64,000 nt of DNA, from the IMG/VR virus record IMGVR_UViG_3300021478_000022, positions 14,688 to 78,687 of that record; one strand, 5' to 3'. Of the stretch, positions 1 through 64,000 are shown piece by piece; position 1 is the stretch's first letter; each line of letters begins with the position of its first letter. The notes under the pieces were generated by a model. It saw only the letters and a list, made by a program, of their open reading frames with translations, searched no databases and was not told the origin of the DNA. The position numbers were made by a program, and so were the translations under genes. The DNA comes from a virus.

Positions 1-8
1 GAGCTGGT

Positions 9-239
9 TCACTTCACCCTCCGAATAAGGTACATTTTGACAACTTGGCACGTTACTGGATCAATAAGCAACATCTGGGTTTGCGTAAACCTCTTTCCAT
101 TTCGGCGGTTAACTGTATCGGTAGCCCTCGACGTCGCTGCTGATGCGTGCTTCGGGTAAGCAAAAGGTCCGAGCAATGCCGCTTGGCCAATCGCAAGATC
201 TTTCAAAGGATAGGCTTTCAAGCCTAGTGAATTTCTCAA
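9..239 (-). CDS. hypothetical protein
   Basis: 76-aa ORF, 4-nt overlap with the upstream minus-strand gene. Confidence 0.5.
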   Translation of the reverse strand: MRNSLGLKAYPLKDLAIGQAALLGPFAYPKHASAATSRATDTVNRRNGKRFTQTQMLLIDPVTCQVVKMYLIRRVK

Positions 240-418
240 GCTCCCTCCAGTCGTTCGCGGATCATGTCCGCGTTAGTAGTGGTTTCGGACTCACAACAAC
301 TGCTGCCCTCACCCCAGCTATCCCGGTGCTGCTCATGGTCTTGCCTTGTGACCGGACCATAGCAGACCGGGACCACGGAGCAGGGGCGCAGGCAGTTGAG
401 GCAGTAGGTTTGCTTCAC
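236..418 (-). CDS. small Cys-rich hypothetical protein
   Basis: 60 aa, CxxC, ATGA coupling to the methyltransferase gene. Confidence 0.55.
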   Translation of the reverse strand: MKQTYCLNCLRPCSVVPVCYGPVTRQDHEQHRDSWGEGSSCCESETTTNADMIRERLEGA

Positions 419-1062
419 GATAATAGCTCCATCAAGCGTCGGCCGATCAGTTCCGTATAGGCTGGTGGAATCGCCTGCGCCAGCTCGTCGCAGCTCATCC
501 AGTCAATCCCCATCGCCTCGCGCCACTCAGCCAGGCTATGCCGTCTCAAGTGCGGGTTGCGCCGCTCTGATCCGCCAGTGTGCCCGTAAACCCCTACCAT
601 GCGGCGCGAACGGCAGCCCAGGCAGTAAGGCGCTCCCAGGGCGTCAAATAGCGGCTCATTACACTCGAAAAACCGATGGCGCTTCACTCCCAAACCAAAC
701 ATCGAACCGCACAGCATCACCGCATCCCGCAGCGGAGCCATTCGCACGTTCTCTATCACCCAGGGTGCCGCATAACCCGCCAGCATGTCCCGCGTCCTCT
801 CCACCAGCTCGGGATGCCTGCGCGATCGCCAGCGGCTTTTCAGGGCAGTGTGCGCTTGGCAAGGCGGCGATGCGTGGATCGCGTCATACTCCCGACCATG
901 AGCAGCCAGGTAGGACAGCGCGTCACCCAGGACAAAGGCGAAGGGATAGCGTGGCTGCGGGCGCCTGTCAACGCCCACAACGTCAAACCCGGCGCGGGCG
1001 TACCCCACGGAGCAACCGCCCGCGCCGCAGAACAGGTCAAGTAGCTTTGGCGCCATCTTCAA
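415..1062 (-). CDS. DNA (cytosine-5) methyltransferase, short phage type
   Basis: Motif I LDLFCGAGG, catalytic motif IV SPPCQ, motif VI ENV, motif VIII RHRFF. Confidence 0.9.
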   Translation of the reverse strand: MKMAPKLLDLFCGAGGCSVGYARAGFDVVGVDRRPQPRYPFAFVLGDALSYLAAHGREYDAIHASPPCQAHTALKSRWRSRRHPELVERTRDMLAGYAAPWVIENVRMAPLRDAVMLCGSMFGLGVKRHRFFECNEPLFDALGAPYCLGCRSRRMVGVYGHTGGSERRNPHLRRHSLAEWREAMGIDWMSCDELAQAIPPAYTELIGRRLMELLS

Positions 1063-1294
1063 TCATCGCCTTGAATTGCTGGGCCAGTGCCAGAGTGTCA
1101 TACACGAACGTCTGACCGTTGCGATTGTCGACCACTGCCCACTGCCCAGGCTCCTCTGCCGTCGCTGGCCGCAGCTCTGCCACGCAATCGCAGGAATCCG
1201 TGGTCTTGTCGCACTGGTCGCATATCCAATCGCTGCGGGCATTGTCGTAATGGCTGCTCATTTGTGCGGCCCTTTCATCTTCCAGGCTATCCAC
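1037..1294 (-). CDS. hypothetical protein
   Basis: ORF in a tight operon, CxxC/CxC; start uncertain (may be 1261). Confidence 0.5.
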   Translation of the reverse strand: MDSLEDERAAQMSSHYDNARSDWICDQCDKTTDSCDCVAELRPATAEEPGQWAVVDNRNGQTFVYDTLALAQQFKAMIEDGAKAT

Positions 1295-1440
1295 CGTACA
1301 CGATAAGGCGATTCACCATCACACCACGTTTCGAGACTCAGCAGCGGTCCCGGTGCCCCAGTGGGATTGAGCCAAGCGCAGAGGGACGGTAAGAGACCGT
1401 CTATCACTCCGGGGAGGATCCAGGTCAGGATGTTACGCAT
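1258..1440 (-). CDS. hypothetical protein
   Basis: 60 aa, AAGGA RBS, fills the gap after the clamp-like gene. Confidence 0.45.
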   Translation of the reverse strand: MRNILTWILPGVIDGLLPSLCAWLNPTGAPGPLLSLETWCDGESPYRVRWIAWKMKGPHK

Positions 1441-1443
1441 GGG

Positions 1444-2094
1444 TCAATCCTTGCTCAGCGGCACGATCAAGCCGCTGAACGTCTGGCCGTTGCCCGCATC
1501 CTTCGCGTCGAGGCGAATCGGCTTCATGCCATTCGCATCGTAAAAAGACAACGTGACGGGCGCGTGGTCTTTGTCCTCGCTAAACCCCGCCGCGATGCCC
1601 AGCAGTTCCGCCAGCATCTTGGCATTGATCCGAACCGTCATGGTCGGCGAACCCTTGGGGAACACTTCGTCAGTCGACGGCCAGCGCCCTTCCAAGTTCA
1701 AGATCGGTCCCACGACGCTGGCGCTTTCCAGGTTCGTCGATCCCATCGCGGATTCCTTGTCGCTGAGCTGGACGGCCACGCTTTTCAGGATCGGCCGCGC
1801 GTGCGCCTTGATCTTCTTGGCCGCTGCTTGCGCCTCACAGAAAGCCTTGACCGGAAGGATAGCGGCTTTCGCGCTGTTGGGCGCCGCTTCAATGGCGGGA
1901 ATGCTGGGATAGTCGTCCGCGCTCCCAGGGCAAACCCCGTCGACGCGAGCGAGGACTCGCCCGTTAGTTGCTTCCACGCGATACGATCCCCCTTCCAACT
2001 CGCTCACGCGGATACCCGCCGTTCCCCCGAAGCGTGCATTTTCCTCGTTGACCACTTTCGTAACCGCCGCCAGATTGCTGTGGATCAGAAACAT
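1444..2094 (-). CDS. DNA polymerase III beta-clamp-like protein (two domains)
   Basis: VEATNGRVLA (cf. VATDGHRL), GRWPSTDEVFP (cf. GxFPdyxxViP), INAKML (cf. FNxxYL); 216 aa. Confidence 0.65.
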   Translation of the reverse strand: MFLIHSNLAAVTKVVNEENARFGGTAGIRVSELEGGSYRVEATNGRVLARVDGVCPGSADDYPSIPAIEAAPNSAKAAILPVKAFCEAQAAAKKIKAHARPILKSVAVQLSDKESAMGSTNLESASVVGPILNLEGRWPSTDEVFPKGSPTMTVRINAKMLAELLGIAAGFSEDKDHAPVTLSFYDANGMKPIRLDAKDAGNGQTFSGLIVPLSKD

Positions 2095-2126
2095 GCCAGG
2101 TCCCTTTCATTGGGCGATGCCAGGTC
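2094..2126 (-). repeat. repeated translation-leader motifs: GACCTGGCATCGCCCAA (also 4058-4074) and GAAAGGGACCTGGCA (also 2369-2383)
   Basis: Exact 17-bp and 15-bp duplicates, each close upstream of a start codon. Confidence 0.8.
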
Positions 2127-2188
2127 AGAGCGGTAAGTCCGCTCTCAACTCCACCGAATATCGCATCGGTAGCACCGCGCCGCGACGG

Positions 2189-2368
2189 TCATGCACCATG
2201 AGGCCGATAATCGCGCTGGTAGTCAGCGGCGTTGTACTCGCAGGCGGCGCATTCGACGTTCAGCCCATTCGCGGTCGCGTGACAGTGGTACTGGCAAAAG
2301 CGCTCACCGCACGTTTTGCACGTCCACAATTCGCCTTCGCATTCGTCAGTATCGAAGTAGCATCCCAT
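2189..2368 (-). CDS. small Zn-finger-like protein
   Basis: ATG at 2368 follows the repeated leader; CxxC...CxxHxH...CxxC. Confidence 0.55.
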   Translation of the reverse strand: MGCYFDTDECEGELWTCKTCGERFCQYHCHATANGLNVECAACEYNAADYQRDYRPHGA

Positions 2369-2385
2369 TGCCAGGTCCCTTTCGC

Positions 2386-2613
2386 TCACAGTGAAGGAAA
2401 AACACATGTCACGACGTACAGCACCGCGATTGCTCCACCCAGGATAACCGGAGAGGCAATCTGCCAAGCTAATTGGCCCCAAGAAAGCCTCGCAGGCGCC
2501 ACAATGGCTATTGAGTCGCTGATAGGCGTCCAAAGCGGCTGGCGCCCCATGCCAGTCAATCTGTGGGCAGGTCTCAGCGTATCTTGGGGTAGGTTTCGCC
2601 ATTCAGTGTTCAT
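2386..2613 (-). CDS. small membrane protein
   Basis: GGAG RBS, C-terminal hydrophobic helix. Confidence 0.5.
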   Translation of the reverse strand: MNTEWRNLPQDTLRPAHRLTGMGRQPLWTPISDSIAIVAPARLSWGQLAWQIASPVILGGAIAVLYVVTCVFPSL

Positions 2614-2633
2614 AGGTATTACTCCGTTTGAAC

Positions 2634-2660
2634 AAAAACCGCGCTGCTGGGCCAGCGCGG
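2634..2660 (-). terminator. intrinsic terminator
   Basis: CCGCGCTG-GCCCAG-CAGCGCGG followed by TTTTT, just after the DUF932 stop. Confidence 0.75.
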
Positions 2661-2671
2661 CTTGCGACGTG

Positions 2672-3763
2672 TCAAGACACCATGTCCATCAACTTGCCTG
2701 CCTTCGTTTCCAGGGCAATGCGATCATCGGTGTGCGGAACGGAGCGGGCATAAGCGGTAATGCCGTTGACGATATCCCACACTGACCGCGCCTGCCCTTC
2801 CTCCGCCGTCGCCGTCTGTACGCTGGCCACTGCCTGCGCCTTCGTAAAGCCGCGCGACTGTAGCCAACCCTCCACGGTGTCGCCCTTGCCGACGTTCAAG
2901 GGGATTTCAGCATTCTTGGCCGCAGTGATCTGCGCGGCCACTTTCGCCGTTCCTTCGTCGCCATACTGGCGCAAGTACTTCTCGCCCTCATAAGCGAACC
3001 GCTCGGGGGCTCCGCCAGTGTGCCGGATACGCAATTCCTTGATATCCGTCGCGCCCCACACAATGCGGTTGTCGCAAATGTAGCGGTACAGGAACGTGGT
3101 AAGCCCAAACACCGCTGATCCGACTTCGCTATTCCAGGTATAGAACCCTCGGAAGAGCTGCTCGCCAGCGACTTCAATCGGGTTCTTGGGGTCGACCAGG
3201 AAGATAAACACGTCCCGGTCGGAAGCGTACAGCGTCGTGGCGCGCTTGGGGTTAGTCGTTGTGTAGCTCGCCGCCGGAATCTGCCAGCGGCCGTCGCCGT
3301 TGACCTTCTCCACCGCTTCCACTACCTGATGATCCCAGATGCGCCCGTAGCTGGTCGACGTCATGGCACGCAATTCATTGCTGCCATTGGAGCGCGCCAG
3401 CACCAGCGCATCCTCGCGCTGGGCATTCTTTTCCAGGCCCCATTGCAGATTGATCGCCGCCAGTTCGGCAGGCAGCTTGCGCAGATAGCTTGCCGGTGCG
3501 CCAGCGTATCCCGCAAGCTGGGAGAATGACCAGTTCGACGGGGTGAGACTGCGCCGCTCGCCGTGGGACGGATCGTAAACCTCAACCGCCAGGTCATTGT
3601 CGCCTTGCGGCAGAACGCGCATATCGGCCGCAAGCGGCGTCGCCGTCCATGACTCATGTTTGCGCTGTAGCACGTTTGCCTTGAGATCGGCCAGCGTCAG
3701 AAAGCGCTGATCATCAGGCCGACTTGCCCACTGCCGCGACGCAACCACAAGATTCTCAGACAT
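2672..3763 (-). CDS. DUF932-family protein
   Basis: N-terminus ASRQWASRPDDQRF, TLYASDRDVFIF, WNSEVG, CDNRIVWG, IRHT; start reassigned to MSENL at 3763. Confidence 0.8.
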   Translation of the reverse strand: MSENLVVASRQWASRPDDQRFLTLADLKANVLQRKHESWTATPLAADMRVLPQGDNDLAVEVYDPSHGERRSLTPSNWSFSQLAGYAGAPASYLRKLPAELAAINLQWGLEKNAQREDALVLARSNGSNELRAMTSTSYGRIWDHQVVEAVEKVNGDGRWQIPAASYTTTNPKRATTLYASDRDVFIFLVDPKNPIEVAGEQLFRGFYTWNSEVGSAVFGLTTFLYRYICDNRIVWGATDIKELRIRHTGGAPERFAYEGEKYLRQYGDEGTAKVAAQITAAKNAEIPLNVGKGDTVEGWLQSRGFTKAQAVASVQTATAEEGQARSVWDIVNGITAYARSVPHTDDRIALETKAGKLMDMVS

Positions 3764-3869
3764 GGTAGACTTTCTGCCCGCGTACAAAGCCCTCGGGCCG
3801 GCATAGGTAAATGGCGAAGTTAACTCCCAAGTTAAACCCGGCGCGCTGGGCCGCGCCGGGCACCACAGG

Positions 3870-4043
3870 TCACACGATCCGGTTGCTACCAGCCTTCTTG
3901 CAGGTGTCAATACGACGCATCCCCTGCGCGTCGAAAGCGCGGTCGAGCGCTTCCTCGCGCGAGTTGGCCGCAACGTAGGTTGTCACCTTGCGTTCGGTCC
4001 CATCGTTCCGCAGCATGATGCCAGTTGCCTTGTAACGGTACAT
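3870..4043 (-). CDS. 57-aa hypothetical protein (below the ORF-track cutoff)
   Basis: MYRYKATGIMLRNDGTERKV...RIV, GGGAG RBS, first gene after the sigma54-like site. Confidence 0.6.
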   Translation of the reverse strand: MYRYKATGIMLRNDGTERKVTTYVAANSREEALDRAFDAQGMRRIDTCKKAGSNRIV

Positions 4044-4094
4044 CGTTCATTCTCCCTTTGGGCGATGCCAGGTCTCAACACGGCGGGGAGATAA

Positions 4095-4110
4095 TGCAAC
4101 CCCTATGCCA
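4095..4110 (-). promoter_or_regulatory. sigma54-type (-24/-12) promoter candidate
   Basis: TGGCATAGGGGTTGCA: GG-N10-GC, close to the consensus TGGCACN5TTGC. Confidence 0.55.
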
Positions 4111-4207
4111 TAATGCACGCTGAGTCGCATTATGGTCAGAAGTTACAAGGTGATATAGACTTGAGATTAAACCGTTGTCTTGTGCTGGTGTGCCAAGCTA
4201 GGTGAAC

Positions 4208-4266
4208 TGGTAGAAAACTTGCCCAGCGCTGGCAGAAAAGTTACCCGGCTGGCAAGTTTTCTGCCA
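4208..4266. repeat. three 16-bp repeats TGGYAGAAAASTTRCC (two direct, one inverted)
   Basis: 4208-4223 (+), 4230-4245 (+), 4251-4266 (-); 22 and 21 bp spacing. Confidence 0.8.
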
Positions 4267-4453
4267 CACTCACGCGCGTATACTTCCCCCGTCGTGGACG
4301 CAAGGCGATGCAATCCAGGTCGGCCGCGCGTACGATCCTCCGTCCGCCGATCATGGTGTAGGGGAGCAGCTCATTCTCACAGAGGCGCCATACCTGTGAC
4401 CGCGACAGACCACAGCGCGCCGCTACCTGCCCCGTCGTGAGCAGCTCATCCAC
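4241..4453 (-). CDS. helix-turn-helix DNA-binding protein (HTH_17/excisionase-like)
   Basis: LLTTGQVAARCGLSRSQVWRLC...GGRRIVRAADL. Confidence 0.8.
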   Translation of the reverse strand: MDELLTTGQVAARCGLSRSQVWRLCENELLPYTMIGGRRIVRAADLDCIALRPRRGKYTRVSVAENLPAG

Positions 4454-4619
4454 CTTGCGACTCCTTCTTAGCCTTCGCCTCTCCCCCTTTGCGTGCGATG
4501 TCGCTACGCTGGCCCTTCGTCAGCGCGCGGGCGCGAGCCGGCCCGCCCTTCTTGCCACCCTTTGCCCCCAGCAGCTTCGCCGCTGCCGCCAGGGCTCCCT
4601 CTTTGCTTCGCTTCGGCAT
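4446..4619 (-). CDS. 57-aa basic KGG-motif protein
   Basis: MPKRSKEGALAAAAKLLGAKGGKKGGPARARALTKGQRSDIARKGGEAK; AGGAG RBS; not in the ORF track. Confidence 0.7.
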   Translation of the reverse strand: MPKRSKEGALAAAAKLLGAKGGKKGGPARARALTKGQRSDIARKGGEAKAKKESQGG

Positions 4620-4691
4620 GGTGTCTCCTTATAGCGTGGTTCTGCTTGAGCGCTCTTACGATGCCCTCGCATTATAGACTGGGGAGATTGC

Positions 4692-4719
4692 TTGACCGTT
4701 CAAAAAACTCCCCTAAAAT
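4692..4719 (+). promoter_or_regulatory. sigma70-type promoter candidate overlapping a GGGGAG...CTCCCC inverted repeat
   Basis: TTGACC-16-TAAAAT upstream of the 4781 gene; a minus-strand TATAAT at 4671-4676. Confidence 0.5.
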
Positions 4720-4780
4720 AAAAATGCCCTGAACGGGTTGCGTCCGCTCAGAGCACACACCACAACGGGAGATATCCGTC

Positions 4781-5299
4781 ATGGCTACGGGCAATTCTAT
4801 CGAAGGGTTTGTCTACTTCGTTCTTTCTGACGCTGGTTATTACAAAATCGGCAAGGCTCGCAATTGTCAGCAGAGGTTCATGAACCTTCAAGCAAGCACC
4901 ACTATGGCACTGCGTATTGTCCACCAAATCGCCAGCAACGACGCGCTTTGGCTCGAAGCAAAATTCCACAGGTTCTTCGCATCCAAAAGACTCAAAGGTG
5001 AATGGTTCGACCTCAGCAGCGAGGACTTGGCGGCAGTGAAGACAATGAGGCACCATGACCGATTGCTGACTCACTCCAGAGACTTCGATGAAACAGAGTG
5101 GGGCGACACAGAGCCGATAGGCAACCATGCGGCCGCGCTGGGCAAGCGTGGCGGACTGAAAGGTGGCCCCGCCCGTGCTGCCATGCTGACTCCTGAGCAA
5201 CGGTCGGAAATAGCTCGCAAGGGCGGACTGGCGCGAGCCAAGAAGTTGAGCACTTCTTTCCCTCCGCCTAGCTCGGACTTGATGCCACCACGAACGTGA
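4781..5299 (+). CDS. GIY-YIG (T5orf172/Mug113-like) domain fused to a KGG-motif tail
   Basis: GFVYF...YYKIGKA...LEAKFHRFF..KRLKGEWFDL; C-terminal LGKRGGLKGGPARAAMLTPEQRSEIARKGG. Confidence 0.8.
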   Translation: MATGNSIEGFVYFVLSDAGYYKIGKARNCQQRFMNLQASTTMALRIVHQIASNDALWLEAKFHRFFASKRLKGEWFDLSSEDLAAVKTMRHHDRLLTHSRDFDETEWGDTEPIGNHAAALGKRGGLKGGPARAAMLTPEQRSEIARKGGLARAKKLSTSFPPPSSDLMPPRT

Positions 5300-5582
5300 T
5301 GGGTTTGCTGACTTGCGTGAGTCCGGTCGAGTCGGTCGCCTTCCAGGCCCTGACCCATTGGCCAGCCGGCGCCGCCACCGTCCACGCCACCCGTGCCACC
5401 CCGTCCGCACCGATGGTCGCAGGGTAGGTATAGCTGTTCCCCTGCGAGTCGGTCATCAGCAGGCTGGCCAAGCCGCCCGCGAGGTTCCACGCTAGACCGT
5501 TCAGGTAGCCCAGGTGCACGAAGGTCTCGACACTGCCGATAGTGAGCGGCGCCAGTCCAGTAGTGACCAGGCCGACTTGCAT
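5268..5582 (-). CDS. hypothetical beta-rich protein
   Basis: 104 aa with an Ig-like pattern; preceded by a 30-aa ORF at 5582-5674 (MASSSSAS...). Confidence 0.55.
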   Translation of the reverse strand: MQVGLVTTGLAPLTIGSVETFVHLGYLNGLAWNLAGGLASLLMTDSQGNSYTYPATIGADGVARVAWTVAAPAGQWVRAWKATDSTGLTQVSKPITFVVASSPS

Positions 5583-5673
5583 CAGGGATACCTCACCACG
5601 TCCACGACCTGACTCAGGTAGTACACCGTGTCCACGATGGGATTGCCCACACTGGCCGATGAGGATGATGCCA

Positions 5674-5886
5674 TCAGTCTTTCACCTCTTGGCACACCAC
5701 CGTGACGTAGTTGCCCGCCGCTTCGAGGGTGTGCTTCAGGGCCAGGATTTCCTTCTCAAGGAGCACGTCTAAGACCTCCAAGCCGGTTACCGTGTTCCTC
5801 CCCGTCTGCGGCTCGTGCACGAAGATGCTCGTCTTGCCGCTGGGCAGCTTCCTGGCGATGATCCGTGTCTCGGGCTTCTGTTTCAC
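5674..5886 (-). CDS. hypothetical protein
   Basis: 70 aa, AGGAG RBS. Confidence 0.5.
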   Translation of the reverse strand: MKQKPETRIIARKLPSGKTSIFVHEPQTGRNTVTGLEVLDVLLEKEILALKHTLEAAGNYVTVVCQEVKD

Positions 5887-6000
5887 GTTGGCTCCTGCAC
5901 TGACTGCGGCACTGGATGACCTTGCCGCGAATGTAGAACATCTGGGTCATTTGCACCGCTGTCATGCCTTCGTCGGTGCGTCCGCAGAGGTCGCAGTGAA

Positions 6001-6294
6001 TCATCGCAGTTTAACCTTGGGCCTTCGGTGGCACACTGGTGCAGTTTCTGGTTCTTCCTCAGCTTCGTCTAGGTGCCCTTCCTCAGCAGCGCAACACTCG
6101 CAAATGATGAGTGGCCGATTGTCGCCGTATTCATCCGACGTCCTCTTGTACGAGTTGAGTCCTTCCATCAATTCGATCACCGCGCCGCATCCGTTCTCGC
6201 AGTAGATGGGCGCGAAGAACTCTGGGTGAGCGTACATCAATTCGTGCATTCGCCTGCTCATCGTCCCCTCCACCAGCGCCACAGCCGGCGCCAC
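6001..6294 (-). CDS. hypothetical Cys-rich protein
   Basis: ORF in operon; start may be near 6261. Confidence 0.45.
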   Translation of the reverse strand: MAPAVALVEGTMSRRMHELMYAHPEFFAPIYCENGCGAVIELMEGLNSYKRTSDEYGDNRPLIICECCAAEEGHLDEAEEEPETAPVCHRRPKVKLR

Positions 6295-6406
6295 CAGCGA
6301 CTATGGGCCTTGTGCTGGGCCAGCATCCGCTTCGTGTCCTCGTTGAGCAACAGGACAGTGCCCTTGCCTATCTGCACTGTCTTGGGGGGCTGGCGCTTGA
6401 AGAACA

Positions 6407-7774
6407 TCACTTGTTCTCGTTGTCGACAATCGTGTCCACGATGGACAGTTCCAGGTCGCTACAGTGGGCCGGGAACGGGCTCTCCGGTGAAAACCGCACG
6501 TCCTTCACCAGATCGTCACCAGGCACCCGCTGGCCCGCATATTCCGGCCCCTTCGTCAGCACGTCCGGCTGCAACATGCGGATGGCCTCGATGGGTTCTT
6601 GAGCGCTGAACGTGACCACCCAGTCCACCGCTTCCATGCTCTCCAGTATCTGCACCCGCTCTCCCTCCGACAACACAAAATCCGCAGGGCGCAGTGACCG
6701 TGCCGATTCGTCTGAGTTCACCCCCACCACCAGCACGTCCCCCTGCTGCTTCGCCCAGCGCATCAGCCACGCATGTCCCGCATGGGCGCCCAGCCTGAAC
6801 ACCCCATTGGTGAACACGATGCGCTTACCCGGTAGGGACTCGCGCAGGTGGCGCAGGTCGGTGAAGTCGATGCGCTTGCTGCCGGTCATGTCCTTGCGGA
6901 CCTCGAATGGGTATGGCGGTCGATTGTGCTGGTGCTGCACGTAACAACGTCCTGCTGCGTGGGCCACCTGTGCGGCTTCTCCAAGTCCCAACCCGTGCGC
7001 TAGCCCAAGGACCAAATGCGCTGCGAAGCAATCGCCTGCCCCCACGTGGTTCCTGCAATGCACCGGCCCCGTCACAACAGGCTCAACAGTCCAGACGGAA
7101 TCGTCAGGCCAATGAATCGTCGGCACAAGTCCACCATGCGTCACGACACGTCGAATACCAAGCGTCTCCTTGTGGCAATCGTATTCACCATTGCACTTCA
7201 AGAGTGCCCCGTCGTATGTGATCGGCTTCTGCTTTGCGTCCGCCACCACAGGCATGCGCTGCACTGTGCATTCAGCGATGATGCGCTTTATCGTGTCGCG
7301 GTCCAAGAACCCCTTGTCGTAGTCCGAGATCAGCACCGCATCGAACCCCATCGTCCGCACGGCCTTCACGGTCAGGTCACGGATTTCGGTGAGTTCGGCA
7401 GTGGCCAATCCGTAGTTGGCTGACTCGTGGTCCCTCCGGAACACGATGCGGCCTGTTGCATCGTCGATGTAGCGGGTCTTGCGAATGTAATCGCGCGTGT
7501 GGTGGCAAAGACTGGCATCGAAAGCGGCGGGGTGCGAGCCGCGATGCCAAGACGCAATCAGGAAGGCATCCGCATTCCAGTGTGCCAACTGATGAGCAGC
7601 ATTCGCGGCACCACCCGGACAAACCGCCGACCGAGAAGCGATAAACTTCTGGCAGCCATCCTGAGATGGCTCAAGGCGACCGTGATAATACTCATCAACC
7701 ATCGCGTCGCCGATGACAGCGATCTTGAGCCGCTTCGCCCGGTCCCTCTCGGTCAGCTTCTGCACTGCGTCCAT
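6407..7774 (-). CDS. hldE: bifunctional heptose-7-phosphate kinase / heptose-1-phosphate adenylyltransferase (HldE/RfaE)
   Basis: PfkB domain (IAVIGDAMVDEY, PGGAAN, ISDYDKG, GAGD) fused to a nucleotidyltransferase domain (IVFTNGVF..HAGH, GDVLVVGVNSD, LQPDVLTKG). Confidence 0.9.
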   Translation of the reverse strand: MDAVQKLTERDRAKRLKIAVIGDAMVDEYYHGRLEPSQDGCQKFIASRSAVCPGGAANAAHQLAHWNADAFLIASWHRGSHPAAFDASLCHHTRDYIRKTRYIDDATGRIVFRRDHESANYGLATAELTEIRDLTVKAVRTMGFDAVLISDYDKGFLDRDTIKRIIAECTVQRMPVVADAKQKPITYDGALLKCNGEYDCHKETLGIRRVVTHGGLVPTIHWPDDSVWTVEPVVTGPVHCRNHVGAGDCFAAHLVLGLAHGLGLGEAAQVAHAAGRCYVQHQHNRPPYPFEVRKDMTGSKRIDFTDLRHLRESLPGKRIVFTNGVFRLGAHAGHAWLMRWAKQQGDVLVVGVNSDESARSLRPADFVLSEGERVQILESMEAVDWVVTFSAQEPIEAIRMLQPDVLTKGPEYAGQRVPGDDLVKDVRFSPESPFPAHCSDLELSIVDTIVDNENK

Positions 7775-7944
7775 TCTTCCTCCCTCTCGGCTCGCTCACG
7801 ACACTCACTGTGCTCCCCCTGCTGCACGCGCAGCCGGGGCAATGGTACATCAGGGGGCCAGTCCATCTGCTGCTCGGACAGGCCGATCACACGCTTGCAG
7901 TAGCGGCAGACGATCTTAACCCGCAGTGTTGCCGTTGGGCCCAT
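7753..7944 (-). CDS. hypothetical protein (CxxC)
   Basis: 63 aa, overlapping neighbours. Confidence 0.45.
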   Translation of the reverse strand: MGPTATLRVKIVCRYCKRVIGLSEQQMDWPPDVPLPRLRVQQGEHSECRERAEREEEWTQCRS

Positions 7945-8113
7945 ACTTGTCCTCCGGGATGTCTGCCGTCATTTCCAGTTTCCACCGCTTCACCACCCGC
8001 CTGCCGTCCACGTACAGCACCGGGAAAGACAGGCCGTCCTTGCCGATGCAGAACATCAGCGAGTAGTGGTGCATCTCACGCTGGAGGATCGGATGGCCGT
8101 CAACGGTTAGCAT
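7916..8113 (-). CDS. hypothetical protein
   Basis: 65 aa, overlapping neighbours. Confidence 0.45.
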   Translation of the reverse strand: MLTVDGHPILQREMHHYSLMFCIGKDGLSFPVLYVDGRRVVKRWKLEMTADIPEDKYGPNGNTAG

Positions 8114-8460
8114 AGCGCCCTCTTCAAGAGTTCAAACACGGCACCACTCTCGATGTCCTGTGGAGTGCATCGCAGCACCAGCCACCCTGCGAGCTGCGCC
8201 TCGTTCATCTTCTCCATGTCGCTGATGAAACCCTTACCGCGCACGTGCCTCCCGCTCGTCCACACCCCACCATCGACCTCCAACGCAACCCGTCTAAACG
8301 CTTCGTGGTAGTGCTGCCCCCAAGCAAAGTCGAACCGCCACTGCCTGACCTCGTGGAATCTTACCTCACGATCAGGCTTCTTTATCCCATGCGCCAAGCA
8401 CATCGCCTCGAACATGGGGTACGGTTTGCCGAAGGTCGTTTTCGCTCGTGCTGGCATCAT
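8107..8460 (-). CDS. PD-(D/E)XK endonuclease-like protein (Vsr/DUF559-like)
   Basis: EVRFH..RQWRFDFAW...VALEVDGG.W..GRH...DMEKMNEA...GWLVLR. Confidence 0.8.
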   Translation of the reverse strand: MMPARAKTTFGKPYPMFEAMCLAHGIKKPDREVRFHEVRQWRFDFAWGQHYHEAFRRVALEVDGGVWTSGRHVRGKGFISDMEKMNEAQLAGWLVLRCTPQDIESGAVFELLKRALC

Positions 8461-8813
8461 CCATCCCTCCGCACTTCCAACCCCCTGCGCGTCCGCAGCA
8501 GACGGTAGATTTCCAGTTCCACCTGCTCCGGTGTGCGCCCCTCACGTCCCGCCACAATCTCCAGCAACTTTGCCTTGGGCAGGGTCCCCGCCTCTGCCTT
8601 GATGTGGCAAGCGCAATCGAAGGCCGACCCCAGAGCGATGAGGTTGATGGGGATGTCTAGACGACTGCCACCGCCCAGCCCGCGCTTCTTGATGTGGTGC
8701 GGCTCACGACGACGGCAGGGCTTGCCGCAACCTTCGCATCGGCCGGGGCCTCGAAAGAGGTCGAGCATGGGTTCGTCTATGACGATCATCAGGCCCATCC
8801 TGTTCCGCCGCAT
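8457..8813 (-). CDS. HNH-like nuclease
   Basis: CxxC...EPHHI...D...NLIAL...CH. Confidence 0.65.
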   Translation of the reverse strand: MRRNRMGLMIVIDEPMLDLFRGPGRCEGCGKPCRRREPHHIKKRGLGGGSRLDIPINLIALGSAFDCACHIKAEAGTLPKAKLLEIVAGREGRTPEQVELEIYRLLRTRRGLEVRRDG

Positions 8814-8980
8814 TCGGGGCAGTCAAAACAAATACGACCGTTGCCTTCCCACGCACACGTCGTTTGCCCGGTGCCATCACAGAAGTCGCATTCGATCAGC
8901 ATTTCGTATTCTTCTGGTTGGTCGGGCGGGTCATCGTATTCCGGTGGACGCTCCCATGCCTCGTTCATTTCTTCCTCCAA
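8789..8980 (-). CDS. small Zn-finger protein (CxxCxGxG repeats)
   Basis: CDFCDGTG, CPECGGTG. Confidence 0.6.
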   Translation of the reverse strand: MEEEMNEAWERPPEYDDPPDQPEEYEMLIECDFCDGTGQTTCAWEGNGRICFDCPECGGTGWA

Positions 8981-9210
8981 GCCGCTTGCTTCTCAGGGCA
9001 CCAGTTCTCGGGCGCATGGTTTTTCTTGCAGTAGTAGCACCTTTTGTTGTTCCGATGCCGTGCCGCGACCTTCTCTTTAATGTGCTCGATGGCGTGGTGC
9101 AAATCGGCCCAGTCCTCTTCCGTCCAGTCGTTGGCATCGCGCGGCAGCCCCTCGACGGTCATTCGCTTCTGGTTCTCACGCCGCGCAGCCTTTTCCTTCA
9201 TGCCGTTCAT
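8965..9210 (-). CDS. hypothetical protein, paralog of 23966-24145
   Basis: Shared EGLPRDAxDWxEEDWxDLH motif. Confidence 0.65.
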   Translation of the reverse strand: MNGMKEKAARRENQKRMTVEGLPRDANDWTEEDWADLHHAIEHIKEKVAARHRNNKRCYYCKKNHAPENWCPEKQAAWRKK

Positions 9211-9213
9211 TGG

Positions 9214-9399
9214 TCAATCCTTCAGGATTTTCAGGCTGAATTGCAGGCCCAGCGTCTTGAGCAACTGCCGTTTCAGGTTAGGCGAATCGAACTGCTCCTG
9301 CGTGACATCGTACATGGCTTTGATTAGCTGATCCACCGTCGCCCTTTGCGCGAAGACGTGCAGCTTCAAGACCAGTTCTTCCGGGGTCGGTGCGTTCAT
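9214..9399 (-). CDS. hypothetical protein
   Basis: 61 aa, ATGA coupling. Confidence 0.5.
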   Translation of the reverse strand: MNAPTPEELVLKLHVFAQRATVDQLIKAMYDVTQEQFDSPNLKRQLLKTLGLQFSLKILKD

Positions 9400-9728
9400 C
9401 CCGCAATCCTCTTGGCCAGTCGGTCCTGCATCTCCGCCAGCCCATCCATGCGCTTCTCCAGCACGTCCAGATCCTTGTGCACCTGATCCACCAGCGACCG
9501 CACTTCCGCTGCCGTCTCGCGTGCCTGCGCCTGGACGCTGCTCAGCACAACCATGATCCTTGAGGTGCAGTCCTCCACGGCGGACAAGTCGAAGACCTTG
9601 CCCAGGGCCTCGCGTAGCTGCTCCGGGTGCAGTTCCGCAGCGATGCCGATGACCACGGTCAGCACCTCGGATAGCTGGCGCTGGTTGGCCTTGCAGGCTG
9701 CCAAGAGGAGGTCGTCTTGAGCGGTCAT
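9396..9728 (-). CDS. coiled-coil hypothetical protein
   Basis: Start reassigned to MTAQDD, overlapping the helicase stop. Confidence 0.55.
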   Translation of the reverse strand: MTAQDDLLLAACKANQRQLSEVLTVVIGIAAELHPEQLREALGKVFDLSAVEDCTSRIMVVLSSVQAQARETAAEVRSLVDQVHKDLDVLEKRMDGLAEMQDRLAKRIAG

Positions 9729-11335
9729 GCGCGCTTTCGCCTCACGTACTGCGGGAACAACTCTGCCACAGGCGTTTTCCATTGTCCGCGTGCTGGCACG
9801 TTCGGCAGGTTCCGTACTTCCCACGGCATGACGCCAAACTCCTTCTTGAACATCTGCGCCGCCATGCCAGGAGTCCGCCCCATGTTCGCAGAAATGGCCA
9901 TGCACCTGTGCCATTCTCGCACCATAGCCTCATGCACCACCATTTCGTTCTCGCCGCCGCTGACCTCAACAAGCTGTCCGTTCTGCACGGCCTCCCTCTT
10001 GGCTTGCCTTGTTTGCTCGGACAGCTTGTGGCCGCAAGCCGGGCAAACCAGCCCGGAGAAGATGGCGTGGCACTTAGGGCAATGCACGAGACCTGCCCTG
10101 CCGTCCTTGGGCTTCACCCTGTCCTGTATCTTCTCCCCTTCCTTCAGTTGCCAGTCAATGTCAGCATCGGGAAGCCCGTGGACGTAGACATTCCCGGAAT
10201 GGTCAATCAGGATCGCATCGGTCTTGCCATCCGCTGGGCGTTGGATTCGTCCAGCACGCTGGCGGAACTTGACGTAGCTCTTGGTCGGACCAGCGTCGAT
10301 GCAGCACGAGGCGATGGGACAATCGTAGCCCAAGGTGAGCACGTTGCAGTTCACCAGGATCATCGTGTCGCCCATGCTGAACCGCTCCAAGATGGCGTCC
10401 CGTTCTTCGTCAGGCGTCTTGCCGTCGAGGTGCTCCGCTTTGATCCCGGCTGCGAGAAACTGGTCGCGAATGTGCAGGCTGTGCTCGATGCCGCTGGCAA
10501 ACGCTATCGTCTTGCGACCTGCCGCCAGTCGCTTCCAATGCTCCACGATGTCGCCCACCAACTTGGGCTGATCCATCCGCTTCTCTAGAGGTCGTGGCGC
10601 GTAGTCTCCAGTCGCCTTGGAGGTCGGCACGCCCTTTAAGTCCGGCCTGTAGGGGGCAAAGACCTTCGTCGGCACAAGGTAGCCGTCTGCAATCAGCTTG
10701 GACGTCGGCACGGCCTGCACCATCCCCTTGTAGGCCATGCCCAGCGGCTTACCGTCCCCGCGCGCCGGCGTGGCGGTCAAACCGATCACCACGGCATTGG
10801 GGAAATGCTTGAGGAGGAAGAACCACGTCTTACTCAGGCTCAGGTGGCATTCGTCCGCGATGATGAGGTCGAACGCTGGCAGCGGGATGGCTAGTTGCTC
10901 CAACCGCTGGATCTGCTCTCTGGCCTTTTCGGTGAAGTGCATCTCCAGATCGGTCGCCCCTTCAATCGCCTTCTCTATGGCTTTGATCCGGCCGGGCAGC
11001 CGGAAGGCACGCGAGATGAGCGTGTCCTTGCTGGCCACCTGCACCAGCTTGTCGAGATTGTAACCGTGGCCAGCCATGATGATGCCGTGCTCGACGTCGA
11101 ACCGGCTGAGCTTGTCCGAGCACTGGTGAATGAGTTCGCGGGACGGAGCCAGGAACAGGCAGCGCTTGCCCTTGTCGGCGCACCCCTTGATGAGCATAGC
11201 TGCCATCACCGTCTTGCCGGCCCCTGTCGCTGCTTGCAAGATGACCCACTTCTCCAGGCGCCGCTGGATCAAGTCGGCCAGAACCCGCCGCACCCGCTCG
11301 ACGGTATCGACCTGATAAAAGCGTGGGACGATCAC
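9725..11335 (-). CDS. superfamily 2 (DExH) DNA helicase with C-terminal Zn ribbon
   Basis: Q motif RFYQ, ATGAGKT, DECH, TAT, QRAGR, CPKC...CPAC. Confidence 0.92.
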   Translation of the reverse strand: MIVPRFYQVDTVERVRRVLADLIQRRLEKWVILQAATGAGKTVMAAMLIKGCADKGKRCLFLAPSRELIHQCSDKLSRFDVEHGIIMAGHGYNLDKLVQVASKDTLISRAFRLPGRIKAIEKAIEGATDLEMHFTEKAREQIQRLEQLAIPLPAFDLIIADECHLSLSKTWFFLLKHFPNAVVIGLTATPARGDGKPLGMAYKGMVQAVPTSKLIADGYLVPTKVFAPYRPDLKGVPTSKATGDYAPRPLEKRMDQPKLVGDIVEHWKRLAAGRKTIAFASGIEHSLHIRDQFLAAGIKAEHLDGKTPDEERDAILERFSMGDTMILVNCNVLTLGYDCPIASCCIDAGPTKSYVKFRQRAGRIQRPADGKTDAILIDHSGNVYVHGLPDADIDWQLKEGEKIQDRVKPKDGRAGLVHCPKCHAIFSGLVCPACGHKLSEQTRQAKREAVQNGQLVEVSGGENEMVVHEAMVREWHRCMAISANMGRTPGMAAQMFKKEFGVMPWEVRNLPNVPARGQWKTPVAELFPQYVRRKRA

Positions 11336-12207
11336 GGCATGGCCTCCAGTTCCACGTCTCTCCACTGCGGGACAAATCCGCAGTTCCTGCACTCCCCACA
11401 CCCTTTCCCTTCACACTTGCGATGCACGCAAAATGGCTTGCACAGACCAAGATGCCGTGCCGCCGTCTCTAGTGCCGGGACGATCTCGCTCAGGAGCGCC
11501 CACGGGTACAGTGTCTGATTGTTCTTGAGGTGCTTGACCCATGACTCCAGGCGATCAACGCAATCGCTCAGGAAGGGGTCGCCAAACGTGTCGCGGAGCT
11601 TCTTGGGCAAAGTGTAGCCCTTGGCGTCTCGCGCCTCCTCAGCGGCCTTCTGGGCGGTTTCCTCGGCCTCTGTAGGAGGTTCCCAGGATTCACCCGCATC
11701 GGGAGGAACGTGTACCTTTTTGGGTGCCTTTTTCGCCTTTTGGTGCACTCCGTTGGTGCCCACTACGGTGCCGTTTTTAGGCGCAGGTGCGCACCCCCCC
11801 TGCGCACCCACAAGTTGAAGATCATTACGTACTTGCGACTCGCTGATTTTTTCGGCTTTGGCGATAACCCGCAAGCTTTCGCCATTCCGTCGCCGCGCGG
11901 CTACTCGCTCAACCCGCGCCTGTTTTTCAGCGTCCGTTTGGTGCCTCCGGTCATCGTTCAGGCTTTCAGCCATCGCTATGGCTTCCGTCTCGGTGCCGAC
12001 AAAGTGAACCGTTGGGAATGTCTGACCCAATTCCCCACACAACTCGACACGATGCTTGCCGTCGATGCACCAGACTGAACCATCATTGGGGTTCTTCCAC
12101 AATACCACCGGCATACGGCACTGAAGTTTTTTGATGGAAGCCTTGAGCTTGGCTCGCTGCTGGGGAAGAAGTGGGTCAAACGTCGCGCAGATGGGGTGAA
12201 ACTGCAT
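11332..12207 (-). CDS. ParB-like N-terminal domain protein with HTH
   Basis: FHP...LKASI...PVVLW...IDGKHR...SLN..RRH; HTH SLRVIAKAEKISESQV. Confidence 0.7.
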   Translation of the reverse strand: MQFHPICATFDPLLPQQRAKLKASIKKLQCRMPVVLWKNPNDGSVWCIDGKHRVELCGELGQTFPTVHFVGTETEAIAMAESLNDDRRHQTDAEKQARVERVAARRRNGESLRVIAKAEKISESQVRNDLQLVGAQGGCAPAPKNGTVVGTNGVHQKAKKAPKKVHVPPDAGESWEPPTEAEETAQKAAEEARDAKGYTLPKKLRDTFGDPFLSDCVDRLESWVKHLKNNQTLYPWALLSEIVPALETAARHLGLCKPFCVHRKCEGKGCGECRNCGFVPQWRDVELEAMP

Positions 12208-12471
12208 CGCATTCCCTCGCAAGAAAGAGACGCGCGCCCCTGGTTCAATCCGACCTGGCAGGGAAAGATGTGCCAGCGGGCGCGCGTGTTTCGTGTTGTT
12301 TCGACCTGCCAAGTGAAAGAGGAGTATCACCGCAGGCATCACCCATGTCAAACAGAATCTTCATCATCCTCGGGCCACGGCAGACCCAGCCCGGCGACCT
12401 TGTAGATCGCCCACACGATGAAGGCCGCGATCAATGCAAGGCCCATGATGCAGTCCATTGCCAGACCTCCG

Positions 12472-13554
12472 CTAAGCCACCGCGCTGAACACCTTCAGGT
12501 TCTGGTCGAACGTCAGTCCCTGCTCGGACGCCAGCGACTCGAATGCGCCCCACACCGCCTTGGCCAGCACCGGCTGGTAGTCTCCGGGGACAGTCTTGGC
12601 CAGCGCATTGAGCGCGTCCAAATCCTGGCAGGTGGTCAGCGCCTTGTTCCACTTGGCCATCACTTCGCCCGCATCGTACTTGACCGGCTTGGCCTCTTCC
12701 TTGGGGAGGAGCCCCCGGACGTGCAGGATGCACTTGCCTAGTGCTTCGGCCGGGAACTCCATCCACGATTCGGCCTTAGCCTTGGCCTTCCACCGCTCCA
12801 GCGTCTCCTCGGGGATCTTGACCACTTCGAGGAGGTCGGTGAGTTCCTTGACCTGCTCAGGGCTCGCCATGACGATCTCCTGGCGCACGCCCTCCAGAGG
12901 GTAGCCGTGGATCTTGACGAAGTTCTCCAAGGTGAACGGGAACCGCGCCGGGACCTTGCCCCGAGCGTCCTCCGGGTCCCTGCGCCACTTGAACACGCGG
13001 CATTCCTTCGGGAAGTGATCGAGGTTGCCGTCGTTGTAGACGTGCAGTACCTGCATGAAGTCCGCTTCGATCTTCTTCGCGGCGTCCGCTTGATCGCCGA
13101 CCACCTTCTCATCTTCCCACTTGCCCTTGAGGTGTGCCGTGCAGATCAGATGGAAGTCGCCCCAGCGCACCAGCTCCCTGACCTTTCGCCATTCCTTGGC
13201 TGCTTTGTCTCCGGCAGCCCCGAAGTCTTTAATCATCTTCGGATTGTGCCGGATCACCGCCTCTTGATGCAGCGTGCTCAGGTGGTCGATGGCCACGGTG
13301 GTCATCTTAGCCATCTGGCCCCGGCGCTTGCCCATCTCCTCGATCACGTCGATGTAGGACCCCACCTCGACCCGCACTGACCCGTTCCGTGCGATGCGGG
13401 CGTCAGCGTAGGCCAGTCCCCCTCCGATGTCGGTGTCGAAGATTAGCGCGTTCTTGAGGCAGGCGACGTTGAAGGACTTGCCACTGCCCGATTCGCCGGC
13501 CCAGAGGGCAATGACACGCTCGGGCTTCACCACAGGTTCTTGCTTTTTCGTCAT
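12472..13554 (-). CDS. AAA-family ATPase (AAA_24/Sak4-like recombination protein)
   Basis: Walker A GESGSGKS, VAIDHL, ICTAH; upstream of the helicase. Confidence 0.75.
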   Translation of the reverse strand: MTKKQEPVVKPERVIALWAGESGSGKSFNVACLKNALIFDTDIGGGLAYADARIARNGSVRVEVGSYIDVIEEMGKRRGQMAKMTTVAIDHLSTLHQEAVIRHNPKMIKDFGAAGDKAAKEWRKVRELVRWGDFHLICTAHLKGKWEDEKVVGDQADAAKKIEADFMQVLHVYNDGNLDHFPKECRVFKWRRDPEDARGKVPARFPFTLENFVKIHGYPLEGVRQEIVMASPEQVKELTDLLEVVKIPEETLERWKAKAKAESWMEFPAEALGKCILHVRGLLPKEEAKPVKYDAGEVMAKWNKALTTCQDLDALNALAKTVPGDYQPVLAKAVWGAFESLASEQGLTFDQNLKVFSAVA

Positions 13555-13733
13555 GGCTGTTTCACCCCGCCGGCGTACCGGCTCCACAGGTAGCACACAC
13601 ACCTCGACCTTGCTCCATCGTCCATCCCGTCCAAGGCGCGGATGATCTGGCCGAGCTGGCGCAGTTCCGGGTCCAGTCGGCGGTTGCCGCCTTCGGGTTC
13701 TTCGGTCTCGGGTTCTTGCACGTCGTTGCTCAT
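13551..13733 (-). CDS. hypothetical protein
   Basis: 60 aa, coupled on both sides. Confidence 0.55.
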   Translation of the reverse strand: MSNDVQEPETEEPEGGNRRLDPELRQLGQIIRALDGMDDGARSRCVCYLWSRYAGGVKQP

Positions 13734-13969
13734 TGCTTGACCGCCTCGTAGTGTCTCTCCCTGCCGAACTGCCGACTGCGTGCCAGCCCGAACCGTTCGA
13801 GCGCCGCCAGCCGGTTGAGAACCGCCGTGGGGTTCGCGTTCATCTCTTTGGCCAACGCCGTACCTGTCACTTCACCCCGCTTACGCAGAGCCTTCAAGGT
13901 GACGGCGTAAACCCCAGTCAGTTCAATCTCGCCACGACCGCCGCAGCGAGAGCATTTGATCTTGGCCAT
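13730..13969 (-). CDS. winged-HTH transcription regulator
   Basis: TGTALAKEMNANPTAVLNRLAALERFGLA; first gene of the operon. Confidence 0.75.
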   Translation of the reverse strand: MAKIKCSRCGGRGEIELTGVYAVTLKALRKRGEVTGTALAKEMNANPTAVLNRLAALERFGLARSRQFGRERHYEAVKQ

Positions 13970-13975
13970 GCGGGT

Positions 13976-14059
13976 ATTATTTCATGTCTCTCACAAAAGT
14001 CAATGAGATAGCCGAAAAAACATTCCCGGCTTGACCTATGGGGCTACCCTGATTAGTCT
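13976..14059. promoter_or_regulatory. divergent sigma70-type promoter candidates
   Basis: Plus strand TTGACC-17-TAGTCT (14031-14059); minus strand TTGACT-16-AATAAT (14003-13976), 6 nt before the ATG (leaderless). Confidence 0.55.
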
Positions 14060-14512
14060 TGTGGGTGGAAAAAGAAAAACACCGCCGATCTGAGTTCAGC
14101 TTCTACTGAACAGGATCGACGGTGGAAGAATCAACCACAGGCATTGTACGTAAAGCCACGAGGCAGTGCAATGCTTGCTACAATTCTTCACTTTCTCTTC
14201 CCGTAGCTGCAAGACGTGGATACCGGCAAAACTCCGGCAGCGTGAAAAACTCGCGCGGAGAGGCCCACGGACTACGTACCTGCTGACAGGCCAAAAGCGT
14301 CGCGCCTCCAACCCGGCCACATGAGACGACAGCGGGGAGGGCGATGTCCTCTACCGATGGCCCCAGCCTCGGCACGGCTGCCTGCGGCACACATTAGGGG
14401 ATTCTCTGCGCGCTTCCCCGAAGGGTCCGTGCGAAGCGAAGCGGTAGCACGTTGACCACTAGCGCGCCGCGCGTCAGTAATCAAAAACCGCCCCGAAAGA
14501 GAGAAGTGTTTC
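14060..14512 (+). ncRNA. candidate structured non-coding RNA or long leader
   Basis: Downstream of the + promoter; hairpins at 14080-14124 and 14141-14174 plus further short stems; no convincing ORF. Confidence 0.35.
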
Positions 14513-14752
14513 ATGTCTCGGAAGAAACGCCGCTGTGCCACGATTGACCGAGAAGAACTGCTGGACATGCACCAAGAGGCAATGGTCTATCGCACGCTGG
14601 GACTTCCCGAAGCGAACTCGCTGGTCTGTTCGGTAGGAGCCTGTCTAGGGAATTGGCCGCGTGTCCGGCGAGTGAAGGTAGCGGAGTTGAGGCGTCGAAT
14701 CGGTGACTTCAGGCGGCTGTACGAAAAGCATCGGGTTGGGGTCCGGGTCTAG
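14513..14752 (+). CDS. hypothetical basic protein
   Basis: 79 aa; only plausible + ORF after the promoter. Confidence 0.45.
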   Translation: MSRKKRRCATIDREELLDMHQEAMVYRTLGLPEANSLVCSVGACLGNWPRVRRVKVAELRRRIGDFRRLYEKHRVGVRV

Positions 14753-14857
14753 GGCCTCCTCATCAGAAACCCCAGGTCCCATCCGGACCCCGGCGCCCCT
14801 TCCCGCAACAAGCGGGTGCCAGCGCTGGACACTCGGCAGGGCGCGCTACCCGAAGAC

Positions 14858-16153
14858 TCACTCGACTTCGTGGGCTTCGACCGCAGCCGTCTGCTCTGGC
14901 ACCACGTCGTCCTTCCCGACCGGGATATTGACGGGCGCCGTGAACTGCACCTTCCGGCCGGCTGGGACCGCGCGGGTGAAGTTCAGGGTAAACAGCTTGG
15001 CAGACGGCGGTGTGCCACCACCTCCACCAGGGGGTCCGCCACCCGGAGGGGTGCTGCCGCTAACCAGAGCCGATACGAGCGTTCCCAAGGGCCTTCCCAG
15101 CCCGGTGCACGGATCTGGGCCTACAGTGGCGTTAAAGCCGCTGTTGTTGCCGCTGGTGATGTCCAGGAACGATCCTGTGTTGCTCCAGAGCAGGGGGTTC
15201 ATCTGGGCTATCATCGGCATCCCGATTTTGACTCTGGCCCCGTTGATGACACAGAAGAGCCCAGCGATCAGCGGTGCCACGGCAGAAGTCCCACCGATGG
15301 GTTCCCACTGACCATTAATCAGCACCATCCACCCCGTCGCTGGGTCAGCATTGGCGGCGAGGTCGGGGTCCATCAGCATGGTTCCCTGACTGTTCGGAAG
15401 CTGGTAGCTTGGTCGCGGGTAGAACTTGGAGAATCCCCCGCCCGTACCTTCACCGGGACCGTCGTTCCATACCGTCTCAGGACCTCCCAGCGGCTTGGAG
15501 GTGCCACCGCAGCCGGTGATGTAGGGGCTGCACGACGGGAAGTCGGTCGTTGGGCTGCCCTCGCCATCGTTGGCCAGGTTGTCGCCGGAAGCAGCCGTGA
15601 TGGGGAACGGGCAAGACTGGGCCGAGCTGTCGACGGCAGTGCGGTCGCTGGCGTTCCACTGGTCCTCCGGGCTGCCCCAACTCCACGAGAAGGCGCCGAC
15701 CTTGAGACCGAGTGTCTGCGAGGCATAGTCTTGGCAGTCCGCGAACGCTTGCCCGCTGTTGGGACCATAGACGATGAGAATGTTGGCTGGCGTCCCGGTC
15801 ATGTAGGACCAGACCGCTGCCGCCAACTGCCAATCGAGGGCCACCTCGCCATCAGCATCAGACGAAGAATCGTCGGCACCGGGCAACAGATGGGTCTTGA
15901 CGGTCGGTGCCGCGAACCCCGTCTTGGCGGACCACTCAGCAAGGTCGGCTGGGTAGAACTTGCCGCCCAGTTCCCCGATCACGATGGTCAATGGCGTGAC
16001 TGCCGTCCCGGTAGGCCAGTTGTATGCCTTGAGCAGATCGGCGGGGTAGTAGGGCTGCGAGGCGGCATGCGGTCGCCTGATCTGGGTATTGGCGAACCGG
16101 CGGATATGGGACTTGGCGAATGGCGTGCTCAATTCAGGCTCCTTGTTAGGCAA
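14858..16153 (-). CDS. S53 (sedolisin/kumamolisin-like) peptidase without pro-domain
   Basis: EVALD (Glu/Asp of the triad), AASGD oxyanion, GGTSAVAP nucleophile, Ca-site DPCTGLG. Confidence 0.9.
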   Translation of the reverse strand: MPNKEPELSTPFAKSHIRRFANTQIRRPHAASQPYYPADLLKAYNWPTGTAVTPLTIVIGELGGKFYPADLAEWSAKTGFAAPTVKTHLLPGADDSSSDADGEVALDWQLAAAVWSYMTGTPANILIVYGPNSGQAFADCQDYASQTLGLKVGAFSWSWGSPEDQWNASDRTAVDSSAQSCPFPITAASGDNLANDGEGSPTTDFPSCSPYITGCGGTSKPLGGPETVWNDGPGEGTGGGFSKFYPRPSYQLPNSQGTMLMDPDLAANADPATGWMVLINGQWEPIGGTSAVAPLIAGLFCVINGARVKIGMPMIAQMNPLLWSNTGSFLDITSGNNSGFNATVGPDPCTGLGRPLGTLVSALVSGSTPPGGGPPGGGGGTPPSAKLFTLNFTRAVPAGRKVQFTAPVNIPVGKDDVVPEQTAAVEAHEVE

Positions 16154-16334
16154 ACACCTTCATAATGTCGGCGAAGATTGTGGCCCCTTCCGAAAGATCC
16201 TTGCTGCGCAAAGCTGTCACAGCAAGAGACACCGCTTGGAGTTTCAGTTCAGCATAGACAACGGACGACGTGTCTTGATGTTTCATTTGCTGCTGGATAA
16301 TTCCCATCTGCTTGGCAAATTCTACTGGGTCCAC
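16146..16334 (-). CDS. hypothetical protein
   Basis: AAGGAG RBS, 62 aa. Confidence 0.5.
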   Translation of the reverse strand: MDPVEFAKQMGIIQQQMKHQDTSSVVYAELKLQAVSLAVTALRSKDLSEGATIFADIMKVFA

Positions 16335-16610
16335 GTCTCAGTCTCCTTCAGGAGTTATCAGCTCCTTGGTGTAGGTTTTTTCTATTGCTGCCTTATACTC
16401 ACCGGCAGTAATTACACCTTTTTCTATGAGCAGCGACACCAGAGCATCAAACCTGATATTAGCGTAGTCTGGGGCTCCATCATCGAGAGAGGGCATTGGA
16501 TCAGTCTCCCTATCGGTCGTACCTCGTGAACGGTTCGGTGACGAGCCCCCACAGAATAGCGGGGACAATGATCCACGGGCTCGATTCGATCAGCTCCCAC
16601 ATCGCGCGGA

Positions 16611-16793
16611 TCATGCGTCGCTCTCTTGAACTTCAATCGTGACGCGGACAACCTGTCCTACCTTCAACTGACACCCTGCAATGTGCTCGCCGGAAAGGTT
16701 CAACTGCTCGCCCTTGAACTTGGGTGCGGTGCCAACTTGGCAAAGCTGCACCTCGTCACCGGCAGCGTAGATTACCTCATAATCGCGCGTCAC
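16611..16793 (-). CDS. hypothetical protein
   Basis: GAGGTG RBS, 60 aa. Confidence 0.5.
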   Translation of the reverse strand: MTRDYEVIYAAGDEVQLCQVGTAPKFKGEQLNLSGEHIAGCQLKVGQVVRVTIEVQESDA

Positions 16794-16803
16794 GGTTCAC
16801 CTC

Positions 16804-16844
16804 AAAAAGCCGGCCGGGGCCTTACCATCCGTATCCCGGCCGGC
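16804..16844 (-). terminator. intrinsic terminator
   Basis: 10-bp GC stem GCCGGCCGGG/CCCGGCCGGC followed by TTTTT. Confidence 0.7.
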
Positions 16845-16863
16845 ATCCTCGACAACGTGTCGA

Positions 16864-17088
16864 TTACGAGCCTGTACCGCCCACACCGGGCAGAGTCGGG
16901 CTAGTGCCACCACCGCCAAAGATGCCGCCAAGGCCACCGAGGACTGGACCCAGGAGACCGATCAATGTCTGGATCAGCGCCAGCCACTGCGCCAGCGTCA
17001 GGTTGGGATTGGCCGCTGCGGTATCCATTGCATCAACGTGGGCCTTGAGGGCACTTACGGCGTTCTTTGTTGCTGCATGAGCGTTCAT
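16864..17088 (-). CDS. small membrane protein with Gly-rich tail
   Basis: MNAHAA start; hydrophobic WLALIQTLIGLLGPVLGG. Confidence 0.6.
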   Translation of the reverse strand: MNAHAATKNAVSALKAHVDAMDTAAANPNLTLAQWLALIQTLIGLLGPVLGGLGGIFGGGGTSPTLPGVGGTGS

Positions 17089-17167
17089 AGTCTGCCTTTC
17101 AAAGTGGAAGAGGAGGAGCCGGTCCCAGATTCTCGCAAAGGTGGGAGACCGGCTCCCGTGGGAAGGG

Positions 17168-17548
17168 TTAGAACCGACGAACTGTGTGGATAAATCCACC
17201 ACGCGGACCGACAATCAGCGATTCACGAGAGAATCGCTGACCTCCGACAAAGAACGGGCTGACGCCGTAACCACCAAAGCCACCGTAAACGCCGAAGGGG
17301 CTGAACCGGCTGCGGAACGCCGAACCGAAGTAGCCGCCATATCCCGCGCGGAAGGCGAAGTTGGCCCCGACCCCGCATCCGGTGTATCCCGTAGCGAAGT
17401 AGGTCGGCGGTGTCACGTCCACCACGACCGGCGGCGCGGTCTGCACCTGCTGCTGGGTGGTCGTGGTCTGGGAGAAGAACGAACTGGTTTGCGCGTCGGC
17501 GATGCCGGGCAGGCACGCCAGGAGGGCAATAGCGAGTAGCTTACGCAT
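17168..17548 (-). CDS. secreted Gly/Phe-rich protein
   Basis: Signal peptide MRKLLAIALLACLPGIADA. Confidence 0.65.
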   Translation of the reverse strand: MRKLLAIALLACLPGIADAQTSSFFSQTTTTQQQVQTAPPVVVDVTPPTYFATGYTGCGVGANFAFRAGYGGYFGSAFRSRFSPFGVYGGFGGYGVSPFFVGGQRFSRESLIVGPRGGFIHTVRRF

Positions 17549-17732
17549 GTGAAGTCTCCTTAACAAATTGTTCGACGAACCACTGTCGCTTTATGTTCAA
17601 ACTCTCGTGTCCGGTATCGTCGACAAACTGCATCAGGCCCCCCGACATGGTCGCGGTTACTGTAACCAGGCGACCGGTTTTGCGGTGGCGCCAGACTTGG
17701 TCAATACCGAGTAGCAACGGTTGCTCGTTCAT
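17541..17732 (-). CDS. hypothetical protein
   Basis: 63 aa. Confidence 0.45.
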   Translation of the reverse strand: MNEQPLLLGIDQVWRHRKTGRLVTVTATMSGGLMQFVDDTGHESLNIKRQWFVEQFVKETSHA

Positions 17733-17750
17733 TTCTTCACCCGTAGGTTG

Positions 17751-18071
17751 TCACTTCTTCTTCGCCGGCGTCGCTGGCGGCGTCAGGGTAGCCGTCACCT
17801 CGGCTTGCGTGTCGGTGATGGTTTTGTCGAGCGCGTCGATCTGCGCCTGAGTCACCTGTCCGGTTTGCAGGGCCGCGACCTGAGCCTGAAGCGCGGTGAA
17901 GCCGGCAATAAGTTGCTCGACCGCCGTCTTGAGGGTCGCCTCGTCCGCCGTGATCTTGCTGATGTCAACCGCCATTGCTTTCTCCTGTGTTGAGAGTTGC
18001 CGGACGGTCGCCTCCAGTTCGTGGACGCGCCGTTCGATGTTTTCCATCCAGAATGGGTCACTGATGGGCAT
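17751..18071 (-). CDS. coiled-coil hypothetical protein
   Basis: Heptad pattern; second in-frame start with an AGGAG RBS at 17975. Confidence 0.6.
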   Translation of the reverse strand: MPISDPFWMENIERRVHELEATVRQLSTQEKAMAVDISKITADEATLKTAVEQLIAGFTALQAQVAALQTGQVTQAQIDALDKTITDTQAEVTATLTPPATPAKKK

Positions 18072-18074
18072 GGG

Positions 18075-19163
18075 TCACTTCGTTTCCACTGCCGGTGCTC
18101 TGAGTGATTCCGCAGGGACCGAGACGATTTGCCACAGGGACAAATTCTGTGGGCTCATCGGCGTGCCCGGTACACCCTTCACGTCGTTGGCGTCCACCTT
18201 GCCATCAGCTGTCAGGCGCTGCTTGCGCGGCATACGGAAGTTGTCAGCCGCACTTGGATCAATTCGCGGATATACGCGGCGTTCTCGCTCCGCTTGGCTC
18301 ATAGCCGGGTAATCGTCCAAGTCGAATCCGCCAGCCACGGTAGCCCCTGCCGGTAAAGCTGCCCGCAGATGACATGCCGTGCATCCATCCGCTCGCGCCG
18401 CCGCCACCCACGCCTTGAGGATATCCTGCTTCGTTGCTGTGGTCGCGCCGCTAGTGTTGATCTGCGGGTACTGGCCGATAGAGCCACTGTAGGTGATTCC
18501 CGTAGTCGTGACTACACCGGGGTTGTTGAGCGCGTTCAGGAACGCCACCGCCGCCTGTCCCTTGGCCTGAATCTTTGCCACCTCCACCGCACCCGATGTG
18601 GCGAGGGTGATGTTGCTGCTGAACAGGCTGTGGCGCTTGCTGGCGAAGTTATCCGCCCGCTCCACCGACTGCGCCTCCAGCAGCCCCAGCTCGCGGAGGT
18701 TGAAGGCATCCCCGAAGATGCTCGCTTGAGCGTTCACCGTGGAGGCCGACACCGGGGTCACGGTGCGGTAGTAGTTGGCGCTGTAGGGACCGTAGGGGCC
18801 GACCTGCCCCATCGGTGAGTACGCGAATAGTTCTTCCTTGGTCAGCGTCAGACCCGCCGCCCTCAGGAGAGTGGCCTTGCCCTCGTAAGTCGCTTTGATC
18901 TTGAGAGCGGCCCCGATGTTGTCCTCAAGGCTTGGTGCAGCCGGCGCTACGTATGCCGTCGGTGCGTAATAGGGAACGTAATCGTAGTAGCCCGGATAGT
19001 AAATCCCACACGACCAGTACCCGGCATGGTACGACCCCAGCGTGTACGGCTGAGCGTTGTAGGCATACGAGTTATAGTAGTAGCCGTCGCTGTGACGGTA
19101 CCAAGCCGACGCTGCGGTTGCGAACGCCAGCACGAGCACGATTGCCGCAAAGAGTCGGGTCAT
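18075..19163 (-). CDS. secreted protein with C-terminal c-type heme motif
   Basis: Signal peptide, Tyr-rich N-terminus, CTACH followed by RMP. Confidence 0.65.
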   Translation of the reverse strand: MTRLFAAIVLVLAFATAASAWYRHSDGYYYNSYAYNAQPYTLGSYHAGYWSCGIYYPGYYDYVPYYAPTAYVAPAAPSLEDNIGAALKIKATYEGKATLLRAAGLTLTKEELFAYSPMGQVGPYGPYSANYYRTVTPVSASTVNAQASIFGDAFNLRELGLLEAQSVERADNFASKRHSLFSSNITLATSGAVEVAKIQAKGQAAVAFLNALNNPGVVTTTGITYSGSIGQYPQINTSGATTATKQDILKAWVAAARADGCTACHLRAALPAGATVAGGFDLDDYPAMSQAERERRVYPRIDPSAADNFRMPRKQRLTADGKVDANDVKGVPGTPMSPQNLSLWQIVSVPAESLRAPAVETK

Positions 19164-19177
19164 TGAGCAGTCTCCCT

Positions 19178-19504
19178 TCATTTGTCTGCGTGCATTGTTA
19201 CTTTACCGTCGTCGATGTTGAAATGGCTCCTGCAACCGCCAGTGCACTTCACAGACGGACTAAGCGTCGGCCCGTTTGGACCCTTGGAGTAGTTCCACAA
19301 GTGACGCTCCGGCGAACGCTTCCTAGTCTCCGTCTCAAAGTACGTCGGGTGTGGTGATCCACAGCCGCATGGGCACAGGTACTCGCACATCTCTGGAATG
19401 CCGTTCACAAATAGAACGTGCATAACCCCCGGCTCCAAGTGCGGAGGTTGCCAGCAGCCTTCTGCATCAGCGTCGAATCGGACTTCTCTGTACGTGTCGA
19501 TCAT
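19178..19504 (-). CDS. DUF6527-like protein
   Basis: CPCGCG...W...PTLSPS...C.SHF.I..G. Confidence 0.65.
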   Translation of the reverse strand: MIDTYREVRFDADAEGCWQPPHLEPGVMHVLFVNGIPEMCEYLCPCGCGSPHPTYFETETRKRSPERHLWNYSKGPNGPTLSPSVKCTGGCRSHFNIDDGKVTMHADK

Positions 19505-21456
19505 CCGGCCTTCCTCTTGAGTGCCGCGAACCTTGTAGCCATGAACGAGTACCACAAATCATAGTCCGATCTCACCAGCGCCTTCCCCGACAACAGCAGA
19601 CCGCCCCGAGCGTCCTCAATCCGCAGCGTCGGGTCGCCCTGCCTGAGCGGATACACCCAGATGGTCCCCGCCTGGACCGCGTGTTCGTCGAGCGCCAGCA
19701 CCTCTCCCAGCTTCTTCCCCGCCGCCTTGGGGTCTTTGCCCTGCCACGCCACTCCGAGGTCGTGCAGGGCATCCACGGCGGTCAGGGTCGTGTAGAACTC
19801 CGACGCGAAGATACCGGACACCTCACCCGACGCCAGCCGCACGATGTCGGTCTGGTCCTTCGAGCCCGGCCAAGGTCCGGTAGCCCGCAGGATGGCCCTG
19901 GCGTAGTCCTCGCGGGCACGGGGCAGGGCGGTGACTTCGGGGTCGCCCGCGTACAGTCCGACGATGCGGGTGATGGCCTCCTGCCGATTGTACTCCCGTC
20001 CGTGGTACTTTACCGTATTTTTCCGAGCGCCGATGTCGTCGATGATGTCTAGTTGCTTGCGGAGGTCGGTGACGTCGTTGTGGACGATGCGCCATCCGGC
20101 TTCGTTGGCGTGACACCGAATACACCCAATGGCAGGTTCGAGCACGGTTCCAAACGGGGACGGAATCGTAGTGTCTACAGCGACGTCGTCGGTCGCCTGA
20201 TCGAGAAGTGCACCGTCACCGTTCCAGAGAGCGAATTCGTTAAGCCCGTTAGTAAGTTCACGGATTGACTCCTTCGCGTCGAACCTGACCACGCTGGCCG
20301 GGTCGAGATTCATCAGGGGGTGCGTGTCGATGTCGATGCTGTCCCGCTTGAGGTCTTGGGTGATGCTGAGGAAGCTGGTGTTGGTGTTGATGTGTCCTGA
20401 GAGAGTGCGGAGGAAATCAACACGCCGAGGACGACCAGTAATAGCAGACTGAGACAGAGCCACCCTAGCGTCAGACTGCTGTTGGTTAAACACATCTCTC
20501 GCACGCACTCCGCGATCAGCGTCACCAACACCAAGCAGTGAAAAATAGTTGTCTTCATCGGTTCCTTTCTTGAATCCCTTGCGGATGCCCCGGAACCTGT
20601 AGTACAGGCCCCCGTAGATGGTCCGGTACGCACCCTTGTCTTGCACCTGCCTGAGCGCACGGCCGACAAAGTAGGGCAACGACACCACCGGGGCTTGCGA
20701 TTGTGTTCCGTCCACCAGCGACTCGACCAGCCGGAAGTCCAAGTGCGGCGACACCTGACGAATGACGTCGGTATCGTCGAGGGCGTCGACTTCGACGGTC
20801 TCCTTGACTTCCTTCTTTTCCCATCGGCTGTAGTACGTCTTGCCATCGGTGTGGACCCATCCGTTTGGTACGGGAACCTTCACGTCCTCGAACCTTGACC
20901 GCGTGACCTTCTTCTTGGGGATCTGGATGCCCACGGCAAACTCGATTGTACCCTTGGTGAGCAGCAAGGAAAAGCGCGGGTCGTATTGTAACTCCTCCCA
21001 CGTCTGCACCAGCTCCTCGAGATGTTGCTCGGTGTCGGCGAGCTGCTGGAGGTCCACCCGCAGGACCATCAGCGGTCCCTTGCCAAGCGGGACGGGTCGG
21101 TAGATGATCGGGGCTCGGCTGATGAGGTTCAGGGTGTAGGATGCGGCGCGGGCGTGGTTGACGGACCCTGACGGTATCCACAGGTAGCGGGTGTAGTAGG
21201 CGTCGTCGGGGGGAAGGGTGAGGAGATCGGCCGCAGAGAGGCGAAGGGCGTCATTCTCAGTTGCCTGAGCCGCTGCTTCTTGGGGAAGTGGCGGTTGCCG
21301 CCCTCCGCCCTCTCTGGGGCCTACGGGTTGGGCAGACAGCGGAGCCGGCTCCTGCTCGTACCCGAAGAAAGGCAGCGCCATCATGGGCATCAACAGTGCG
21401 ATGCCGATGAGATTGCGCAAGCCCACGAAACCACGACGCATTTGCCACTCCCCCAA
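19501..21456 (-). CDS. large exported protein with CxxCH heme motif
   Basis: N-terminal hydrophobic segment; GCIRCH. Confidence 0.65.
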   Translation of the reverse strand: MGEWQMRRGFVGLRNLIGIALLMPMMALPFFGYEQEPAPLSAQPVGPREGGGRQPPLPQEAAAQATENDALRLSAADLLTLPPDDAYYTRYLWIPSGSVNHARAASYTLNLISRAPIIYRPVPLGKGPLMVLRVDLQQLADTEQHLEELVQTWEELQYDPRFSLLLTKGTIEFAVGIQIPKKKVTRSRFEDVKVPVPNGWVHTDGKTYYSRWEKKEVKETVEVDALDDTDVIRQVSPHLDFRLVESLVDGTQSQAPVVSLPYFVGRALRQVQDKGAYRTIYGGLYYRFRGIRKGFKKGTDEDNYFSLLGVGDADRGVRARDVFNQQQSDARVALSQSAITGRPRRVDFLRTLSGHINTNTSFLSITQDLKRDSIDIDTHPLMNLDPASVVRFDAKESIRELTNGLNEFALWNGDGALLDQATDDVAVDTTIPSPFGTVLEPAIGCIRCHANEAGWRIVHNDVTDLRKQLDIIDDIGARKNTVKYHGREYNRQEAITRIVGLYAGDPEVTALPRAREDYARAILRATGPWPGSKDQTDIVRLASGEVSGIFASEFYTTLTAVDALHDLGVAWQGKDPKAAGKKLGEVLALDEHAVQAGTIWVYPLRQGDPTLRIEDARGGLLLSGKALVRSDYDLWYSFMATRFAALKRKAG

Positions 21457-21659
21457 GAATCAGGGGGAGCGTACCACGAAATGGGGGCGAATGGAAGAGA
21501 TTGCTACTTGGGCGGCAGACTGCGGCCCAGAGCGTTTGCCATCATGCCCACGATCAATTCGATGAGACCCCAGCCGATGCGGAGGCCCATGCCTGCGAAA
21601 ATCCAGCAGACGAAGCAGATGAACAGACTTTCCAGCGATAGCGAAGTTGGAATCATGGG

Positions 21660-22175
21660 TCACCCCTTCTTGGTCGTGGTCGTAGTCGTGGTCGTCACAC
21701 CACCACCGGCGTCTATTTCCGCCTGCTTGGCCTTGTGCTCGGCCAGTAGCTTCTCGGCCTTCTCGGCAGCCGCTTCGGCAGCGCCGGAGTCCATCCCCAT
21801 CTTCTTTTTCAGGTCGGCGACCTCTCTCAGCGCCACCGCTTCCGCCCCAAGGTGAATCTCAAGCCCGGAGTTCACCAGCTTGTGGATGACGTCCAGCTTG
21901 GCATCGGCCCTATCGGTAGTCTCCTCCAACTGGACCTTGACCATCTTCACTGCCCGAGCGGCTTCGTCGATGTCCTTCTTGGCCTGTGCCTCCGCCGCTG
22001 CCCGTTCGTCGGCAATCCTGTCAGCCCGCCTGCCGTTTTTCCAGCTGATGTAGGACGCAGCCAGTCCAGGGGAGGCGATGATGAGCGCCACCAGGATATT
22101 CGTGGTGGGAACCCCTGCCTGCTCGGGTTCGCCGAGTAGCAGCAGCAATGCGGGTAACAGGATAAACCACTTCAT
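21660..22175 (-). CDS. membrane protein with coiled coil
   Basis: Two N-terminal hydrophobic segments, poly-Thr tail. Confidence 0.6.
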   Translation of the reverse strand: MKWFILLPALLLLLGEPEQAGVPTTNILVALIIASPGLAASYISWKNGRRADRIADERAAAEAQAKKDIDEAARAVKMVKVQLEETTDRADAKLDVIHKLVNSGLEIHLGAEAVALREVADLKKKMGMDSGAAEAAAEKAEKLLAEHKAKQAEIDAGGGVTTTTTTTTKKG

Positions 22176-22195
22176 GACTCACGGTCCCACCTCGG

Positions 22196-22468
22196 TTACT
22201 GATTTCCACCACCTGCCTGCTGATAGCCCTGCCGTGCGTTCAGGAGGGCCTGCCACGCCGTCGTCAGGGCGGAATTGGCATTTGATGCGGCAAGCACGGC
22301 GTTCGCCAGGGCGGTGGCATTGGTATCGGTCGGGTTGGCCGCGTAGGTCATGAGCGCCAGTGCCTCGGCGTTGTTCGCTGCCGTGGCGACACCCAAGGCC
22401 AGCCCGTAGTTGATGATGGCCTCGACGTAGGCGTCGTGAGCGCTCTGCTGGTCCTGCGGCTTTTTCAT
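22196..22468 (-). CDS. Ala-rich hypothetical protein
   Basis: 90 aa, coupled. Confidence 0.55.
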   Translation of the reverse strand: MKKPQDQQSAHDAYVEAIINYGLALGVATAANNAEALALMTYAANPTDTNATALANAVLAASNANSALTTAWQALLNARQGYQQAGGGNQ

Positions 22469-22713
22469 TCATCACCCTTGAGTTGGCGCTTGATCCTGCC
22501 GATCTCGACCGCGATGTCGGCGAGGTCCCGCATTTCCTTGGCACGCATCGCCTCGACCGCCTGTCCCCGCTTGGCGTCCTGCTCGCGGGCCTGCATCAGT
22601 CTATCAGTAGAATCCTGAATGGTGGGAATGGCAACGAAAAAGATGAGGCAGGCGGCAGTCACCTGAATCCCGGTGAGTGCCGCATCGACGATCAGCTTCC
22701 ACCAGTCGCTCAT
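22465..22713 (-). CDS. single-TM membrane protein
   Basis: Hydrophobic helix followed by a charged tail. Confidence 0.55.
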   Translation of the reverse strand: MSDWWKLIVDAALTGIQVTAACLIFFVAIPTIQDSTDRLMQAREQDAKRGQAVEAMRAKEMRDLADIAVEIGRIKRQLKGDE

Positions 22714-22904
22714 GGGTGGGCCGGGATAGGGGGAGGAGCCTTGGTCGTCTCCTTGACCTCGCTGCTGGGGGGTTTGGGCTGAGGGGTTGGCTCGGCGGCT
22801 GCCTCGGCCTTGCGCAGTCGGCGGCGCAGATACCAGCCAAAGGTCACGACCAGGCCGATGGTGGCCAGCATCCCGGCGATCAGTATGGCCCAGGTGAACA
22901 TCAC
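22710..22904 (-). CDS. single-TM membrane protein
   Basis: N-terminal TM, Pro-rich tail. Confidence 0.55.
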   Translation of the reverse strand: MMFTWAILIAGMLATIGLVVTFGWYLRRRLRKAEAAAEPTPQPKPPSSEVKETTKAPPPIPAHP

Positions 22905-23161
22905 CGTTTCTCCTGCTCCTTCATGGCCTTAGCGATGGCGTGGGCTCCTGCGCTCACGAACCCCTTCATCTTCTCTTTGCTGAGCTTGTCTACTTGATCT
23001 TCGAGGTAGGCGTTCCTCTCTCTCTCCTGTGCGAGTTGCGTGCCATGAAATTCATCGACCTTTTGCAGATGGCGTATGAACATCTTGCAAATGGCGATCA
23101 TGCCGCCCAGCGCGACAGCCACCAGCCCCATCGCCGCATGTTCCGTTTCGATGGCGAACAT
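22901..23161 (-). CDS. single-TM membrane protein (holin-like architecture)
   Basis: N-terminal TM, charged coiled tail. Confidence 0.5.
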   Translation of the reverse strand: MFAIETEHAAMGLVAVALGGMIAICKMFIRHLQKVDEFHGTQLAQERERNAYLEDQVDKLSKEKMKGFVSAGAHAIAKAMKEQEKR

Positions 23162-23198
23162 GGTGTGAGTCTACCCTATACCACCTGTGGCGTCCCAT

Positions 23199-23807
23199 TT
23201 ATTCCCGCTGCGTCCAGAACATCACCTCACGCATCAGACCGAGCCCATCCACCGTGGATTCCGCCTGAACCTCCCGGTCAACGATCCGGTGCCCCGCCGC
23301 TGCGACGGCGCGCTCCAGGTGATCCCCGGTGAGGTAGACGTGGTGGAACTCGGTGCCGTTGTCGTGGTCCCTCTCGGCGATCTGCATGTCGAAGCAGCCA
23401 AAGCGCCCGTGGGAGAGCAGCTTGGCAAGGATCTGGTCCCACTCGTGCAGCCCGAAGTTCTTGAGGAAAAAGAAGGCGCAGGAGAGGTCAGGTTCAAAGG
23501 CAAAGCAAGAGATAAGGCGGATGTCATCGTGCCAGAACTGGTGGGCGCGTGTGTCGTTTCTCACCCTTGCCTTTCCCCAGAAATACTCGTTTTTCTCCAC
23601 TCCCACATAGCGCACGTGACATGGCATCCCCTTGGCCACCAGCCCCACCCCACACCCGAACTCCACGACACTCTCGACCTTCTCTCGCTCCATCCGGGGC
23701 AAGAGGAACCGCAGGTGCACCTTGGCGGACTGGTTGAGCAGCCACGTCACCTCCTCGGCCATGGCGCGCTCCTTCGTGTACCAACAGCTACTGTCCGGTA
23801 GAGGCAT
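23199..23807 (-). CDS. class I SAM-dependent methyltransferase
   Basis: VVEFGCGVG, YVGVE, DDI. Confidence 0.8.
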   Translation of the reverse strand: MPLPDSSCWYTKERAMAEEVTWLLNQSAKVHLRFLLPRMEREKVESVVEFGCGVGLVAKGMPCHVRYVGVEKNEYFWGKARVRNDTRAHQFWHDDIRLISCFAFEPDLSCAFFFLKNFGLHEWDQILAKLLSHGRFGCFDMQIAERDHDNGTEFHHVYLTGDHLERAVAAAGHRIVDREVQAESTVDGLGLMREVMFWTQRE

Positions 23808-23965
23808 GTTGAATCGTCCTCCAGCACAAATGAAGCGGCAGCATGGGAAGAAGGCAAACCCACACATCCCAGCGATGCCACCAGTTTTCGTCTGGCGAAA
23901 AGTGCGGTCTGCCCTCGATGGTCATTTTCCAGAAGACGCCGACCCAGCAATCTTGCGGCTTAAAC

Positions 23966-24145
23966 TCAAGGCGAACCGTCACGGTGCCTCCTTGCCACTC
24001 GGCGTTTGACTTCTTCCATCGCCACATGCAAGTCTCGCCAGTCCTCTTCGGCCCAATCCTTGGCATCGCGTGGCAATCCCTCGTCCGTCCAGCGCTTGGC
24101 GTACTCACGCTTTGTTTTCTTTCGCTTCATTCCGTTCTCTGGCAT
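23966..24145 (-). CDS. hypothetical protein, paralog of 8965-9210
   Basis: EGLPRDAKDWAEEDWRDLH. Confidence 0.6.
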   Translation of the reverse strand: MPENGMKRKKTKREYAKRWTDEGLPRDAKDWAEEDWRDLHVAMEEVKRRVARRHRDGSP

Positions 24146-24283
24146 GGGACCTCTCCTCGCAGGCTTCCACGTTCTCCACGGCCTCCCTGAGCAGGCACAG
24201 GCCACACCGCTCGTGAGGGGACCAGCACCAGCACCGCTGCTCAGCAAGGACGCGCTTGGCCGATTCGAGAAGCGCGGAGGCCA

Positions 24284-24640
24284 TCAGGCGGTAGTTGGGA
24301 CGGGACATGGTTGTTCCTCCAGCCACAGGATTTTCTTGCCTTTGTTCAGCGCGTGAGCTAGTTCGCTGCGTGTCGATTCGCCCACGTACCCGCCGACGTT
24401 CAGAATCAGCACTTCGTCGGCCAGGTCGATTTTGTCCTTGTGCAAGGCATCCAGAGCGATCTTTTGCTCAAGAGTGCAGCCGAATGCCTCGCCGTGGGTT
24501 TCTCCAGCAGCGTGCGGGTAAAAGCCAACGGACAGCACGATCTTGCCAGCCATCGTCTGGCGATAGTTCGCTTCTTGGAATGCCTTCCAGAAGCGAGTCG
24601 AGCCACAGAGACAGACAATCGTTCGTTTCACTTCAGCCAC
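24284..24640 (-). CDS. nucleoside deoxyribosyltransferase-like (DUF4406-like) protein
   Basis: VCLCGSTRF...KIDLADEV...GYVGESTRSE. Confidence 0.65.
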   Translation of the reverse strand: MAEVKRTIVCLCGSTRFWKAFQEANYRQTMAGKIVLSVGFYPHAAGETHGEAFGCTLEQKIALDALHKDKIDLADEVLILNVGGYVGESTRSELAHALNKGKKILWLEEQPCPVPTTA

Positions 24641-26506
24641 CTCTCAATCCAGGTAAATATTTCGCTCACATTCTCCCTGCCGTATACGCAGCCTTTGTAG
24701 CGGTCCTGATAGGCCGGATTCGTCCACGAGTCCTTCATCGCCTCGGAGAAGCTGACCAGCCGTTCCTTGTGGGCACTATTTCCAGCTGGCCTCCACCAGG
24801 TCACAACGGGGACGCCCATGTAATGGGCCATGATTCCTAATCCGCATTGGTAACTCACCACCACCTTGGCCTTCTTCAGGAACGCCAGCGTCTCCCCTAT
24901 CTCCATCTTTCCAATCAAGTCCATCCAGACCATCCCCGCCTCCGCCACCCCCTGTTTGACCCACTTGTCCCAGAACGACCTGTCGTAAGGTGCCCCCACC
25001 ACGGCGATGTTCAGCCCCCGCTCCGTGAGACGCTGGCCCAGCTCGACCCAGTGCTTGGGCTCCCACAGCCACCCCATGTTGTGCCCTTCCTCCGTGTGCC
25101 CCGACTCCGGGCCCAGGTAGAAGGCCGCGAACGGCGCCGCCGCATCCCCGACGTCCGAACCACGCTCGGTCCCGGTCCAGTCGAACTCGTCAATGACCGC
25201 CCAGTCGACGGGATGCTCCGGCAACCACGTCTCCAGTCGCTCTCCACGCTCCAGGACCGTGTTAGGGATCAAGAAGTGATAGCCACCCCTCTCCCCGTCC
25301 GGGACGTAGCGGTAGCGGCCTTTCTCGTCGTTCTTCGGCCCCGTCTCCAGGATCGGCACGTCGAGCAGGTTAACGCTCTTGATGAACGGGAATCGGGACA
25401 GGAAGGGCACGCTCCTCCGGTCCACTTCCTTGTTGGCGTCCCCGTTGAGCAGGACGTTGATGGGTTTGTCCCCGGCGATGGACTTGATCTTCATGAGGGC
25501 CCACATGCAGTCACCGATACCCTGCGGGAGAACGAAAGGAACCACGGAAGGACCCTCGGGGGGAGTGAAGTGCAAGACCTCGCACAGCCACCGTCTGACC
25601 TCACCCGGCAGCCCCCACTCCCCATCGTAGGTGCGGTACTGGTAGTGCCGGACGAAGTATTCCGCCACCCCACCATGATCGGCCGGGGAGAGGCTTCTCC
25701 AGTCCTTGGGGATGAGATGGAGGGTGTTCTCGGCAGGGTCGTGAAACTGGATGGGGTGGTGCCCGACCCAGCAGATGAGGGAAGGGGTGTTGGTCGCCGA
25801 CGCCACCTTGCCGGGGCCGGAGTCGATACCCACGAACGCCTCGGCGCAGTGGATGAGCGCCGCGATCATCTCCGCGTCCCCGGTCCCGAACCCGCCCCAG
25901 ATGTCGTCACTGGCAGGTCGGGGGCAGAAGATGGTCTTCTGGTCGGGCAGGGGGGAGCGGTTGTCCCAGTCGAGGATGACGGGGATGCGACCGGAGGCGC
26001 GGATCAGGTCGGTTATTGATTGCATCTGGAAGTGGTGTAAGTTCTTACGCCAATTCGAGGTATTGCCCTCATAATGGCAAATCACGACGGCTGCCTTCTC
26101 TCCGTTGATCGAGGCGCCGATGGACTGGTAGTAGTCCATCGCCTTCTGACGCGCGACGGCACCAATGCGGATTTCGTAGCGCCCAAGGTCGAGGTCGTAG
26201 TTCAGGCCGAAGTTCTCCGCTAGGCAGTTGGTGATCTTGCTGTTGGGACGGTCGGTGTACTTGCAGTAGTTCTCGTAAAATCCGGCATGATGCACGGAGT
26301 CGTAATCCGACTCATTTAGCTCCGGCTCCTGATCGTGCGAGACGCGATGGCACAGACCGATCAGCGCCGTGTGCTTGCCACGGCCGACCCTGATGGTGAC
26401 TTGCCAGTCGGGACGGTGACGGGCAAGGTGCTTGAGAACGACGCCCATTTGCACAACGTCGCCTTCAGCCCAAGCCGTGGCTGAACCGGATTAGCAGTTT
26501 GACCAT
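24628..26506 (-). pseudogene. tandem double GT9 (heptosyltransferase-like) glycosyltransferase, interrupted by a 7-nt insertion after codon 13
   Basis: AGGAGG RBS and ATG at 26506; HGLG[TGAAGGC]D; FVGIDSGP; second domain QGIGD...SYQCGL. The track ORF 24628-26454 lacks the first GD motif. Confidence 0.7.
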
Positions 26507-26514
26507 GACTTGGA

Positions 26515-26703
26515 TTAACCTCCTTTCGTCGCGTAATCGATGATTTCTTGCACCCTTGCCTCAGGCAACGGTGGCTGCTCAGGAATGGAGTCCCATGCAC
26601 ACTGCGCACAGACGAAGATGCCGTTCCAGTCCGGTATCGGCTCTGGCGCCAAGATGGCGCTCACCACTGTATCCATTGCTCGTTGGCAGCGAGGGCAGTT
26701 CAT
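26515..26703 (-). CDS. small Zn-ribbon protein
   Basis: CPRC...CAQC, AGGAGG upstream. Confidence 0.55.
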   Translation of the reverse strand: MNCPRCQRAMDTVVSAILAPEPIPDWNGIFVCAQCAWDSIPEQPPLPEARVQEIIDYATKGG

Positions 26704-26848
26704 TCCTGCACCTCCTGCTTGAGCGCCTCGATCACCTGATCGAACGCCTCTTGGAGTGGTTCGGCCTGTTCGGCATCGTCAAGGTGGATGCCCAGTTCCA
26801 AGGCCAGTCCGACCTTCTCGATCAGGTTCTCCATCGCTTCGCTTGTGG

Positions 26849-28009
26849 TCATCGCTTCACCTCCTCCAGAATCGGCAGTGGAAACGTCAGCGTCCCGCCC
26901 CCGTCCAAGAACGCCTTCTCGCGCTGGATCAACTCATCGCGGAACGCCCACGGACCTACAAGGTACACGTCGGGCTTCGCTGCCCGCGAGGACTCCTCCG
27001 AGACAATCGGGATGCGTGACCCCGGTGTCATGTGCATGATCTTCCGTGGGTCACGGTCGGATGCTGCCATGATGTGGTCTTGGTCGATTCCGCAATACTG
27101 GAGCACCGTGTTCATCTTCGTGGAGGCGCCCAGAAGGTGCACGATCTTGTTCTTGTGCCAGCACTCGTCCAGATAGGCCACCAGCCGCTCCCGGCACGTC
27201 CTGACCACCTCCGGGAAGGCCAGAGGGTACGGGATGGGGTACGGCGTGGGCTGCAAAACCTTGGGCGGCTCCAGCCCAGCGTACAACCGGATCGACCCAC
27301 CGTTGCACTGGTTGTAGCTGACCTTGTGCGTGTGCATCCCGGCCTTGCGTACCACGTAATCCAAGGTGTACGCCGAGAAGTAGGACAGGTGCTCATGGCA
27401 AACCGAGTCCCACGCGCCGTTGTACAGGGCGCGCAGGTCGGCAACCTCGACGCACCACAGACCACCCGGCGCCAGGTTGTCGCTGACGGCCTTGGCAAAG
27501 CCCACGGGGTCGGGGGTGTCGTAGAAGCAGGCGATGGTGAAGATAAGGTCGAACTTCTCACGAGCAAGAAGATGAGTCGGGTAAAAGGCTTTGATGCGGA
27601 CATGGGTCACCGGCAAAAGCACATCGCTAGGATCAACCCCTACTAAGTTCTGGTCGTAGGTCTGCGGTCCCCAGGAAAAGAAATTGAGCAGCGTGCCATC
27701 GTTGCAGCCGATGTCCAGGACTCGTTTCGGCCATTCTCCCAGAAGAGTCCTTGCTTCTCTTGCGATTCCTTCCAAGTGTTCTCGCATCGTCTGCGTCACC
27801 CCGCTCCTGTACCAGTAGTTCCGGTACATCAACTCCGGGTCCACCGCATCGCGGAGCTGCACCAGTCCGCACCCCAGATGGCACCGCGACAGCACCAGCG
27901 GGAACCGGGGTGGGTCGGGTTCGCCGATCTTGGGAAACTGACCGCCGAGGCACTGCTCCCCGAAGTCGAGGATGGTTTCCAGGGGTCCACCGCAGACGCG
28001 ACAGGTCAT
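26849..28009 (-). CDS. NDP-sugar C-methyltransferase (TylCIII/TcaB9-like)
   Basis: N-terminal Zn site CRVCG...CGLVQL, LDIGCNDG, HEHLSYFS, GGSIR, GASTK, PGSRIPI. Confidence 0.88.
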   Translation of the reverse strand: MTCRVCGGPLETILDFGEQCLGGQFPKIGEPDPPRFPLVLSRCHLGCGLVQLRDAVDPELMYRNYWYRSGVTQTMREHLEGIAREARTLLGEWPKRVLDIGCNDGTLLNFFSWGPQTYDQNLVGVDPSDVLLPVTHVRIKAFYPTHLLAREKFDLIFTIACFYDTPDPVGFAKAVSDNLAPGGLWCVEVADLRALYNGAWDSVCHEHLSYFSAYTLDYVVRKAGMHTHKVSYNQCNGGSIRLYAGLEPPKVLQPTPYPIPYPLAFPEVVRTCRERLVAYLDECWHKNKIVHLLGASTKMNTVLQYCGIDQDHIMAASDRDPRKIMHMTPGSRIPIVSEESSRAAKPDVYLVGPWAFRDELIQREKAFLDGGGTLTFPLPILEEVKR

Positions 28010-28929
28010 AGATTCGCCCTCCAGTACCGCTCCGTCAGTTCCGTCAGAACTCCCACGTACTGCTCAGGCCCCCAGACCGTGACGGGGGGCAGCAAGTCAT
28101 CGATCTTCGCAGGGATCGCGTCCAGCGAACTGTAGACGTGTATCCGGTCCTCACGCATGGTCCCCTCGTCGTCCACCACCATCACCGGCCTTGCGAACGC
28201 CGTGGCGAATCGTGGCGATGTCGGGGACCCACCCTTGCCGCCTTTCGAGGGAGGAAGGACGAACAGGAAGTGGCTGATGTCCTCGACCAAGGGTGCCAGC
28301 CCTTCGACCCAAGCCGACCAGGAGTGCATGACGACCTTGCCGCCCAGAGTTTCTATTTGCTTGACGTATTCTCGGTGCAGTTTAATCCGGTCGGGACACC
28401 ACATGACTGATACGTCAGGGCAGAAGGCCGTGAATGGCACATGTCTGAACAAAGCCCACTTCGCCATCTCCAGCGTGTACTTCTTCGGCTCGCAGTACCC
28501 GAACGTCCCGATGTGCATGGGCCGCTGCTTGGGAACCACGCAGAACGGCAGCACCGGCTGGCGCAGCAGGACTGGCCGGTAGGCATCCAGCTTCTCCTCG
28601 GCCTGCTGGGTCCAGACGAAGGAGGGATAGTCCCCCGGAGTCGGCACACCGGGGTTGTCGTTGTTGTGGACGACGCCGAACTTGATCCGCCGCTCTCGCA
28701 GAAAGGAGATGTCGGCGTCGATCCTGTCGCGCGGGTAGTTCTTGCCCTCGGTGATGAGGAACACATAGTCCGCCTCGGACTCCCCCTTCTCGCCAAGGAA
28801 CACCTGTGGCCAACGACTGAGGCTGACGCGCCAGGCTTTGCAGTGCCGGGCGATGGTGAGCGCCCAGTTGTCCAGGGCCTCGAAGGGGGAACTGCCGGGG
28901 AACAGGAAGTGGACACGGTTGTGCTTCAT
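28006..28929 (-). CDS. putative GT-B glycosyltransferase
   Basis: IGTFGY...S.SPRFA....RPV resembles a GT-B C-terminal domain; cluster context. Confidence 0.45.
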   Translation of the reverse strand: MKHNRVHFLFPGSSPFEALDNWALTIARHCKAWRVSLSRWPQVFLGEKGESEADYVFLITEGKNYPRDRIDADISFLRERRIKFGVVHNNDNPGVPTPGDYPSFVWTQQAEEKLDAYRPVLLRQPVLPFCVVPKQRPMHIGTFGYCEPKKYTLEMAKWALFRHVPFTAFCPDVSVMWCPDRIKLHREYVKQIETLGGKVVMHSWSAWVEGLAPLVEDISHFLFVLPPSKGGKGGSPTSPRFATAFARPVMVVDDEGTMREDRIHVYSSLDAIPAKIDDLLPPVTVWGPEQYVGVLTELTERYWRANL

Positions 28930-29663
28930 CGGATGAACTCCTCCCACATCGGTCGCCACAGTTGCGGTTGCTCCAGCCACCCCCAGTACACCCCAGGCTT
29001 GGAGTCGATGCGTCCCGTCAGGGGAGGGTCGGACATCTCCTCCATCTTGCGGAAGAACGCAGGCCACTTGGGGTGACGGAGGCACTCATCTAGTGCAAAT
29101 GTATGCGGATGCCGACCGAACTTCTTCTGAAGCACTACTAGGCAATCTGCGCGGTCGTAAGACTCATGCGCGTTCCGCTGATTGCACTCCCCGTAGACGT
29201 ACTCACGGTCCTTGCCCCACTGCCCGAACTCCTCCGGGTGCTCATCCGTGAGAATGTCCTCGATGAAGTAGTAGCCCCCCACCTTCAGGTTCGGCCAGAG
29301 GATGTCCCGGCTGATGCGCTGCCACTCCGCCCGGTGCCCGCAGTCGTCGATGATGACGTCGAAGTATTCGGGAGGGAACAGCAGCGCGATGCCGGGGTCC
29401 TGCTGGAAGCGCTGGTAGATGGTCAGGCGCGGATCAGTGACCTCGCGGCAGTCGTGCAGGTCGATGGCGTGGACTTCCCCCAGCGGGAACATCTTGAGCC
29501 AGAACTTCAGGGAGTTGCCGTGGTCGATGCCCAGCTCCAGAATCTTTGCCGGGAAGGCGGTCATGGGACCGAGGAATCGCTCGTATACGGGCATATAGGT
29601 ATGTTGGCCCTTGTCTGTGCCACATTCCCTCGCAACTCTTTCCCATTCGCAAGAGAACGTCAT
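28926..29663 (-). CDS. sugar O-methyltransferase (MycE/TylE-like class I SAM MT)
   Basis: GTDK.QH.Y...YE, ILELGI..G.SL..W, FDVIIDDCGH, GGYYFIED. Confidence 0.8.
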   Translation of the reverse strand: MTFSCEWERVARECGTDKGQHTYMPVYERFLGPMTAFPAKILELGIDHGNSLKFWLKMFPLGEVHAIDLHDCREVTDPRLTIYQRFQQDPGIALLFPPEYFDVIIDDCGHRAEWQRISRDILWPNLKVGGYYFIEDILTDEHPEEFGQWGKDREYVYGECNQRNAHESYDRADCLVVLQKKFGRHPHTFALDECLRHPKWPAFFRKMEEMSDPPLTGRIDSKPGVYWGWLEQPQLWRPMWEEFIR

Positions 29664-30235
29664 TGCACGCTCCTCCAGTTGTTCCCGTTCCTTATCTCTT
29701 TGATGGCACCATAAGTTACACCAAACTTGTCAGCGATGGCTTGCAAGGCACCCTTGGGCAATCGCTTTTGACGGCCAACCATTCCTTGAGCTATGACGCG
29801 ACGTATTTCAACAACAGCATCACGGCTTAGCTTTGCCATGCCATTGCGTTCTCCGGCATTGTCGGTGCCGTGGAACGCGCGGTCGTCCTTGTTTTGCTTG
29901 GACGTTCCCCATTGCAGATTGTCGAGTCGATTGTTCGCTGGATTCCGGTCGGGAAAGTGCCGACATTCCATGCCTTCGGGGCAAGGGCCGACGAAAGTTT
30001 CCAGAACTAGCCGATGGATGTAAGTCGCGATACTTTTGCCCTTTTTGCAAAGGCTCACGAATACGTGGCCGTACTGCTTCAATGCTTGCAATTTCATTAT
30101 CCGTTCTGGGATGCTGTAAGAATGCGTCCTGAAGCCACCTCGCGGAACGGAGCGGGCCAAAGATTTCACCCGTCCAAGATTCGACACTTGGTACAGCCCT
30201 TCGTAGCCCTTGACGTCGCGCCATTCTTCGTTCAT
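29660..30235 (-). CDS. NUMOD4-HNH homing endonuclease
   Basis: EEWRDVKGYEGLYQVSNLGRVKS, IHRLV, CRH..NN...NL.W. Confidence 0.9.
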   Translation of the reverse strand: MNEEWRDVKGYEGLYQVSNLGRVKSLARSVPRGGFRTHSYSIPERIMKLQALKQYGHVFVSLCKKGKSIATYIHRLVLETFVGPCPEGMECRHFPDRNPANNRLDNLQWGTSKQNKDDRAFHGTDNAGERNGMAKLSRDAVVEIRRVIAQGMVGRQKRLPKGALQAIADKFGVTYGAIKEIRNGNNWRSVQ

Positions 30236-31281
30236 AGCATCCCCATCACTTTCAGGAGTTTCGTTGCCCTCGCCGCAGTGGTGTGATTCTTCCTCGCATA
30301 CTCCAAGAGCGCCTGCCTGCGTGGAGTCTGATCGTTCGACAGAGCATGGTCGATACAGTCGGCCAGTCCGTCCAGGCCGCACTCGAAGCACGTCTCCGGT
30401 GGGAACCACGGCTCCCTCCGGTAGGCCGGGTAGCAGAGCAGGATCGGGATGGCACCAGCTGCCGCCGCCTCGTAGCACCTGAGCGATTCGCAGTCGTCCG
30501 CCCCCGGAGGGACCAGGGCCAGCTTGGACTGCTTCATGATCTCCCAGTAGGGCTCCCAGCCTCCCAGCGTGCCCGTGCAGGCGATGGAGTGGTGCATGGT
30601 GTGCGTGGAGAACAGTTCCCGGAGCATCCGCCAGCGTACGGGCCGGTCGGGATGGCACGACCGTGGATTGCCTGCGAAGAACACGTCGAACGGTCGGTCG
30701 CCTTCCCACCATTTGTCGTCTTTTGTGGGCCAATAATTTCCAAGTACGGCCTGTTCGACTATCTCGCGTGCTTGTTCTCGCGCCGATGGTTTCGGAGTTT
30801 CTTGCGGGAACATCCGCTCGGGCATGGCGAACGACAGGTGATGCGGACGCATGGGGTAGGGGATGGCGTCGTTGATCTCCCGGCGGAAGTAGGCGTCCAC
30901 GGGGATCTGCGGTGGCTCGTGGTGCCATGCCGCATCCCATCCCTCGACGTAGGCGACTTTGCCGTTGGGAGCGAGCAGTTCCTTGATGACCCATTTGGCC
31001 CAATCCCAGTCATGTTCACGCACAAAGCAGGCGTTCACCACGATCAGATCGAACCACGGGCACCAGTCCTGAAGCACCTCTCCTTCCCTCGACCCACTGA
31101 TGGCCCGCACCTCGGGATGCGGTCCCGTGCCGTACATCGCGTCCAGGCTGCTCTTGTGCAGCCAGGGCGAGTTCACGGCGTCCACGACATTGGGCTCGCC
31201 TAGAACCTCCTGTAGGCCGTCCCAGAGGCAGGCAGAGATGTAGTCGGGGTCGTTCTTGCATGTGACGAACAGGCACTTCAT
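30232..31281 (-). CDS. glycosyltransferase (CgeB/GT47-like GT-B)
   Basis: DVFFAG, SKLAL.P.G, LR.YEAAAAGAIPI, NHTT..RA. Confidence 0.75.
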   Translation of the reverse strand: MKCLFVTCKNDPDYISACLWDGLQEVLGEPNVVDAVNSPWLHKSSLDAMYGTGPHPEVRAISGSREGEVLQDWCPWFDLIVVNACFVREHDWDWAKWVIKELLAPNGKVAYVEGWDAAWHHEPPQIPVDAYFRREINDAIPYPMRPHHLSFAMPERMFPQETPKPSAREQAREIVEQAVLGNYWPTKDDKWWEGDRPFDVFFAGNPRSCHPDRPVRWRMLRELFSTHTMHHSIACTGTLGGWEPYWEIMKQSKLALVPPGADDCESLRCYEAAAAGAIPILLCYPAYRREPWFPPETCFECGLDGLADCIDHALSNDQTPRRQALLEYARKNHTTAARATKLLKVMGML

Positions 31282-31964
31282 GCTTTTCTCCGCAGGACCA
31301 GAGAAGCGAAATTGTAGAGCCCGAAGATAGGCGTGCCGTAGTCGCCATAGTCGGGGGAGCCGACCGGCTTGAAGTCAGACTTGGCCTGCTCGATGAGTTC
31401 CAGCATCTTGGCGGCACTATAGCATTGACAGTGCGCTGTCAATTTCGCTGTGCCGGTTGGATGGAAGTCGGTCGTGATGGCCAGCGTGCCACCTGGAACA
31501 ACAGCCACCAGGAGCCCATCGAAGAACTTCCGATCCTCACCGACGTGCTCGATGACCGACACGCACGTCACCAGATCAAACTGGCCATCCGGGAAACTGC
31601 CGTCGAAGTAAGTGAGTGACCCACCCGGTGTCGCTCCATTGCCAGCTAGTGCCCGCCTGCCCATCTCTTCTTGCTGCGCCTGGTGGTCGCCTATGTCCGA
31701 CGTGGTGACGTGCGCCCCGCTCCACGTCAACAACCCAGGCAGCACCGAGTAACTGCCTCCCACGTCCAGGCATTTCTTGCCCGCCAGGTCGCTCCTGGTG
31801 CCGGCGGCAGCAAGGCAGATCGAGTATTCCCACGCCCTGTGCTCGTGGTCGAAGTTGTGACAACCGACGAACAGGTTCCGCGCATGGCCGACGCGCGCCA
31901 GCTCGTCCCCCAGGTGGTGGTAGTCGTCAGGGTGAAACGCCTTGCAGAGAGAGTGGAGCATCAT
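31278..31964 (-). CDS. class I SAM-dependent methyltransferase
   Basis: LDVGGS, FDLVTCVSVIEHV, PGG.L.ITTD. Confidence 0.82.
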   Translation of the reverse strand: MMLHSLCKAFHPDDYHHLGDELARVGHARNLFVGCHNFDHEHRAWEYSICLAAAGTRSDLAGKKCLDVGGSYSVLPGLLTWSGAHVTTSDIGDHQAQQEEMGRRALAGNGATPGGSLTYFDGSFPDGQFDLVTCVSVIEHVGEDRKFFDGLLVAVVPGGTLAITTDFHPTGTAKLTAHCQCYSAAKMLELIEQAKSDFKPVGSPDYGDYGTPIFGLYNFASLVLRRKA

Positions 31965-32821
31965 TTGGCCTCTTCGATGTAGTTCAGCAATTCCTGATAT
32001 TCCGCAGCGCGTGGATAGAAGTTCTTCTCCGATTTCGTGCAATGGCGCAGATCGACGTCTCCCTGATAAACGCCGATGCGAATAACGTGCGGAAACGCAT
32101 CTGCTACCACCAGAGGCGCCGAGATGTTCCCGATGTAATACTTGCACTTGGAGATGACTCCAGCCATCTCCAGAAACCCATCCCGCGCACGGTCGATGCT
32201 GCCAAGGTCGAGCGCGCACGTCCTCCCCGGAGGGCAGACCTCGACTACCGGGATGGGGCAATGCTTCACGAAGTCCCTGAACACGTCCCACCACCCCGTT
32301 CTCGTGGCCTCGGGCTTGTACTTGCCCTCCAGCGCCACAAAGGGGCCTTCAGGGACCGGCTCTTTAGGGCAGTCTGATGGCAGGTCGAAGTAATGGCTCT
32401 GGCGCCCGACGCCGGCCAGGTCGCAGAAGTAATCCAGGAGAGTACCGTTGAGTTCCTTCGTTTCGCTGAAGCCAAGATTGTAGACCATCTCGTAGCCGTG
32501 CTCTGGCCTGAACGCATTGTGAATGATGTGCGACTTGCCGCGCAGCGTTCTGACCTGGACGCCATCGACGACCTCGACGGTCGAGCAGTCCCCATCCATG
32601 TACCATGACTTCTCCACTATGGCATGGCGAACGAACGATTGCGCTTCCAGCAAATCTGCGGCGTTGCCTCCCCGGTGCGAAATCCAGAAGTCCGCGCGGC
32701 AGCCATGTCGCGCCGCGAGAGCGCGAGCGGCAGGGACCGACCACAGCATGTCACCGTGGAGTTCAGGGCTACAGATGGCGATGATGCGTTCGCTCATTTT
32801 CAAACCCGGCCCGTTAATCAT
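31961..32821 (-). CDS. GT9-like glycosyltransferase
   Basis: N-terminal ELHGD; LE.AGVI...YIGNISAP..VADA. Confidence 0.65.
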   Translation of the reverse strand: MINGPGLKMSERIIAICSPELHGDMLWSVPAARALAARHGCRADFWISHRGGNAADLLEAQSFVRHAIVEKSWYMDGDCSTVEVVDGVQVRTLRGKSHIIHNAFRPEHGYEMVYNLGFSETKELNGTLLDYFCDLAGVGRQSHYFDLPSDCPKEPVPEGPFVALEGKYKPEATRTGWWDVFRDFVKHCPIPVVEVCPPGRTCALDLGSIDRARDGFLEMAGVISKCKYYIGNISAPLVVADAFPHVIRIGVYQGDVDLRHCTKSEKNFYPRAAEYQELLNYIEEAK

Positions 32822-33777
32822 GCTTCCATTCCCATGACCTTCAAAAGCTGCTTGGCCCTTGCCGCCGTCGTGTGATATTCCCGCGCATATTCCTGAAGGG
32901 CGCGACTCTTGGCGGTTGCGTCATGCGCCAAGGCTTCATCAATGTGCTCGGGCAGCGTATCCGCAGTGCAGTTGACAATCAGTTCCGCCGGGAACCAGGG
33001 ATCGCGCACATGATCGGGATAGCCCACGAAAATGGGAATGGTCCCGCACGCCGCCGCCTCGAAGGTGCGCAGCGAATCTGCCAAGTCTGCCGCTGAAGGA
33101 CAGAGCGCGAACTTGGCACGCCGCAGCATAGCCAAATATTCGTCTTGGCCCAGTCCCAAGCCGCATGTGGCAATGACCGACCGATGCTTCTTCGCAGTCC
33201 GAAAGACATTCCTTAGCATCGGCCAGCGGACTTCGTGTCCCGGTAAACACGTCGCCGGATCGCCAACGAAGAACAAGTCGATGGGGCGAGACGACGATTC
33301 TGCAAACCACCGGGACGGCGCTGCGAAATTCAAATGGTGCGGCTTCATGGGATAGGTCACTTTGCCAGAAATCTCTTTGCGGAAATAGGCGTCGACGTGA
33401 ATCTTGGGACGGGTGATCTGCCATGCCGCGTCCCAGCCTTCCACGAAAGCCACCTTGCCGCCCTTGCTCAAATTCCGCTGCCATTCCTTCGCCCACGTCC
33501 ACGACCAGTCCACGTTCTTTTTTCGATTGAAGCAAGCATTGAAGATTATGAGGTCATATTTGCCAGTCGGCCATCTTATACCATTCCTTGTGCCACTGAT
33601 CGCCGCCACGGCCGCTTCTCGTACTCCATCGGGCTCTATATCGGACTTGTGCAGCCACGAGGCATTGATCGCATCAATGATGTTCTCCTCGCCTAGAACC
33701 TCCTGCAAACCATCCCAAAGACAGGCGCTCAAATAATCGCACTCCCCTGACGAGGTTACGAAGGATACCCGCATCAA
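32818..33777 (-). CDS. glycosyltransferase, paralog of 30232-31281
   Basis: Shared DY.SACLWDGLQEVLGE and KVA.VEGWDAAW. Confidence 0.75.
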   Translation of the reverse strand: MMRVSFVTSSGECDYLSACLWDGLQEVLGEENIIDAINASWLHKSDIEPDGVREAAVAAISGTRNGIRWPTGKYDLIIFNACFNRKKNVDWSWTWAKEWQRNLSKGGKVAFVEGWDAAWQITRPKIHVDAYFRKEISGKVTYPMKPHHLNFAAPSRWFAESSSRPIDLFFVGDPATCLPGHEVRWPMLRNVFRTAKKHRSVIATCGLGLGQDEYLAMLRRAKFALCPSAADLADSLRTFEAAACGTIPIFVGYPDHVRDPWFPAELIVNCTADTLPEHIDEALAHDATAKSRALQEYAREYHTTAARAKQLLKVMGMEA

Positions 33778-33799
33778 TCCCTCGGAAAGCAGTAGATAC

Positions 33800-34309
33800 T
33801 CATTTCCACACCGCCCAGCACATGTCCCTCAGCTTGAGGAGGTCCTTGCCCTTGGCAAATTCATCCACGGCATGGTTCACACCAAAACCAGGGTCGTCGC
33901 CGTAGTCATGCCCGCAGAGAAGACCGCCCGGCCTGATCTTGGGCCAGTAAAGGTCGATGTCCTTCTTGATGTAGGCGTAATCGTGGTTACCGTCGATCCA
34001 GACGAAATCTAGGTCGTTCGGCAGAAACCGAGGAGCCTCCGCACTGGGCATACGCAAGATCGCGAAGTGCCTGCCGTCATCGTAAGGATGGAGACGCCCA
34101 CGGCAAATCCTGAGATTGTGCTCCTCGGCAGCAGCCTCATTTGCCCCGACTATCCCGTAGCCCTCGTAGGTGATCCACGGATCGACCAGAAAGAGGAAGC
34201 GCACTCCTTTTTCCAGAAGCGCCAGCGAGCTGATGCCCCACTGGACGCCGATCTCCACACCCACCCAGCCGGGCTTGATGAATGGCAAAAGGTTGTCAAC
34301 GGATGCCAT
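33800..34309 (-). CDS. class I SAM methyltransferase (Methyltransf_24-like)
   Basis: GVEIGV..G.S, VDPW, DFVWIDGNH.Y, GGLLCGHDY. Confidence 0.85.
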   Translation of the reverse strand: MASVDNLLPFIKPGWVGVEIGVQWGISSLALLEKGVRFLFLVDPWITYEGYGIVGANEAAAEEHNLRICRGRLHPYDDGRHFAILRMPSAEAPRFLPNDLDFVWIDGNHDYAYIKKDIDLYWPKIRPGGLLCGHDYGDDPGFGVNHAVDEFAKGKDLLKLRDMCWAVWK

Positions 34310-34888
34310 TTAATCCCTCGGGAAGCAGTAGATGCACTGCTCCTTGATGAACAGGTCGTACTTGTTATCCACAGCCCCCACCACGTCGTAAATCTGCTGG
34401 AAGGTCGGGTTTTGCTTGCGGTCCATCCCCTGCCCGTGCGCCCCTCTGTCCCACCACACGTCGGAGCAGAACGTCGAGGCATCGTCGATCAGGATGAACG
34501 GCCGCGACTTCCAGGGTACGGCAAGGATGAGGCGCAGTTCCTCCAAGAGAACACACTGCCCGTGGCGTGGGTCGAAGGAGGTGGGCTTGGCCCCGTCGTA
34601 GTGGGCGTCGAGCCAGAAGACGGTTTTCTTGTGCGGCGTGAGGATTTCCGGCAGCACGTCGAGGCTGGAGCCGTGGTGGATGCTCAGGCGGGTGGTGTCG
34701 AACCGCTTGCAGGCTTTGTCCACCATCTCCGCATCTACCTCGATGCCGTGCAACTCCATGAATCGCGGCGCCGCGAACGCCAGCGCCACGGCCATCGACG
34801 TGCCTTCGGACAGGCCGGTCTCGATGTACACGTCCCCCCAGATATGGGGGAGGTAGGTGGCTCGGGGAGTCAGGGGTACGGTGCCCAT
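34310..34888 (-). CDS. methyltransferase-like protein
   Basis: YIETG..G.S, GIE, GSS, FWLDAH, ILIDD. Confidence 0.6.
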   Translation of the reverse strand: MGTVPLTPRATYLPHIWGDVYIETGLSEGTSMAVALAFAAPRFMELHGIEVDAEMVDKACKRFDTTRLSIHHGSSLDVLPEILTPHKKTVFWLDAHYDGAKPTSFDPRHGQCVLLEELRLILAVPWKSRPFILIDDASTFCSDVWWDRGAHGQGMDRKQNPTFQQIYDVVGAVDNKYDLFIKEQCIYCFPRD

Positions 34889-35112
34889 TATTGAGATACC
34901 TCTTTGAGCAGACGATCGCGCAACTGACAAGCCTTCTCAAAGGTCGCCGTCTCGTACCAGCGCCGGTCGCCACCGAGCAGGTGAACTATGACTCGTGGAG
35001 CTATTGAAGCCCGGCAGGACGCTATTTCACCATCTCTGCCTTCCGCCGCCTCGATGGCTAGGATGTAGTCGCTTCGGAATTGGTCGCCGCTGGGCATTGC
35101 AATGAATTTCAT
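34888..35112 (-). CDS. hypothetical protein
   Basis: 74 aa, coupled. Confidence 0.45.
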   Translation of the reverse strand: MKFIAMPSGDQFRSDYILAIEAAEGRDGEIASCRASIAPRVIVHLLGGDRRWYETATFEKACQLRDRLLKEVSQ

Positions 35113-36026
35113 GGGAAGTTGATGTCCTCCAATTTTCTGAGTCTGTCCACGAGATTATTGATTTCGTTCAACTTGCACGCCACCTGACAATTCTCGTGCA
35201 CCGGCACTGACTGCGGAGCCCGGTCGAGGATATCCTTGAGGGAGTCCTTGTAGATGTTGCCCAGCACGAACTCCGGTCCATGCTTCCGCATGTACGCGCA
35301 CACGTTCACGCTGCCGTCCTCGAAAATGAAGGGGACCATGTGGAACCCTTCGCACCGCGCGTACCCGTGCTTCTTCCGGGCCTCCTCGAACTTGTACCCC
35401 GTCACCTGCATCAGCGGGTGCGTGAAGTCCGGTGGCTTGATGTCCACCGTTTCCCCGTGGAACTTCAGAGCGGGCCTGCACTGGACGTAATCGGCCCCCA
35501 CCTCCTCCGCGAGCCTGAGCGTCTCCAGCAGGTAGGCCCCATCTTCCTTGGCCCCCCGGTAGTTGAACGCGAACCCCAGCGTCTTGCAGGGCCGCAGGGC
35601 GCGGATGCACTCCGGTTTGTAGGGTCGGTCGGTCATGGTGACCCTGATCCACTGGAGCAGGGAGGGGTCGAAGCGTGGCATGGCCAAGGCGTTGGTGAAC
35701 ATGCCTTGATCGAGACCATGCACCTTCGCACTTTCGACCAGCGTTCCGATGTCGGGGTGAAGGGAAGGGTCGCCGCCTCCCGTCCACGTCACGGCTTTGA
35801 CTCCCAAGGGTTCGCACTCTTCCAAGAGAACGCACGCCCGGAACGTCTCTAAAAACACCTTCCTAAATCCCCCAAGGTCTCCATTTGAATAAAAACATTG
35901 TGGGCAGTGCGCCTGGCAAACCCCGCTAGGGCTAATCTCTATCCCCACCGGGTAGACGCGCCGTCCCGCCATGTGCTCAGCGAGTTGGGGATGCAGCGCC
36001 AGTTTGTCTTGGGGGGAAAAACGCAT
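35109..36026 (-). CDS. radical SAM enzyme with SPASM/twitch domain
   Basis: CQAHCPQC, TGGGDP, TN, C-terminal C...DG.V..C...GNI...C...C. Confidence 0.88.
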   Translation of the reverse strand: MRFSPQDKLALHPQLAEHMAGRRVYPVGIEISPSGVCQAHCPQCFYSNGDLGGFRKVFLETFRACVLLEECEPLGVKAVTWTGGGDPSLHPDIGTLVESAKVHGLDQGMFTNALAMPRFDPSLLQWIRVTMTDRPYKPECIRALRPCKTLGFAFNYRGAKEDGAYLLETLRLAEEVGADYVQCRPALKFHGETVDIKPPDFTHPLMQVTGYKFEEARKKHGYARCEGFHMVPFIFEDGSVNVCAYMRKHGPEFVLGNIYKDSLKDILDRAPQSVPVHENCQVACKLNEINNLVDRLRKLEDINFP

Positions 36027-36054
36027 CAGGTAATCCTAATCGACAAGCTGGACG

Positions 36055-36372
36055 TCATCGGTCGTCATCATCGAAAACCTCGTCATCGCTGGTCCCCGTA
36101 GGTCCAGCCAACGCACGCGGCAAATCCCACGGGCTGATCGGCTGCACCTTCGCCGCCTTGGCAACGAGCCGCGCCGCTTCCTCGGTGACGGCCGTGATGC
36201 GGTAGACCGAGCCGCCGCCGAAAAACTGCGTGACGAAAGAGCCGTCCTCCTGCGGGATTTCGATGCGTCCCATCTTGGCGCCGAACCGCTCCTCTTCGCT
36301 GACGCGCCCCGCCATCTTGACGTGGCCCATCAGTTCGACCACGGCCCACATTTCTTGCTTGGCTTCGCTCAC
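36055..36372 (-). CDS. conserved phage hypothetical protein
   Basis: WAVVELMGH...AGRV.E...G...RI.IP. Confidence 0.65.
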   Translation of the reverse strand: MSEAKQEMWAVVELMGHVKMAGRVSEEERFGAKMGRIEIPQEDGSFVTQFFGGGSVYRITAVTEEAARLVAKAAKVQPISPWDLPRALAGPTGTSDDEVFDDDDR

Positions 36373-36396
36373 TTTTTGGCTCCGTAAATCAACTGT

Positions 36397-36732
36397 TTAA
36401 GCCGGATCTTGGGTTTCCCGATACCAACGGTCGGCCTCGATCAGGGCTGTGAAAGGGTCGTCATCGACAAAACCACCACCTTGCTCAAGCCGGTTCACGT
36501 CGGGAATAACAACGAGCCATTGCGTTCCGGGACCTTGGCTGATCGGCCACCATCCCCGCCGCATCATCACGTCGAAGGCGTTGCGGGCCAAGGCCGCGAA
36601 TTGCAAATCGGCCACGTTGTCCTCTTCCGACAACAGGATCGGGAAGCCAGTCTGTTTGACAACCGCAGGGAACTGGTCTGAGGCGGGCGCCGAAATAAGC
36701 CACGGCGCCGGCGTTAGCTTGTTCAGGTCCAA
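36397..36732 (-). CDS. hypothetical protein
   Basis: 111 aa, TPAPW motif. Confidence 0.5.
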   Translation of the reverse strand: MDLNKLTPAPWLISAPASDQFPAVVKQTGFPILLSEEDNVADLQFAALARNAFDVMMRRGWWPISQGPGTQWLVVIPDVNRLEQGGGFVDDDPFTALIEADRWYRETQDPA

Positions 36733-36785
36733 GGCTTTCCCCTTTACTGGATGTCACGATTGCCAATGTGGGCAGTAGGACGTTG

Positions 36786-36992
36786 CTACTTGAATGCCGC
36801 GATTCGCTCGCCGAGAACCCCGGATAGGGCGGTCATCAGGCTCCACTGTCTTTCGAGCCTGCCCTTCTCTTCCCCATCCAGCCCTGCAAACATGGCTGAG
36901 GTAAGAAAGGCGGTGAGTTTGCTCAGCTTGTCGTCAAGTTCCCTTTTCTCACTCACGACGTGCTCTCGATGCGGTTGCATGTAATCCTCCAT
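36786..36992 (-). CDS. crAss001_48-related small protein
   Basis: QPH...V..EK.EL..KL.KL..F...L.RQ...M...L.ERI. Confidence 0.65.
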   Translation of the reverse strand: MEDYMQPHREHVVSEKRELDDKLSKLTAFLTSAMFAGLDGEEKGRLERQWSLMTALSGVLGERIAAFK

Positions 36993-37004
36993 TGGAGTTG
37001 GGCG

Positions 37005-37202
37005 TCACTCGCTGCCCCACTCGGGGCCGTCGTCCTCGTAATCCCAATCGTCGCATGGATCGCACCCGCAATCTCCGTCTATGATTGGCTGCCGACAGCC
37101 GTGGCAGACCTCGATCATTGGCTCCGTGCCGCGCGTGCGCATGCAGCCAGCCGCATGGCAAATGTCGTCACAGCACGGCTTGAAATCAATCGGGCATAGC
37201 AT
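37005..37202 (-). CDS. small Cys-rich protein
   Basis: 65 aa, many Cys, acidic tail. Confidence 0.45.
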   Translation of the reverse strand: MLCPIDFKPCCDDICHAAGCMRTRGTEPMIEVCHGCRQPIIDGDCGCDPCDDWDYEDDGPEWGSE

Positions 37203-37226
37203 CGCAATCCCCGTAAAACAGCTTTG

Positions 37227-38369
37227 TCAGTTGCCTTGCGACCACCGATCCCACCCCGCGTCCGCGTACAACCGCACCGCGCTCAACTGCCGACCAATAT
37301 CCTCCAACTCCCCTTCCCTGAAGCATCGCCTTGCCAGTGCAGCCATGTCCTTGTGATCCACCCCATTGCACCCGAAGTCCCTTTCGAGTATCCCGTCCGG
37401 TCCGTCCGGCGGTTCATGGTGCCGGGGCTGTTTCTGCGAGTCCTTGATCCTGAACGCCAACCCGCTCATGTGCAGCCAGGGCGGACATTCGCAGTTGATG
37501 CACAGGTAGCCGTTCTGCGCCATCCTGACCCCCAGGTGCCCCTCGTAGAACGTGCACCCGTCCCGCCAGCGCCCCACCGCACGCCACGCATCCATGTTGA
37601 TGAGCGCCCACGCGGACGGACCCATTGCCCACGATGCGCCGCGCGTCCGGGGCCAGCCCCCCATGGCCTGCCAGCCCCATCCGAACTGCATCTCGGACCA
37701 CACCATCGCCCCGACCTCATGCCGCAGGATGGGGTCGCGCCATGTGCGGCGGATGATCTCGGGCCAGGTGTCCCCAAGGCCGGGTTCTTTGCACGTCTCC
37801 AGCGCCTTGTCGTGCATCCGCTGCCAACACCAGTAGCCGTCGTTCCAGTTGCCATCGTGATGCTCCGACCCGTAGAAACAGTCGCGCTGGGTGTCCCCGT
37901 TCTGGCCGAAGAACCCCTCCAGCCCGAGTTCGCACGGCATCACCTTGGCGCAGGCCAGATGCCACGCCTCGAAACTGGTGGTCATGCCAATGGCCCCGAC
38001 CTTGCGCCCTGACCACGTGCGCTCACCGATCTGGTCGAGGGCATCCATCGCGGTTTCAAGCCACCCCATGCTGGGCCTGACGGCATCTTCAATGAGGAAC
38101 GCCCATGGGGTCGTCACCAGACTCATCAGGTAGTTGAGGTTGTAGCTTATGCCGTAGGTCGGGCCGGGGTTATCAACCCATTCAACGTCATTGGGCTCGC
38201 AGACGCTAATCTGCCGCAGTTGGTCGTTGGGGTCGCTGCTGCCGTCGTCCGATACGATCTGCCGGTAGGGCAGCTTCGTGAACTTGCGGAGTTCCCGGAG
38301 GGAGACGCCAAGGTGCTTGTAGCTGTCGCCCAGCGTGGCGGTGACGACGGTGATGCGGTCGAGTGTCAT
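37227..38369 (-). CDS. GT2-family glycosyltransferase
   Basis: ITVVTAT, IVSDDGS, G...N.N, LIED. Confidence 0.75.
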   Translation of the reverse strand: MTLDRITVVTATLGDSYKHLGVSLRELRKFTKLPYRQIVSDDGSSDPNDQLRQISVCEPNDVEWVDNPGPTYGISYNLNYLMSLVTTPWAFLIEDAVRPSMGWLETAMDALDQIGERTWSGRKVGAIGMTTSFEAWHLACAKVMPCELGLEGFFGQNGDTQRDCFYGSEHHDGNWNDGYWCWQRMHDKALETCKEPGLGDTWPEIIRRTWRDPILRHEVGAMVWSEMQFGWGWQAMGGWPRTRGASWAMGPSAWALINMDAWRAVGRWRDGCTFYEGHLGVRMAQNGYLCINCECPPWLHMSGLAFRIKDSQKQPRHHEPPDGPDGILERDFGCNGVDHKDMAALARRCFREGELEDIGRQLSAVRLYADAGWDRWSQGN

Positions 38370-38384
38370 ATTTGGCCTAATCCT

Positions 38385-38750
38385 CTAATTCAAAGGCGAT
38401 GTCATGGGACCGTACCACTTGGTCTTTCCGTCAAGGTTCGCTTTGTCGACTGTTATCTCGTCGCCATTGCCAAAACGGACCACGCCGTTAGCAACGCAGA
38501 CTATGGTGGAACATGGGTCGAACGGGCGCTTTATCCAGTACCAGCCACTTGCGAACCGTTTCCCATCGGCGGACGCTTGTCCCTTTAGCTTCTCGACCTC
38601 TGCCTTCAGTTCGCTGTTCGTCCTGTAAAGCCTTGTCAACTCAAGCTGCGATACCGCATAATTTCGGCACATAATCTCAATCGACTTGGCCAGCGTAAGC
38701 GGCTCGATGGTTTCCGGTTCGTCCATTGCTTGTCGGTCGGGTTGCATCAT
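38385..38750 (-). CDS. hypothetical protein
   Basis: 121 aa. Confidence 0.5.
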   Translation of the reverse strand: MMQPDRQAMDEPETIEPLTLAKSIEIMCRNYAVSQLELTRLYRTNSELKAEVEKLKGQASADGKRFASGWYWIKRPFDPCSTIVCVANGVVRFGNGDEITVDKANLDGKTKWYGPMTSPLN

Positions 38751-38890
38751 ATCCCAGACTTCCTCTTCTTGTCCCAGTAGGGACTACGGCACTTGGCGCA
38801 ACGTGTCGGTCTGCCATTTCTGCGAGGTGTCCACGAGCACCCGCAGCGCTGACATTTCACCTTCGGCAGCTTTACGCTTGTGGTGTCCAT
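38747..38890 (-). CDS. 47-aa Zn-ribbon protein (below the track cutoff)
   Basis: KCQRCGCSWTPR...PTRCAKCRSPYWD. Confidence 0.65.
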   Translation of the reverse strand: MDTTSVKLPKVKCQRCGCSWTPRRNGRPTRCAKCRSPYWDKKRKSGI

Positions 38891-38901
38891 ATCTGGATAC
38901 C

Positions 38902-38931
38902 ACTATACGCCACGTCCTATCCCTTCGTCAA
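38902..38931 (-). promoter_or_regulatory. sigma70-type promoter candidate
   Basis: TTGACG-18-TATAGT. Confidence 0.6.
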
Positions 38932-40193
38932 GCCTGATACCGCAAAATCGCTGACGCCACTTCTTCCGACGGGATCATGGCCATACATTTTGGCGCAGGC
39001 GGCTCGGTCAGCACTGGGTTCATGCACAGGTCACCGTCCTTCTCCGACCCGTCGTTCAGCGGCACCGTGCGCGACTTCCAGCAGGCTGTGGTGCGGCAGC
39101 AGTCCAGCGCCCCCACGGTCGAGAACAGCGTCTGGAGCGGGTAGGTCGTCCAGTGCCGTGGTTCCCTTGCCCCTCCGATGGTCACGGCAGGTTTCTCCAG
39201 AGCTGCCGCGAGGTGCTGGAGCATCGTCACCCCCGACAAGACCCCCTGTGAGTGGTAAACGAGCCGCACGAGCTGTCTGAGGCTGGTCTTGCCCAAGAAG
39301 TCGATGACCCCGCGCAGAGGCTTGTGGATGTGCTCGTGCGACCCAACCTGCACGAACAGCACCTTCCCTTGCAAGCGATCCACCACCTCCTGATAGAAGG
39401 GGTACTGCTTGGCAGTGTAGTCGGACTTCACTCCGGCGTTGACGAGCCAGAATTTCTGGTCGCGCTTGGTCGCCTCGGTCACCTGATTCATCCACGACTT
39501 CTCCTCCGGCGAGAGCCACAGCATCGGCCGATTCGTGTGGCACTTCAGCGGCACCTGTAGCGCCTCCCCCAAGAACTCGGTGTACGCCTCAAGGAAGTGG
39601 ATGGCGCGCTGGTTCGACTCGTGGATCGCCGGGTAGTGTACGACCACCTCCTCGGCGCCCATCGCCTTGGCCGTCTCCACCGTAACCACGTCGGGGTTGT
39701 GCTCCCAGAACTCCGGGGCGCTCGTCTCCACAGCCGTGATGAACCTTCCGGGGTGCTGCTTGTGGAGGCTGTAGACCCCGGCCGTCATGCACAAGACGTC
39801 GCCGGGTGAGAGCATGTGACGGAGGAGGAGGACTCGTGGTGCTTGGGTCATGACTTTCGGCCTGTAAATGCACTGGGAACAGTCGGTCAGGGTCACATGG
39901 TCGTTGCGGTTGGGCTGGCGGCGCCCCGGACACTTGCACTCGAACAGGTCGAGGAACTTCGACCCGCCGCACTGGACGCACTCGCGCTTCTGGATCTCGC
40001 CCTTCTCATCGCGGACGCGCTTCCAGAGGTAGGGGCAGCGTTCCACCTTGACACCGTGGACGCCGCTGCCGCCCCAGAGGCGGTTGTAGTCGGGATTGGT
40101 GTGGTACAGGTAGCAAAGGCGGCAAAAATCCGTGCTGTACGGCTGGCCGTCTGGCGGTATCCGGTCGCAGGCGCAGGGTCTCACAGCGTCCAT
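38928..40193 (-). CDS. GT9 (ADP-heptose transferase-like) glycosyltransferase with Cys-rich N-terminal domain
   Basis: LSPGD, HNPDV, G.KSDYTAK, FVQVG, GKTSLRQLVRLV, HLAAAL; ~110-aa Cys-rich leader. Confidence 0.82.
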   Translation of the reverse strand: MDAVRPCACDRIPPDGQPYSTDFCRLCYLYHTNPDYNRLWGGSGVHGVKVERCPYLWKRVRDEKGEIQKRECVQCGGSKFLDLFECKCPGRRQPNRNDHVTLTDCSQCIYRPKVMTQAPRVLLLRHMLSPGDVLCMTAGVYSLHKQHPGRFITAVETSAPEFWEHNPDVVTVETAKAMGAEEVVVHYPAIHESNQRAIHFLEAYTEFLGEALQVPLKCHTNRPMLWLSPEEKSWMNQVTEATKRDQKFWLVNAGVKSDYTAKQYPFYQEVVDRLQGKVLFVQVGSHEHIHKPLRGVIDFLGKTSLRQLVRLVYHSQGVLSGVTMLQHLAAALEKPAVTIGGAREPRHWTTYPLQTLFSTVGALDCCRTTACWKSRTVPLNDGSEKDGDLCMNPVLTEPPAPKCMAMIPSEEVASAILRYQA

Positions 40194-40879
40194 GTCAGGG
40201 TCCCTGAAACGTTGCCGCAGAGGCACGGCGATTGGCCTAGTTCCTTCACCTGATCGAACCGAACCAGGAATGACTGTGGGGTGTCGCAGTTCGCCACCGC
40301 AGGCGGCTCAGCGATGTACTGGATGTTGCTGAAGTCGACGGCGCAAGTGAAAGCCCTCCACTGACTCCCGGAGCACTGCAAGCCCACCCGACACTGGCTT
40401 ATGAGCCCGCTGGTCTGGTTGGACACCCAGGCGTTCAGGGACGGCTGGAACGCTGCGGTGAGGGTCTGGTTGCAGTTGAAGGTGTTGCCGATGGTCACAT
40501 GGATGGTTCCCGGCAGGCTGCAGTTGCACGACAGGCTCGACGCGCTGGGGAACGACCCCACCGAGGTCGCCGACGAACTACCCACCGAAGCACAGCAGAG
40601 TGAGTTGTTCAGGATCTGGAACTGACACGTCGTCCCGGAGATCACCACGGGGGGCCAGAAGATGTTATCGCAGGTCGAGCGCGGATCGTCGTACACCAGC
40701 TGGTTCGTGCCGTCCGAGCCGATGATGGACAGGACGTACCCTCCCGGCACTCCGGTGGCGTTGGTGATCTGGATGACGTACAGGACACCGCCGACCAAGA
40801 CGTAGCCGTTGTAGTTGCCGTCCGAGTCGACAATCATGCAAACCTGAAAGGGGACGCAGGGTAGCGCCATGGGGAACAC
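40181..40879 (-). CDS. Cys-rich putative virion protein with Ser linker
   Basis: CC-ASVGSSSATSVGSFPSASSLS-C; the C-terminal domain resembles that of 40880-41920. Confidence 0.65.
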   Translation of the reverse strand: MFPMALPCVPFQVCMIVDSDGNYNGYVLVGGVLYVIQITNATGVPGGYVLSIIGSDGTNQLVYDDPRSTCDNIFWPPVVISGTTCQFQILNNSLCCASVGSSSATSVGSFPSASSLSCNCSLPGTIHVTIGNTFNCNQTLTAAFQPSLNAWVSNQTSGLISQCRVGLQCSGSQWRAFTCAVDFSNIQYIAEPPAVANCDTPQSFLVRFDQVKELGQSPCLCGNVSGTLTWTL

Positions 40880-41920
40880 TCAGAAGGTTATTCTAACGTC
40901 GATACCAGCAATCGTTGGTATACAGTTGCAGGCCACCGGCAAACTGGTGGCCTCAAGAACGAACGGGCTACAGTTGGACACCAGTCCGGTAGACTCCTGT
41001 CCGTTGATAATCAGATGCCATATCCCACCACCACTGGTCGGTTGACACTTCACTGCAAAGGTGGGAGCGCTCGACGTTGGGCACAATCCCAGCACCGAGA
41101 AGTTTTCCCACTGGTTGGTCGTCGGGTTGTAGGTCAGGGTATAAGTCCCATTGCAGTTTGTCGTGCCCGTGACCGTGGCGAAGATCGTGTTCGGGACCGT
41201 CAATCCTGGACAGCACGTCTGGTTACCGCTGCTGGACGAGGACTGGCTGGGCAAGCTGCTCTGGAAGCTGCTGGACGAACTGAGCAGACTGCTTGGCTGA
41301 CTACTGACACTCGAACTGGACGATGAACAGATCGGTGTCACCAGCAGGCAAAACTGGGTCCGCAGGTTGCAACTGCTCGCAGAAAACTGACTGGAAATCT
41401 TGCTGGTGACGCTCGACACGACGCTGGTCACCGAACTCGACGGCTGGCCGCTCGTGATGGACGTAGGGGACGAAGGCACCGACACGGCACTGCTGGGTTG
41501 GCTGGGCTGACTCACCTGACTCGACGTCACACTGGAGACGTGCGACACGACCGAACTGACAGATGACAGAGCCGACGAGACGAACGATGACTTCTGCGAA
41601 CTGGCACTCGACCCCGATATGGACGAGAACGACCCCCGTCCCACACAGCAGATCAGCGAGACGACGTAGAGCGGCAGTCCGTTGAAATTCCCCACCAGTC
41701 GCGCCCGGTAGGTGCCGCGCGGGACAGGTACGCCATTCGGCTCGAATACCCAGCCTGCCTCCCGGTCCCTGAGCGTTGGCACCCCACCAGCAGCCTGCTG
41801 GTTCTGGCATGGGTAGACGGAGCCTTGTGCCGGTCCCGTGACGCGGATGACGCTCGGGACGACCGGATAGACGGGCTGGCGCGGTCCGAAGAACGGGGGG
41901 ACAAGGTTGGTTGACAGCAT
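40880..41920 (-). CDS. mucin-like Ser-rich putative virion protein
   Basis: ~135-aa Ser/Val/Gln/Thr-rich tract between two domains. Confidence 0.7.
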   Translation of the reverse strand: MLSTNLVPPFFGPRQPVYPVVPSVIRVTGPAQGSVYPCQNQQAAGGVPTLRDREAGWVFEPNGVPVPRGTYRARLVGNFNGLPLYVVSLICCVGRGSFSSISGSSASSQKSSFVSSALSSVSSVVSHVSSVTSSQVSQPSQPSSAVSVPSSPTSITSGQPSSSVTSVVSSVTSKISSQFSASSCNLRTQFCLLVTPICSSSSSSVSSQPSSLLSSSSSFQSSLPSQSSSSSGNQTCCPGLTVPNTIFATVTGTTNCNGTYTLTYNPTTNQWENFSVLGLCPTSSAPTFAVKCQPTSGGGIWHLIINGQESTGLVSNCSPFVLEATSLPVACNCIPTIAGIDVRITF

Positions 41921-41921
41921 G

Positions 41922-42875
41922 TCATTTGAAGGTCGTCACGATTCCCGCCCACGATGCTTGGGTCAGTCCCGACAGGGAGGCACTTGGCGCCGTGGTGTTC
42001 GACAGGACGCGATAACCCTCCGCCACCGCTATCGCTGTCCCGGTGATGGATTCGGTCACGTCTTCCCCACCGGGCGTGAACCCGCCGCCCCACGAGTACG
42101 CCCCAGAATACCCCATCAGGAGGAAGGATGCCTCCACATATTCGCTCGGAGTGGTCGTCGTGCCCGTGCCAGCGGTGGGAGTAGAGGTCATGCCGTTGCC
42201 GACGCCGTTCAGGTCCTTGACGCCAGTGATGCCTTTCACCTGAACCGCTTGGATCGTGATAGCCGCGGCGATGCCGCTGGCGGCGAATGCCTCTATATCC
42301 CCCGTCAGACCTCCCCCTATCGTCCAGCAGCCTATCAGCGATGTTTGCGATGGTGTGTTGACGGCGTTCTGCAAGGTCATCGGCAGACCGCCGTAGTAGA
42401 GCTGCAAGCCCTCGTTCTGTCCCACCAGCGTCGCTGTGACCAGCAGCATCGTCCCTGGCGCTGTGGTGATGCTCGGCAGCGTCAGTTGGGTCACAGCGAC
42501 AGCCTGAGCCGTGCCAAGGTTGGTGCGAACGATGCCGGGGAGCGCCGCTGCGGAGGAAGTGCTGCTGGACGAGGAGCTGGCACTGCCGCCCAGCGGGCAG
42601 CAATTCGTGACGTAGAGGGGCAGCCCGGCGTAGTTGGTCACAAGGCGACCATCGTAGTAACCGGGTCCCAGCACGATGCCGTTGGGCTCCATGACGTACA
42701 CAGGCACCCGGTCGCGCGGGGTCAGGCCGTTGAACTGCACAATGAAGGCCGGGTAGACGTTGGCCCCCAAGATGGCTGGAGCGTAGATGCGCAGGATCTC
42801 GTTCACCTGCGGGTAGATGGGCTGCTCTTGCCCCAAGAATGGCTGCGTCAGGTCGGTGGAGTCGGCGATCTGCAT
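41922..42875 (-). CDS. putative tail/fibre protein with poly-Ser linker
   Basis: N-terminal domain paralogous to 40880-41920; SASSSSSSTSS; beta-rich C-terminal domain. Confidence 0.7.
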   Translation of the reverse strand: MQIADSTDLTQPFLGQEQPIYPQVNEILRIYAPAILGANVYPAFIVQFNGLTPRDRVPVYVMEPNGIVLGPGYYDGRLVTNYAGLPLYVTNCCPLGGSASSSSSSTSSAAALPGIVRTNLGTAQAVAVTQLTLPSITTAPGTMLLVTATLVGQNEGLQLYYGGLPMTLQNAVNTPSQTSLIGCWTIGGGLTGDIEAFAASGIAAAITIQAVQVKGITGVKDLNGVGNGMTSTPTAGTGTTTTPSEYVEASFLLMGYSGAYSWGGGFTPGGEDVTESITGTAIAVAEGYRVLSNTTAPSASLSGLTQASWAGIVTTFK

Positions 42876-44119
42876 TACACGAACCCTGTGAGCCCCTTGA
42901 GATTGATGGGGAAAAGAGCCTCATCGAATACGAATCCCCTGATTATCTGGGTCCGCCAACCAGCCCGCCGTTCGTCCTCAATGCCCAGCTTGTAGGTCTG
43001 GTAGTACCTGACCCCATCGACCTGACTTCCAGTCACGAACGGCAGCACCCCCGTGTACACTTGGCTCATGAACCCCGCCGTGGCGCGATAAATCCGGTTG
43101 TAGAAGTTCGACACGTCCTGCGCCGCGATAGCCGCTGCCGTAGCCACATCCGCCGCCAGAGGCAGGCCGTTGACGTCGTACCGGACCGTGAAATACGACC
43201 ACAGATACCCCGTCCCCGCTGCACTGGCGAACTGCGCCGGGGCCGGGACGTTGAGCGAGTAGAGCGGCGTCAGTTGCCACTGGAGCGAGTCACTCCGCAC
43301 AGTTTCTTCGGTTCCGTACCATTGATTCCTGCGGTGGAAGTAGACCGTCACGGACGATGGGGCGCGTCCCGACCCCACGTCGATGTACTCCATGTCGTCT
43401 TCGAGGTCGCCGAAGAACTGCGTCTGCTTCGCCGTGAAGGCCCCATCCGGCGCGCCAGCAGCGACGATGGTGTAGGGGGCCGCTTTGGTCAGGTCCTCTG
43501 CGATGGTGAACCCGAGGTAGTCCATGATCTGGTTCAATGCTTCCCAGGCTGAAACCCCCGGAAAGATGAACCCTTCTGGGGTCCCGGTGACCGATTGGGG
43601 TAGGCCGGGGAAAGGCCCCAGGAACTGCACCATTTGCGCCCAGAGGTCAGCTATCATCGAAGCCCAGGTCCAGTTCACCCCTCCGTAGAACGTGCCCGGA
43701 TAGGCCGGCGCCTGCACGTTGTACTGGCTCACCGTGGGGAACTGAAACCAGGGGTTGTAGAGCACCCCCTGCTGATCGGTGATCTGCACGAGGTAGAGCG
43801 CATCGGGGTCCGCCGCCTGCCCCCGGCTGACACAGCGCGACTGCACGATGGTCAGACCCGTGAAGATCAGCGGCGGGTTGTGCAAGTCGTCGAACTGGAG
43901 TTCGAGGTTCGTGAAGTAGGGGTTGATGGTGTTCAGGTCGGATCGCTTGAGAAGTATCCAGCCCACGGTGGGCCAGCGCCCGGAGGGGATGTAGAGGGAG
44001 TTGGCCTTGTCGAGGTCGGGTAGGGCATCGCGGTGGTAGTAGGACCGGGCTTCGCGCACGAGGCGCGGGTCCTGTAATTCCACCCCCTGCGTACCAGCGA
44101 ACCCGAAAGTATTGGCCAC
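42875..44119 (-). CDS. putative tail/baseplate structural protein
   Basis: GTG start with a GAGG RBS; structural-gene composition and context. Confidence 0.55.
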   Translation of the reverse strand: MANTFGFAGTQGVELQDPRLVREARSYYHRDALPDLDKANSLYIPSGRWPTVGWILLKRSDLNTINPYFTNLELQFDDLHNPPLIFTGLTIVQSRCVSRGQAADPDALYLVQITDQQGVLYNPWFQFPTVSQYNVQAPAYPGTFYGGVNWTWASMIADLWAQMVQFLGPFPGLPQSVTGTPEGFIFPGVSAWEALNQIMDYLGFTIAEDLTKAAPYTIVAAGAPDGAFTAKQTQFFGDLEDDMEYIDVGSGRAPSSVTVYFHRRNQWYGTEETVRSDSLQWQLTPLYSLNVPAPAQFASAAGTGYLWSYFTVRYDVNGLPLAADVATAAAIAAQDVSNFYNRIYRATAGFMSQVYTGVLPFVTGSQVDGVRYYQTYKLGIEDERRAGWRTQIIRGFVFDEALFPINLKGLTGFV

Positions 44120-44129
44120 ATGCCATTCC

Positions 44130-46061
44130 TCAGACTGTCGGCCCATCCGCCTCAAGCTGCGCCACCGCCGCCGTGACGGCACCGGACTTCACCTTGAAGT
44201 GTTCTACCAGAAGTTCGATGCCCGTGTTCGCCGACATGAGAGCGGCGTTCAAGGTCGAGTCAAAGAAGTAGTCCCCCACCAAAAAGATGCCGGGGTGCTC
44301 AACGGGTTCCGGGCTGTGTTCGCCCCGCAATTCCTCCGCTGGCCATGAACCCGGCTGCGCATTGATTGCCCCGACGTACCTATCAACCTGCGCCTCGACC
44401 AGTTGATCCTCCGCATCGTCGCGCATGAACGGTGGTAGGGATTCGAGGACGTGGTTCACGATGCACTCGTCGTCCTGATTCGCCGAGCACATGAGCAGCG
44501 CGTCCCCGCCCGCCAAGAGGAAGCTGAGGACGTGACCACCTTGCGCCGCACGCTGCCTCAGCACCTTCTCCTGCCTGTTGGCGCGCTCGTGGGCCTTGGC
44601 GTAGGAGGAGTCGTTTTCCGCCATGTCGCGGCGCTCGACGGCCTCGTGGTAGCAGATGTACTTCCAGTCCTCAAGGTCCAGCCGGTCGTCGATCCAGATG
44701 TGCATGGGCGGCATGTAGTCCTCGCCGCGTGCGAGCAGTTCGAGGTCGTTGGCCCCTTCCACCATGTCCATGTCGTGCTCGATCTTCACCTTGTCGCCGT
44801 CCACGATCTGCACGGTGATGCCTTCCAGTGCCCCGACCGTGTGCGGCAGGTTCTCCGGTTTCTCTCCGGGCATCATCGCCACGATCTCCTGCCACAGCTT
44901 CTCATCCACCTTCACCTTCGTGGACTTCTGGTGCTTGGCCCAGCGCGTCGAGTCGTCGTAACAGCACAGGCCGTTCATCATGTCCATCATCCAGAACTCG
45001 CCCGGCAGCTTCAGCTTCTCCCACCACTTCGTCCGGAACAGCATCGACACCCGGAGGTAGTGCGCTGGGAGGTCGTAGTGGGCGCAGACCTCGTGAATCG
45101 CGTCCGCCAGTTTCCCTTCCCACTGGATGGTCCTGAGCCAGTGGTTCGGGAGAGCGACCACCACCGCGTCGAAGTCCTCGAAATGCTCCGCGATGTAGTC
45201 CTGACCCGACTCGCGAGTGAACACCCGGTAGTTCCCGTCGATCTTCGCTATCCGCGTGACCCGATGGCAGGTCTTGACCTCCGCGTCAATCTTCGCGGAC
45301 AGCGCCTCCGGGATGCGGCCGATGCCACCGACGACGTGGTAGAGCTGCATATAGTCGTCGTTGTCCATCAAGATGTTCTTGATCCCGTTCAGGCCGTTGC
45401 AGGTGTGACTCTCGGTGGCCAGGTCGGTATGCACCGCCGTCTCGATGAAGTCGCGGGCCACCTTGTCGTCCCCAACCTCCTCCATCAGGCACTCGCGGAA
45501 GGTCTTGGGCGCCCACGGATGCTCGTTGTCCGGCTGCCAGCGGTGGGCGTACTTTTCCAGGGGCATCAGTTCGACCATCTTCGCGTGGAACGCCTCGATC
45601 CGCTTCCGCGTGTCGTAGCCGTGTACCTTCTCCACCTCGTCCAGGTCCCTCAGCACCTCGCCCTTCAGGATCACCGCGCCACCGGCTATGTCTACCGTTT
45701 CCAGTCCCAAATCCTTCTCGATCAGGAGGCGCATGGGGTCCTTGCCACCGGGTCCCAGGTACTCGTACAGTTCCGCGACACCCGCCTCGAAGAGGGTGCC
45801 GTCCGAGAACTCGTCGGTCATGATCTTGCCGCCGACCTCCTCGTCCGCCTCGAAGATGGTCACGTTGGCGTCGGGCAGGCGCTGGTTGATGATGTAGGTC
45901 GCGAACAGCCCACCCGGTCCCCCTCCGATGACGGCAACGCGGGGGCCGTCTTTCTGTTTGGGGGCGCGCTTCTTGCGCGGGGCGATGCGGGTCCAGCGGC
46001 CTGGGCCTGATGCGGTCCAGCCTGAGCCGGTGGGAGGTTCGGAGCCGTAGTGCTCATCCAA
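44130..46061 (-). CDS. FAD-dependent oxidoreductase (flavin amine oxidase-like) with inserted domain
   Basis: VAVIGGGPGGL, E....VGGKI, EAG, C-terminal IFLVGDY...TLNAAL.SA; ~130-aa insertion containing HEAVE. Confidence 0.8.
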   Translation of the reverse strand: MDEHYGSEPPTGSGWTASGPGRWTRIAPRKKRAPKQKDGPRVAVIGGGPGGLFATYIINQRLPDANVTIFEADEEVGGKIMTDEFSDGTLFEAGVAELYEYLGPGGKDPMRLLIEKDLGLETVDIAGGAVILKGEVLRDLDEVEKVHGYDTRKRIEAFHAKMVELMPLEKYAHRWQPDNEHPWAPKTFRECLMEEVGDDKVARDFIETAVHTDLATESHTCNGLNGIKNILMDNDDYMQLYHVVGGIGRIPEALSAKIDAEVKTCHRVTRIAKIDGNYRVFTRESGQDYIAEHFEDFDAVVVALPNHWLRTIQWEGKLADAIHEVCAHYDLPAHYLRVSMLFRTKWWEKLKLPGEFWMMDMMNGLCCYDDSTRWAKHQKSTKVKVDEKLWQEIVAMMPGEKPENLPHTVGALEGITVQIVDGDKVKIEHDMDMVEGANDLELLARGEDYMPPMHIWIDDRLDLEDWKYICYHEAVERRDMAENDSSYAKAHERANRQEKVLRQRAAQGGHVLSFLLAGGDALLMCSANQDDECIVNHVLESLPPFMRDDAEDQLVEAQVDRYVGAINAQPGSWPAEELRGEHSPEPVEHPGIFLVGDYFFDSTLNAALMSANTGIELLVEHFKVKSGAVTAAVAQLEADGPTV

Positions 46062-48285
46062 TGTCCACTCTCCACTTCCGCGCCGCGCGAGTCACCCGCT
46101 TGCGCCGTCCCCGTCTTCCCTTGGACTTGCCAGGCTTCTTCGTGTGCTTGCCCTCGACCGCAAAATCCCCCGGAGTTGCTGGGAGCCCACCACCCGACCC
46201 GGCCATGTCGATGGTCGCGGTGTCCTCGTGCAGTTCGGGACCAGTGGGAGCGGAAGGCAAAGTTGCCGCAAGACGGATAGACAAGGGCGCTGATTCCAAG
46301 GCCCTCTGGAAGCCCGGTGGCGGCTGGAAAGACGGCATAGGGACAAATGCCGGTGGGGACGGTTCCACGCCAGTCCTGAGCCATTCCTGCGCTTCTGTGA
46401 TGCCCCTCTCGGCAGCTTGGCGGATGGTGATGGGTGTGTCGGCGCAGCGGTCGTTGTAATCCCACGGAACTCGGAACATCTGCCAGACTGGATCGCCAGC
46501 GCGGTAGATGTTGGTCCCCTGTATGCCTAGCTTTTCCAGCGCCAGATGGTTCTCGCGTACACGGTTGTCGTGGATGGCATCGCGTGCCCGATAGGGAAAC
46601 CCACTGCGAACGAAGGGATGGGACAACACCGTCTCCTGCCCGTCCGAGAAGGCACGCTGGATGTTCGTCCGCGCCACGTTTTCCAGATGCCCTTCCGAGA
46701 GAAACGTCCCCGGCGCGACTTGCTCCAGCACCTTCTCGCGGAACGCCTCTACGTCCGCGCCCTCAGCGACGTTCTCCGCAAGCGCATCCCGGATCTTCGT
46801 CAGCGTCTCCTGTGCATCGACCCCGGCGACCGTGAACGCCTTCTGCCGCGCCGCATCGTCCAGCTTGTCAAAGACAGGCCGCGTCACCACGTTCTTCCGC
46901 GCCAGTTCCCGCGCCGCTTCCTCGATGATCGGGTAATGGACCCGCTCCCCTCCCGGTGGCGCTTGCGGAGTGAAGGGCCTTGTCGGCGGGATGCTCTCGC
47001 TGGAACCCAGCGATTGCTGGACATAGTGCTGCTCCGCAGGTGGCAATTCGTAGATGGCCCGATCGCGCTCCCCTTGCGGCATGGCGCGGAGTCGGAACAG
47101 AAGGGATTGGGCTTCATCGGGAGGGAGGGTTGGAGGTGGCGGGGGCGCACTCCCCGCCTGTGGTAACGGTGGCAACCTCTCCGCCACCTCCGACGCTCCC
47201 GCCAGTAGTGCCGCCAGCTGGGTCGTCCCCAAGAGGTCGGCCAGTTGCAGACGGTACTTGTTCACGAACGTCACGACCTGATGCCCCATCTCGCTGGGGT
47301 CGGCTGATTGGAGCGCGTCCCTGAGTTCGCGCTTGGCCGTGGCGCTGAGCTGCTTGGCCACAGTCATGGTGCGGTTGAGGATGCCCTGCGCACGACGGTC
47401 GAAGATGTCGTGGGCGAAGTAGGCGGATAGGGACAACGGCGCTGCAAACAATCCTTTGTCCCTGTTCAGGATGGCGCGCGCCAGGGACGGTCTGTCTGTG
47501 GCTTTGTATTTCTCCTTGAGCTGAGTGAGATAGCCAGGATTTACACTGCCAAGCGCATTAGCCATCTTCTGGGCGACATCTTCATCCGGTTCGCCCTTGT
47601 GCATCTTGTATTTCACGAACTCGTGCAAATCCTCGAAGCGATCCGGCAATTGCCGCGATACGGCTGGCGCTGCTACCGCCTGTTGAATGATGGGCTGTGC
47701 TGCTACCGGAACTGTCGTCTGCGCAGCGATTGGAGTCGCCTTCGGTTGTGCAGGTGGCTGGGACGCTGATGCCGGTTCAGGTCTAGCTGACTCCAAGTCG
47801 ATGGCTATCTTTGACCCTGTACGAGCGCGAACGATTATCTTGTTGCCACTAATGTCAAGTATTGGCCCACGGAGCGGTGGCAATCTCGACCCGCCGCCCT
47901 CACCGTCATAATAGAGAATCTGCTGGCCGACTTTAGGAGGGTTGGCTGGTCCGAATTTAGGCAGCTTGAAGAAGTCATCGTCTGTCGGTGGAGACGGACG
48001 TGGTGCCGTTTGTTGTTGTGGTGTCGGCTGTTGAGGCGCCTGCTTCTGCCCACTCTGTCTCCATACCTTACCTCCTTGCGGTCCCACTCCGACCTGAACC
48101 CATCCCGGCCCCGGCGGCTGAGGACCGTGAAAGTTCCCCTGCGCATCGAGCGCCAGGGCAATGTCGTCCTGCATCGCCAGTTCGGCAACGGCCAGCGCCT
48201 CGTCAAGATCGCGCGTCTCCGGGTCTTCGATGGCGCGCAGAAGCAACTGGGCAAAGCGGGCGCCGCGTTCCTTGGTGATGCTCAC
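46054..48285 (-). CDS. head morphogenesis protein (Mu gpF / SPP1 gp7 family)
   Basis: AFTVAG, LENVARTN...A...G, D.RVR..H, P.DYNDRC; directly downstream of the portal. Confidence 0.85.
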   Translation of the reverse strand: MSITKERGARFAQLLLRAIEDPETRDLDEALAVAELAMQDDIALALDAQGNFHGPQPPGPGWVQVGVGPQGGKVWRQSGQKQAPQQPTPQQQTAPRPSPPTDDDFFKLPKFGPANPPKVGQQILYYDGEGGGSRLPPLRGPILDISGNKIIVRARTGSKIAIDLESARPEPASASQPPAQPKATPIAAQTTVPVAAQPIIQQAVAAPAVSRQLPDRFEDLHEFVKYKMHKGEPDEDVAQKMANALGSVNPGYLTQLKEKYKATDRPSLARAILNRDKGLFAAPLSLSAYFAHDIFDRRAQGILNRTMTVAKQLSATAKRELRDALQSADPSEMGHQVVTFVNKYRLQLADLLGTTQLAALLAGASEVAERLPPLPQAGSAPPPPPTLPPDEAQSLLFRLRAMPQGERDRAIYELPPAEQHYVQQSLGSSESIPPTRPFTPQAPPGGERVHYPIIEEAARELARKNVVTRPVFDKLDDAARQKAFTVAGVDAQETLTKIRDALAENVAEGADVEAFREKVLEQVAPGTFLSEGHLENVARTNIQRAFSDGQETVLSHPFVRSGFPYRARDAIHDNRVRENHLALEKLGIQGTNIYRAGDPVWQMFRVPWDYNDRCADTPITIRQAAERGITEAQEWLRTGVEPSPPAFVPMPSFQPPPGFQRALESAPLSIRLAATLPSAPTGPELHEDTATIDMAGSGGGLPATPGDFAVEGKHTKKPGKSKGRRGRRKRVTRAARKWRVDIG

Positions 48286-49712
48286 GCCGCCCTCCTGATG
48301 CGCCACGCAATCTCTTTGATCCGGTCAGGCAATGACCCCAGACTGAACCCTTGCGACTGCATCGGCAAGGGGCCAGTTGGCTGCGTGTCGGGAGCGGCGC
48401 CCGGCGCTATGGGCATCGGTTGCCCCGGTGCCTGATTCATGGCCTGCGCCGGGTCCTGACCCATCTGCGTCTGCCGCTTCGTCTGGAGCAGCGGCTTGAC
48501 CTTGCACTCGAACCGCACCTCCCCGTACCGCCACCGCACCAGCGGACGCAGGACTTGCTTCAGGAACAGCGTCAACATCGCATCCGCCAAGCGCTGCTGG
48601 AGCATCAGGAACCCTTCGAGCGGGATGGCGCGACCGCTATAGCCTGACCCCGATTCCGCCGCCTCGAACAACTCAGACGGCACCCCGATGCCCTCGCGGA
48701 TTTGCTTGATGAGGTACTGGATGTACTCGATCAACCCAGCGACGTTCAGGGTGTTCTTGGGGATTTCGACCGACCACTTCTCCCCACCGCCCTGATCGGA
48801 CGGGTAGGGCGTTGACGGCAGACCAATGCCGGCCCCAGCCTTGAACAACTCCGCCATCTGACGTGCCGAGTCGCGAGCGTACTTCCGTGGTCGCCCTTGC
48901 GAGTCCAGCGTGGTCGCCACCGACCCCAGTTGCCCCTGAATGTCCTCTTCCGGGTACTTCACCACCACCCCGGAGTAGGCGAACCGATAGATACCTCCGT
49001 CCACCACCGTTTCCGCTGCGTCCTTCCACGCCAGACGCCTCCACGGGCGCCAGGCGCCTAGTAGTTGGCTTTGCCCGTAGTAGAGGCTGTAGCGTGGATT
49101 GTGGGCGTACCAGACACCCTTCGCGGGGATGTCCTCCGTCGCCATCCACAGGTCCCTCGTTCCACCGTGCTGCTGGTTGTCCGAGGCTGGGTTCTGGGGA
49201 GGTGGCGCTTCCCGTGGCGCCTCGTGGATTTGCCTGACCCTGACCCCAATCGGTTTGTTGCTTTGGGTGAGCAGGAACACGTCCCGTGGGGAGAACTGCA
49301 CGAAGTCCTCCCACTCGAGGGTCGGTCCTTCGCCCTTGTAGAGCGCCTCGCAGCCGATCCAGCCGTACTCGTAACCTCCCTGGAGTTTCGGCACGCCCCG
49401 GTCCCAGAAGCGCTGGCACTGTTCCTGAATGAAAATCTGCGCTTCGGGGTGGTCGCAGGAGATGACGAACTCAGCCCCGGCGATGCCGCCCTTGAAATAG
49501 TTGAGCGCGTTCAGAACCACCGGATGGATCATCATGAGTTCGATGTCGCGCAGCAGGTAGAACTGCGGCACCGTGTCGGTCGTCCACAGCGCCCAGTAGG
49601 GCAAGGTGGGACGGTAGCCGGTGGTCAGGGGCTCGCCGGTCAGGATCGACTCGATCTTGGCCTTGTCGACCTGACCGTTCTGTTGCCCGTTCATGGGTGT
49701 GGCTTCGGTCAT
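48282..49712 (-). CDS. portal protein (Mu gp29/DUF935-like)
   Basis: YG...CE..Y, YG.S.L...WRPW, V.KYP, L..Q...PL..W.YG; 476 aa; adjacent to MuF. Confidence 0.7.
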   Translation of the reverse strand: MTEATPMNGQQNGQVDKAKIESILTGEPLTTGYRPTLPYWALWTTDTVPQFYLLRDIELMMIHPVVLNALNYFKGGIAGAEFVISCDHPEAQIFIQEQCQRFWDRGVPKLQGGYEYGWIGCEALYKGEGPTLEWEDFVQFSPRDVFLLTQSNKPIGVRVRQIHEAPREAPPPQNPASDNQQHGGTRDLWMATEDIPAKGVWYAHNPRYSLYYGQSQLLGAWRPWRRLAWKDAAETVVDGGIYRFAYSGVVVKYPEEDIQGQLGSVATTLDSQGRPRKYARDSARQMAELFKAGAGIGLPSTPYPSDQGGGEKWSVEIPKNTLNVAGLIEYIQYLIKQIREGIGVPSELFEAAESGSGYSGRAIPLEGFLMLQQRLADAMLTLFLKQVLRPLVRWRYGEVRFECKVKPLLQTKRQTQMGQDPAQAMNQAPGQPMPIAPGAAPDTQPTGPLPMQSQGFSLGSLPDRIKEIAWRIRRAA

Positions 49713-50005
49713 GTCACTTCCCCTGCGGTTATGTTCCCGTGCCAGCACGGCGTCTGAATCATGGGAGGGTATATAGCGCCCGAAGCATCGACTGACGGAT
49801 GGAGAGTCATGGTATCGAATGTCTCGCCAGCCCTCACCCACCAGAAGCCGTTCTTGCTACTCATCTTCTCCCCACCGTCGACAGGGTTGGCGAAAGGGAC
49901 AGCGAGCCGGTGCTCGCGATGGATCGGGCATTCGAAAGATATGCCCTGCCCGTGGCGACCAAGCGTATCGCAAGTCCAGTGCGGGTCAAGTTCCGTAAGC
50001 CTCAT
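49709..50005 (-). CDS. DUF6527-like protein (second copy)
   Basis: F.CP.H...W...TL.PS...CWHG.I..GEV. Confidence 0.65.
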   Translation of the reverse strand: MRLTELDPHWTCDTLGRHGQGISFECPIHREHRLAVPFANPVDGGEKMSSKNGFWWVRAGETFDTMTLHPSVDASGAIYPPMIQTPCWHGNITAGEVT

Positions 50006-50008
50006 AAC

Positions 50009-50446
50009 TTAATCCTCTGGCACCCAGCTACCCGGATTTTCCATGCCGCAAATCTTGCAGTATTCGATGTAATCACCGGGACCGTCGGCTGTGTCAGGGT
50101 TCTTATGCCCTACCCAAACGTGCTGACAAACTGCCTGTGAGCATGGCCCGCAAAACCCATCGTCGCAATCGACTTCCCGTTCGGCACAGCGCGGGCAAAT
50201 GACCATCGCCGCCGAGTCTCGGATGGCAAAGCACTCTGGGCAAAACTGCTCGCCCATCCCCATGAAAAGATGCTCATAGCAAAAATACTTGCCGCACCCA
50301 TGCTGTCCGCCGCCGTGCATCGATCCGCAAACGTAAGCTAGACCTCGGTGGATTTCGGTCGCGCACCCCGGATGATCGCATGTCGCAGCAGCGCCATAGC
50401 CGATGTCGCGTCCTATATCATCGGTTCCGCAATTGGCCCAACCCAT
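50009..50446 (-). CDS. Cys-rich Zn-finger protein
   Basis: MGW..CG.D..GR.IGY...A.CD.PGC...I.RGL.Y.CG...GCG.YFC..H. Confidence 0.65.
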   Translation of the reverse strand: MGWANCGTDDIGRDIGYGAAATCDHPGCATEIHRGLAYVCGSMHGGGQHGCGKYFCYEHLFMGMGEQFCPECFAIRDSAAMVICPRCAEREVDCDDGFCGPCSQAVCQHVWVGHKNPDTADGPGDYIEYCKICGMENPGSWVPED

Positions 50447-51135
50447 CACAGTTGCTCCACGGGAATCGGAAGGTCGGGTCCCGGCGACGCCACGGCGCTC
50501 ATGTCTATCGGCGTCTGCGGCAGCGCCACCGTCTGCGGCAGCGGCGAGTTCGGATAAATGTGCGCCCCGAGGTTCGGCGGGATCGGTGCCGTGGTCCCGG
50601 TGGGGGTCCCACCGAGCACGTAGCTGATCTCCCAGCGTGCGAACCAGATCGGGATGCCCCCTAGCGCGTAACCGGCGAGTGCATTGTAAGCCCTCTGCTC
50701 CCCCTGTGGTACAGCCGTCCTGCCTCCAACCGACCTGAGCCCCGGAATCGGGATCTGGTAGCCGATCCGGATGCCGTAGCCCTTCAGGACGAATCGGTAG
50801 GTCGAGGTCGCCATGCGCTGGATGGTATCCACCGTCTGCAAGGCGGGTTTGAGGTTCACCCCGGACTTCTTGTTCTGGTCGAGCAGCTTGTTGTCGATGA
50901 AGTCGCTCGCCAGCGTGTCCACACTCGCCTGTTGCTGGGGTAGAGACTTGTGCAGGACCATCCCCGCGTCGAGGATGCACTCCACCCAGCAGCGGTAGTC
51001 GAGGTACGACGCAGCGGGGTCGGCAAGGTAGGGCAGCGGCAGCGCCTTCTCAGGGAGGATGTCCTTGTTGTCCTTGTTGGGGACATCATCGTCTAGGGCG
51101 CCCTGGTAGTCGTCAGCGAGGAAGGGGAATGCCAT
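50446..51135 (-). CDS. putative tail structural protein
   Basis: Context; start MAFPF. Confidence 0.5.
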   Translation of the reverse strand: MAFPFLADDYQGALDDDVPNKDNKDILPEKALPLPYLADPAASYLDYRCWVECILDAGMVLHKSLPQQQASVDTLASDFIDNKLLDQNKKSGVNLKPALQTVDTIQRMATSTYRFVLKGYGIRIGYQIPIPGLRSVGGRTAVPQGEQRAYNALAGYALGGIPIWFARWEISYVLGGTPTGTTAPIPPNLGAHIYPNSPLPQTVALPQTPIDMSAVASPGPDLPIPVEQL

Positions 51136-51137
51136 GA

Positions 51138-52562
51138 TTATCCAATCGTGACGACTTGGGAAGGTTCGTAGCCCAAGTCCACGATGACCTCCGTGAGCGT
51201 GTCCAGGTCGTTCTCCAGCCAGCTCTTCCAGCCGCTGAAGTTCTCCAGCGATGCCGCCGCGATTGCTCCACCCAGAGTCCCACGCTGCCATCTCCAGAGA
51301 CCTGTGCCGGTCAGCAGTGTCTCAAAGGTCGTGACAGCCCACCATGTAGCTTCAAACGTGATGGTCTTGGAGTCGAGGTAGATGCCCTCATCGACTGAGA
51401 AGTCCATGAGCTGGGCACGCGGCGAGGCAGTAGCGGCATTGACCCCGGACCCTGCCTGATTATTGGACACCTGCTGACGATTGGCTCCCAGCCAGAACTG
51501 AGGCTCGTCAAAATCAACCCCCGACGATGCCGCCAATCCTGAGAAGAATCCGCCCGCAGGTCTAGCGGGTGCTGGCGCGGCTGGCGCTGGGTCGGCTATG
51601 CTGGGCATCACACCGTTGGCCACCGACCGGAGCCGGTAGGCCAAGAGCGAATAGAACGCCCACAGCGCCGACCGCCTGGGGTAGACCTTGTTGATGGTGT
51701 AGGTCGCCCTGAGCGTGCACGACCACGCGCAGCCGTTCAGGACTGGCAACTTCCCTCCCCCCACAGCCACCGAACGCATGGGCCTGACCGACATCGTGCC
51801 ACGCGCCTTCATGGCGCCAGGCGGGAGTCCCATCGGGGGAATCTCCTCCGCCGCGAACTCCCAGTCGATGGTGCGCTTGTCGCGGGAGACGTTGAAATTC
51901 CGGCGCGTCACGCGGAACTTGGTCAGGTCGAACTGGATGTCCAGCCACTGCTGGCGGTAGTTGTCCACGTTGTCGGGCAAACTCCGGCTCGTGACACTGG
52001 TGCGGGTCATGGGGATTTCCAGCGTACCCCGCAAGGCGAGCATCGAGTAGCCCTCGTCGTCGTAGCTGATCGACGCCTCGTAGTTGTACTGCACCACCGG
52101 ATTGGTGATAGCGCCAGGTCCCCCCTTGATGACGCGGAACTCCGGGATCAAAGTCGTCACTGTCCAAGTGATGAAAGCTGAGCGTGACCCGCCCAGAGGC
52201 TGAAAGGCGATGACCTTGGGGATGGGCCCCCACGCGATGTCCTGCTTGAATCCCTGATTGACGATCAGGTCCCCGAACCCCTTCCCGGAGTAGTTCAGGA
52301 TGCCACCCTGCACGCTCAGCTTGCCCCTGAGTTTCGAGAAGGCCGTGTCGGTCGTGGCGGCGCCGTCGGGGAGGGTCACGAGGCCGTTGACGACCAGCGT
52401 CCACTCGACGCCCTTCGTGGTCCTCTTGGCGTTGTCCTGAAGGATGGCGCTGGTGAGCTTCGAGGTGTAGAGGGTCGAGAACTTGATGCCGTTGTAGGAC
52501 AGCGTACCCAGATCGGGGAAGATCGCAGGACCAGTGTCGGAGGGTACGGTAGCAAGCGCCAT
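51138..52562 (-). CDS. putative tail structural protein
   Basis: 474 aa, beta-rich, follows the tape-like gene. Confidence 0.55.
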   Translation of the reverse strand: MALATVPSDTGPAIFPDLGTLSYNGIKFSTLYTSKLTSAILQDNAKRTTKGVEWTLVVNGLVTLPDGAATTDTAFSKLRGKLSVQGGILNYSGKGFGDLIVNQGFKQDIAWGPIPKVIAFQPLGGSRSAFITWTVTTLIPEFRVIKGGPGAITNPVVQYNYEASISYDDEGYSMLALRGTLEIPMTRTSVTSRSLPDNVDNYRQQWLDIQFDLTKFRVTRRNFNVSRDKRTIDWEFAAEEIPPMGLPPGAMKARGTMSVRPMRSVAVGGGKLPVLNGCAWSCTLRATYTINKVYPRRSALWAFYSLLAYRLRSVANGVMPSIADPAPAAPAPARPAGGFFSGLAASSGVDFDEPQFWLGANRQQVSNNQAGSGVNAATASPRAQLMDFSVDEGIYLDSKTITFEATWWAVTTFETLLTGTGLWRWQRGTLGGAIAAASLENFSGWKSWLENDLDTLTEVIVDLGYEPSQVVTIG

Positions 52563-52855
52563 CAGCCAATCCTCGCGATAGTCGAACTAAAGAATGCCGA
52601 TGGCATTGTTGCCAGCATTTGGTAAACCCAGTGGGAATCATCCCAATACTGACCTCGCTGGATGCTGGCGCATCGTGGGCAGAAGTAATTGCCGCCAACC
52701 AGATGCAAGCAGTTGCCGACAAACTTCTTCTTGCACTCTGAACACGGCAACACCTTTCCCTTGAGGAGATTCTTCTCCTTCTGAAGAGTATAGGTGCAAG
52801 CCGGGCAATTCTCGTCGCACCTGATGTCACTCATCGCTTCAGCACCTCTTTGCAC
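52562..52855 (-). CDS. Cys-rich hypothetical protein
   Basis: Multiple CxxC. Confidence 0.45.
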   Translation of the reverse strand: MQRGAEAMSDIRCDENCPACTYTLQKEKNLLKGKVLPCSECKKKFVGNCLHLVGGNYFCPRCASIQRGQYWDDSHWVYQMLATMPSAFFSSTIARIG

Positions 52856-53073
52856 TCATGGCACGTCACCTGCGAGCGATCCAGCGTCACCGAGTTTCCC
52901 CCGCCACCGCACAGAGTCCCCAGCTGGGTGATGGACTGCCCCATGAACGCATCGGGCCCCCGCGACGTCGCACCGTCACGAACCACTTCGAGCTTGGCGT
53001 AGCACGTCACGGGCGCTGGACCGGGCTGGGTCTCGACGGGGCGCATCAGGTCTTGGGAGGGTCCGAACATCAT
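52831..53073 (-). CDS. small Zn-binding protein
   Basis: LCG...VTCHEC. Confidence 0.5.
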   Translation of the reverse strand: MMFGPSQDLMRPVETQPGPAPVTCYAKLEVVRDGATSRGPDAFMGQSITQLGTLCGGGGNSVTLDRSQVTCHECKEVLKR

Positions 53074-54311
53074 CCACCCTCACGCGGCAAGTCCCACGGG
53101 AAGCCGTTCAGCACCGCATCGGTGGGCAAGACGAAATCATCGTCTCCCCGGTTGGGGTCAGGCATCATGGACGCGATGCCCTGCACCGCCGTCCCAATCC
53201 CCGTGAGCATGTCCACGACGTTGAACACACCTTGGACAATCGCCGTCGCTGACTGGAAGCCAGCGTCGATGACGGGCCAGATCCGGTTCAGCGTCTCCAT
53301 CATGTCCGTCAGGGGCGGCACGATCCGCTCCAGCAACTTGATCTTCGTGTCCTCGAAGCGGTTCTGGAGTTCGGTCCGCGCCTGGACGTACCGGATCAGG
53401 TCGGGGGAAATCTCACGGGCGCGCCTGAAGTCCTGCAAGGTCACGCTGAGTTCGCCCAGCGCCGTCGCGACGGCTAGGTTCGGCTCCAGACCGGAGTAGC
53501 GGTCCACCTGGGCATCGACGGCGCGCATGAACTGCCCCATCGCCTGCGTGGCCCCTCCCACCGTGCTCCCGAAGATGCTCAGCACCGGGTTGACCATGAA
53601 GATGGAGTCGCTCGCCGACTTCGCCGCCGTACCCAGCGTGCTGATGTAGTTCGCCGGGGACGTATCCGCCGTGATGAGCGCCGCGAACGAACCCGCTGCC
53701 TGGGTCGCGCTGTAGAGTCCGCCCTTGAGCGCCGACAGACCGGCAAGGACTGCGCCTGCGATGCCGACGCCGGCCGCGATGCCGGTCATCATCGAAGCGC
53801 CGCCGGCACCTGCCGTCACGTTCGTGTTGAACTGCTTGGCCTGAACCTGCGGGAAAGCACTCGATGCTGCCGACATCCCCTGCTGAATCCCTGTCGAGGA
53901 TGGCTGCATCGCGCCTGCCGCCACTCCCAGCGATTGTGCCGCTTCGGTTGCCGGGAACGTCGGCGCGACGGGCGCCGCAGGCTGAGTCGCTGGGCGCGCG
54001 GTCGGCATCTCCGACTCGGTTTTCCTGAGCGCCATCACCATGTCGAGGATAGCGCCCACGAACGACCCGAACACGCTGCTCAGCAGCCGCCTGTAGGTCC
54101 GGGCAACATCTATGGCTTCATCGCCAATGTCAGGTATCCGCGCTGCCCGTGGTACTCGCGGTGACAGGCCGGTAGAGGGCTGTGGTGCTGCTGCTTGCGG
54201 AGCGGCGGGAGTCGGTCGGGGAAGGGGTGGCGCAACCTGGGTCGGGGACTGAGCGCCGGGGACCGTGCCGGTGCCGTCGAGGATGATCCGGATTGTTGCG
54301 TTGTCGGCCAC
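53070..54311 (-). CDS. short tape-measure-like protein
   Basis: MAD.ATIRI N-terminus, Ala/Gly-rich helical, follows the tube-like gene. Confidence 0.5.
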   Translation of the reverse strand: MADNATIRIILDGTGTVPGAQSPTQVAPPLPRPTPAAPQAAAPQPSTGLSPRVPRAARIPDIGDEAIDVARTYRRLLSSVFGSFVGAILDMVMALRKTESEMPTARPATQPAAPVAPTFPATEAAQSLGVAAGAMQPSSTGIQQGMSAASSAFPQVQAKQFNTNVTAGAGGASMMTGIAAGVGIAGAVLAGLSALKGGLYSATQAAGSFAALITADTSPANYISTLGTAAKSASDSIFMVNPVLSIFGSTVGGATQAMGQFMRAVDAQVDRYSGLEPNLAVATALGELSVTLQDFRRAREISPDLIRYVQARTELQNRFEDTKIKLLERIVPPLTDMMETLNRIWPVIDAGFQSATAIVQGVFNVVDMLTGIGTAVQGIASMMPDPNRGDDDFVLPTDAVLNGFPWDLPREGG

Positions 54312-54314
54312 AGG

Positions 54315-54836
54315 TTACAGACTCGTGAAGGGCACGCTGACCGTAACTGAGTTCACCACAGTAGAATAAGGGATCAAAACCCACTCAATCGGCAGCTCGC
54401 GAATTTTGCTTGTCATGTTGAACACCGACTGCGAGTTCGGGGCAAACCCAGCATTGGTGGCTGTCAGCGCTTGCGGCGTCGTCGGTGGGTTGCCGAGAAT
54501 GGCGGTGAGAATGAGCGGCGAACAATACTTTGTCCAGCGGTCGCCGATGTTGGTCAAAATTGGCGTGAGCGTTCCAGCCGCGCCAGTCAGACCAAACATC
54601 TCCAGCGCTGCGATCAATCCCGTCTTCCATTCCAGCCCACGGTTACGCATCCGCCAATTCTGACCCCTGTAGATCGCTTCCACGAGGGTCATGCCGTACT
54701 GGTCGGTCTCATTCATCTCCTGGCCCTGGATGGTCACGGACATCTCGTATCCCGAGTCATCCTGAACGCCTAGAGACAGGGCATTGAAGGTGGAAACGTA
54801 CGGTCCGGCAATCGGTATCGCTAGTCCAGCGGCCAA
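54315..54836 (-). CDS. putative tail tube protein
   Basis: 173 aa; GP......LG...D.G.E.......D.YG pattern; context. Confidence 0.5.
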   Translation of the reverse strand: MAAGLAIPIAGPYVSTFNALSLGVQDDSGYEMSVTIQGQEMNETDQYGMTLVEAIYRGQNWRMRNRGLEWKTGLIAALEMFGLTGAAGTLTPILTNIGDRWTKYCSPLILTAILGNPPTTPQALTATNAGFAPNSQSVFNMTSKIRELPIEWVLIPYSTVVNSVTVSVPFTSL

Positions 54837-54844
54837 TGGTCACC

Positions 54845-55171
54845 TCATTTCACGTGAGCCGTTTCGAGGATTTCTCCAAGCTGCTGCCGCATGGCTGCCG
54901 CTTCTGGGGTCGCTAAACATTCTGGGCAAGTCGCTGCTCGAACATCGTCACTGCAACAGCACGGTTCAACTCTGTCAGCATTGACCTTGGGAGAGATGTC
55001 CGAGCGCGTTGGTTGACAAGCGATGCGTCCTCTCGCGCCGGGCCACTTGATTGCTCCCATCGCCGTGTCAGTGGAGCCACCCAGAGTCTGCGCTGGCCCT
55101 TTGGGATCATGCACGAACCAGTGAATCCTGACTCGTCCATCCGGCAACACCTTGATTACCACGTTTGTCAC
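54845..55171 (-). CDS. small Zn-binding protein
   Basis: IHW...RIACQP...SDDVRAATCPEC. Confidence 0.6.
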   Translation of the reverse strand: MTNVVIKVLPDGRVRIHWFVHDPKGPAQTLGGSTDTAMGAIKWPGARGRIACQPTRSDISPKVNADRVEPCCCSDDVRAATCPECLATPEAAAMRQQLGEILETAHVK

Positions 55172-55458
55172 ACCATCACTCCCAAGAGCGCCATCACCCG
55201 CTTGTACTCCGGGTGAGACTGACAGACCGGACACGTCACCGCGCGGGGGTCGTCGCTCCGCTGGTAGGGCCACGACCGCGTGGGCGTCGCTGCGGCGCTG
55301 ATGAGGTTCGGCACGCAGGCGATGCGGTAGGGCGTGTCCACCCGGCGCAGGCGCGGCACCTGGGACATCAGGTCGTCGGGCCGGTTGTGCGCGAAGTGGA
55401 TCAGCAGCGTCTCGCTGCCGTCCTCGTGCAACAGGTACTGGCCGACTTGTCCGGTCAC
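55168..55458 (-). CDS. small Zn-binding protein, paralog of 54845-55171
   Basis: IHF...RIACVP...SDDPRAVTCPVC. Confidence 0.6.
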   Translation of the reverse strand: MTGQVGQYLLHEDGSETLLIHFAHNRPDDLMSQVPRLRRVDTPYRIACVPNLISAAATPTRSWPYQRSDDPRAVTCPVCQSHPEYKRVMALLGVMV

Positions 55459-56033
55459 ACAAATGACGCGATGGCCTGTAGCCGTCGCGCTCCCTCGAAC
55501 TTCAGTTCGCTCTTCAGGCCGATATTCTTCTCGAACTCGGCTTGCGTCTCTGGTGGCGGAGCACCGAACCAATCTGGCAATTGAAAGCTGGCTTCTTCTC
55601 TTCCTGCATAGTGGGCTGGCTCACTGAATCCATAGACCGTGTTGCCGCCCGGCAGGAAGTTCACGAGGTTCGTGTTGGCGTCTTGCAGGATGCCCCAGTT
55701 CATGTGCAGGAACGCCCGGAGCTGTTCCGCCTTGGCGTTGAAGCCGGTCTCCTTCGCCAGCGTCCGGGCGAGTTGCGATGCCAGTATCACACTCCCGAAT
55801 CGGTCCAATGGTTCCGTGATGCGCATGGTCAGGGTCACGGAATAGCCGAAGTATTCGTTCAGGGCGTTCATCATCGTGCTGGTCGATGAGCCTCCGTGCA
55901 CCGACACGAACCACTTCCCACACATCTGTTTCGGTTTGCCGTCCGCCATGATCTCGCACAGCGCCGCACTGCCGTAGCCGAACGGCTGAGCACGAATCGC
56001 GTCACGGGTGGCAAAGAGAAGTGCGTCTATAAT
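55455..56033 (-). CDS. putative tail terminator-like protein, possible ATT start
   Basis: Frame stays open 28 codons above the track start (IDALLFATRDAIR...); GAGGAAG upstream. Confidence 0.5.
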   Translation of the reverse strand: MIDALLFATRDAIRAQPFGYGSAALCEIMADGKPKQMCGKWFVSVHGGSSTSTMMNALNEYFGYSVTLTMRITEPLDRFGSVILASQLARTLAKETGFNAKAEQLRAFLHMNWGILQDANTNLVNFLPGGNTVYGFSEPAHYAGREEASFQLPDWFGAPPPETQAEFEKNIGLKSELKFEGARRLQAIASFV

Positions 56034-56332
56034 TGTCGCACCACTTCCTCAAGAAGAACCGCCGCCTGATTGATCTCGACACCCAAGACGCCGGTGATGG
56101 CCACGAACAGTTGGTATGCCTCTGCCGCGCTGCACGGGTCAACGATGCTCGGCTTCTGCGACCATCCGTTCTGGGAGAGGTTCAGGAGCCCCTGCAAGAA
56201 CCCCGCACGCCTCATCCCGGCCATCTCATCCGTCAGACCATGACCCATGCGCTTGAACAGATCGAGGATGGTCTTCCTATTGTCCAGTCCCTCGAAGCTG
56301 CCAAACTGCGCCGAGTCGTAGTACATGGGCAC
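56027..56332 (-). CDS. hypothetical protein
   Basis: 101 aa, coupled. Confidence 0.55.
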   Translation of the reverse strand: MPMYYDSAQFGSFEGLDNRKTILDLFKRMGHGLTDEMAGMRRAGFLQGLLNLSQNGWSQKPSIVDPCSAAEAYQLFVAITGVLGVEINQAAVLLEEVVRQL

Positions 56333-56961
56333 CTACGGGGGAAGGTCCTTGTCCATGCGGGCGTTGGCGCGAATCGTTGCCATCTTCTGCGCCTCATCTT
56401 CCGAGTACCCGGCTTCCTTGGCCAGCTCCAGCAGTTCCTCCGCATTGAGAACCCCGCAGTAGGAGGCGTCGTGCAAGCGTTCCCAAGCTTTTGCTTGGGT
56501 CAAAAGGTCGTACAGGACATCCTCCTCGAATTGCCCTACTGTTCGTAGGTCACCCTGGCATCCCCCGAACTCACGCCAGAGGAGGGCTTTTCTCCGGTAC
56601 TTCGCTCGAAAAAAACCTTGAGCTTCTCCACCTCCTCGCACAGCAATTTCATGAAGGTCAAGGCATCGGTGAGAGAGAGGTGCTGAGCGACGTGGCTGGC
56701 ATCTTCGGCGTTCGTCACTCCACCGGCCGCTTCGATCATGCCTTGCACCCACGTCCGGCATCGGGTGTTCCTCTCCACCAACCTGTCTTTTAGGATCACC
56801 CCCTTTTCATCTCTGAAGGAGTGGTCGATCTCCACCCACTCGTCCCAGACGCCGATGACGTCCAGTTCGATGGTGACGCTCCCCGCCTCGTCCCCGAACT
56901 CGAACTTCCTGATCCCCCTCCGTCCGACCTTGATTATCCCGTCACCGTTGGTCGCGCTCAT
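56333..56961 (-). CDS. tail assembly chaperone pair (short form 56536-56961; -1 frameshift extension to 56333)
   Basis: Slippery T TTT TTC at 56614-56608; the -1 frame is open to 56333. Confidence 0.65.
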
Positions 56962-57149
56962 CACTTTGCCTCCCTGAAAGCAAGGGCGCCTCCAGCGCAG
57001 TCCAGTAGATGGTGGTATTGATCGCGGAATTTCGCTGCCGCTTCCTGCCACTCGGACGACTCGTTCTTCCAGTTGCCATTGCCAGCCGAGCAGATGATCG
57101 TCCACCCAAACTCGACTAGATCAACCAACTCTTTCTTTTCCATGCTCAC
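56961..57149 (-). CDS. hypothetical protein
   Basis: 62 aa, coupled. Confidence 0.5.
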   Translation of the reverse strand: MSMEKKELVDLVEFGWTIICSAGNGNWKNESSEWQEAAAKFRDQYHHLLDCAGGALAFREAK

Positions 57150-57946
57150 AACCGCCCCCTCTGCAAGAGATACAGCACAATGTCCACCAGCCCGTACACA
57201 CCCTGTTCAGTGATGTCGCGCCACCAATTTTGGGGCCAGCGTGAAGGTTCGGGCCACAGTCGCCTCTGCGGTAGTCTACCCGGTATCCCCCGGTGGTGGG
57301 TAGCGGCAAATTTCCGATTGGTCCCCACGATCACCTCGCCCCTCCCCAAGTCGAACACCTGATTCTCCACCTTGGGCGGCGCCGAGAGGGCCTGCTGCCC
57401 CACCACGACGCCCGGAGACAGGGAATTGAGCAAGAGCCCCTTGTCGCGCAGGATCTCCACCTTGGTGCCGCCATACTCGCTCAGCAGCGTCTTGGCGCCT
57501 TCCCGCTTCAGCACCATCCACGCAATGGCAGCGCCCCACCCTCTGGGCGCCCCGCGCGCGTGGTAGGGGGCGCCAGCAGGGGCCCGTCCCCCGACCGAGC
57601 GGTAGACGCTCCACCAGCGGGCGCGTTGTTCCTTCGTCAGCATCCACGAGGGAGCGAAGGGAGCGCGCAGCTTGCCGGGGAACAACACCCCCGGATGGCG
57701 GCGTGAGTAGGCTATGGTCGTCTTCTTGAGGGGTGGCCAGCGCAGCCCCGACTCGTCCGAACCACCGCGCGCCTTGGCGATGAAGGCTGTGCGGATGCGT
57801 CCGAGCAGCGCCAGTCCCATGCGAATGAGCAGCGCCTGCTGGAGGCCGGCGGCGGACTGACCGTGACCGGAGGCGATGGCGGGGACTTGCCGCAGGATGG
57901 CGAGTACCTGCTCGCGGGTGGCGCGGACGTGGATGGTGATGTTCAA
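57146..57946 (-). CDS. virion morphogenesis protein (Mu gpG-like)
   Basis: G.RWPPL...T, IL.D.G.L..SL, VGTN..FA..H..G...LP.R. Confidence 0.8.
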   Translation of the reverse strand: MNITIHVRATREQVLAILRQVPAIASGHGQSAAGLQQALLIRMGLALLGRIRTAFIAKARGGSDESGLRWPPLKKTTIAYSRRHPGVLFPGKLRAPFAPSWMLTKEQRARWWSVYRSVGGRAPAGAPYHARGAPRGWGAAIAWMVLKREGAKTLLSEYGGTKVEILRDKGLLLNSLSPGVVVGQQALSAPPKVENQVFDLGRGEVIVGTNRKFAATHHRGIPGRLPQRRLWPEPSRWPQNWWRDITEQGVYGLVDIVLYLLQRGRL

Positions 57947-60900
57947 GGTGTCAACACCTGGAAATTCGAGTAGGTCATGGTGGCATTGACGTTGTTCCTT
58001 ATTCCGGCCCCAGTCGCAGTGTTCAGGTCGGCGCTGGTGAAGGTGCAGCCGGACACCGCTGCACCGTTGTAGTAGACCTGAAACACGTTTCCCACGACTT
58101 TTAGCTCCAGCGTCTCATTCGTGCTGCCAGCAAAGGTTATCGCCCCGTTGGGTCCTCTCTGGGTTGCGACTCCCGCCAGTACCTCGAAAATGGCAACCGT
58201 GGTCGTCGAAGTGACCACCGCCAGCCAGTAGTTGTTGAGGTCCTGTACCCTTGCCGCGACACCGGGGAAAGCCGACGTCGAGCCATTGACTGTAGCCGAG
58301 ACGTCCATGTCCGGCTGAGTGGCGTTGCCAATGGCCAAGCAAACGCCAGCAGTTGTAGGGACACAACCACCAGAGCCGTTCGTCGTGAAGTCGCCGGACA
58401 GGTCCGTCCAGTTGCCGCCCACATTCATCGGACGAGCGGTGATGCTAACCCCATTGCTTCCTGCCATGAGATCCTTGAGCAGGACAACCAGATAGGGCAC
58501 CTTCAACTCGGCAGACTGCGGACCCGTCACGCCTCCACCCACCGCAGCGACCTTGTAGTAGTAGGTGGTGTTGGCGGCCACCCCGGCATCGACGTAGCCC
58601 GCCGATGGAGAGGTGTCGTACTGGACCTCGTTTCCTGGCGTCGTGCTGCGGTAGATGATGTAGCTGGTGGCGTTGGTGACTGCCGGCCAGACCAGCGTGA
58701 GAGTCGGCGAGGTCGCGCTGCCTGTCACCTGGAACGGCGCCAGCAGCCCCGCTTGCGGGACAAACGGCCACGATAATCCTGCTCCGCTATTCCACCTGAT
58801 CGCTATGCTGGCGGCAGTCGCCGTCGCGTTGTAGATGCCAACCTCGTCCATTGTGCCAGTCAATTCATTGCCGCCACCGACGAAACTTCCCAGGGTCAAG
58901 GGCGCTGTTCCCGTAGCAGGCAGTGCCGCCGGGATGGTGCCTGCGAACGTCAACGTTTGCAGGATGCCGTTGATGTAAACGGCCAACCGACCGGCGTTAC
59001 CTGTGCCGGCGCCATTGAAAACGATGCAGATGTAGTAGGGCGTGCCCTGAACTGGGCTAAAGACCGTCTCCGCATAGGTTCCGGTGTCCGAAACGCTGGT
59101 GGGAATGTTGATGCGGAACTTGCCCGTATCTGAGCCACGGTACTGGAACAAAAAAGTCAAATTTGTCGAAAGGAAGTCTCCAACGCAGACGATGCCGCTC
59201 GTGATGGTCGTGTCATTAACCCTGACGAAAGTGTCGACCGTCAGAGCCGTGGCACCGTCTAAAACGGTTGGGTGGGCAGTTGAGAGATAATCGGCTGGGC
59301 TTGCCCCAGCAAGGAATATGCAACCCTTGTTGATGAAGCCTATGGCCTGCGTCACGTTGCCGTTCACGGTCAGCGTATGTCCGTTGCCGCTGCTATCGAT
59401 GGTGAGGGAATCGAACGCATAGTATGCCACGAGATTGGTCAGCAGCGGTGAGCTACCCGTGAACGATTGCGTTTCAGCAGACCTCGGACCCTCTACTCCT
59501 GCGCTGTTAACTGCGGTGACTTGGTAATAACCTGCCCCGGCACTGCTGAGATAGGTGTTAGTCGTCACGTTGCTGGCCAGCAGAGTTTCGCTTCCGGGCG
59601 TGGCGCCGTAGTAGACGTTGTAAGCCACATCGCCCACACCGGAGTTCCAGGACCACTTGACCAGGATATTCGCGCCGCTAGTAGCTGCCACTACGCCGGT
59701 TGGGGCTGCTGGAGTGGTGAGAGCAGCTTGGCCGAATGTGTTGTCCAGCACGCCGCTTGGACTGAAGCGGGCCAAGAAAATGGCCGTGATGTAGCCGATG
59801 GCGGACGTGTAGCCAACGGTCCCCACGATGACGATGTTGCCACTGGCATCGAGCTTGAAACTGTTCAGGACCGAGGTTATCCCAGCGCCGTACACGCCGA
59901 CTGCCGGGTAATAAGTGAGGATGCCGCCCGTGCCGAAGGTGGCGTCCAAAGTGCCATTGTCCGTCCCGCCCGTCACCGAGGCGTTGTAGCGGCAGATCGC
60001 AATACCGTAGTTGGGGTTGGCGCCGGACACGACCAGCACCGAGCCTCCGACCAGGAGACGGCTGGCCGAGTCGAGAGCGAGCATGGAGGAGAAGGACAGG
60101 TTATTCAGCCCCACCGTCGTAGTCACGACACCGTTTGTCCCCCAGGTGTTGTCAGGGGTGCCGGTGGACGACCAGCGCATCACGGTCCAGGTGCCGTTGA
60201 CACCGTTCGTCGACACGTAGCCCGTGGCGTAGATTCTGCCGTTTGCGTCCTCGGCCAGCGCTTTGCCGGCCATCGCGCCGAAAGACCCTTGATTATTAGG
60301 AAGGCAAGGAGCGCCGCTGCCGGAGGCCAAGCCCACCCAGAAACTTCCTATGGTGGCTAAACCGGCAGTATTATTGTTGCCCACGAGGACGATGCCGCCC
60401 GTTCCGAAGGTGGTGTCCAAGGCTCCAGTGCTTGTCAACTGGGCAAGAGCCCAAGAGGTGTTATTTCTCTGAGCGTAAGCCTGGAAATACGGCTGCACGC
60501 CACCTATCCCGGCATTGGGCGGAACGTTCCAGGTATTCGGGGCAATGGCAGAGCAGCCGCCAATCAAGATTTTGCCACTGGCGCGCACGAGGACGCTTGT
60601 AGCGGTGTCCACTCCATTTCCTGGAACCCCTGTGAGGCGAAACGCTTTGCCGCCCCCGCCGGAGGCTGCACCGAAGCCGAACGCGACCGACCCGAAGGTG
60701 GTGTCGATGTCTCCGGTCGGCTTGTAGCGGATGCAGGCGAAAAAGGCGTCCTGAGTCGTGTTGATGCACCGAGCCTGCGTCCAGCCCACTGCCACGATGT
60801 TGCCACTGGCATCAATGTCAAAGTCGGAGACCATCCCAGCGATGGTTCCATCGAACGAGTTGCCCAGCGCCACAGGACTACCAGAACTGGACGAAGAAGA

Positions 60901-61737
60901 ACTACTGGACGAGCCGAACCAGCTTATCATCGGGAAGCCGGCGCGCCCCTGCATCCCGGTCGTGTTGGCTGCGTTGAACGTCGTGTCCAAGACCCCGGCC
61001 GAGGTGTAGGCGTCCACGCTGTAGCTGTTGAGCATATAGACGTTGATCGGGATGCCGGAATTGGCCCCGACCGCCGTATGCGGAGTAGGAGATGACCCCA
61101 GTTGCCCACGAACGATAGTCCAGTTCGTTCCCCCACCGTAGGAGGTCGCCTGGAAGAACTCTATTGCCCCGAGGCCGGCATCGCCGCCGTCATTGAAGTA
61201 CCAATTGGAAGGGGTAGGAGGCAGGAACGTCGCGAGTCCCGTACCGAACACCGTCGCTGTCACGGTGATCGAAGTGGCGCCAGCCGTCAGAGGGTCGGTC
61301 GAAAGGTAAGGGATGCTCCGCACGCCGCAAGAGCGGGTGCGCAGACAGGTCAGGATACGACCGCTGGGCAAAGCAACGATTCGACCGTAACCTCCGTAGG
61401 GCTGGTCGTTCAGCGAGTTCGTCTGGTACAGATAGCCGGCGCCGGCAGCGAAGGTCGTGTCGAGTTTGGAGCCATTGGCCGTGTAGCGGAACAGTGTGGC
61501 AACGTCCGATGGCGTTTCGATCCCAAAGCCGTTGGCGACGTAGCCGCTCACCACGATCTTGCCATCGGTGGGCTGGATGGCCAGATCGTGCGCGACGATG
61601 TAGGTGAAAGGCGAGTTGGACCCCAACCCTGCGAGGGTAAGACCGGCGGGGGAGGGCTGGACGAAGAAACCAGCGGCGAGGGCGGGTGGCGCTGGTGTCA
61701 CTGATTTCTTCAGGGTCTCTATCAGCGCCACGTTCAT
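57943..61737 (-). CDS. large fibre/adhesin: delta-60-type beta-propeller + FN3 + LamG + FN3 + lectin-like C-terminus
   Basis: Seven G.LD.TF-type repeats, IQPTDGKIVV, YNVYY/YYQVTAV FN3, LVAYY...GTMDEVGIYN LamG, poly-Ser insert. Confidence 0.8.
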   Translation of the reverse strand: MNVALIETLKKSVTPAPPALAAGFFVQPSPAGLTLAGLGSNSPFTYIVAHDLAIQPTDGKIVVSGYVANGFGIETPSDVATLFRYTANGSKLDTTFAAGAGYLYQTNSLNDQPYGGYGRIVALPSGRILTCLRTRSCGVRSIPYLSTDPLTAGATSITVTATVFGTGLATFLPPTPSNWYFNDGGDAGLGAIEFFQATSYGGGTNWTIVRGQLGSSPTPHTAVGANSGIPINVYMLNSYSVDAYTSAGVLDTTFNAANTTGMQGRAGFPMISWFGSSSSSSSSSSGSPVALGNSFDGTIAGMVSDFDIDASGNIVAVGWTQARCINTTQDAFFACIRYKPTGDIDTTFGSVAFGFGAASGGGGKAFRLTGVPGNGVDTATSVLVRASGKILIGGCSAIAPNTWNVPPNAGIGGVQPYFQAYAQRNNTSWALAQLTSTGALDTTFGTGGIVLVGNNNTAGLATIGSFWVGLASGSGAPCLPNNQGSFGAMAGKALAEDANGRIYATGYVSTNGVNGTWTVMRWSSTGTPDNTWGTNGVVTTTVGLNNLSFSSMLALDSASRLLVGGSVLVVSGANPNYGIAICRYNASVTGGTDNGTLDATFGTGGILTYYPAVGVYGAGITSVLNSFKLDASGNIVIVGTVGYTSAIGYITAIFLARFSPSGVLDNTFGQAALTTPAAPTGVVAATSGANILVKWSWNSGVGDVAYNVYYGATPGSETLLASNVTTNTYLSSAGAGYYQVTAVNSAGVEGPRSAETQSFTGSSPLLTNLVAYYAFDSLTIDSSGNGHTLTVNGNVTQAIGFINKGCIFLAGASPADYLSTAHPTVLDGATALTVDTFVRVNDTTITSGIVCVGDFLSTNLTFLFQYRGSDTGKFRINIPTSVSDTGTYAETVFSPVQGTPYYICIVFNGAGTGNAGRLAVYINGILQTLTFAGTIPAALPATGTAPLTLGSFVGGGNELTGTMDEVGIYNATATAASIAIRWNSGAGLSWPFVPQAGLLAPFQVTGSATSPTLTLVWPAVTNATSYIIYRSTTPGNEVQYDTSPSAGYVDAGVAANTTYYYKVAAVGGGVTGPQSAELKVPYLVVLLKDLMAGSNGVSITARPMNVGGNWTDLSGDFTTNGSGGCVPTTAGVCLAIGNATQPDMDVSATVNGSTSAFPGVAARVQDLNNYWLAVVTSTTTVAIFEVLAGVATQRGPNGAITFAGSTNETLELKVVGNVFQVYYNGAAVSGCTFTSADLNTATGAGIRNNVNATMTYSNFQVLTP

Positions 61738-62261
61738 CGAAGGCCCAGACTCTTAACCTTGATGGAGCACAGGACGGCCGCCGCCAGCGCCCCGCTGGAT
61801 GCCGACGAAGAGGACGAGCCGCCCGCCGGCACGGTCTTGCCCACAAACCTCACCCGTCCCCCCAGAGGGAACTGGTTGGCGAAAGCAGCCGATGGCGCCG
61901 TGCCGACCGTCCGCGCCTGCTGGATGGCAATGGCGCCAGCCGCTCCACCGGACAGCACCCACGTTTGCGAAGTGCCAGTAGTGACGATCGCGGGGAATCC
62001 CGCCACGTCGACCCAGTTGTTGTCCCCCATGTCGGTCTGCATGATGACGTAGGTGGCCTGACCAGCACCGAGGTTGCCCTGCGTCGTCAGCACCACCACG
62101 GCGGTCATGGCGCAGTCATAGAGCACGGCAAGGGGGTCGCCTTCGGGAGCGTTGGCGTTGCCGTTGGCCAGGTCGCCTTCGGCAGCGGGGACGGGCATGT
62201 TGAGGGCGTACTGCACCCCGTCGATGCTGGGCGACTGCTGGGTACTGGCAAAGACGACCAT
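61734..62261 (-). CDS. putative virion protein with C-terminal Ser tract
   Basis: Beta-sandwich pattern; GGSSSSSASSG. Confidence 0.65.
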   Translation of the reverse strand: MVVFASTQQSPSIDGVQYALNMPVPAAEGDLANGNANAPEGDPLAVLYDCAMTAVVVLTTQGNLGAGQATYVIMQTDMGDNNWVDVAGFPAIVTTGTSQTWVLSGGAAGAIAIQQARTVGTAPSAAFANQFPLGGRVRFVGKTVPAGGSSSSSASSGALAAAVLCSIKVKSLGLR

Positions 62262-62274
62262 GATGCCCCCAATG

Positions 62275-62310
62275 AAAAAAGGCCCGCCCGTTGTGAGCCA
62301 CGGACGGGCC
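62275..62310 (-). terminator. intrinsic terminator
   Basis: GGCCCGTCCG/CGGGCGGGCC stem followed by TTTTTT. Confidence 0.75.
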
Positions 62311-62338
62311 TAGCGCGACCGAACCGACGAACCGAGAC

Positions 62339-63100
62339 TTAGGCGGCGATGATCTCAGCGCAGATCGACGTCGCCAAGGCCAAAGCGCCACCGGCGCCCG
62401 ACGAACCGGAGGAGGTCGCGGACGGCGACGCCAGAACAATGTTCATCTGGTTGCCCGGTGTGCCGACGATGCCGCCACCGGAAACGCCAGGAGTGTTGGA
62501 GTCGCTGGGCAACGGGATGTTCAGGGGGCCCGTGTTCTGGCCGATGAGGTCCATCTGCCATGTGACCGTTCCTGGGAGTACCGGGAACTGTCCGTCAACG
62601 ACCTGTAGCACCGGCTGCGAGGCCCAGCCTGTGGGACCGCCCACGGCTGTAATGACGAGCGATCTGACCCGCCATGCCCGGTTGGCCTGCGCGGGGATGT
62701 TGAGGATGTTCTGCCCACCGCCCAGCTTGTAGGAGGACGGCCACTTCTGCTGCGGAGTCAGGAACGCATCCTGCCACGAGGAGTCGATGGCCGTGGCCAT
62801 CACCACCGTCACCGCACCAGCCGGGCCCAAGGTCGTGACTTGCACGCGCATGGCCACGAAGTCGAGCACCGGCGTCTCGAAGTTTCCCGTCGCCGTCGTG
62901 GTCGACTGCCCGGACGAGAACGGGAAGATGTTGACGTTGATCGGGATGAAGTTGAGCCCGTCCGTCGAGCCGAAGAACGAGACCGTCGTGCCGGCACCCG
63001 ACAACGCTGGAATCCCGATCCCTACCTTTGCCATCCCGCCACAAAAAATTGTAAGGGACTGGGTGGCGTTGTTCAGCACCTCACGGATGATTGTCGCCAT
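62339..63100 (-). CDS. putative virion protein with C-terminal Ser tract
   Basis: F.GSTDG.NF, ...MRVQV beta-sandwich; SPSATSSGSSG. Confidence 0.65.
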   Translation of the reverse strand: MATIIREVLNNATQSLTIFCGGMAKVGIGIPALSGAGTTVSFFGSTDGLNFIPINVNIFPFSSGQSTTTATGNFETPVLDFVAMRVQVTTLGPAGAVTVVMATAIDSSWQDAFLTPQQKWPSSYKLGGGQNILNIPAQANRAWRVRSLVITAVGGPTGWASQPVLQVVDGQFPVLPGTVTWQMDLIGQNTGPLNIPLPSDSNTPGVSGGGIVGTPGNQMNIVLASPSATSSGSSGAGGALALATSICAEIIAA

Positions 63101-63109
63101 GTCGGCTCC

Positions 63110-63883
63110 TTAGTATTCCCATTGCAACGAAAAGATGCTGTTCCAGTCCACATATTGCCCGTACTGCGTCGGGGTCATTTCGCTCAGGTTCTGCTCCACC
63201 CGCATCTTGGCGTAGGTGTAGCTAATGTCCACGGTCACATTCGTGATGAACGGCCAGCCCGCACTCCTGGTCCCGATGTCCTCGATGCTCAGTTGGCCCA
63301 TCCGAACCATCTTCAGTTCATCGAGCGCGTCCTTGGCGTCCTGAGCCACGCTCCCCGGTGGCGACTGCCCTCTCCGCGAGCACAACCACTTCGAGGCCAG
63401 CGCCGTGGCCCACCTGTTCACGCTGCCCCGCTCCGTGGCGTTGTTGTAAAGGTCGGTGTCGTCGTACCGCATCGAGCAGTACAGTTTCACCTGCGAGGTT
63501 CCGTACTGGCAGGCTTTCACCAACCTCTGCGCCAGCGCGAAGTTCACTCCGTTGTCTATCGCCGTGCTGAGCTGGTTCACGGCTGCCGCGAGCGGCGCGA
63601 CCGTCAGGCTCGTAGCCCCAACGGTTGCTACCGCGCTCGTTACCACTTCCACCACGGCGGGGAGGTTTGACCCCTGGAACTCCAGAACACTCCCGGCCAA
63701 GAGCGGTGACTGGAGCGCCGTCACGTTGACCGCCGTTGCTCCCTGTGCCGCTGCCGCCGTTACCTGTATCGTCAGGCCCGTCGCCTGGTTGTAATCGTCC
63801 AGCCTCAGTTGGGCGCCATCTGTGCCAAGGGCGTCGAAAACGTCGCTGGGCAGGCAGTAGAGGTTGGGCAGCGTCAGGGCCAT
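63110..63883 (-). CDS. head-tail connector (Mu gp36-like) with a beta-rich insert
   Basis: YC...DV...LG, V..Y...RY, LA...L..RRG, AL.EL.....G.L. Confidence 0.7.
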   Translation of the reverse strand: MALTLPNLYCLPSDVFDALGTDGAQLRLDDYNQATGLTIQVTAAAAQGATAVNVTALQSPLLAGSVLEFQGSNLPAVVEVVTSAVATVGATSLTVAPLAAAVNQLSTAIDNGVNFALAQRLVKACQYGTSQVKLYCSMRYDDTDLYNNATERGSVNRWATALASKWLCSRRGQSPPGSVAQDAKDALDELKMVRMGQLSIEDIGTRSAGWPFITNVTVDISYTYAKMRVEQNLSEMTPTQYGQYVDWNSIFSLQWEY

Positions 63884-64000
63884 GTCCCACCTCTTACGGG
63901 AAGACCACGGTCCCCGGAGCCAAGACCTTGGGTATGAAAAGCAGCGGGACACAGTTGAGGAGCGAGATCAAGTCAATCGCCCCCGCTGTGTCACATATTC

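Follow-up and report, generated by a model that had tools for sequence, protein, structure and literature searches.

A putative soluble system for O-glycosylation of serine runs on virion proteins, with GT9-type glycosyltransferases and an HldE-like enzyme, in an uncultured phage

The DNA described here comes from the 78.7-kb genome of an uncultured phage, complete according to CheckV, whose host is probably Gram-negative (with a lead to Gemmataceae). The stretch that was analysed, hereafter the window, is 64 kb long and covers most of this genome. Its relevant features are listed below; L002, L003, L188, G005 and similar labels denote related GT9-bearing loci or records.

6407-7774, minus strand: HldE-like bifunctional sugar-phosphate kinase and nucleotidyltransferase (455 aa; NCBIfam and Pfam matches)
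23199-23867, minus strand: weak methyltransferase-like protein at the distal cluster end (Methyltransf_23, E 8e-4), kept in the L002, L003 and L188 clusters
24628-26506, minus strand: tandem GT9 with two GT9 domains (PF01075 in two stretches, 54.3 bits; QGIGD at residue 312)
26849-28009, minus strand: sugar C-methyltransferase-type enzyme with zinc-binding N-domain (PF08421, PF13489, PF08484 (E 1.6e-30)); 47% identical homologue within the L003 cluster
28006-29663, minus strand: ORF pair, 28006-29085 with no function assigned and 28926-29663 with a weak Methyltransf_24 match; homologues in L003 and L006
30232-31281, minus strand: GT-B-type glycosyltransferase (Glyco_trans_1_2 / GT47-like; Pfam E 2e-6 and 6e-6); homologues in L002 and L006
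31278-31960, minus strand: SAM methyltransferase (Methyltransf_11 and Methyltransf_23, residues 169-280 of a long ORF)
31961-32821, minus strand: compact GT9-like glycosyltransferase, the fourth GT9-type domain by predicted fold (286 residues)
32818-33777, minus strand: GT-B-type glycosyltransferase (Glyco_trans_1_2 / GT47-like; Pfam E 4e-10)
33800-34309, minus strand: Methyltransf_24 methyltransferase (Pfam E 1.3e-13)
35109-36026, minus strand: radical SAM/SPASM enzyme (weak Pfam and NCBIfam matches); 63% identical homologue in the L006 cluster
37227-38369, minus strand: GT2-like glycosyltransferase, weak match (PF00535, E 1e-3); homologues in L006 (50% identity) and L002 (38%)
38928-40226, minus strand: lead GT9, with N-terminal Cys-rich beta domain, GT9 core with SPGD and four C-terminal Cys
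40181-40879, minus strand: Cys-rich tip protein; brief Ser-rich segment with 12 Ser among 36 residues
40880-41920, minus strand: anchor domain, CC pair, Ser-rich region (66 Ser in a span of ~156 residues) and Cys-rich tip
41922-42875, minus strand: anchor domain, CC pair, serine run (8 Ser in 10) and LamG-like tip
42875-44182, minus strand: candidate baseplate or tail hub protein, ahead of the anchor proteins (Atlas structure leads)
57943-61737, minus strand: beta-propeller-like repeats with FN3 and LamG-like parts (1264 residues; ten Ser at 276-285)
61734-62261, minus strand: neck-module protein (175 residues; 7 Ser in 10 at residue 147, near the C-terminus)
62339-63100, minus strand: protein with a Ser/Gly stretch near the C-terminus (253 residues; 6 Ser in 10 at residue 225)

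An earlier note on this DNA had counted four GT9-type domains, and all of them can be retained: three pass the PF01075 cut-off (38928-40226 and two in 24628-26454), and the fourth, in 31961-32821, is probably of GT9 type according to its predicted fold, which resembles GT9 enzymes only, while every sequence model failed to match it. The interruption read in the tandem gene is real, since a 7-nt stretch bearing a TGA splits its first motif between HGLG and GD and cuts off the first 13 codons, and the HGLGD is uninterrupted in four relatives (L003, L006, L011 and L014). The lead GT9 carries 11 Cys in its first 119 residues, and its SPGD and four C-terminal Cys are invariant. As had been claimed, its gene overlaps the end of the Ser-rich block: it shares 13-46 nt with the end of 40181-40879, more or fewer according to which start codon is used. 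The searches against GT9 and TibC that the note had proposed bear out the GT9 family and fold, and TibC is the top Foldseek match to the lead GT9 (E 1e-11), but structural matching does not favour TibC over the LPS heptosyltransferases; the lead GT9 also scores far under all LPS heptosyltransferase equivalog cut-offs. Its clade comprises more than 120 metagenomic clusters at E < 1e-99 and 38 IMG/VR loci, with zero matches among 50,697 GenBank phage records and just 2 among 185,579 prokaryote species genomes; by sequence, the enzyme thus belongs to a virus-specific clade. We propose that it is the initiating protein O-glycosyltransferase of the cluster.

Among the remaining cluster enzymes, the two GT47-like proteins (30232-31281 and 32818-33777) are paralogues, and the ORF listed for the methyltransferase at 31278-31960 extends to 32294, its methyltransferase domain being confined to the C-terminal part. 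None of the cluster enzymes has a predicted membrane segment, Pfam gave no matches to membrane-associated or lipid-carrier enzymes in the cluster, and these enzymes look soluble.

Serine tracts in this genome are confined to proteins of the virion-building modules. Where at least six predicted structural proteins with such tracts had been claimed in the window, five are clear, and that of 40181-40879 is weak because its best density is only 5 Ser in 10; genome positions 6346-7641, beyond the window, hold a seventh tract. The anchor domain is common to 40880-41920, 41922-42875 and the proteins upstream of GT9 in L002-L005 and L188, and a post-serine tip motif is shared by 40181-40879 and 40880-41920 (E 1e-5). 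The 41922-42875 product is likely to be a tail-fibre or receptor-binding protein, its Atlas structure lead being to viral Laminin_G_3-type proteins (TM 0.57). For 42875-44182, which four relatives also keep upstream of their anchor genes, Atlas leads to hub proteins of the gpD, gp44 and VgrG type (TM 0.53-0.59 over ~310 residues) suggest a probable tail hub or baseplate protein, as a lead only. At the other end, 57943-61737 is flanked by head-tail adaptor and Neck1/tail-completion genes, and 62339-63100 adjoins the head-tail adaptor gene 63110-63952.

The association recurs in other phages. In each of the four close relatives with a GT9 locus extending to the tail-hub genes, anchor-CC-serine proteins, with up to 42% Ser, lie directly upstream of GT9. 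Across 40 GT9 loci (GC 33-68%, 824 ORFs), 26 ORFs contain a serine run, defined as at least 8 Ser in 10, and 16 of these lie less than 4 kb upstream of GT9, all on the same strand. The co-occurrence of GT9 and poly-Ser genes that the earlier note had suggested examining is therefore evident: serine-run ORFs are ~8-fold enriched over unrelated viral loci (3 of 727 ORFs; p = 4e-5) and occur in 10 of 20 GT9 loci, whereas distal regions of these genomes contain one in 2 of 20 cases (p = 0.014); both p-values overstate independence because the loci share ancestry to some degree. Serine-run ORFs are lacking within 10 kb in roughly half of the GT9 loci. The tagged proteins of L024 and L031 are capsid cement/decoration proteins (PF09956, phrog_122, phrog_1731) whose C-terminal tails reach ~100 Ser, and the anchor protein of G005 and that of L005 terminate in a serine tail with no domain beyond. 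TCN and AGY codons are intermingled along the runs, so it is serine itself, and not a DNA repeat, that is selected.

The gene at 6407-7774 lies among replication genes, 17 kb away from the glycosyltransferase cluster. Its reading as a full bifunctional HldE is sustained for both domains and their motifs, as its top NCBIfam match is bifunctional HldE (130 bits, E 9e-38), rfaE_dom_I and rfaE_dom_II match residues 12-192 and 316-425, PfkB and CTP_transf_like are matched in Pfam, and the kinase GAGD and transferase HAGH motifs are both found. We call it HldE-like and divergent because it scores far under the curated cut-offs of the HldE model and the two rfaE domain models (521, 345 and 181.5 bits). 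Homologues occur in five of five close relatives, and in G005 the homologue adjoins the tandem GT9 gene. In L024 (35% GC) the gene for a serine-tailed cement protein is followed by those for a capsid protein, for rfaE domain II (172 bits) and domain I (182 bits), and then by GT9 and GT2, and in L004 and L036 rfaE domain II genes are found less than 2 kb from GT9. HldE-type genes thus adjoin the lead-clade GT9 in several independent lineages, and to this extent the proposed co-occurrence of hldE holds, but an HldE-like protein is encoded in only 11 of 38 GT9-bearing viral records and in 2 of the 10 complete ones. GmhA (SIS), a GmhB-type HAD phosphatase and an HldD-type epimerase, reported missing from the window, were found nowhere in the CheckV-complete genome either.

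The trio of HldE, GT9 and serine run recurs in unrelated phages, and because of this recurrence we favour the reading that the phage sugar-coats its own particle, O-glycosylating the serine runs of its virion proteins by a soluble cytoplasmic system; going by sequence comparison, we give this a probability of about 0.5. The HldE-like enzyme is proposed to supply ADP-heptose and would raise its pool, the host having to provide the GmhA and GmhB steps. The lead GT9, translated right after the three serine-tract tail proteins, would attach the first sugar, most likely heptose, to side chains that we infer to be those of serine. In the presumed order of steps, the tandem GT9, the compact GT9-like enzyme, the two GT47-like GT-B enzymes and the GT2-like enzyme would then extend the glycan, and the methyltransferases and the radical SAM enzyme would decorate it, methylation being suggested by the methyltransferase genes of the cluster. 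All this would take place before or during virion assembly and would give the tail-tip fibres and neck proteins a glycan brush, which may serve in shielding or adhesion. The earlier proposal that the phage supplies donor, transferases and acceptor tags for a virion coat accordingly stands as far as GT9, serine runs and HldE are co-located across phages, and is weakened by the records without HldE and the loci without a serine run.

It may be asked whether the serine runs are plain flexible linkers or spacers, while the cluster and the HldE-like enzyme remodel an envelope glycan of the host (LPS core or other surface polymer), for instance against superinfection or the sticking of progeny to debris. 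The characterised LPS-core GT9 members, WaaC and WaaF, use lipid A-Kdo as acceptor, and HldE belongs to the LPS-core pathway; moreover, most runs in this window fall between domains, where a flexible linker would also sit, and of six searchable viral records that have true poly-Ser runs, five are without the lead-clade GT9. We nevertheless regard this as unlikely, since the serine tails of cement and short proteins elsewhere link nothing, so that the runs are not merely linkers, the clade is nearly missing from bacterial genomes, its genes repeatedly follow serine-run virion genes directly on the same strand, the cluster is without membrane-associated or lipid-carrier enzymes, and WaaC and WaaF are without the extra Cys-rich modules. 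A different doubt concerns the donor: the cluster could glycosylate the serine runs with a sugar other than that of ADP-heptose, the HldE-like enzyme activating another sugar phosphate or altering the host LPS supply. GT9 membership, assigned by fold and family only, leaves the donor sugar unfixed because GT9 in CAZy also includes a GlcNAc-transferase activity, and the divergence of the HldE-like protein, its distance from the cluster, its absence from most GT9-bearing records and a C-methyltransferase of a kind acting on NDP-keto-sugars all point the same way. We hold this to be quite unlikely, given the rfaE-type kinase/adenylyltransferase genes directly beside GT9 in L024, L004, L036 and G005, and given that every solved enzyme with a known donor among the top structural matches uses ADP-heptose.

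Two further explanations detach the cluster from the virion proteins. That it makes a free glycoconjugate or small molecule, as an auxiliary metabolic pathway, would suit the radical SAM/SPASM enzyme, the C-methyltransferase and the several methyltransferases, which are typical of natural-product tailoring; with no scaffold-forming enzyme recognised and a conserved synteny that is with virion genes, it seems very improbable. Hypermodification of the phage DNA with sugars, heptose included, has a precedent in phage clusters (Pyle et al., bioRxiv 10.1101/2023.12.21.572611) whose GT-B enzymes, working with a kinase-like enzyme and a cytidylyltransferase, put heptose on 5hmC, and a C5 cytosine methyltransferase fragment is found at genome positions 9820-10605. 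These clusters depend on a TET-like dioxygenase as well as on a methyltransferase that forms 5mC/5hmC, and the route is argued against because the complete genome has no TET/JBP dioxygenase; in addition, the methyltransferase match spans only half of the profile, the published transferases resemble T4 beta-GT whereas those here are GT9-type, and the genes tied to the cluster are structural ones and not the methylase. We give it the least credence of all.

Virion glycosylation and protein O-heptosylation are each already known, and our literature search found no paper describing a system of HldE, GT9 and serine-tagged virion protein. The lead GT9 shares its Pfam family and fold with WaaC, WaaF and other GT9 enzymes (PF01075; PDB 2GT1, 1PSW, 3TOV), together with the N-terminal xGD motif, whose Asp is presumably catalytic, and the nucleotide-binding helix of the C-lobe, and is set apart from them by its low equivalog scores, its virus-specific clade, its added Cys-rich modules and genomic partners that are virion proteins instead of LPS genes. 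A precedent for protein O-heptosylation by a soluble GT9-fold enzyme is TibC (PMC4358343), which with AAH represents the BAHT enzymes (PDB 4RAP/4RB4). As proposed here for the lead GT9, these combine a soluble GT-B/GT9 fold with cytoplasmic serine hyper-modification from ADP-heptose. In both, an additional beta-rich N-terminal domain stands ahead of the catalytic core, and the late C-lobe contains four conserved Cys (Cys339/342/358/370 in TibC; C376/C382/C401/C414 in the lead GT9). The bacterial SRR adhesins are similar in that dedicated soluble GT-B enzymes, encoded beside the substrate gene, O-glycosylate their long Ser-rich repeats in the cytoplasm and are followed by extending transferases, but they are exported adhesins and not virion proteins, and the enzyme family differs, being GT4-type with GlcNAc as the first sugar. 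Mycobacteriophage glycosylation enzymes have, to our knowledge, not been described as GT9. According to PMC12619734, which cites the work (Freeman et al. 2023, Cell Host Microbe), the capsid and tail proteins of mycobacteriophages bear glycans on tail-like extensions. Phage glycosyltransferases near structural genes are a trait common to both systems, and the C-terminal serine tails on cement/capsid-module proteins of the relatives described here would be comparable, whereas our system differs in its GT9-type enzyme, its phage-encoded donor-pathway enzyme, its proposed acceptors, which are pure and often very long poly-Ser runs, and its probably Gram-negative hosts.

Our main reading is that this uncultured phage O-glycosylates serine runs on its own virion proteins by an ADP-heptose-based system, and we give it a probability of about 0.5. 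The weaker claim, that its glycan cluster glycosylates the virion serine runs with some sugar, is probably correct. In a bolder form, to which we give a somewhat lower probability, a widespread and near-phage-only clade of GT9 enzymes would heptosylate poly-serine tags on cement, capsid-module, neck and tail-fibre proteins, with ADP-heptose as the donor and a phage HldE raising its supply in some phages, and further transferases and methyltransferases would extend the product until the virion bears a mucin-like brush of glycans. Phages of Gram-negative hosts, from 45 kb to jumbo phages of 550 kb, would then have a general and portable means of virion glycosylation.

The source record is a single IMG/VR virus of 78,687 bp that CheckV rates as complete, and the window comprises its bases 14688–78687. 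The GC content is close to 60%, and almost every gene is on the minus strand. Searches of GenBank phage records with the portal and with the lead GT9 enzyme (38928–40226) gave no hits, and thus the phage has no cultured relative in that collection. The principal features are as follows, in window coordinates unless marked as genome.

Genome 35–1249: major head protein
Genome 2156–2950: head decoration protein
Genome 10602–12155: large terminase
23199–40226: glycan cluster, with four GT9-type domains, two paralogous GT47-like GT-B enzymes, a weak GT2-like enzyme, a C-methyltransferase of sugar-tailoring type, three or four further methyltransferases, a radical SAM/SPASM enzyme and an HNH/NUMOD4 insert
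46054–48306: MuF-like minor head protein
48282–49841: portal
57146–57946: Neck1/tail-completion protein
63110–63952: head-tail adaptor

This gene order is unusual for a tailed phage. On one side the tail, neck and head genes intervene between the portal and MuF genes (46054–49841) and the large terminase; on the other side the gap is filled by some 40 kb of glycan, lysis-like and replication genes. A gene for a C5 cytosine DNA methyltransferase (genome 9820–10605) adjoins that of the terminase; its product matches profile positions 1–168 of 324 and may be truncated or split. Two homing endonuclease genes of HNH type break into operons: one, HNH/endonuclease VII-like (genome 1255–2328), separates the genes for the head decoration protein and the major head protein, and the other, of NUMOD4/HNH_3 type (29660–31003), is inserted within the glycan cluster. 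Within a virion operon, between the MuF gene and a putative tail hub gene, lies a gene for a 643-residue protein of the FAD amine-oxidase family (44130–46061), kept at the same position in the viral loci L005 and L188 (56–57% identity) and with a short match in L004. A 431-residue ORF at 14858–16153 matches subtilase (S8) weakly; a homologue with 56% identity is encoded close to GT9 in L021, a locus that is distant in other respects.

The serine tracts that the earlier note had ascribed to at least six predicted structural proteins are all there, the one in 40181–40879 being weak, and a seventh lies beyond the window (genome 6346–7641). Of 74 curated proteins, only members of the virion-building modules have stretches with at least six serines in ten; none of the replication or glycan-cluster proteins does. 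The products of 41922–42875 and 40880–41920 have in common a 90-residue N-terminal domain that closes in a CC pair and is followed by a serine run and then by differing tips; 40181–40879 has a tip motif in common with 40880–41920. In ESM Atlas the tip of 41922–42875 is similar to viral LamG-type proteins, and 42875–44182, encoded upstream of these anchor genes, is similar to tail hub or baseplate proteins (TM 0.53–0.59). As structural leads, these similarities would be in keeping with tail-tip fibres. The genes of the remaining three serine-tagged proteins are flanked by those of the head-tail adaptor and Neck1. For several of the tagged proteins, gene position and weak leads are what hint at a structural identity. 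Within the runs TCN and AGY codons are interleaved (at 60883–60912 and in loci L002–L034), which points to selection for serine and avoidance of slippage-prone DNA rather than to repeat slippage.

The lead GT9 has many homologues. In metagenomes they fall into over 120 clusters at E < 1e-99, of which several are on contigs of 73–82 kb, and a profile search of IMG/VR gave 38 loci on contigs of 10–548 kb with 33–68% GC. Among 185,579 prokaryote genomes, one per species, only two loci were found, one of them on a 6.7-kb contig of a Gemmataceae MAG, and thus the clade is essentially viral. Five close relatives (IMG/VR contigs of 58–79 kb, loci L002–L006 and L188) all carry GT9. Single-sequence searches for related loci with the lead GT9 and with 42875–44182 gave no matches, and an alignment search with homologues of 42875–44182 recovered only the four relatives already known, so the searches gave no close relative lacking GT9 in which serine tracts without the enzyme could be looked for.

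Serine runs cluster next to this enzyme. In L002–L005 proteins of the anchor-CC-serine type are encoded directly upstream of GT9, and serine makes up as much as 42% of 435 residues in them; in the related genome G005 the anchor gene and the glycan cluster are on opposite strands and run towards each other. An anchor protein in G005 and in L005 (7638–7967) terminates in a serine tail of 8–16 residues, which joins nothing and is therefore not a linker. Across 40 GT9 loci, with ORFs called by a simple longest-ORF rule, at least eight serines in ten were found in 26 of 824 ORFs, 16 of which lie on the same strand within 4 kb upstream of GT9. Such ORFs account for 9.8% of all ORFs within the nearest 2 kb upstream, and for 0–2.7% in every bin other than the two nearest upstream. 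Within the same genomes a serine-run ORF occurs in 10 of 20 GT9 loci versus 2 of 20 distal 20-kb regions (p = 0.014), and 72 unrelated viral loci (607 kb) had three such ORFs, probably frame artefacts, among 727, versus the 26 of 824 (p = 4e-5); both p-values treat the loci as independent, which they are not fully. In L024, a phage of 35% GC, and in L031 the serine tags form C-terminal tails, up to about 100 serines long, on capsid cement or decoration proteins, and in the viral genome G022 a set of capsid-module and tail proteins ends in long serine tails.

G022 is a complete 71-kb phage in which seven long-serine-run proteins are encoded at contig positions 9–25 kb (L179:4032–19982), more than 15 kb from GT9, indicating that the link need not be local and can extend over the genome. 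Among the seven are a capsid-module protein of 339 residues and small proteins whose ends consist of about 25–40 serines and “SST”. A reverse scan of viral contigs for 12 consecutive TCN codons was weak as a test: it gave 80 loci, of which 61 were poly-Asp/Glu on the other strand and eight were true poly-Ser. None had GT9 inside the locus, and one of the six searchable true poly-Ser records had it elsewhere. Poly-serine is thus not exclusive to the GT9 system.

The earlier note had counted four GT9 domains with a GD motif. Pfam supports three: against PF01075 (Glyco_transf_9, cut-off 22 bits) the lead GT9 scores 39.6 bits and the tandem GT9 (24628–26454) scores 54.3 bits in two stretches. The compact 31961–32821 has no sequence match to the GT9 models of Pfam and NCBIfam and a weak profile-profile match, and its modelled fold suggests that it is GT9-type; a GT-B fold nearest to solved GT9 structures is what was found. 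All 24 homologues aligned keep the SPGD of the lead GT9 (an xGD motif whose Asp is presumed to be catalytic), and the compact protein has LHGD, with G23-D24 invariant across its family. The tandem enzyme has QGIGD in its second domain, and the GLGD of its first is split by a stop, as had been noticed: a 7-nt GGCTGAA with an in-frame TGA, within 26452–26523, breaks the motif. In L003, L006, L011 and L014 the same N-terminus is intact and read through, which argues for a mutation or an assembly error and not for a conserved recoding site.

A bifunctional HldE had also been proposed, and an HldE-type assignment stands. The 455-residue product of 6407–7774 has bifunctional HldE as its top full-length NCBIfam match and consists of a kinase fused to a cytidylyltransferase-like domain (rfaE_dom_I, E 5e-21; rfaE_dom_II, E 3e-29), with both the kinase VGAGD and the transferase HAGH (HxGH) motifs. 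All its scores are far below the equivalog cut-offs (130 versus 521 bits for the full-length model; 75 versus 345 and 102 versus 181.5 bits), an unusual insertion precedes HAGH and the C-terminal STT-type motif is altered; judged by its sequence, it is an HldE-type enzyme of putative specificity. A GmhA-type SIS domain, a GmhB-type phosphatase and an HldD-type epimerase, already reported as missing from the window, were not found anywhere in the complete genome. Of the 38 GT9-bearing records, 11 have an HldE-like gene, among them all five close relatives. Only two of ten complete GT9-bearing genomes have such a gene, and most such phages must therefore draw on the host donor pool. Where present, HldE-type genes tend to neighbour GT9. 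In G005 the HldE gene lies immediately beside that of the tandem GT9, oriented towards the anchor-serine gene, and in L004 and L036 a gene for rfaE domain II lies within 2 kb of GT9. L024 (6509–11645) encodes, one after another, a serine-tailed cement protein, a capsid protein, rfaE domain II (172 bits; cut-off 181.5), rfaE domain I (182 bits), GT9 and GT2; this is an independent compact copy of the proposed trio of HldE, GT9 and serine tag.

From the family and the neighbouring rfaE-type genes we infer that ADP-heptose may be the GT9 donor. The donor could be a sugar other than heptose. The best scores against the NCBIfam equivalogs of the LPS heptosyltransferases WaaC, WaaF and WaaQ are 39 and 33 bits, versus cut-offs of 134–569. 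It is also possible that the cluster remodels the host LPS or surface. Such remodelling would leave unexplained the viral restriction of the GT9 clade, its position behind serine-run virion genes and the serine tails themselves. A lipid-carrier pathway for surface glycans was considered and set low, since a simple, crude hydrophobicity test found no membrane segments in any glycan-cluster enzyme and the cluster has no matches to flippase-, polymerase- or ligase-type families.

The cluster glycosyltransferases might instead act on DNA. Sugar hypermodification of phage DNA is a real precedent, with heptose among its products, and it needs a TET-like dioxygenase (bioRxiv 10.1101/2023.12.21.572611). 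We consider it of low likelihood here, since no TET/JBP dioxygenase (PF12851, E ≤ 0.1) was found in the complete genome; the only cytosine methyltransferase is the half-length C5 methylase, and the published clusters use T4 beta-GT-like enzymes. 

If true, the glycosylation of virion serine runs proposed here would join virion glycosylation with protein O-heptosylation, and many environmental phages, including jumbo phages, would carry a serine-run tag with a dedicated sugar-coating enzyme. Phages would tap, and sometimes top up, the host pool of LPS precursors, and the compact pair of enzyme and tag could be used in glycoengineering. Poly-Ser in phage structural proteins, now dismissed as low-complexity linkers, would have to be annotated anew. 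As E. coli makes ADP-heptose, a direct test is possible there.

Virion glycosylation has been demonstrated in mycobacteriophages and giant viruses; of protein O-heptosylation, a few bacterial adhesins are the only known cases. Our literature search found no paper in which GT9-type enzymes and a phage HldE work jointly with poly-Ser tags on the virion. New from this window are a full phage HldE and four GT9-type domains in one cluster; the relatives add the minimal proteins of anchor plus serine tail and the L024 cassette. In mycobacteriophages the C-termini of capsid and tail-tube proteins are known to be glycosylated (as cited in PMC12619734), and here too phage glycosyltransferases lie beside structural genes whose products bear Ser/Thr-rich stretches. 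The bacterial counterpart is protein O-heptosylation by TibC and AAH (PMC4358343). Of the searches against GT9 and TibC suggested in the earlier note, those by Pfam and fold placed the enzymes in GT9, and by sequence no similarity to TibC was seen: a profile of 24 homologues matched none of the TibC chains of the PDB at E ≤ 1. No autotransporter was found in the genome. In the close group the lead GT9 has an N-terminal extension with 11 cysteines. The alignment as a whole shows four invariant C-terminal cysteines (376, 382, 401 and 414), which sit similarly late in the C-lobe as in TibC and AAH and may be a counterpart of their iron finger.
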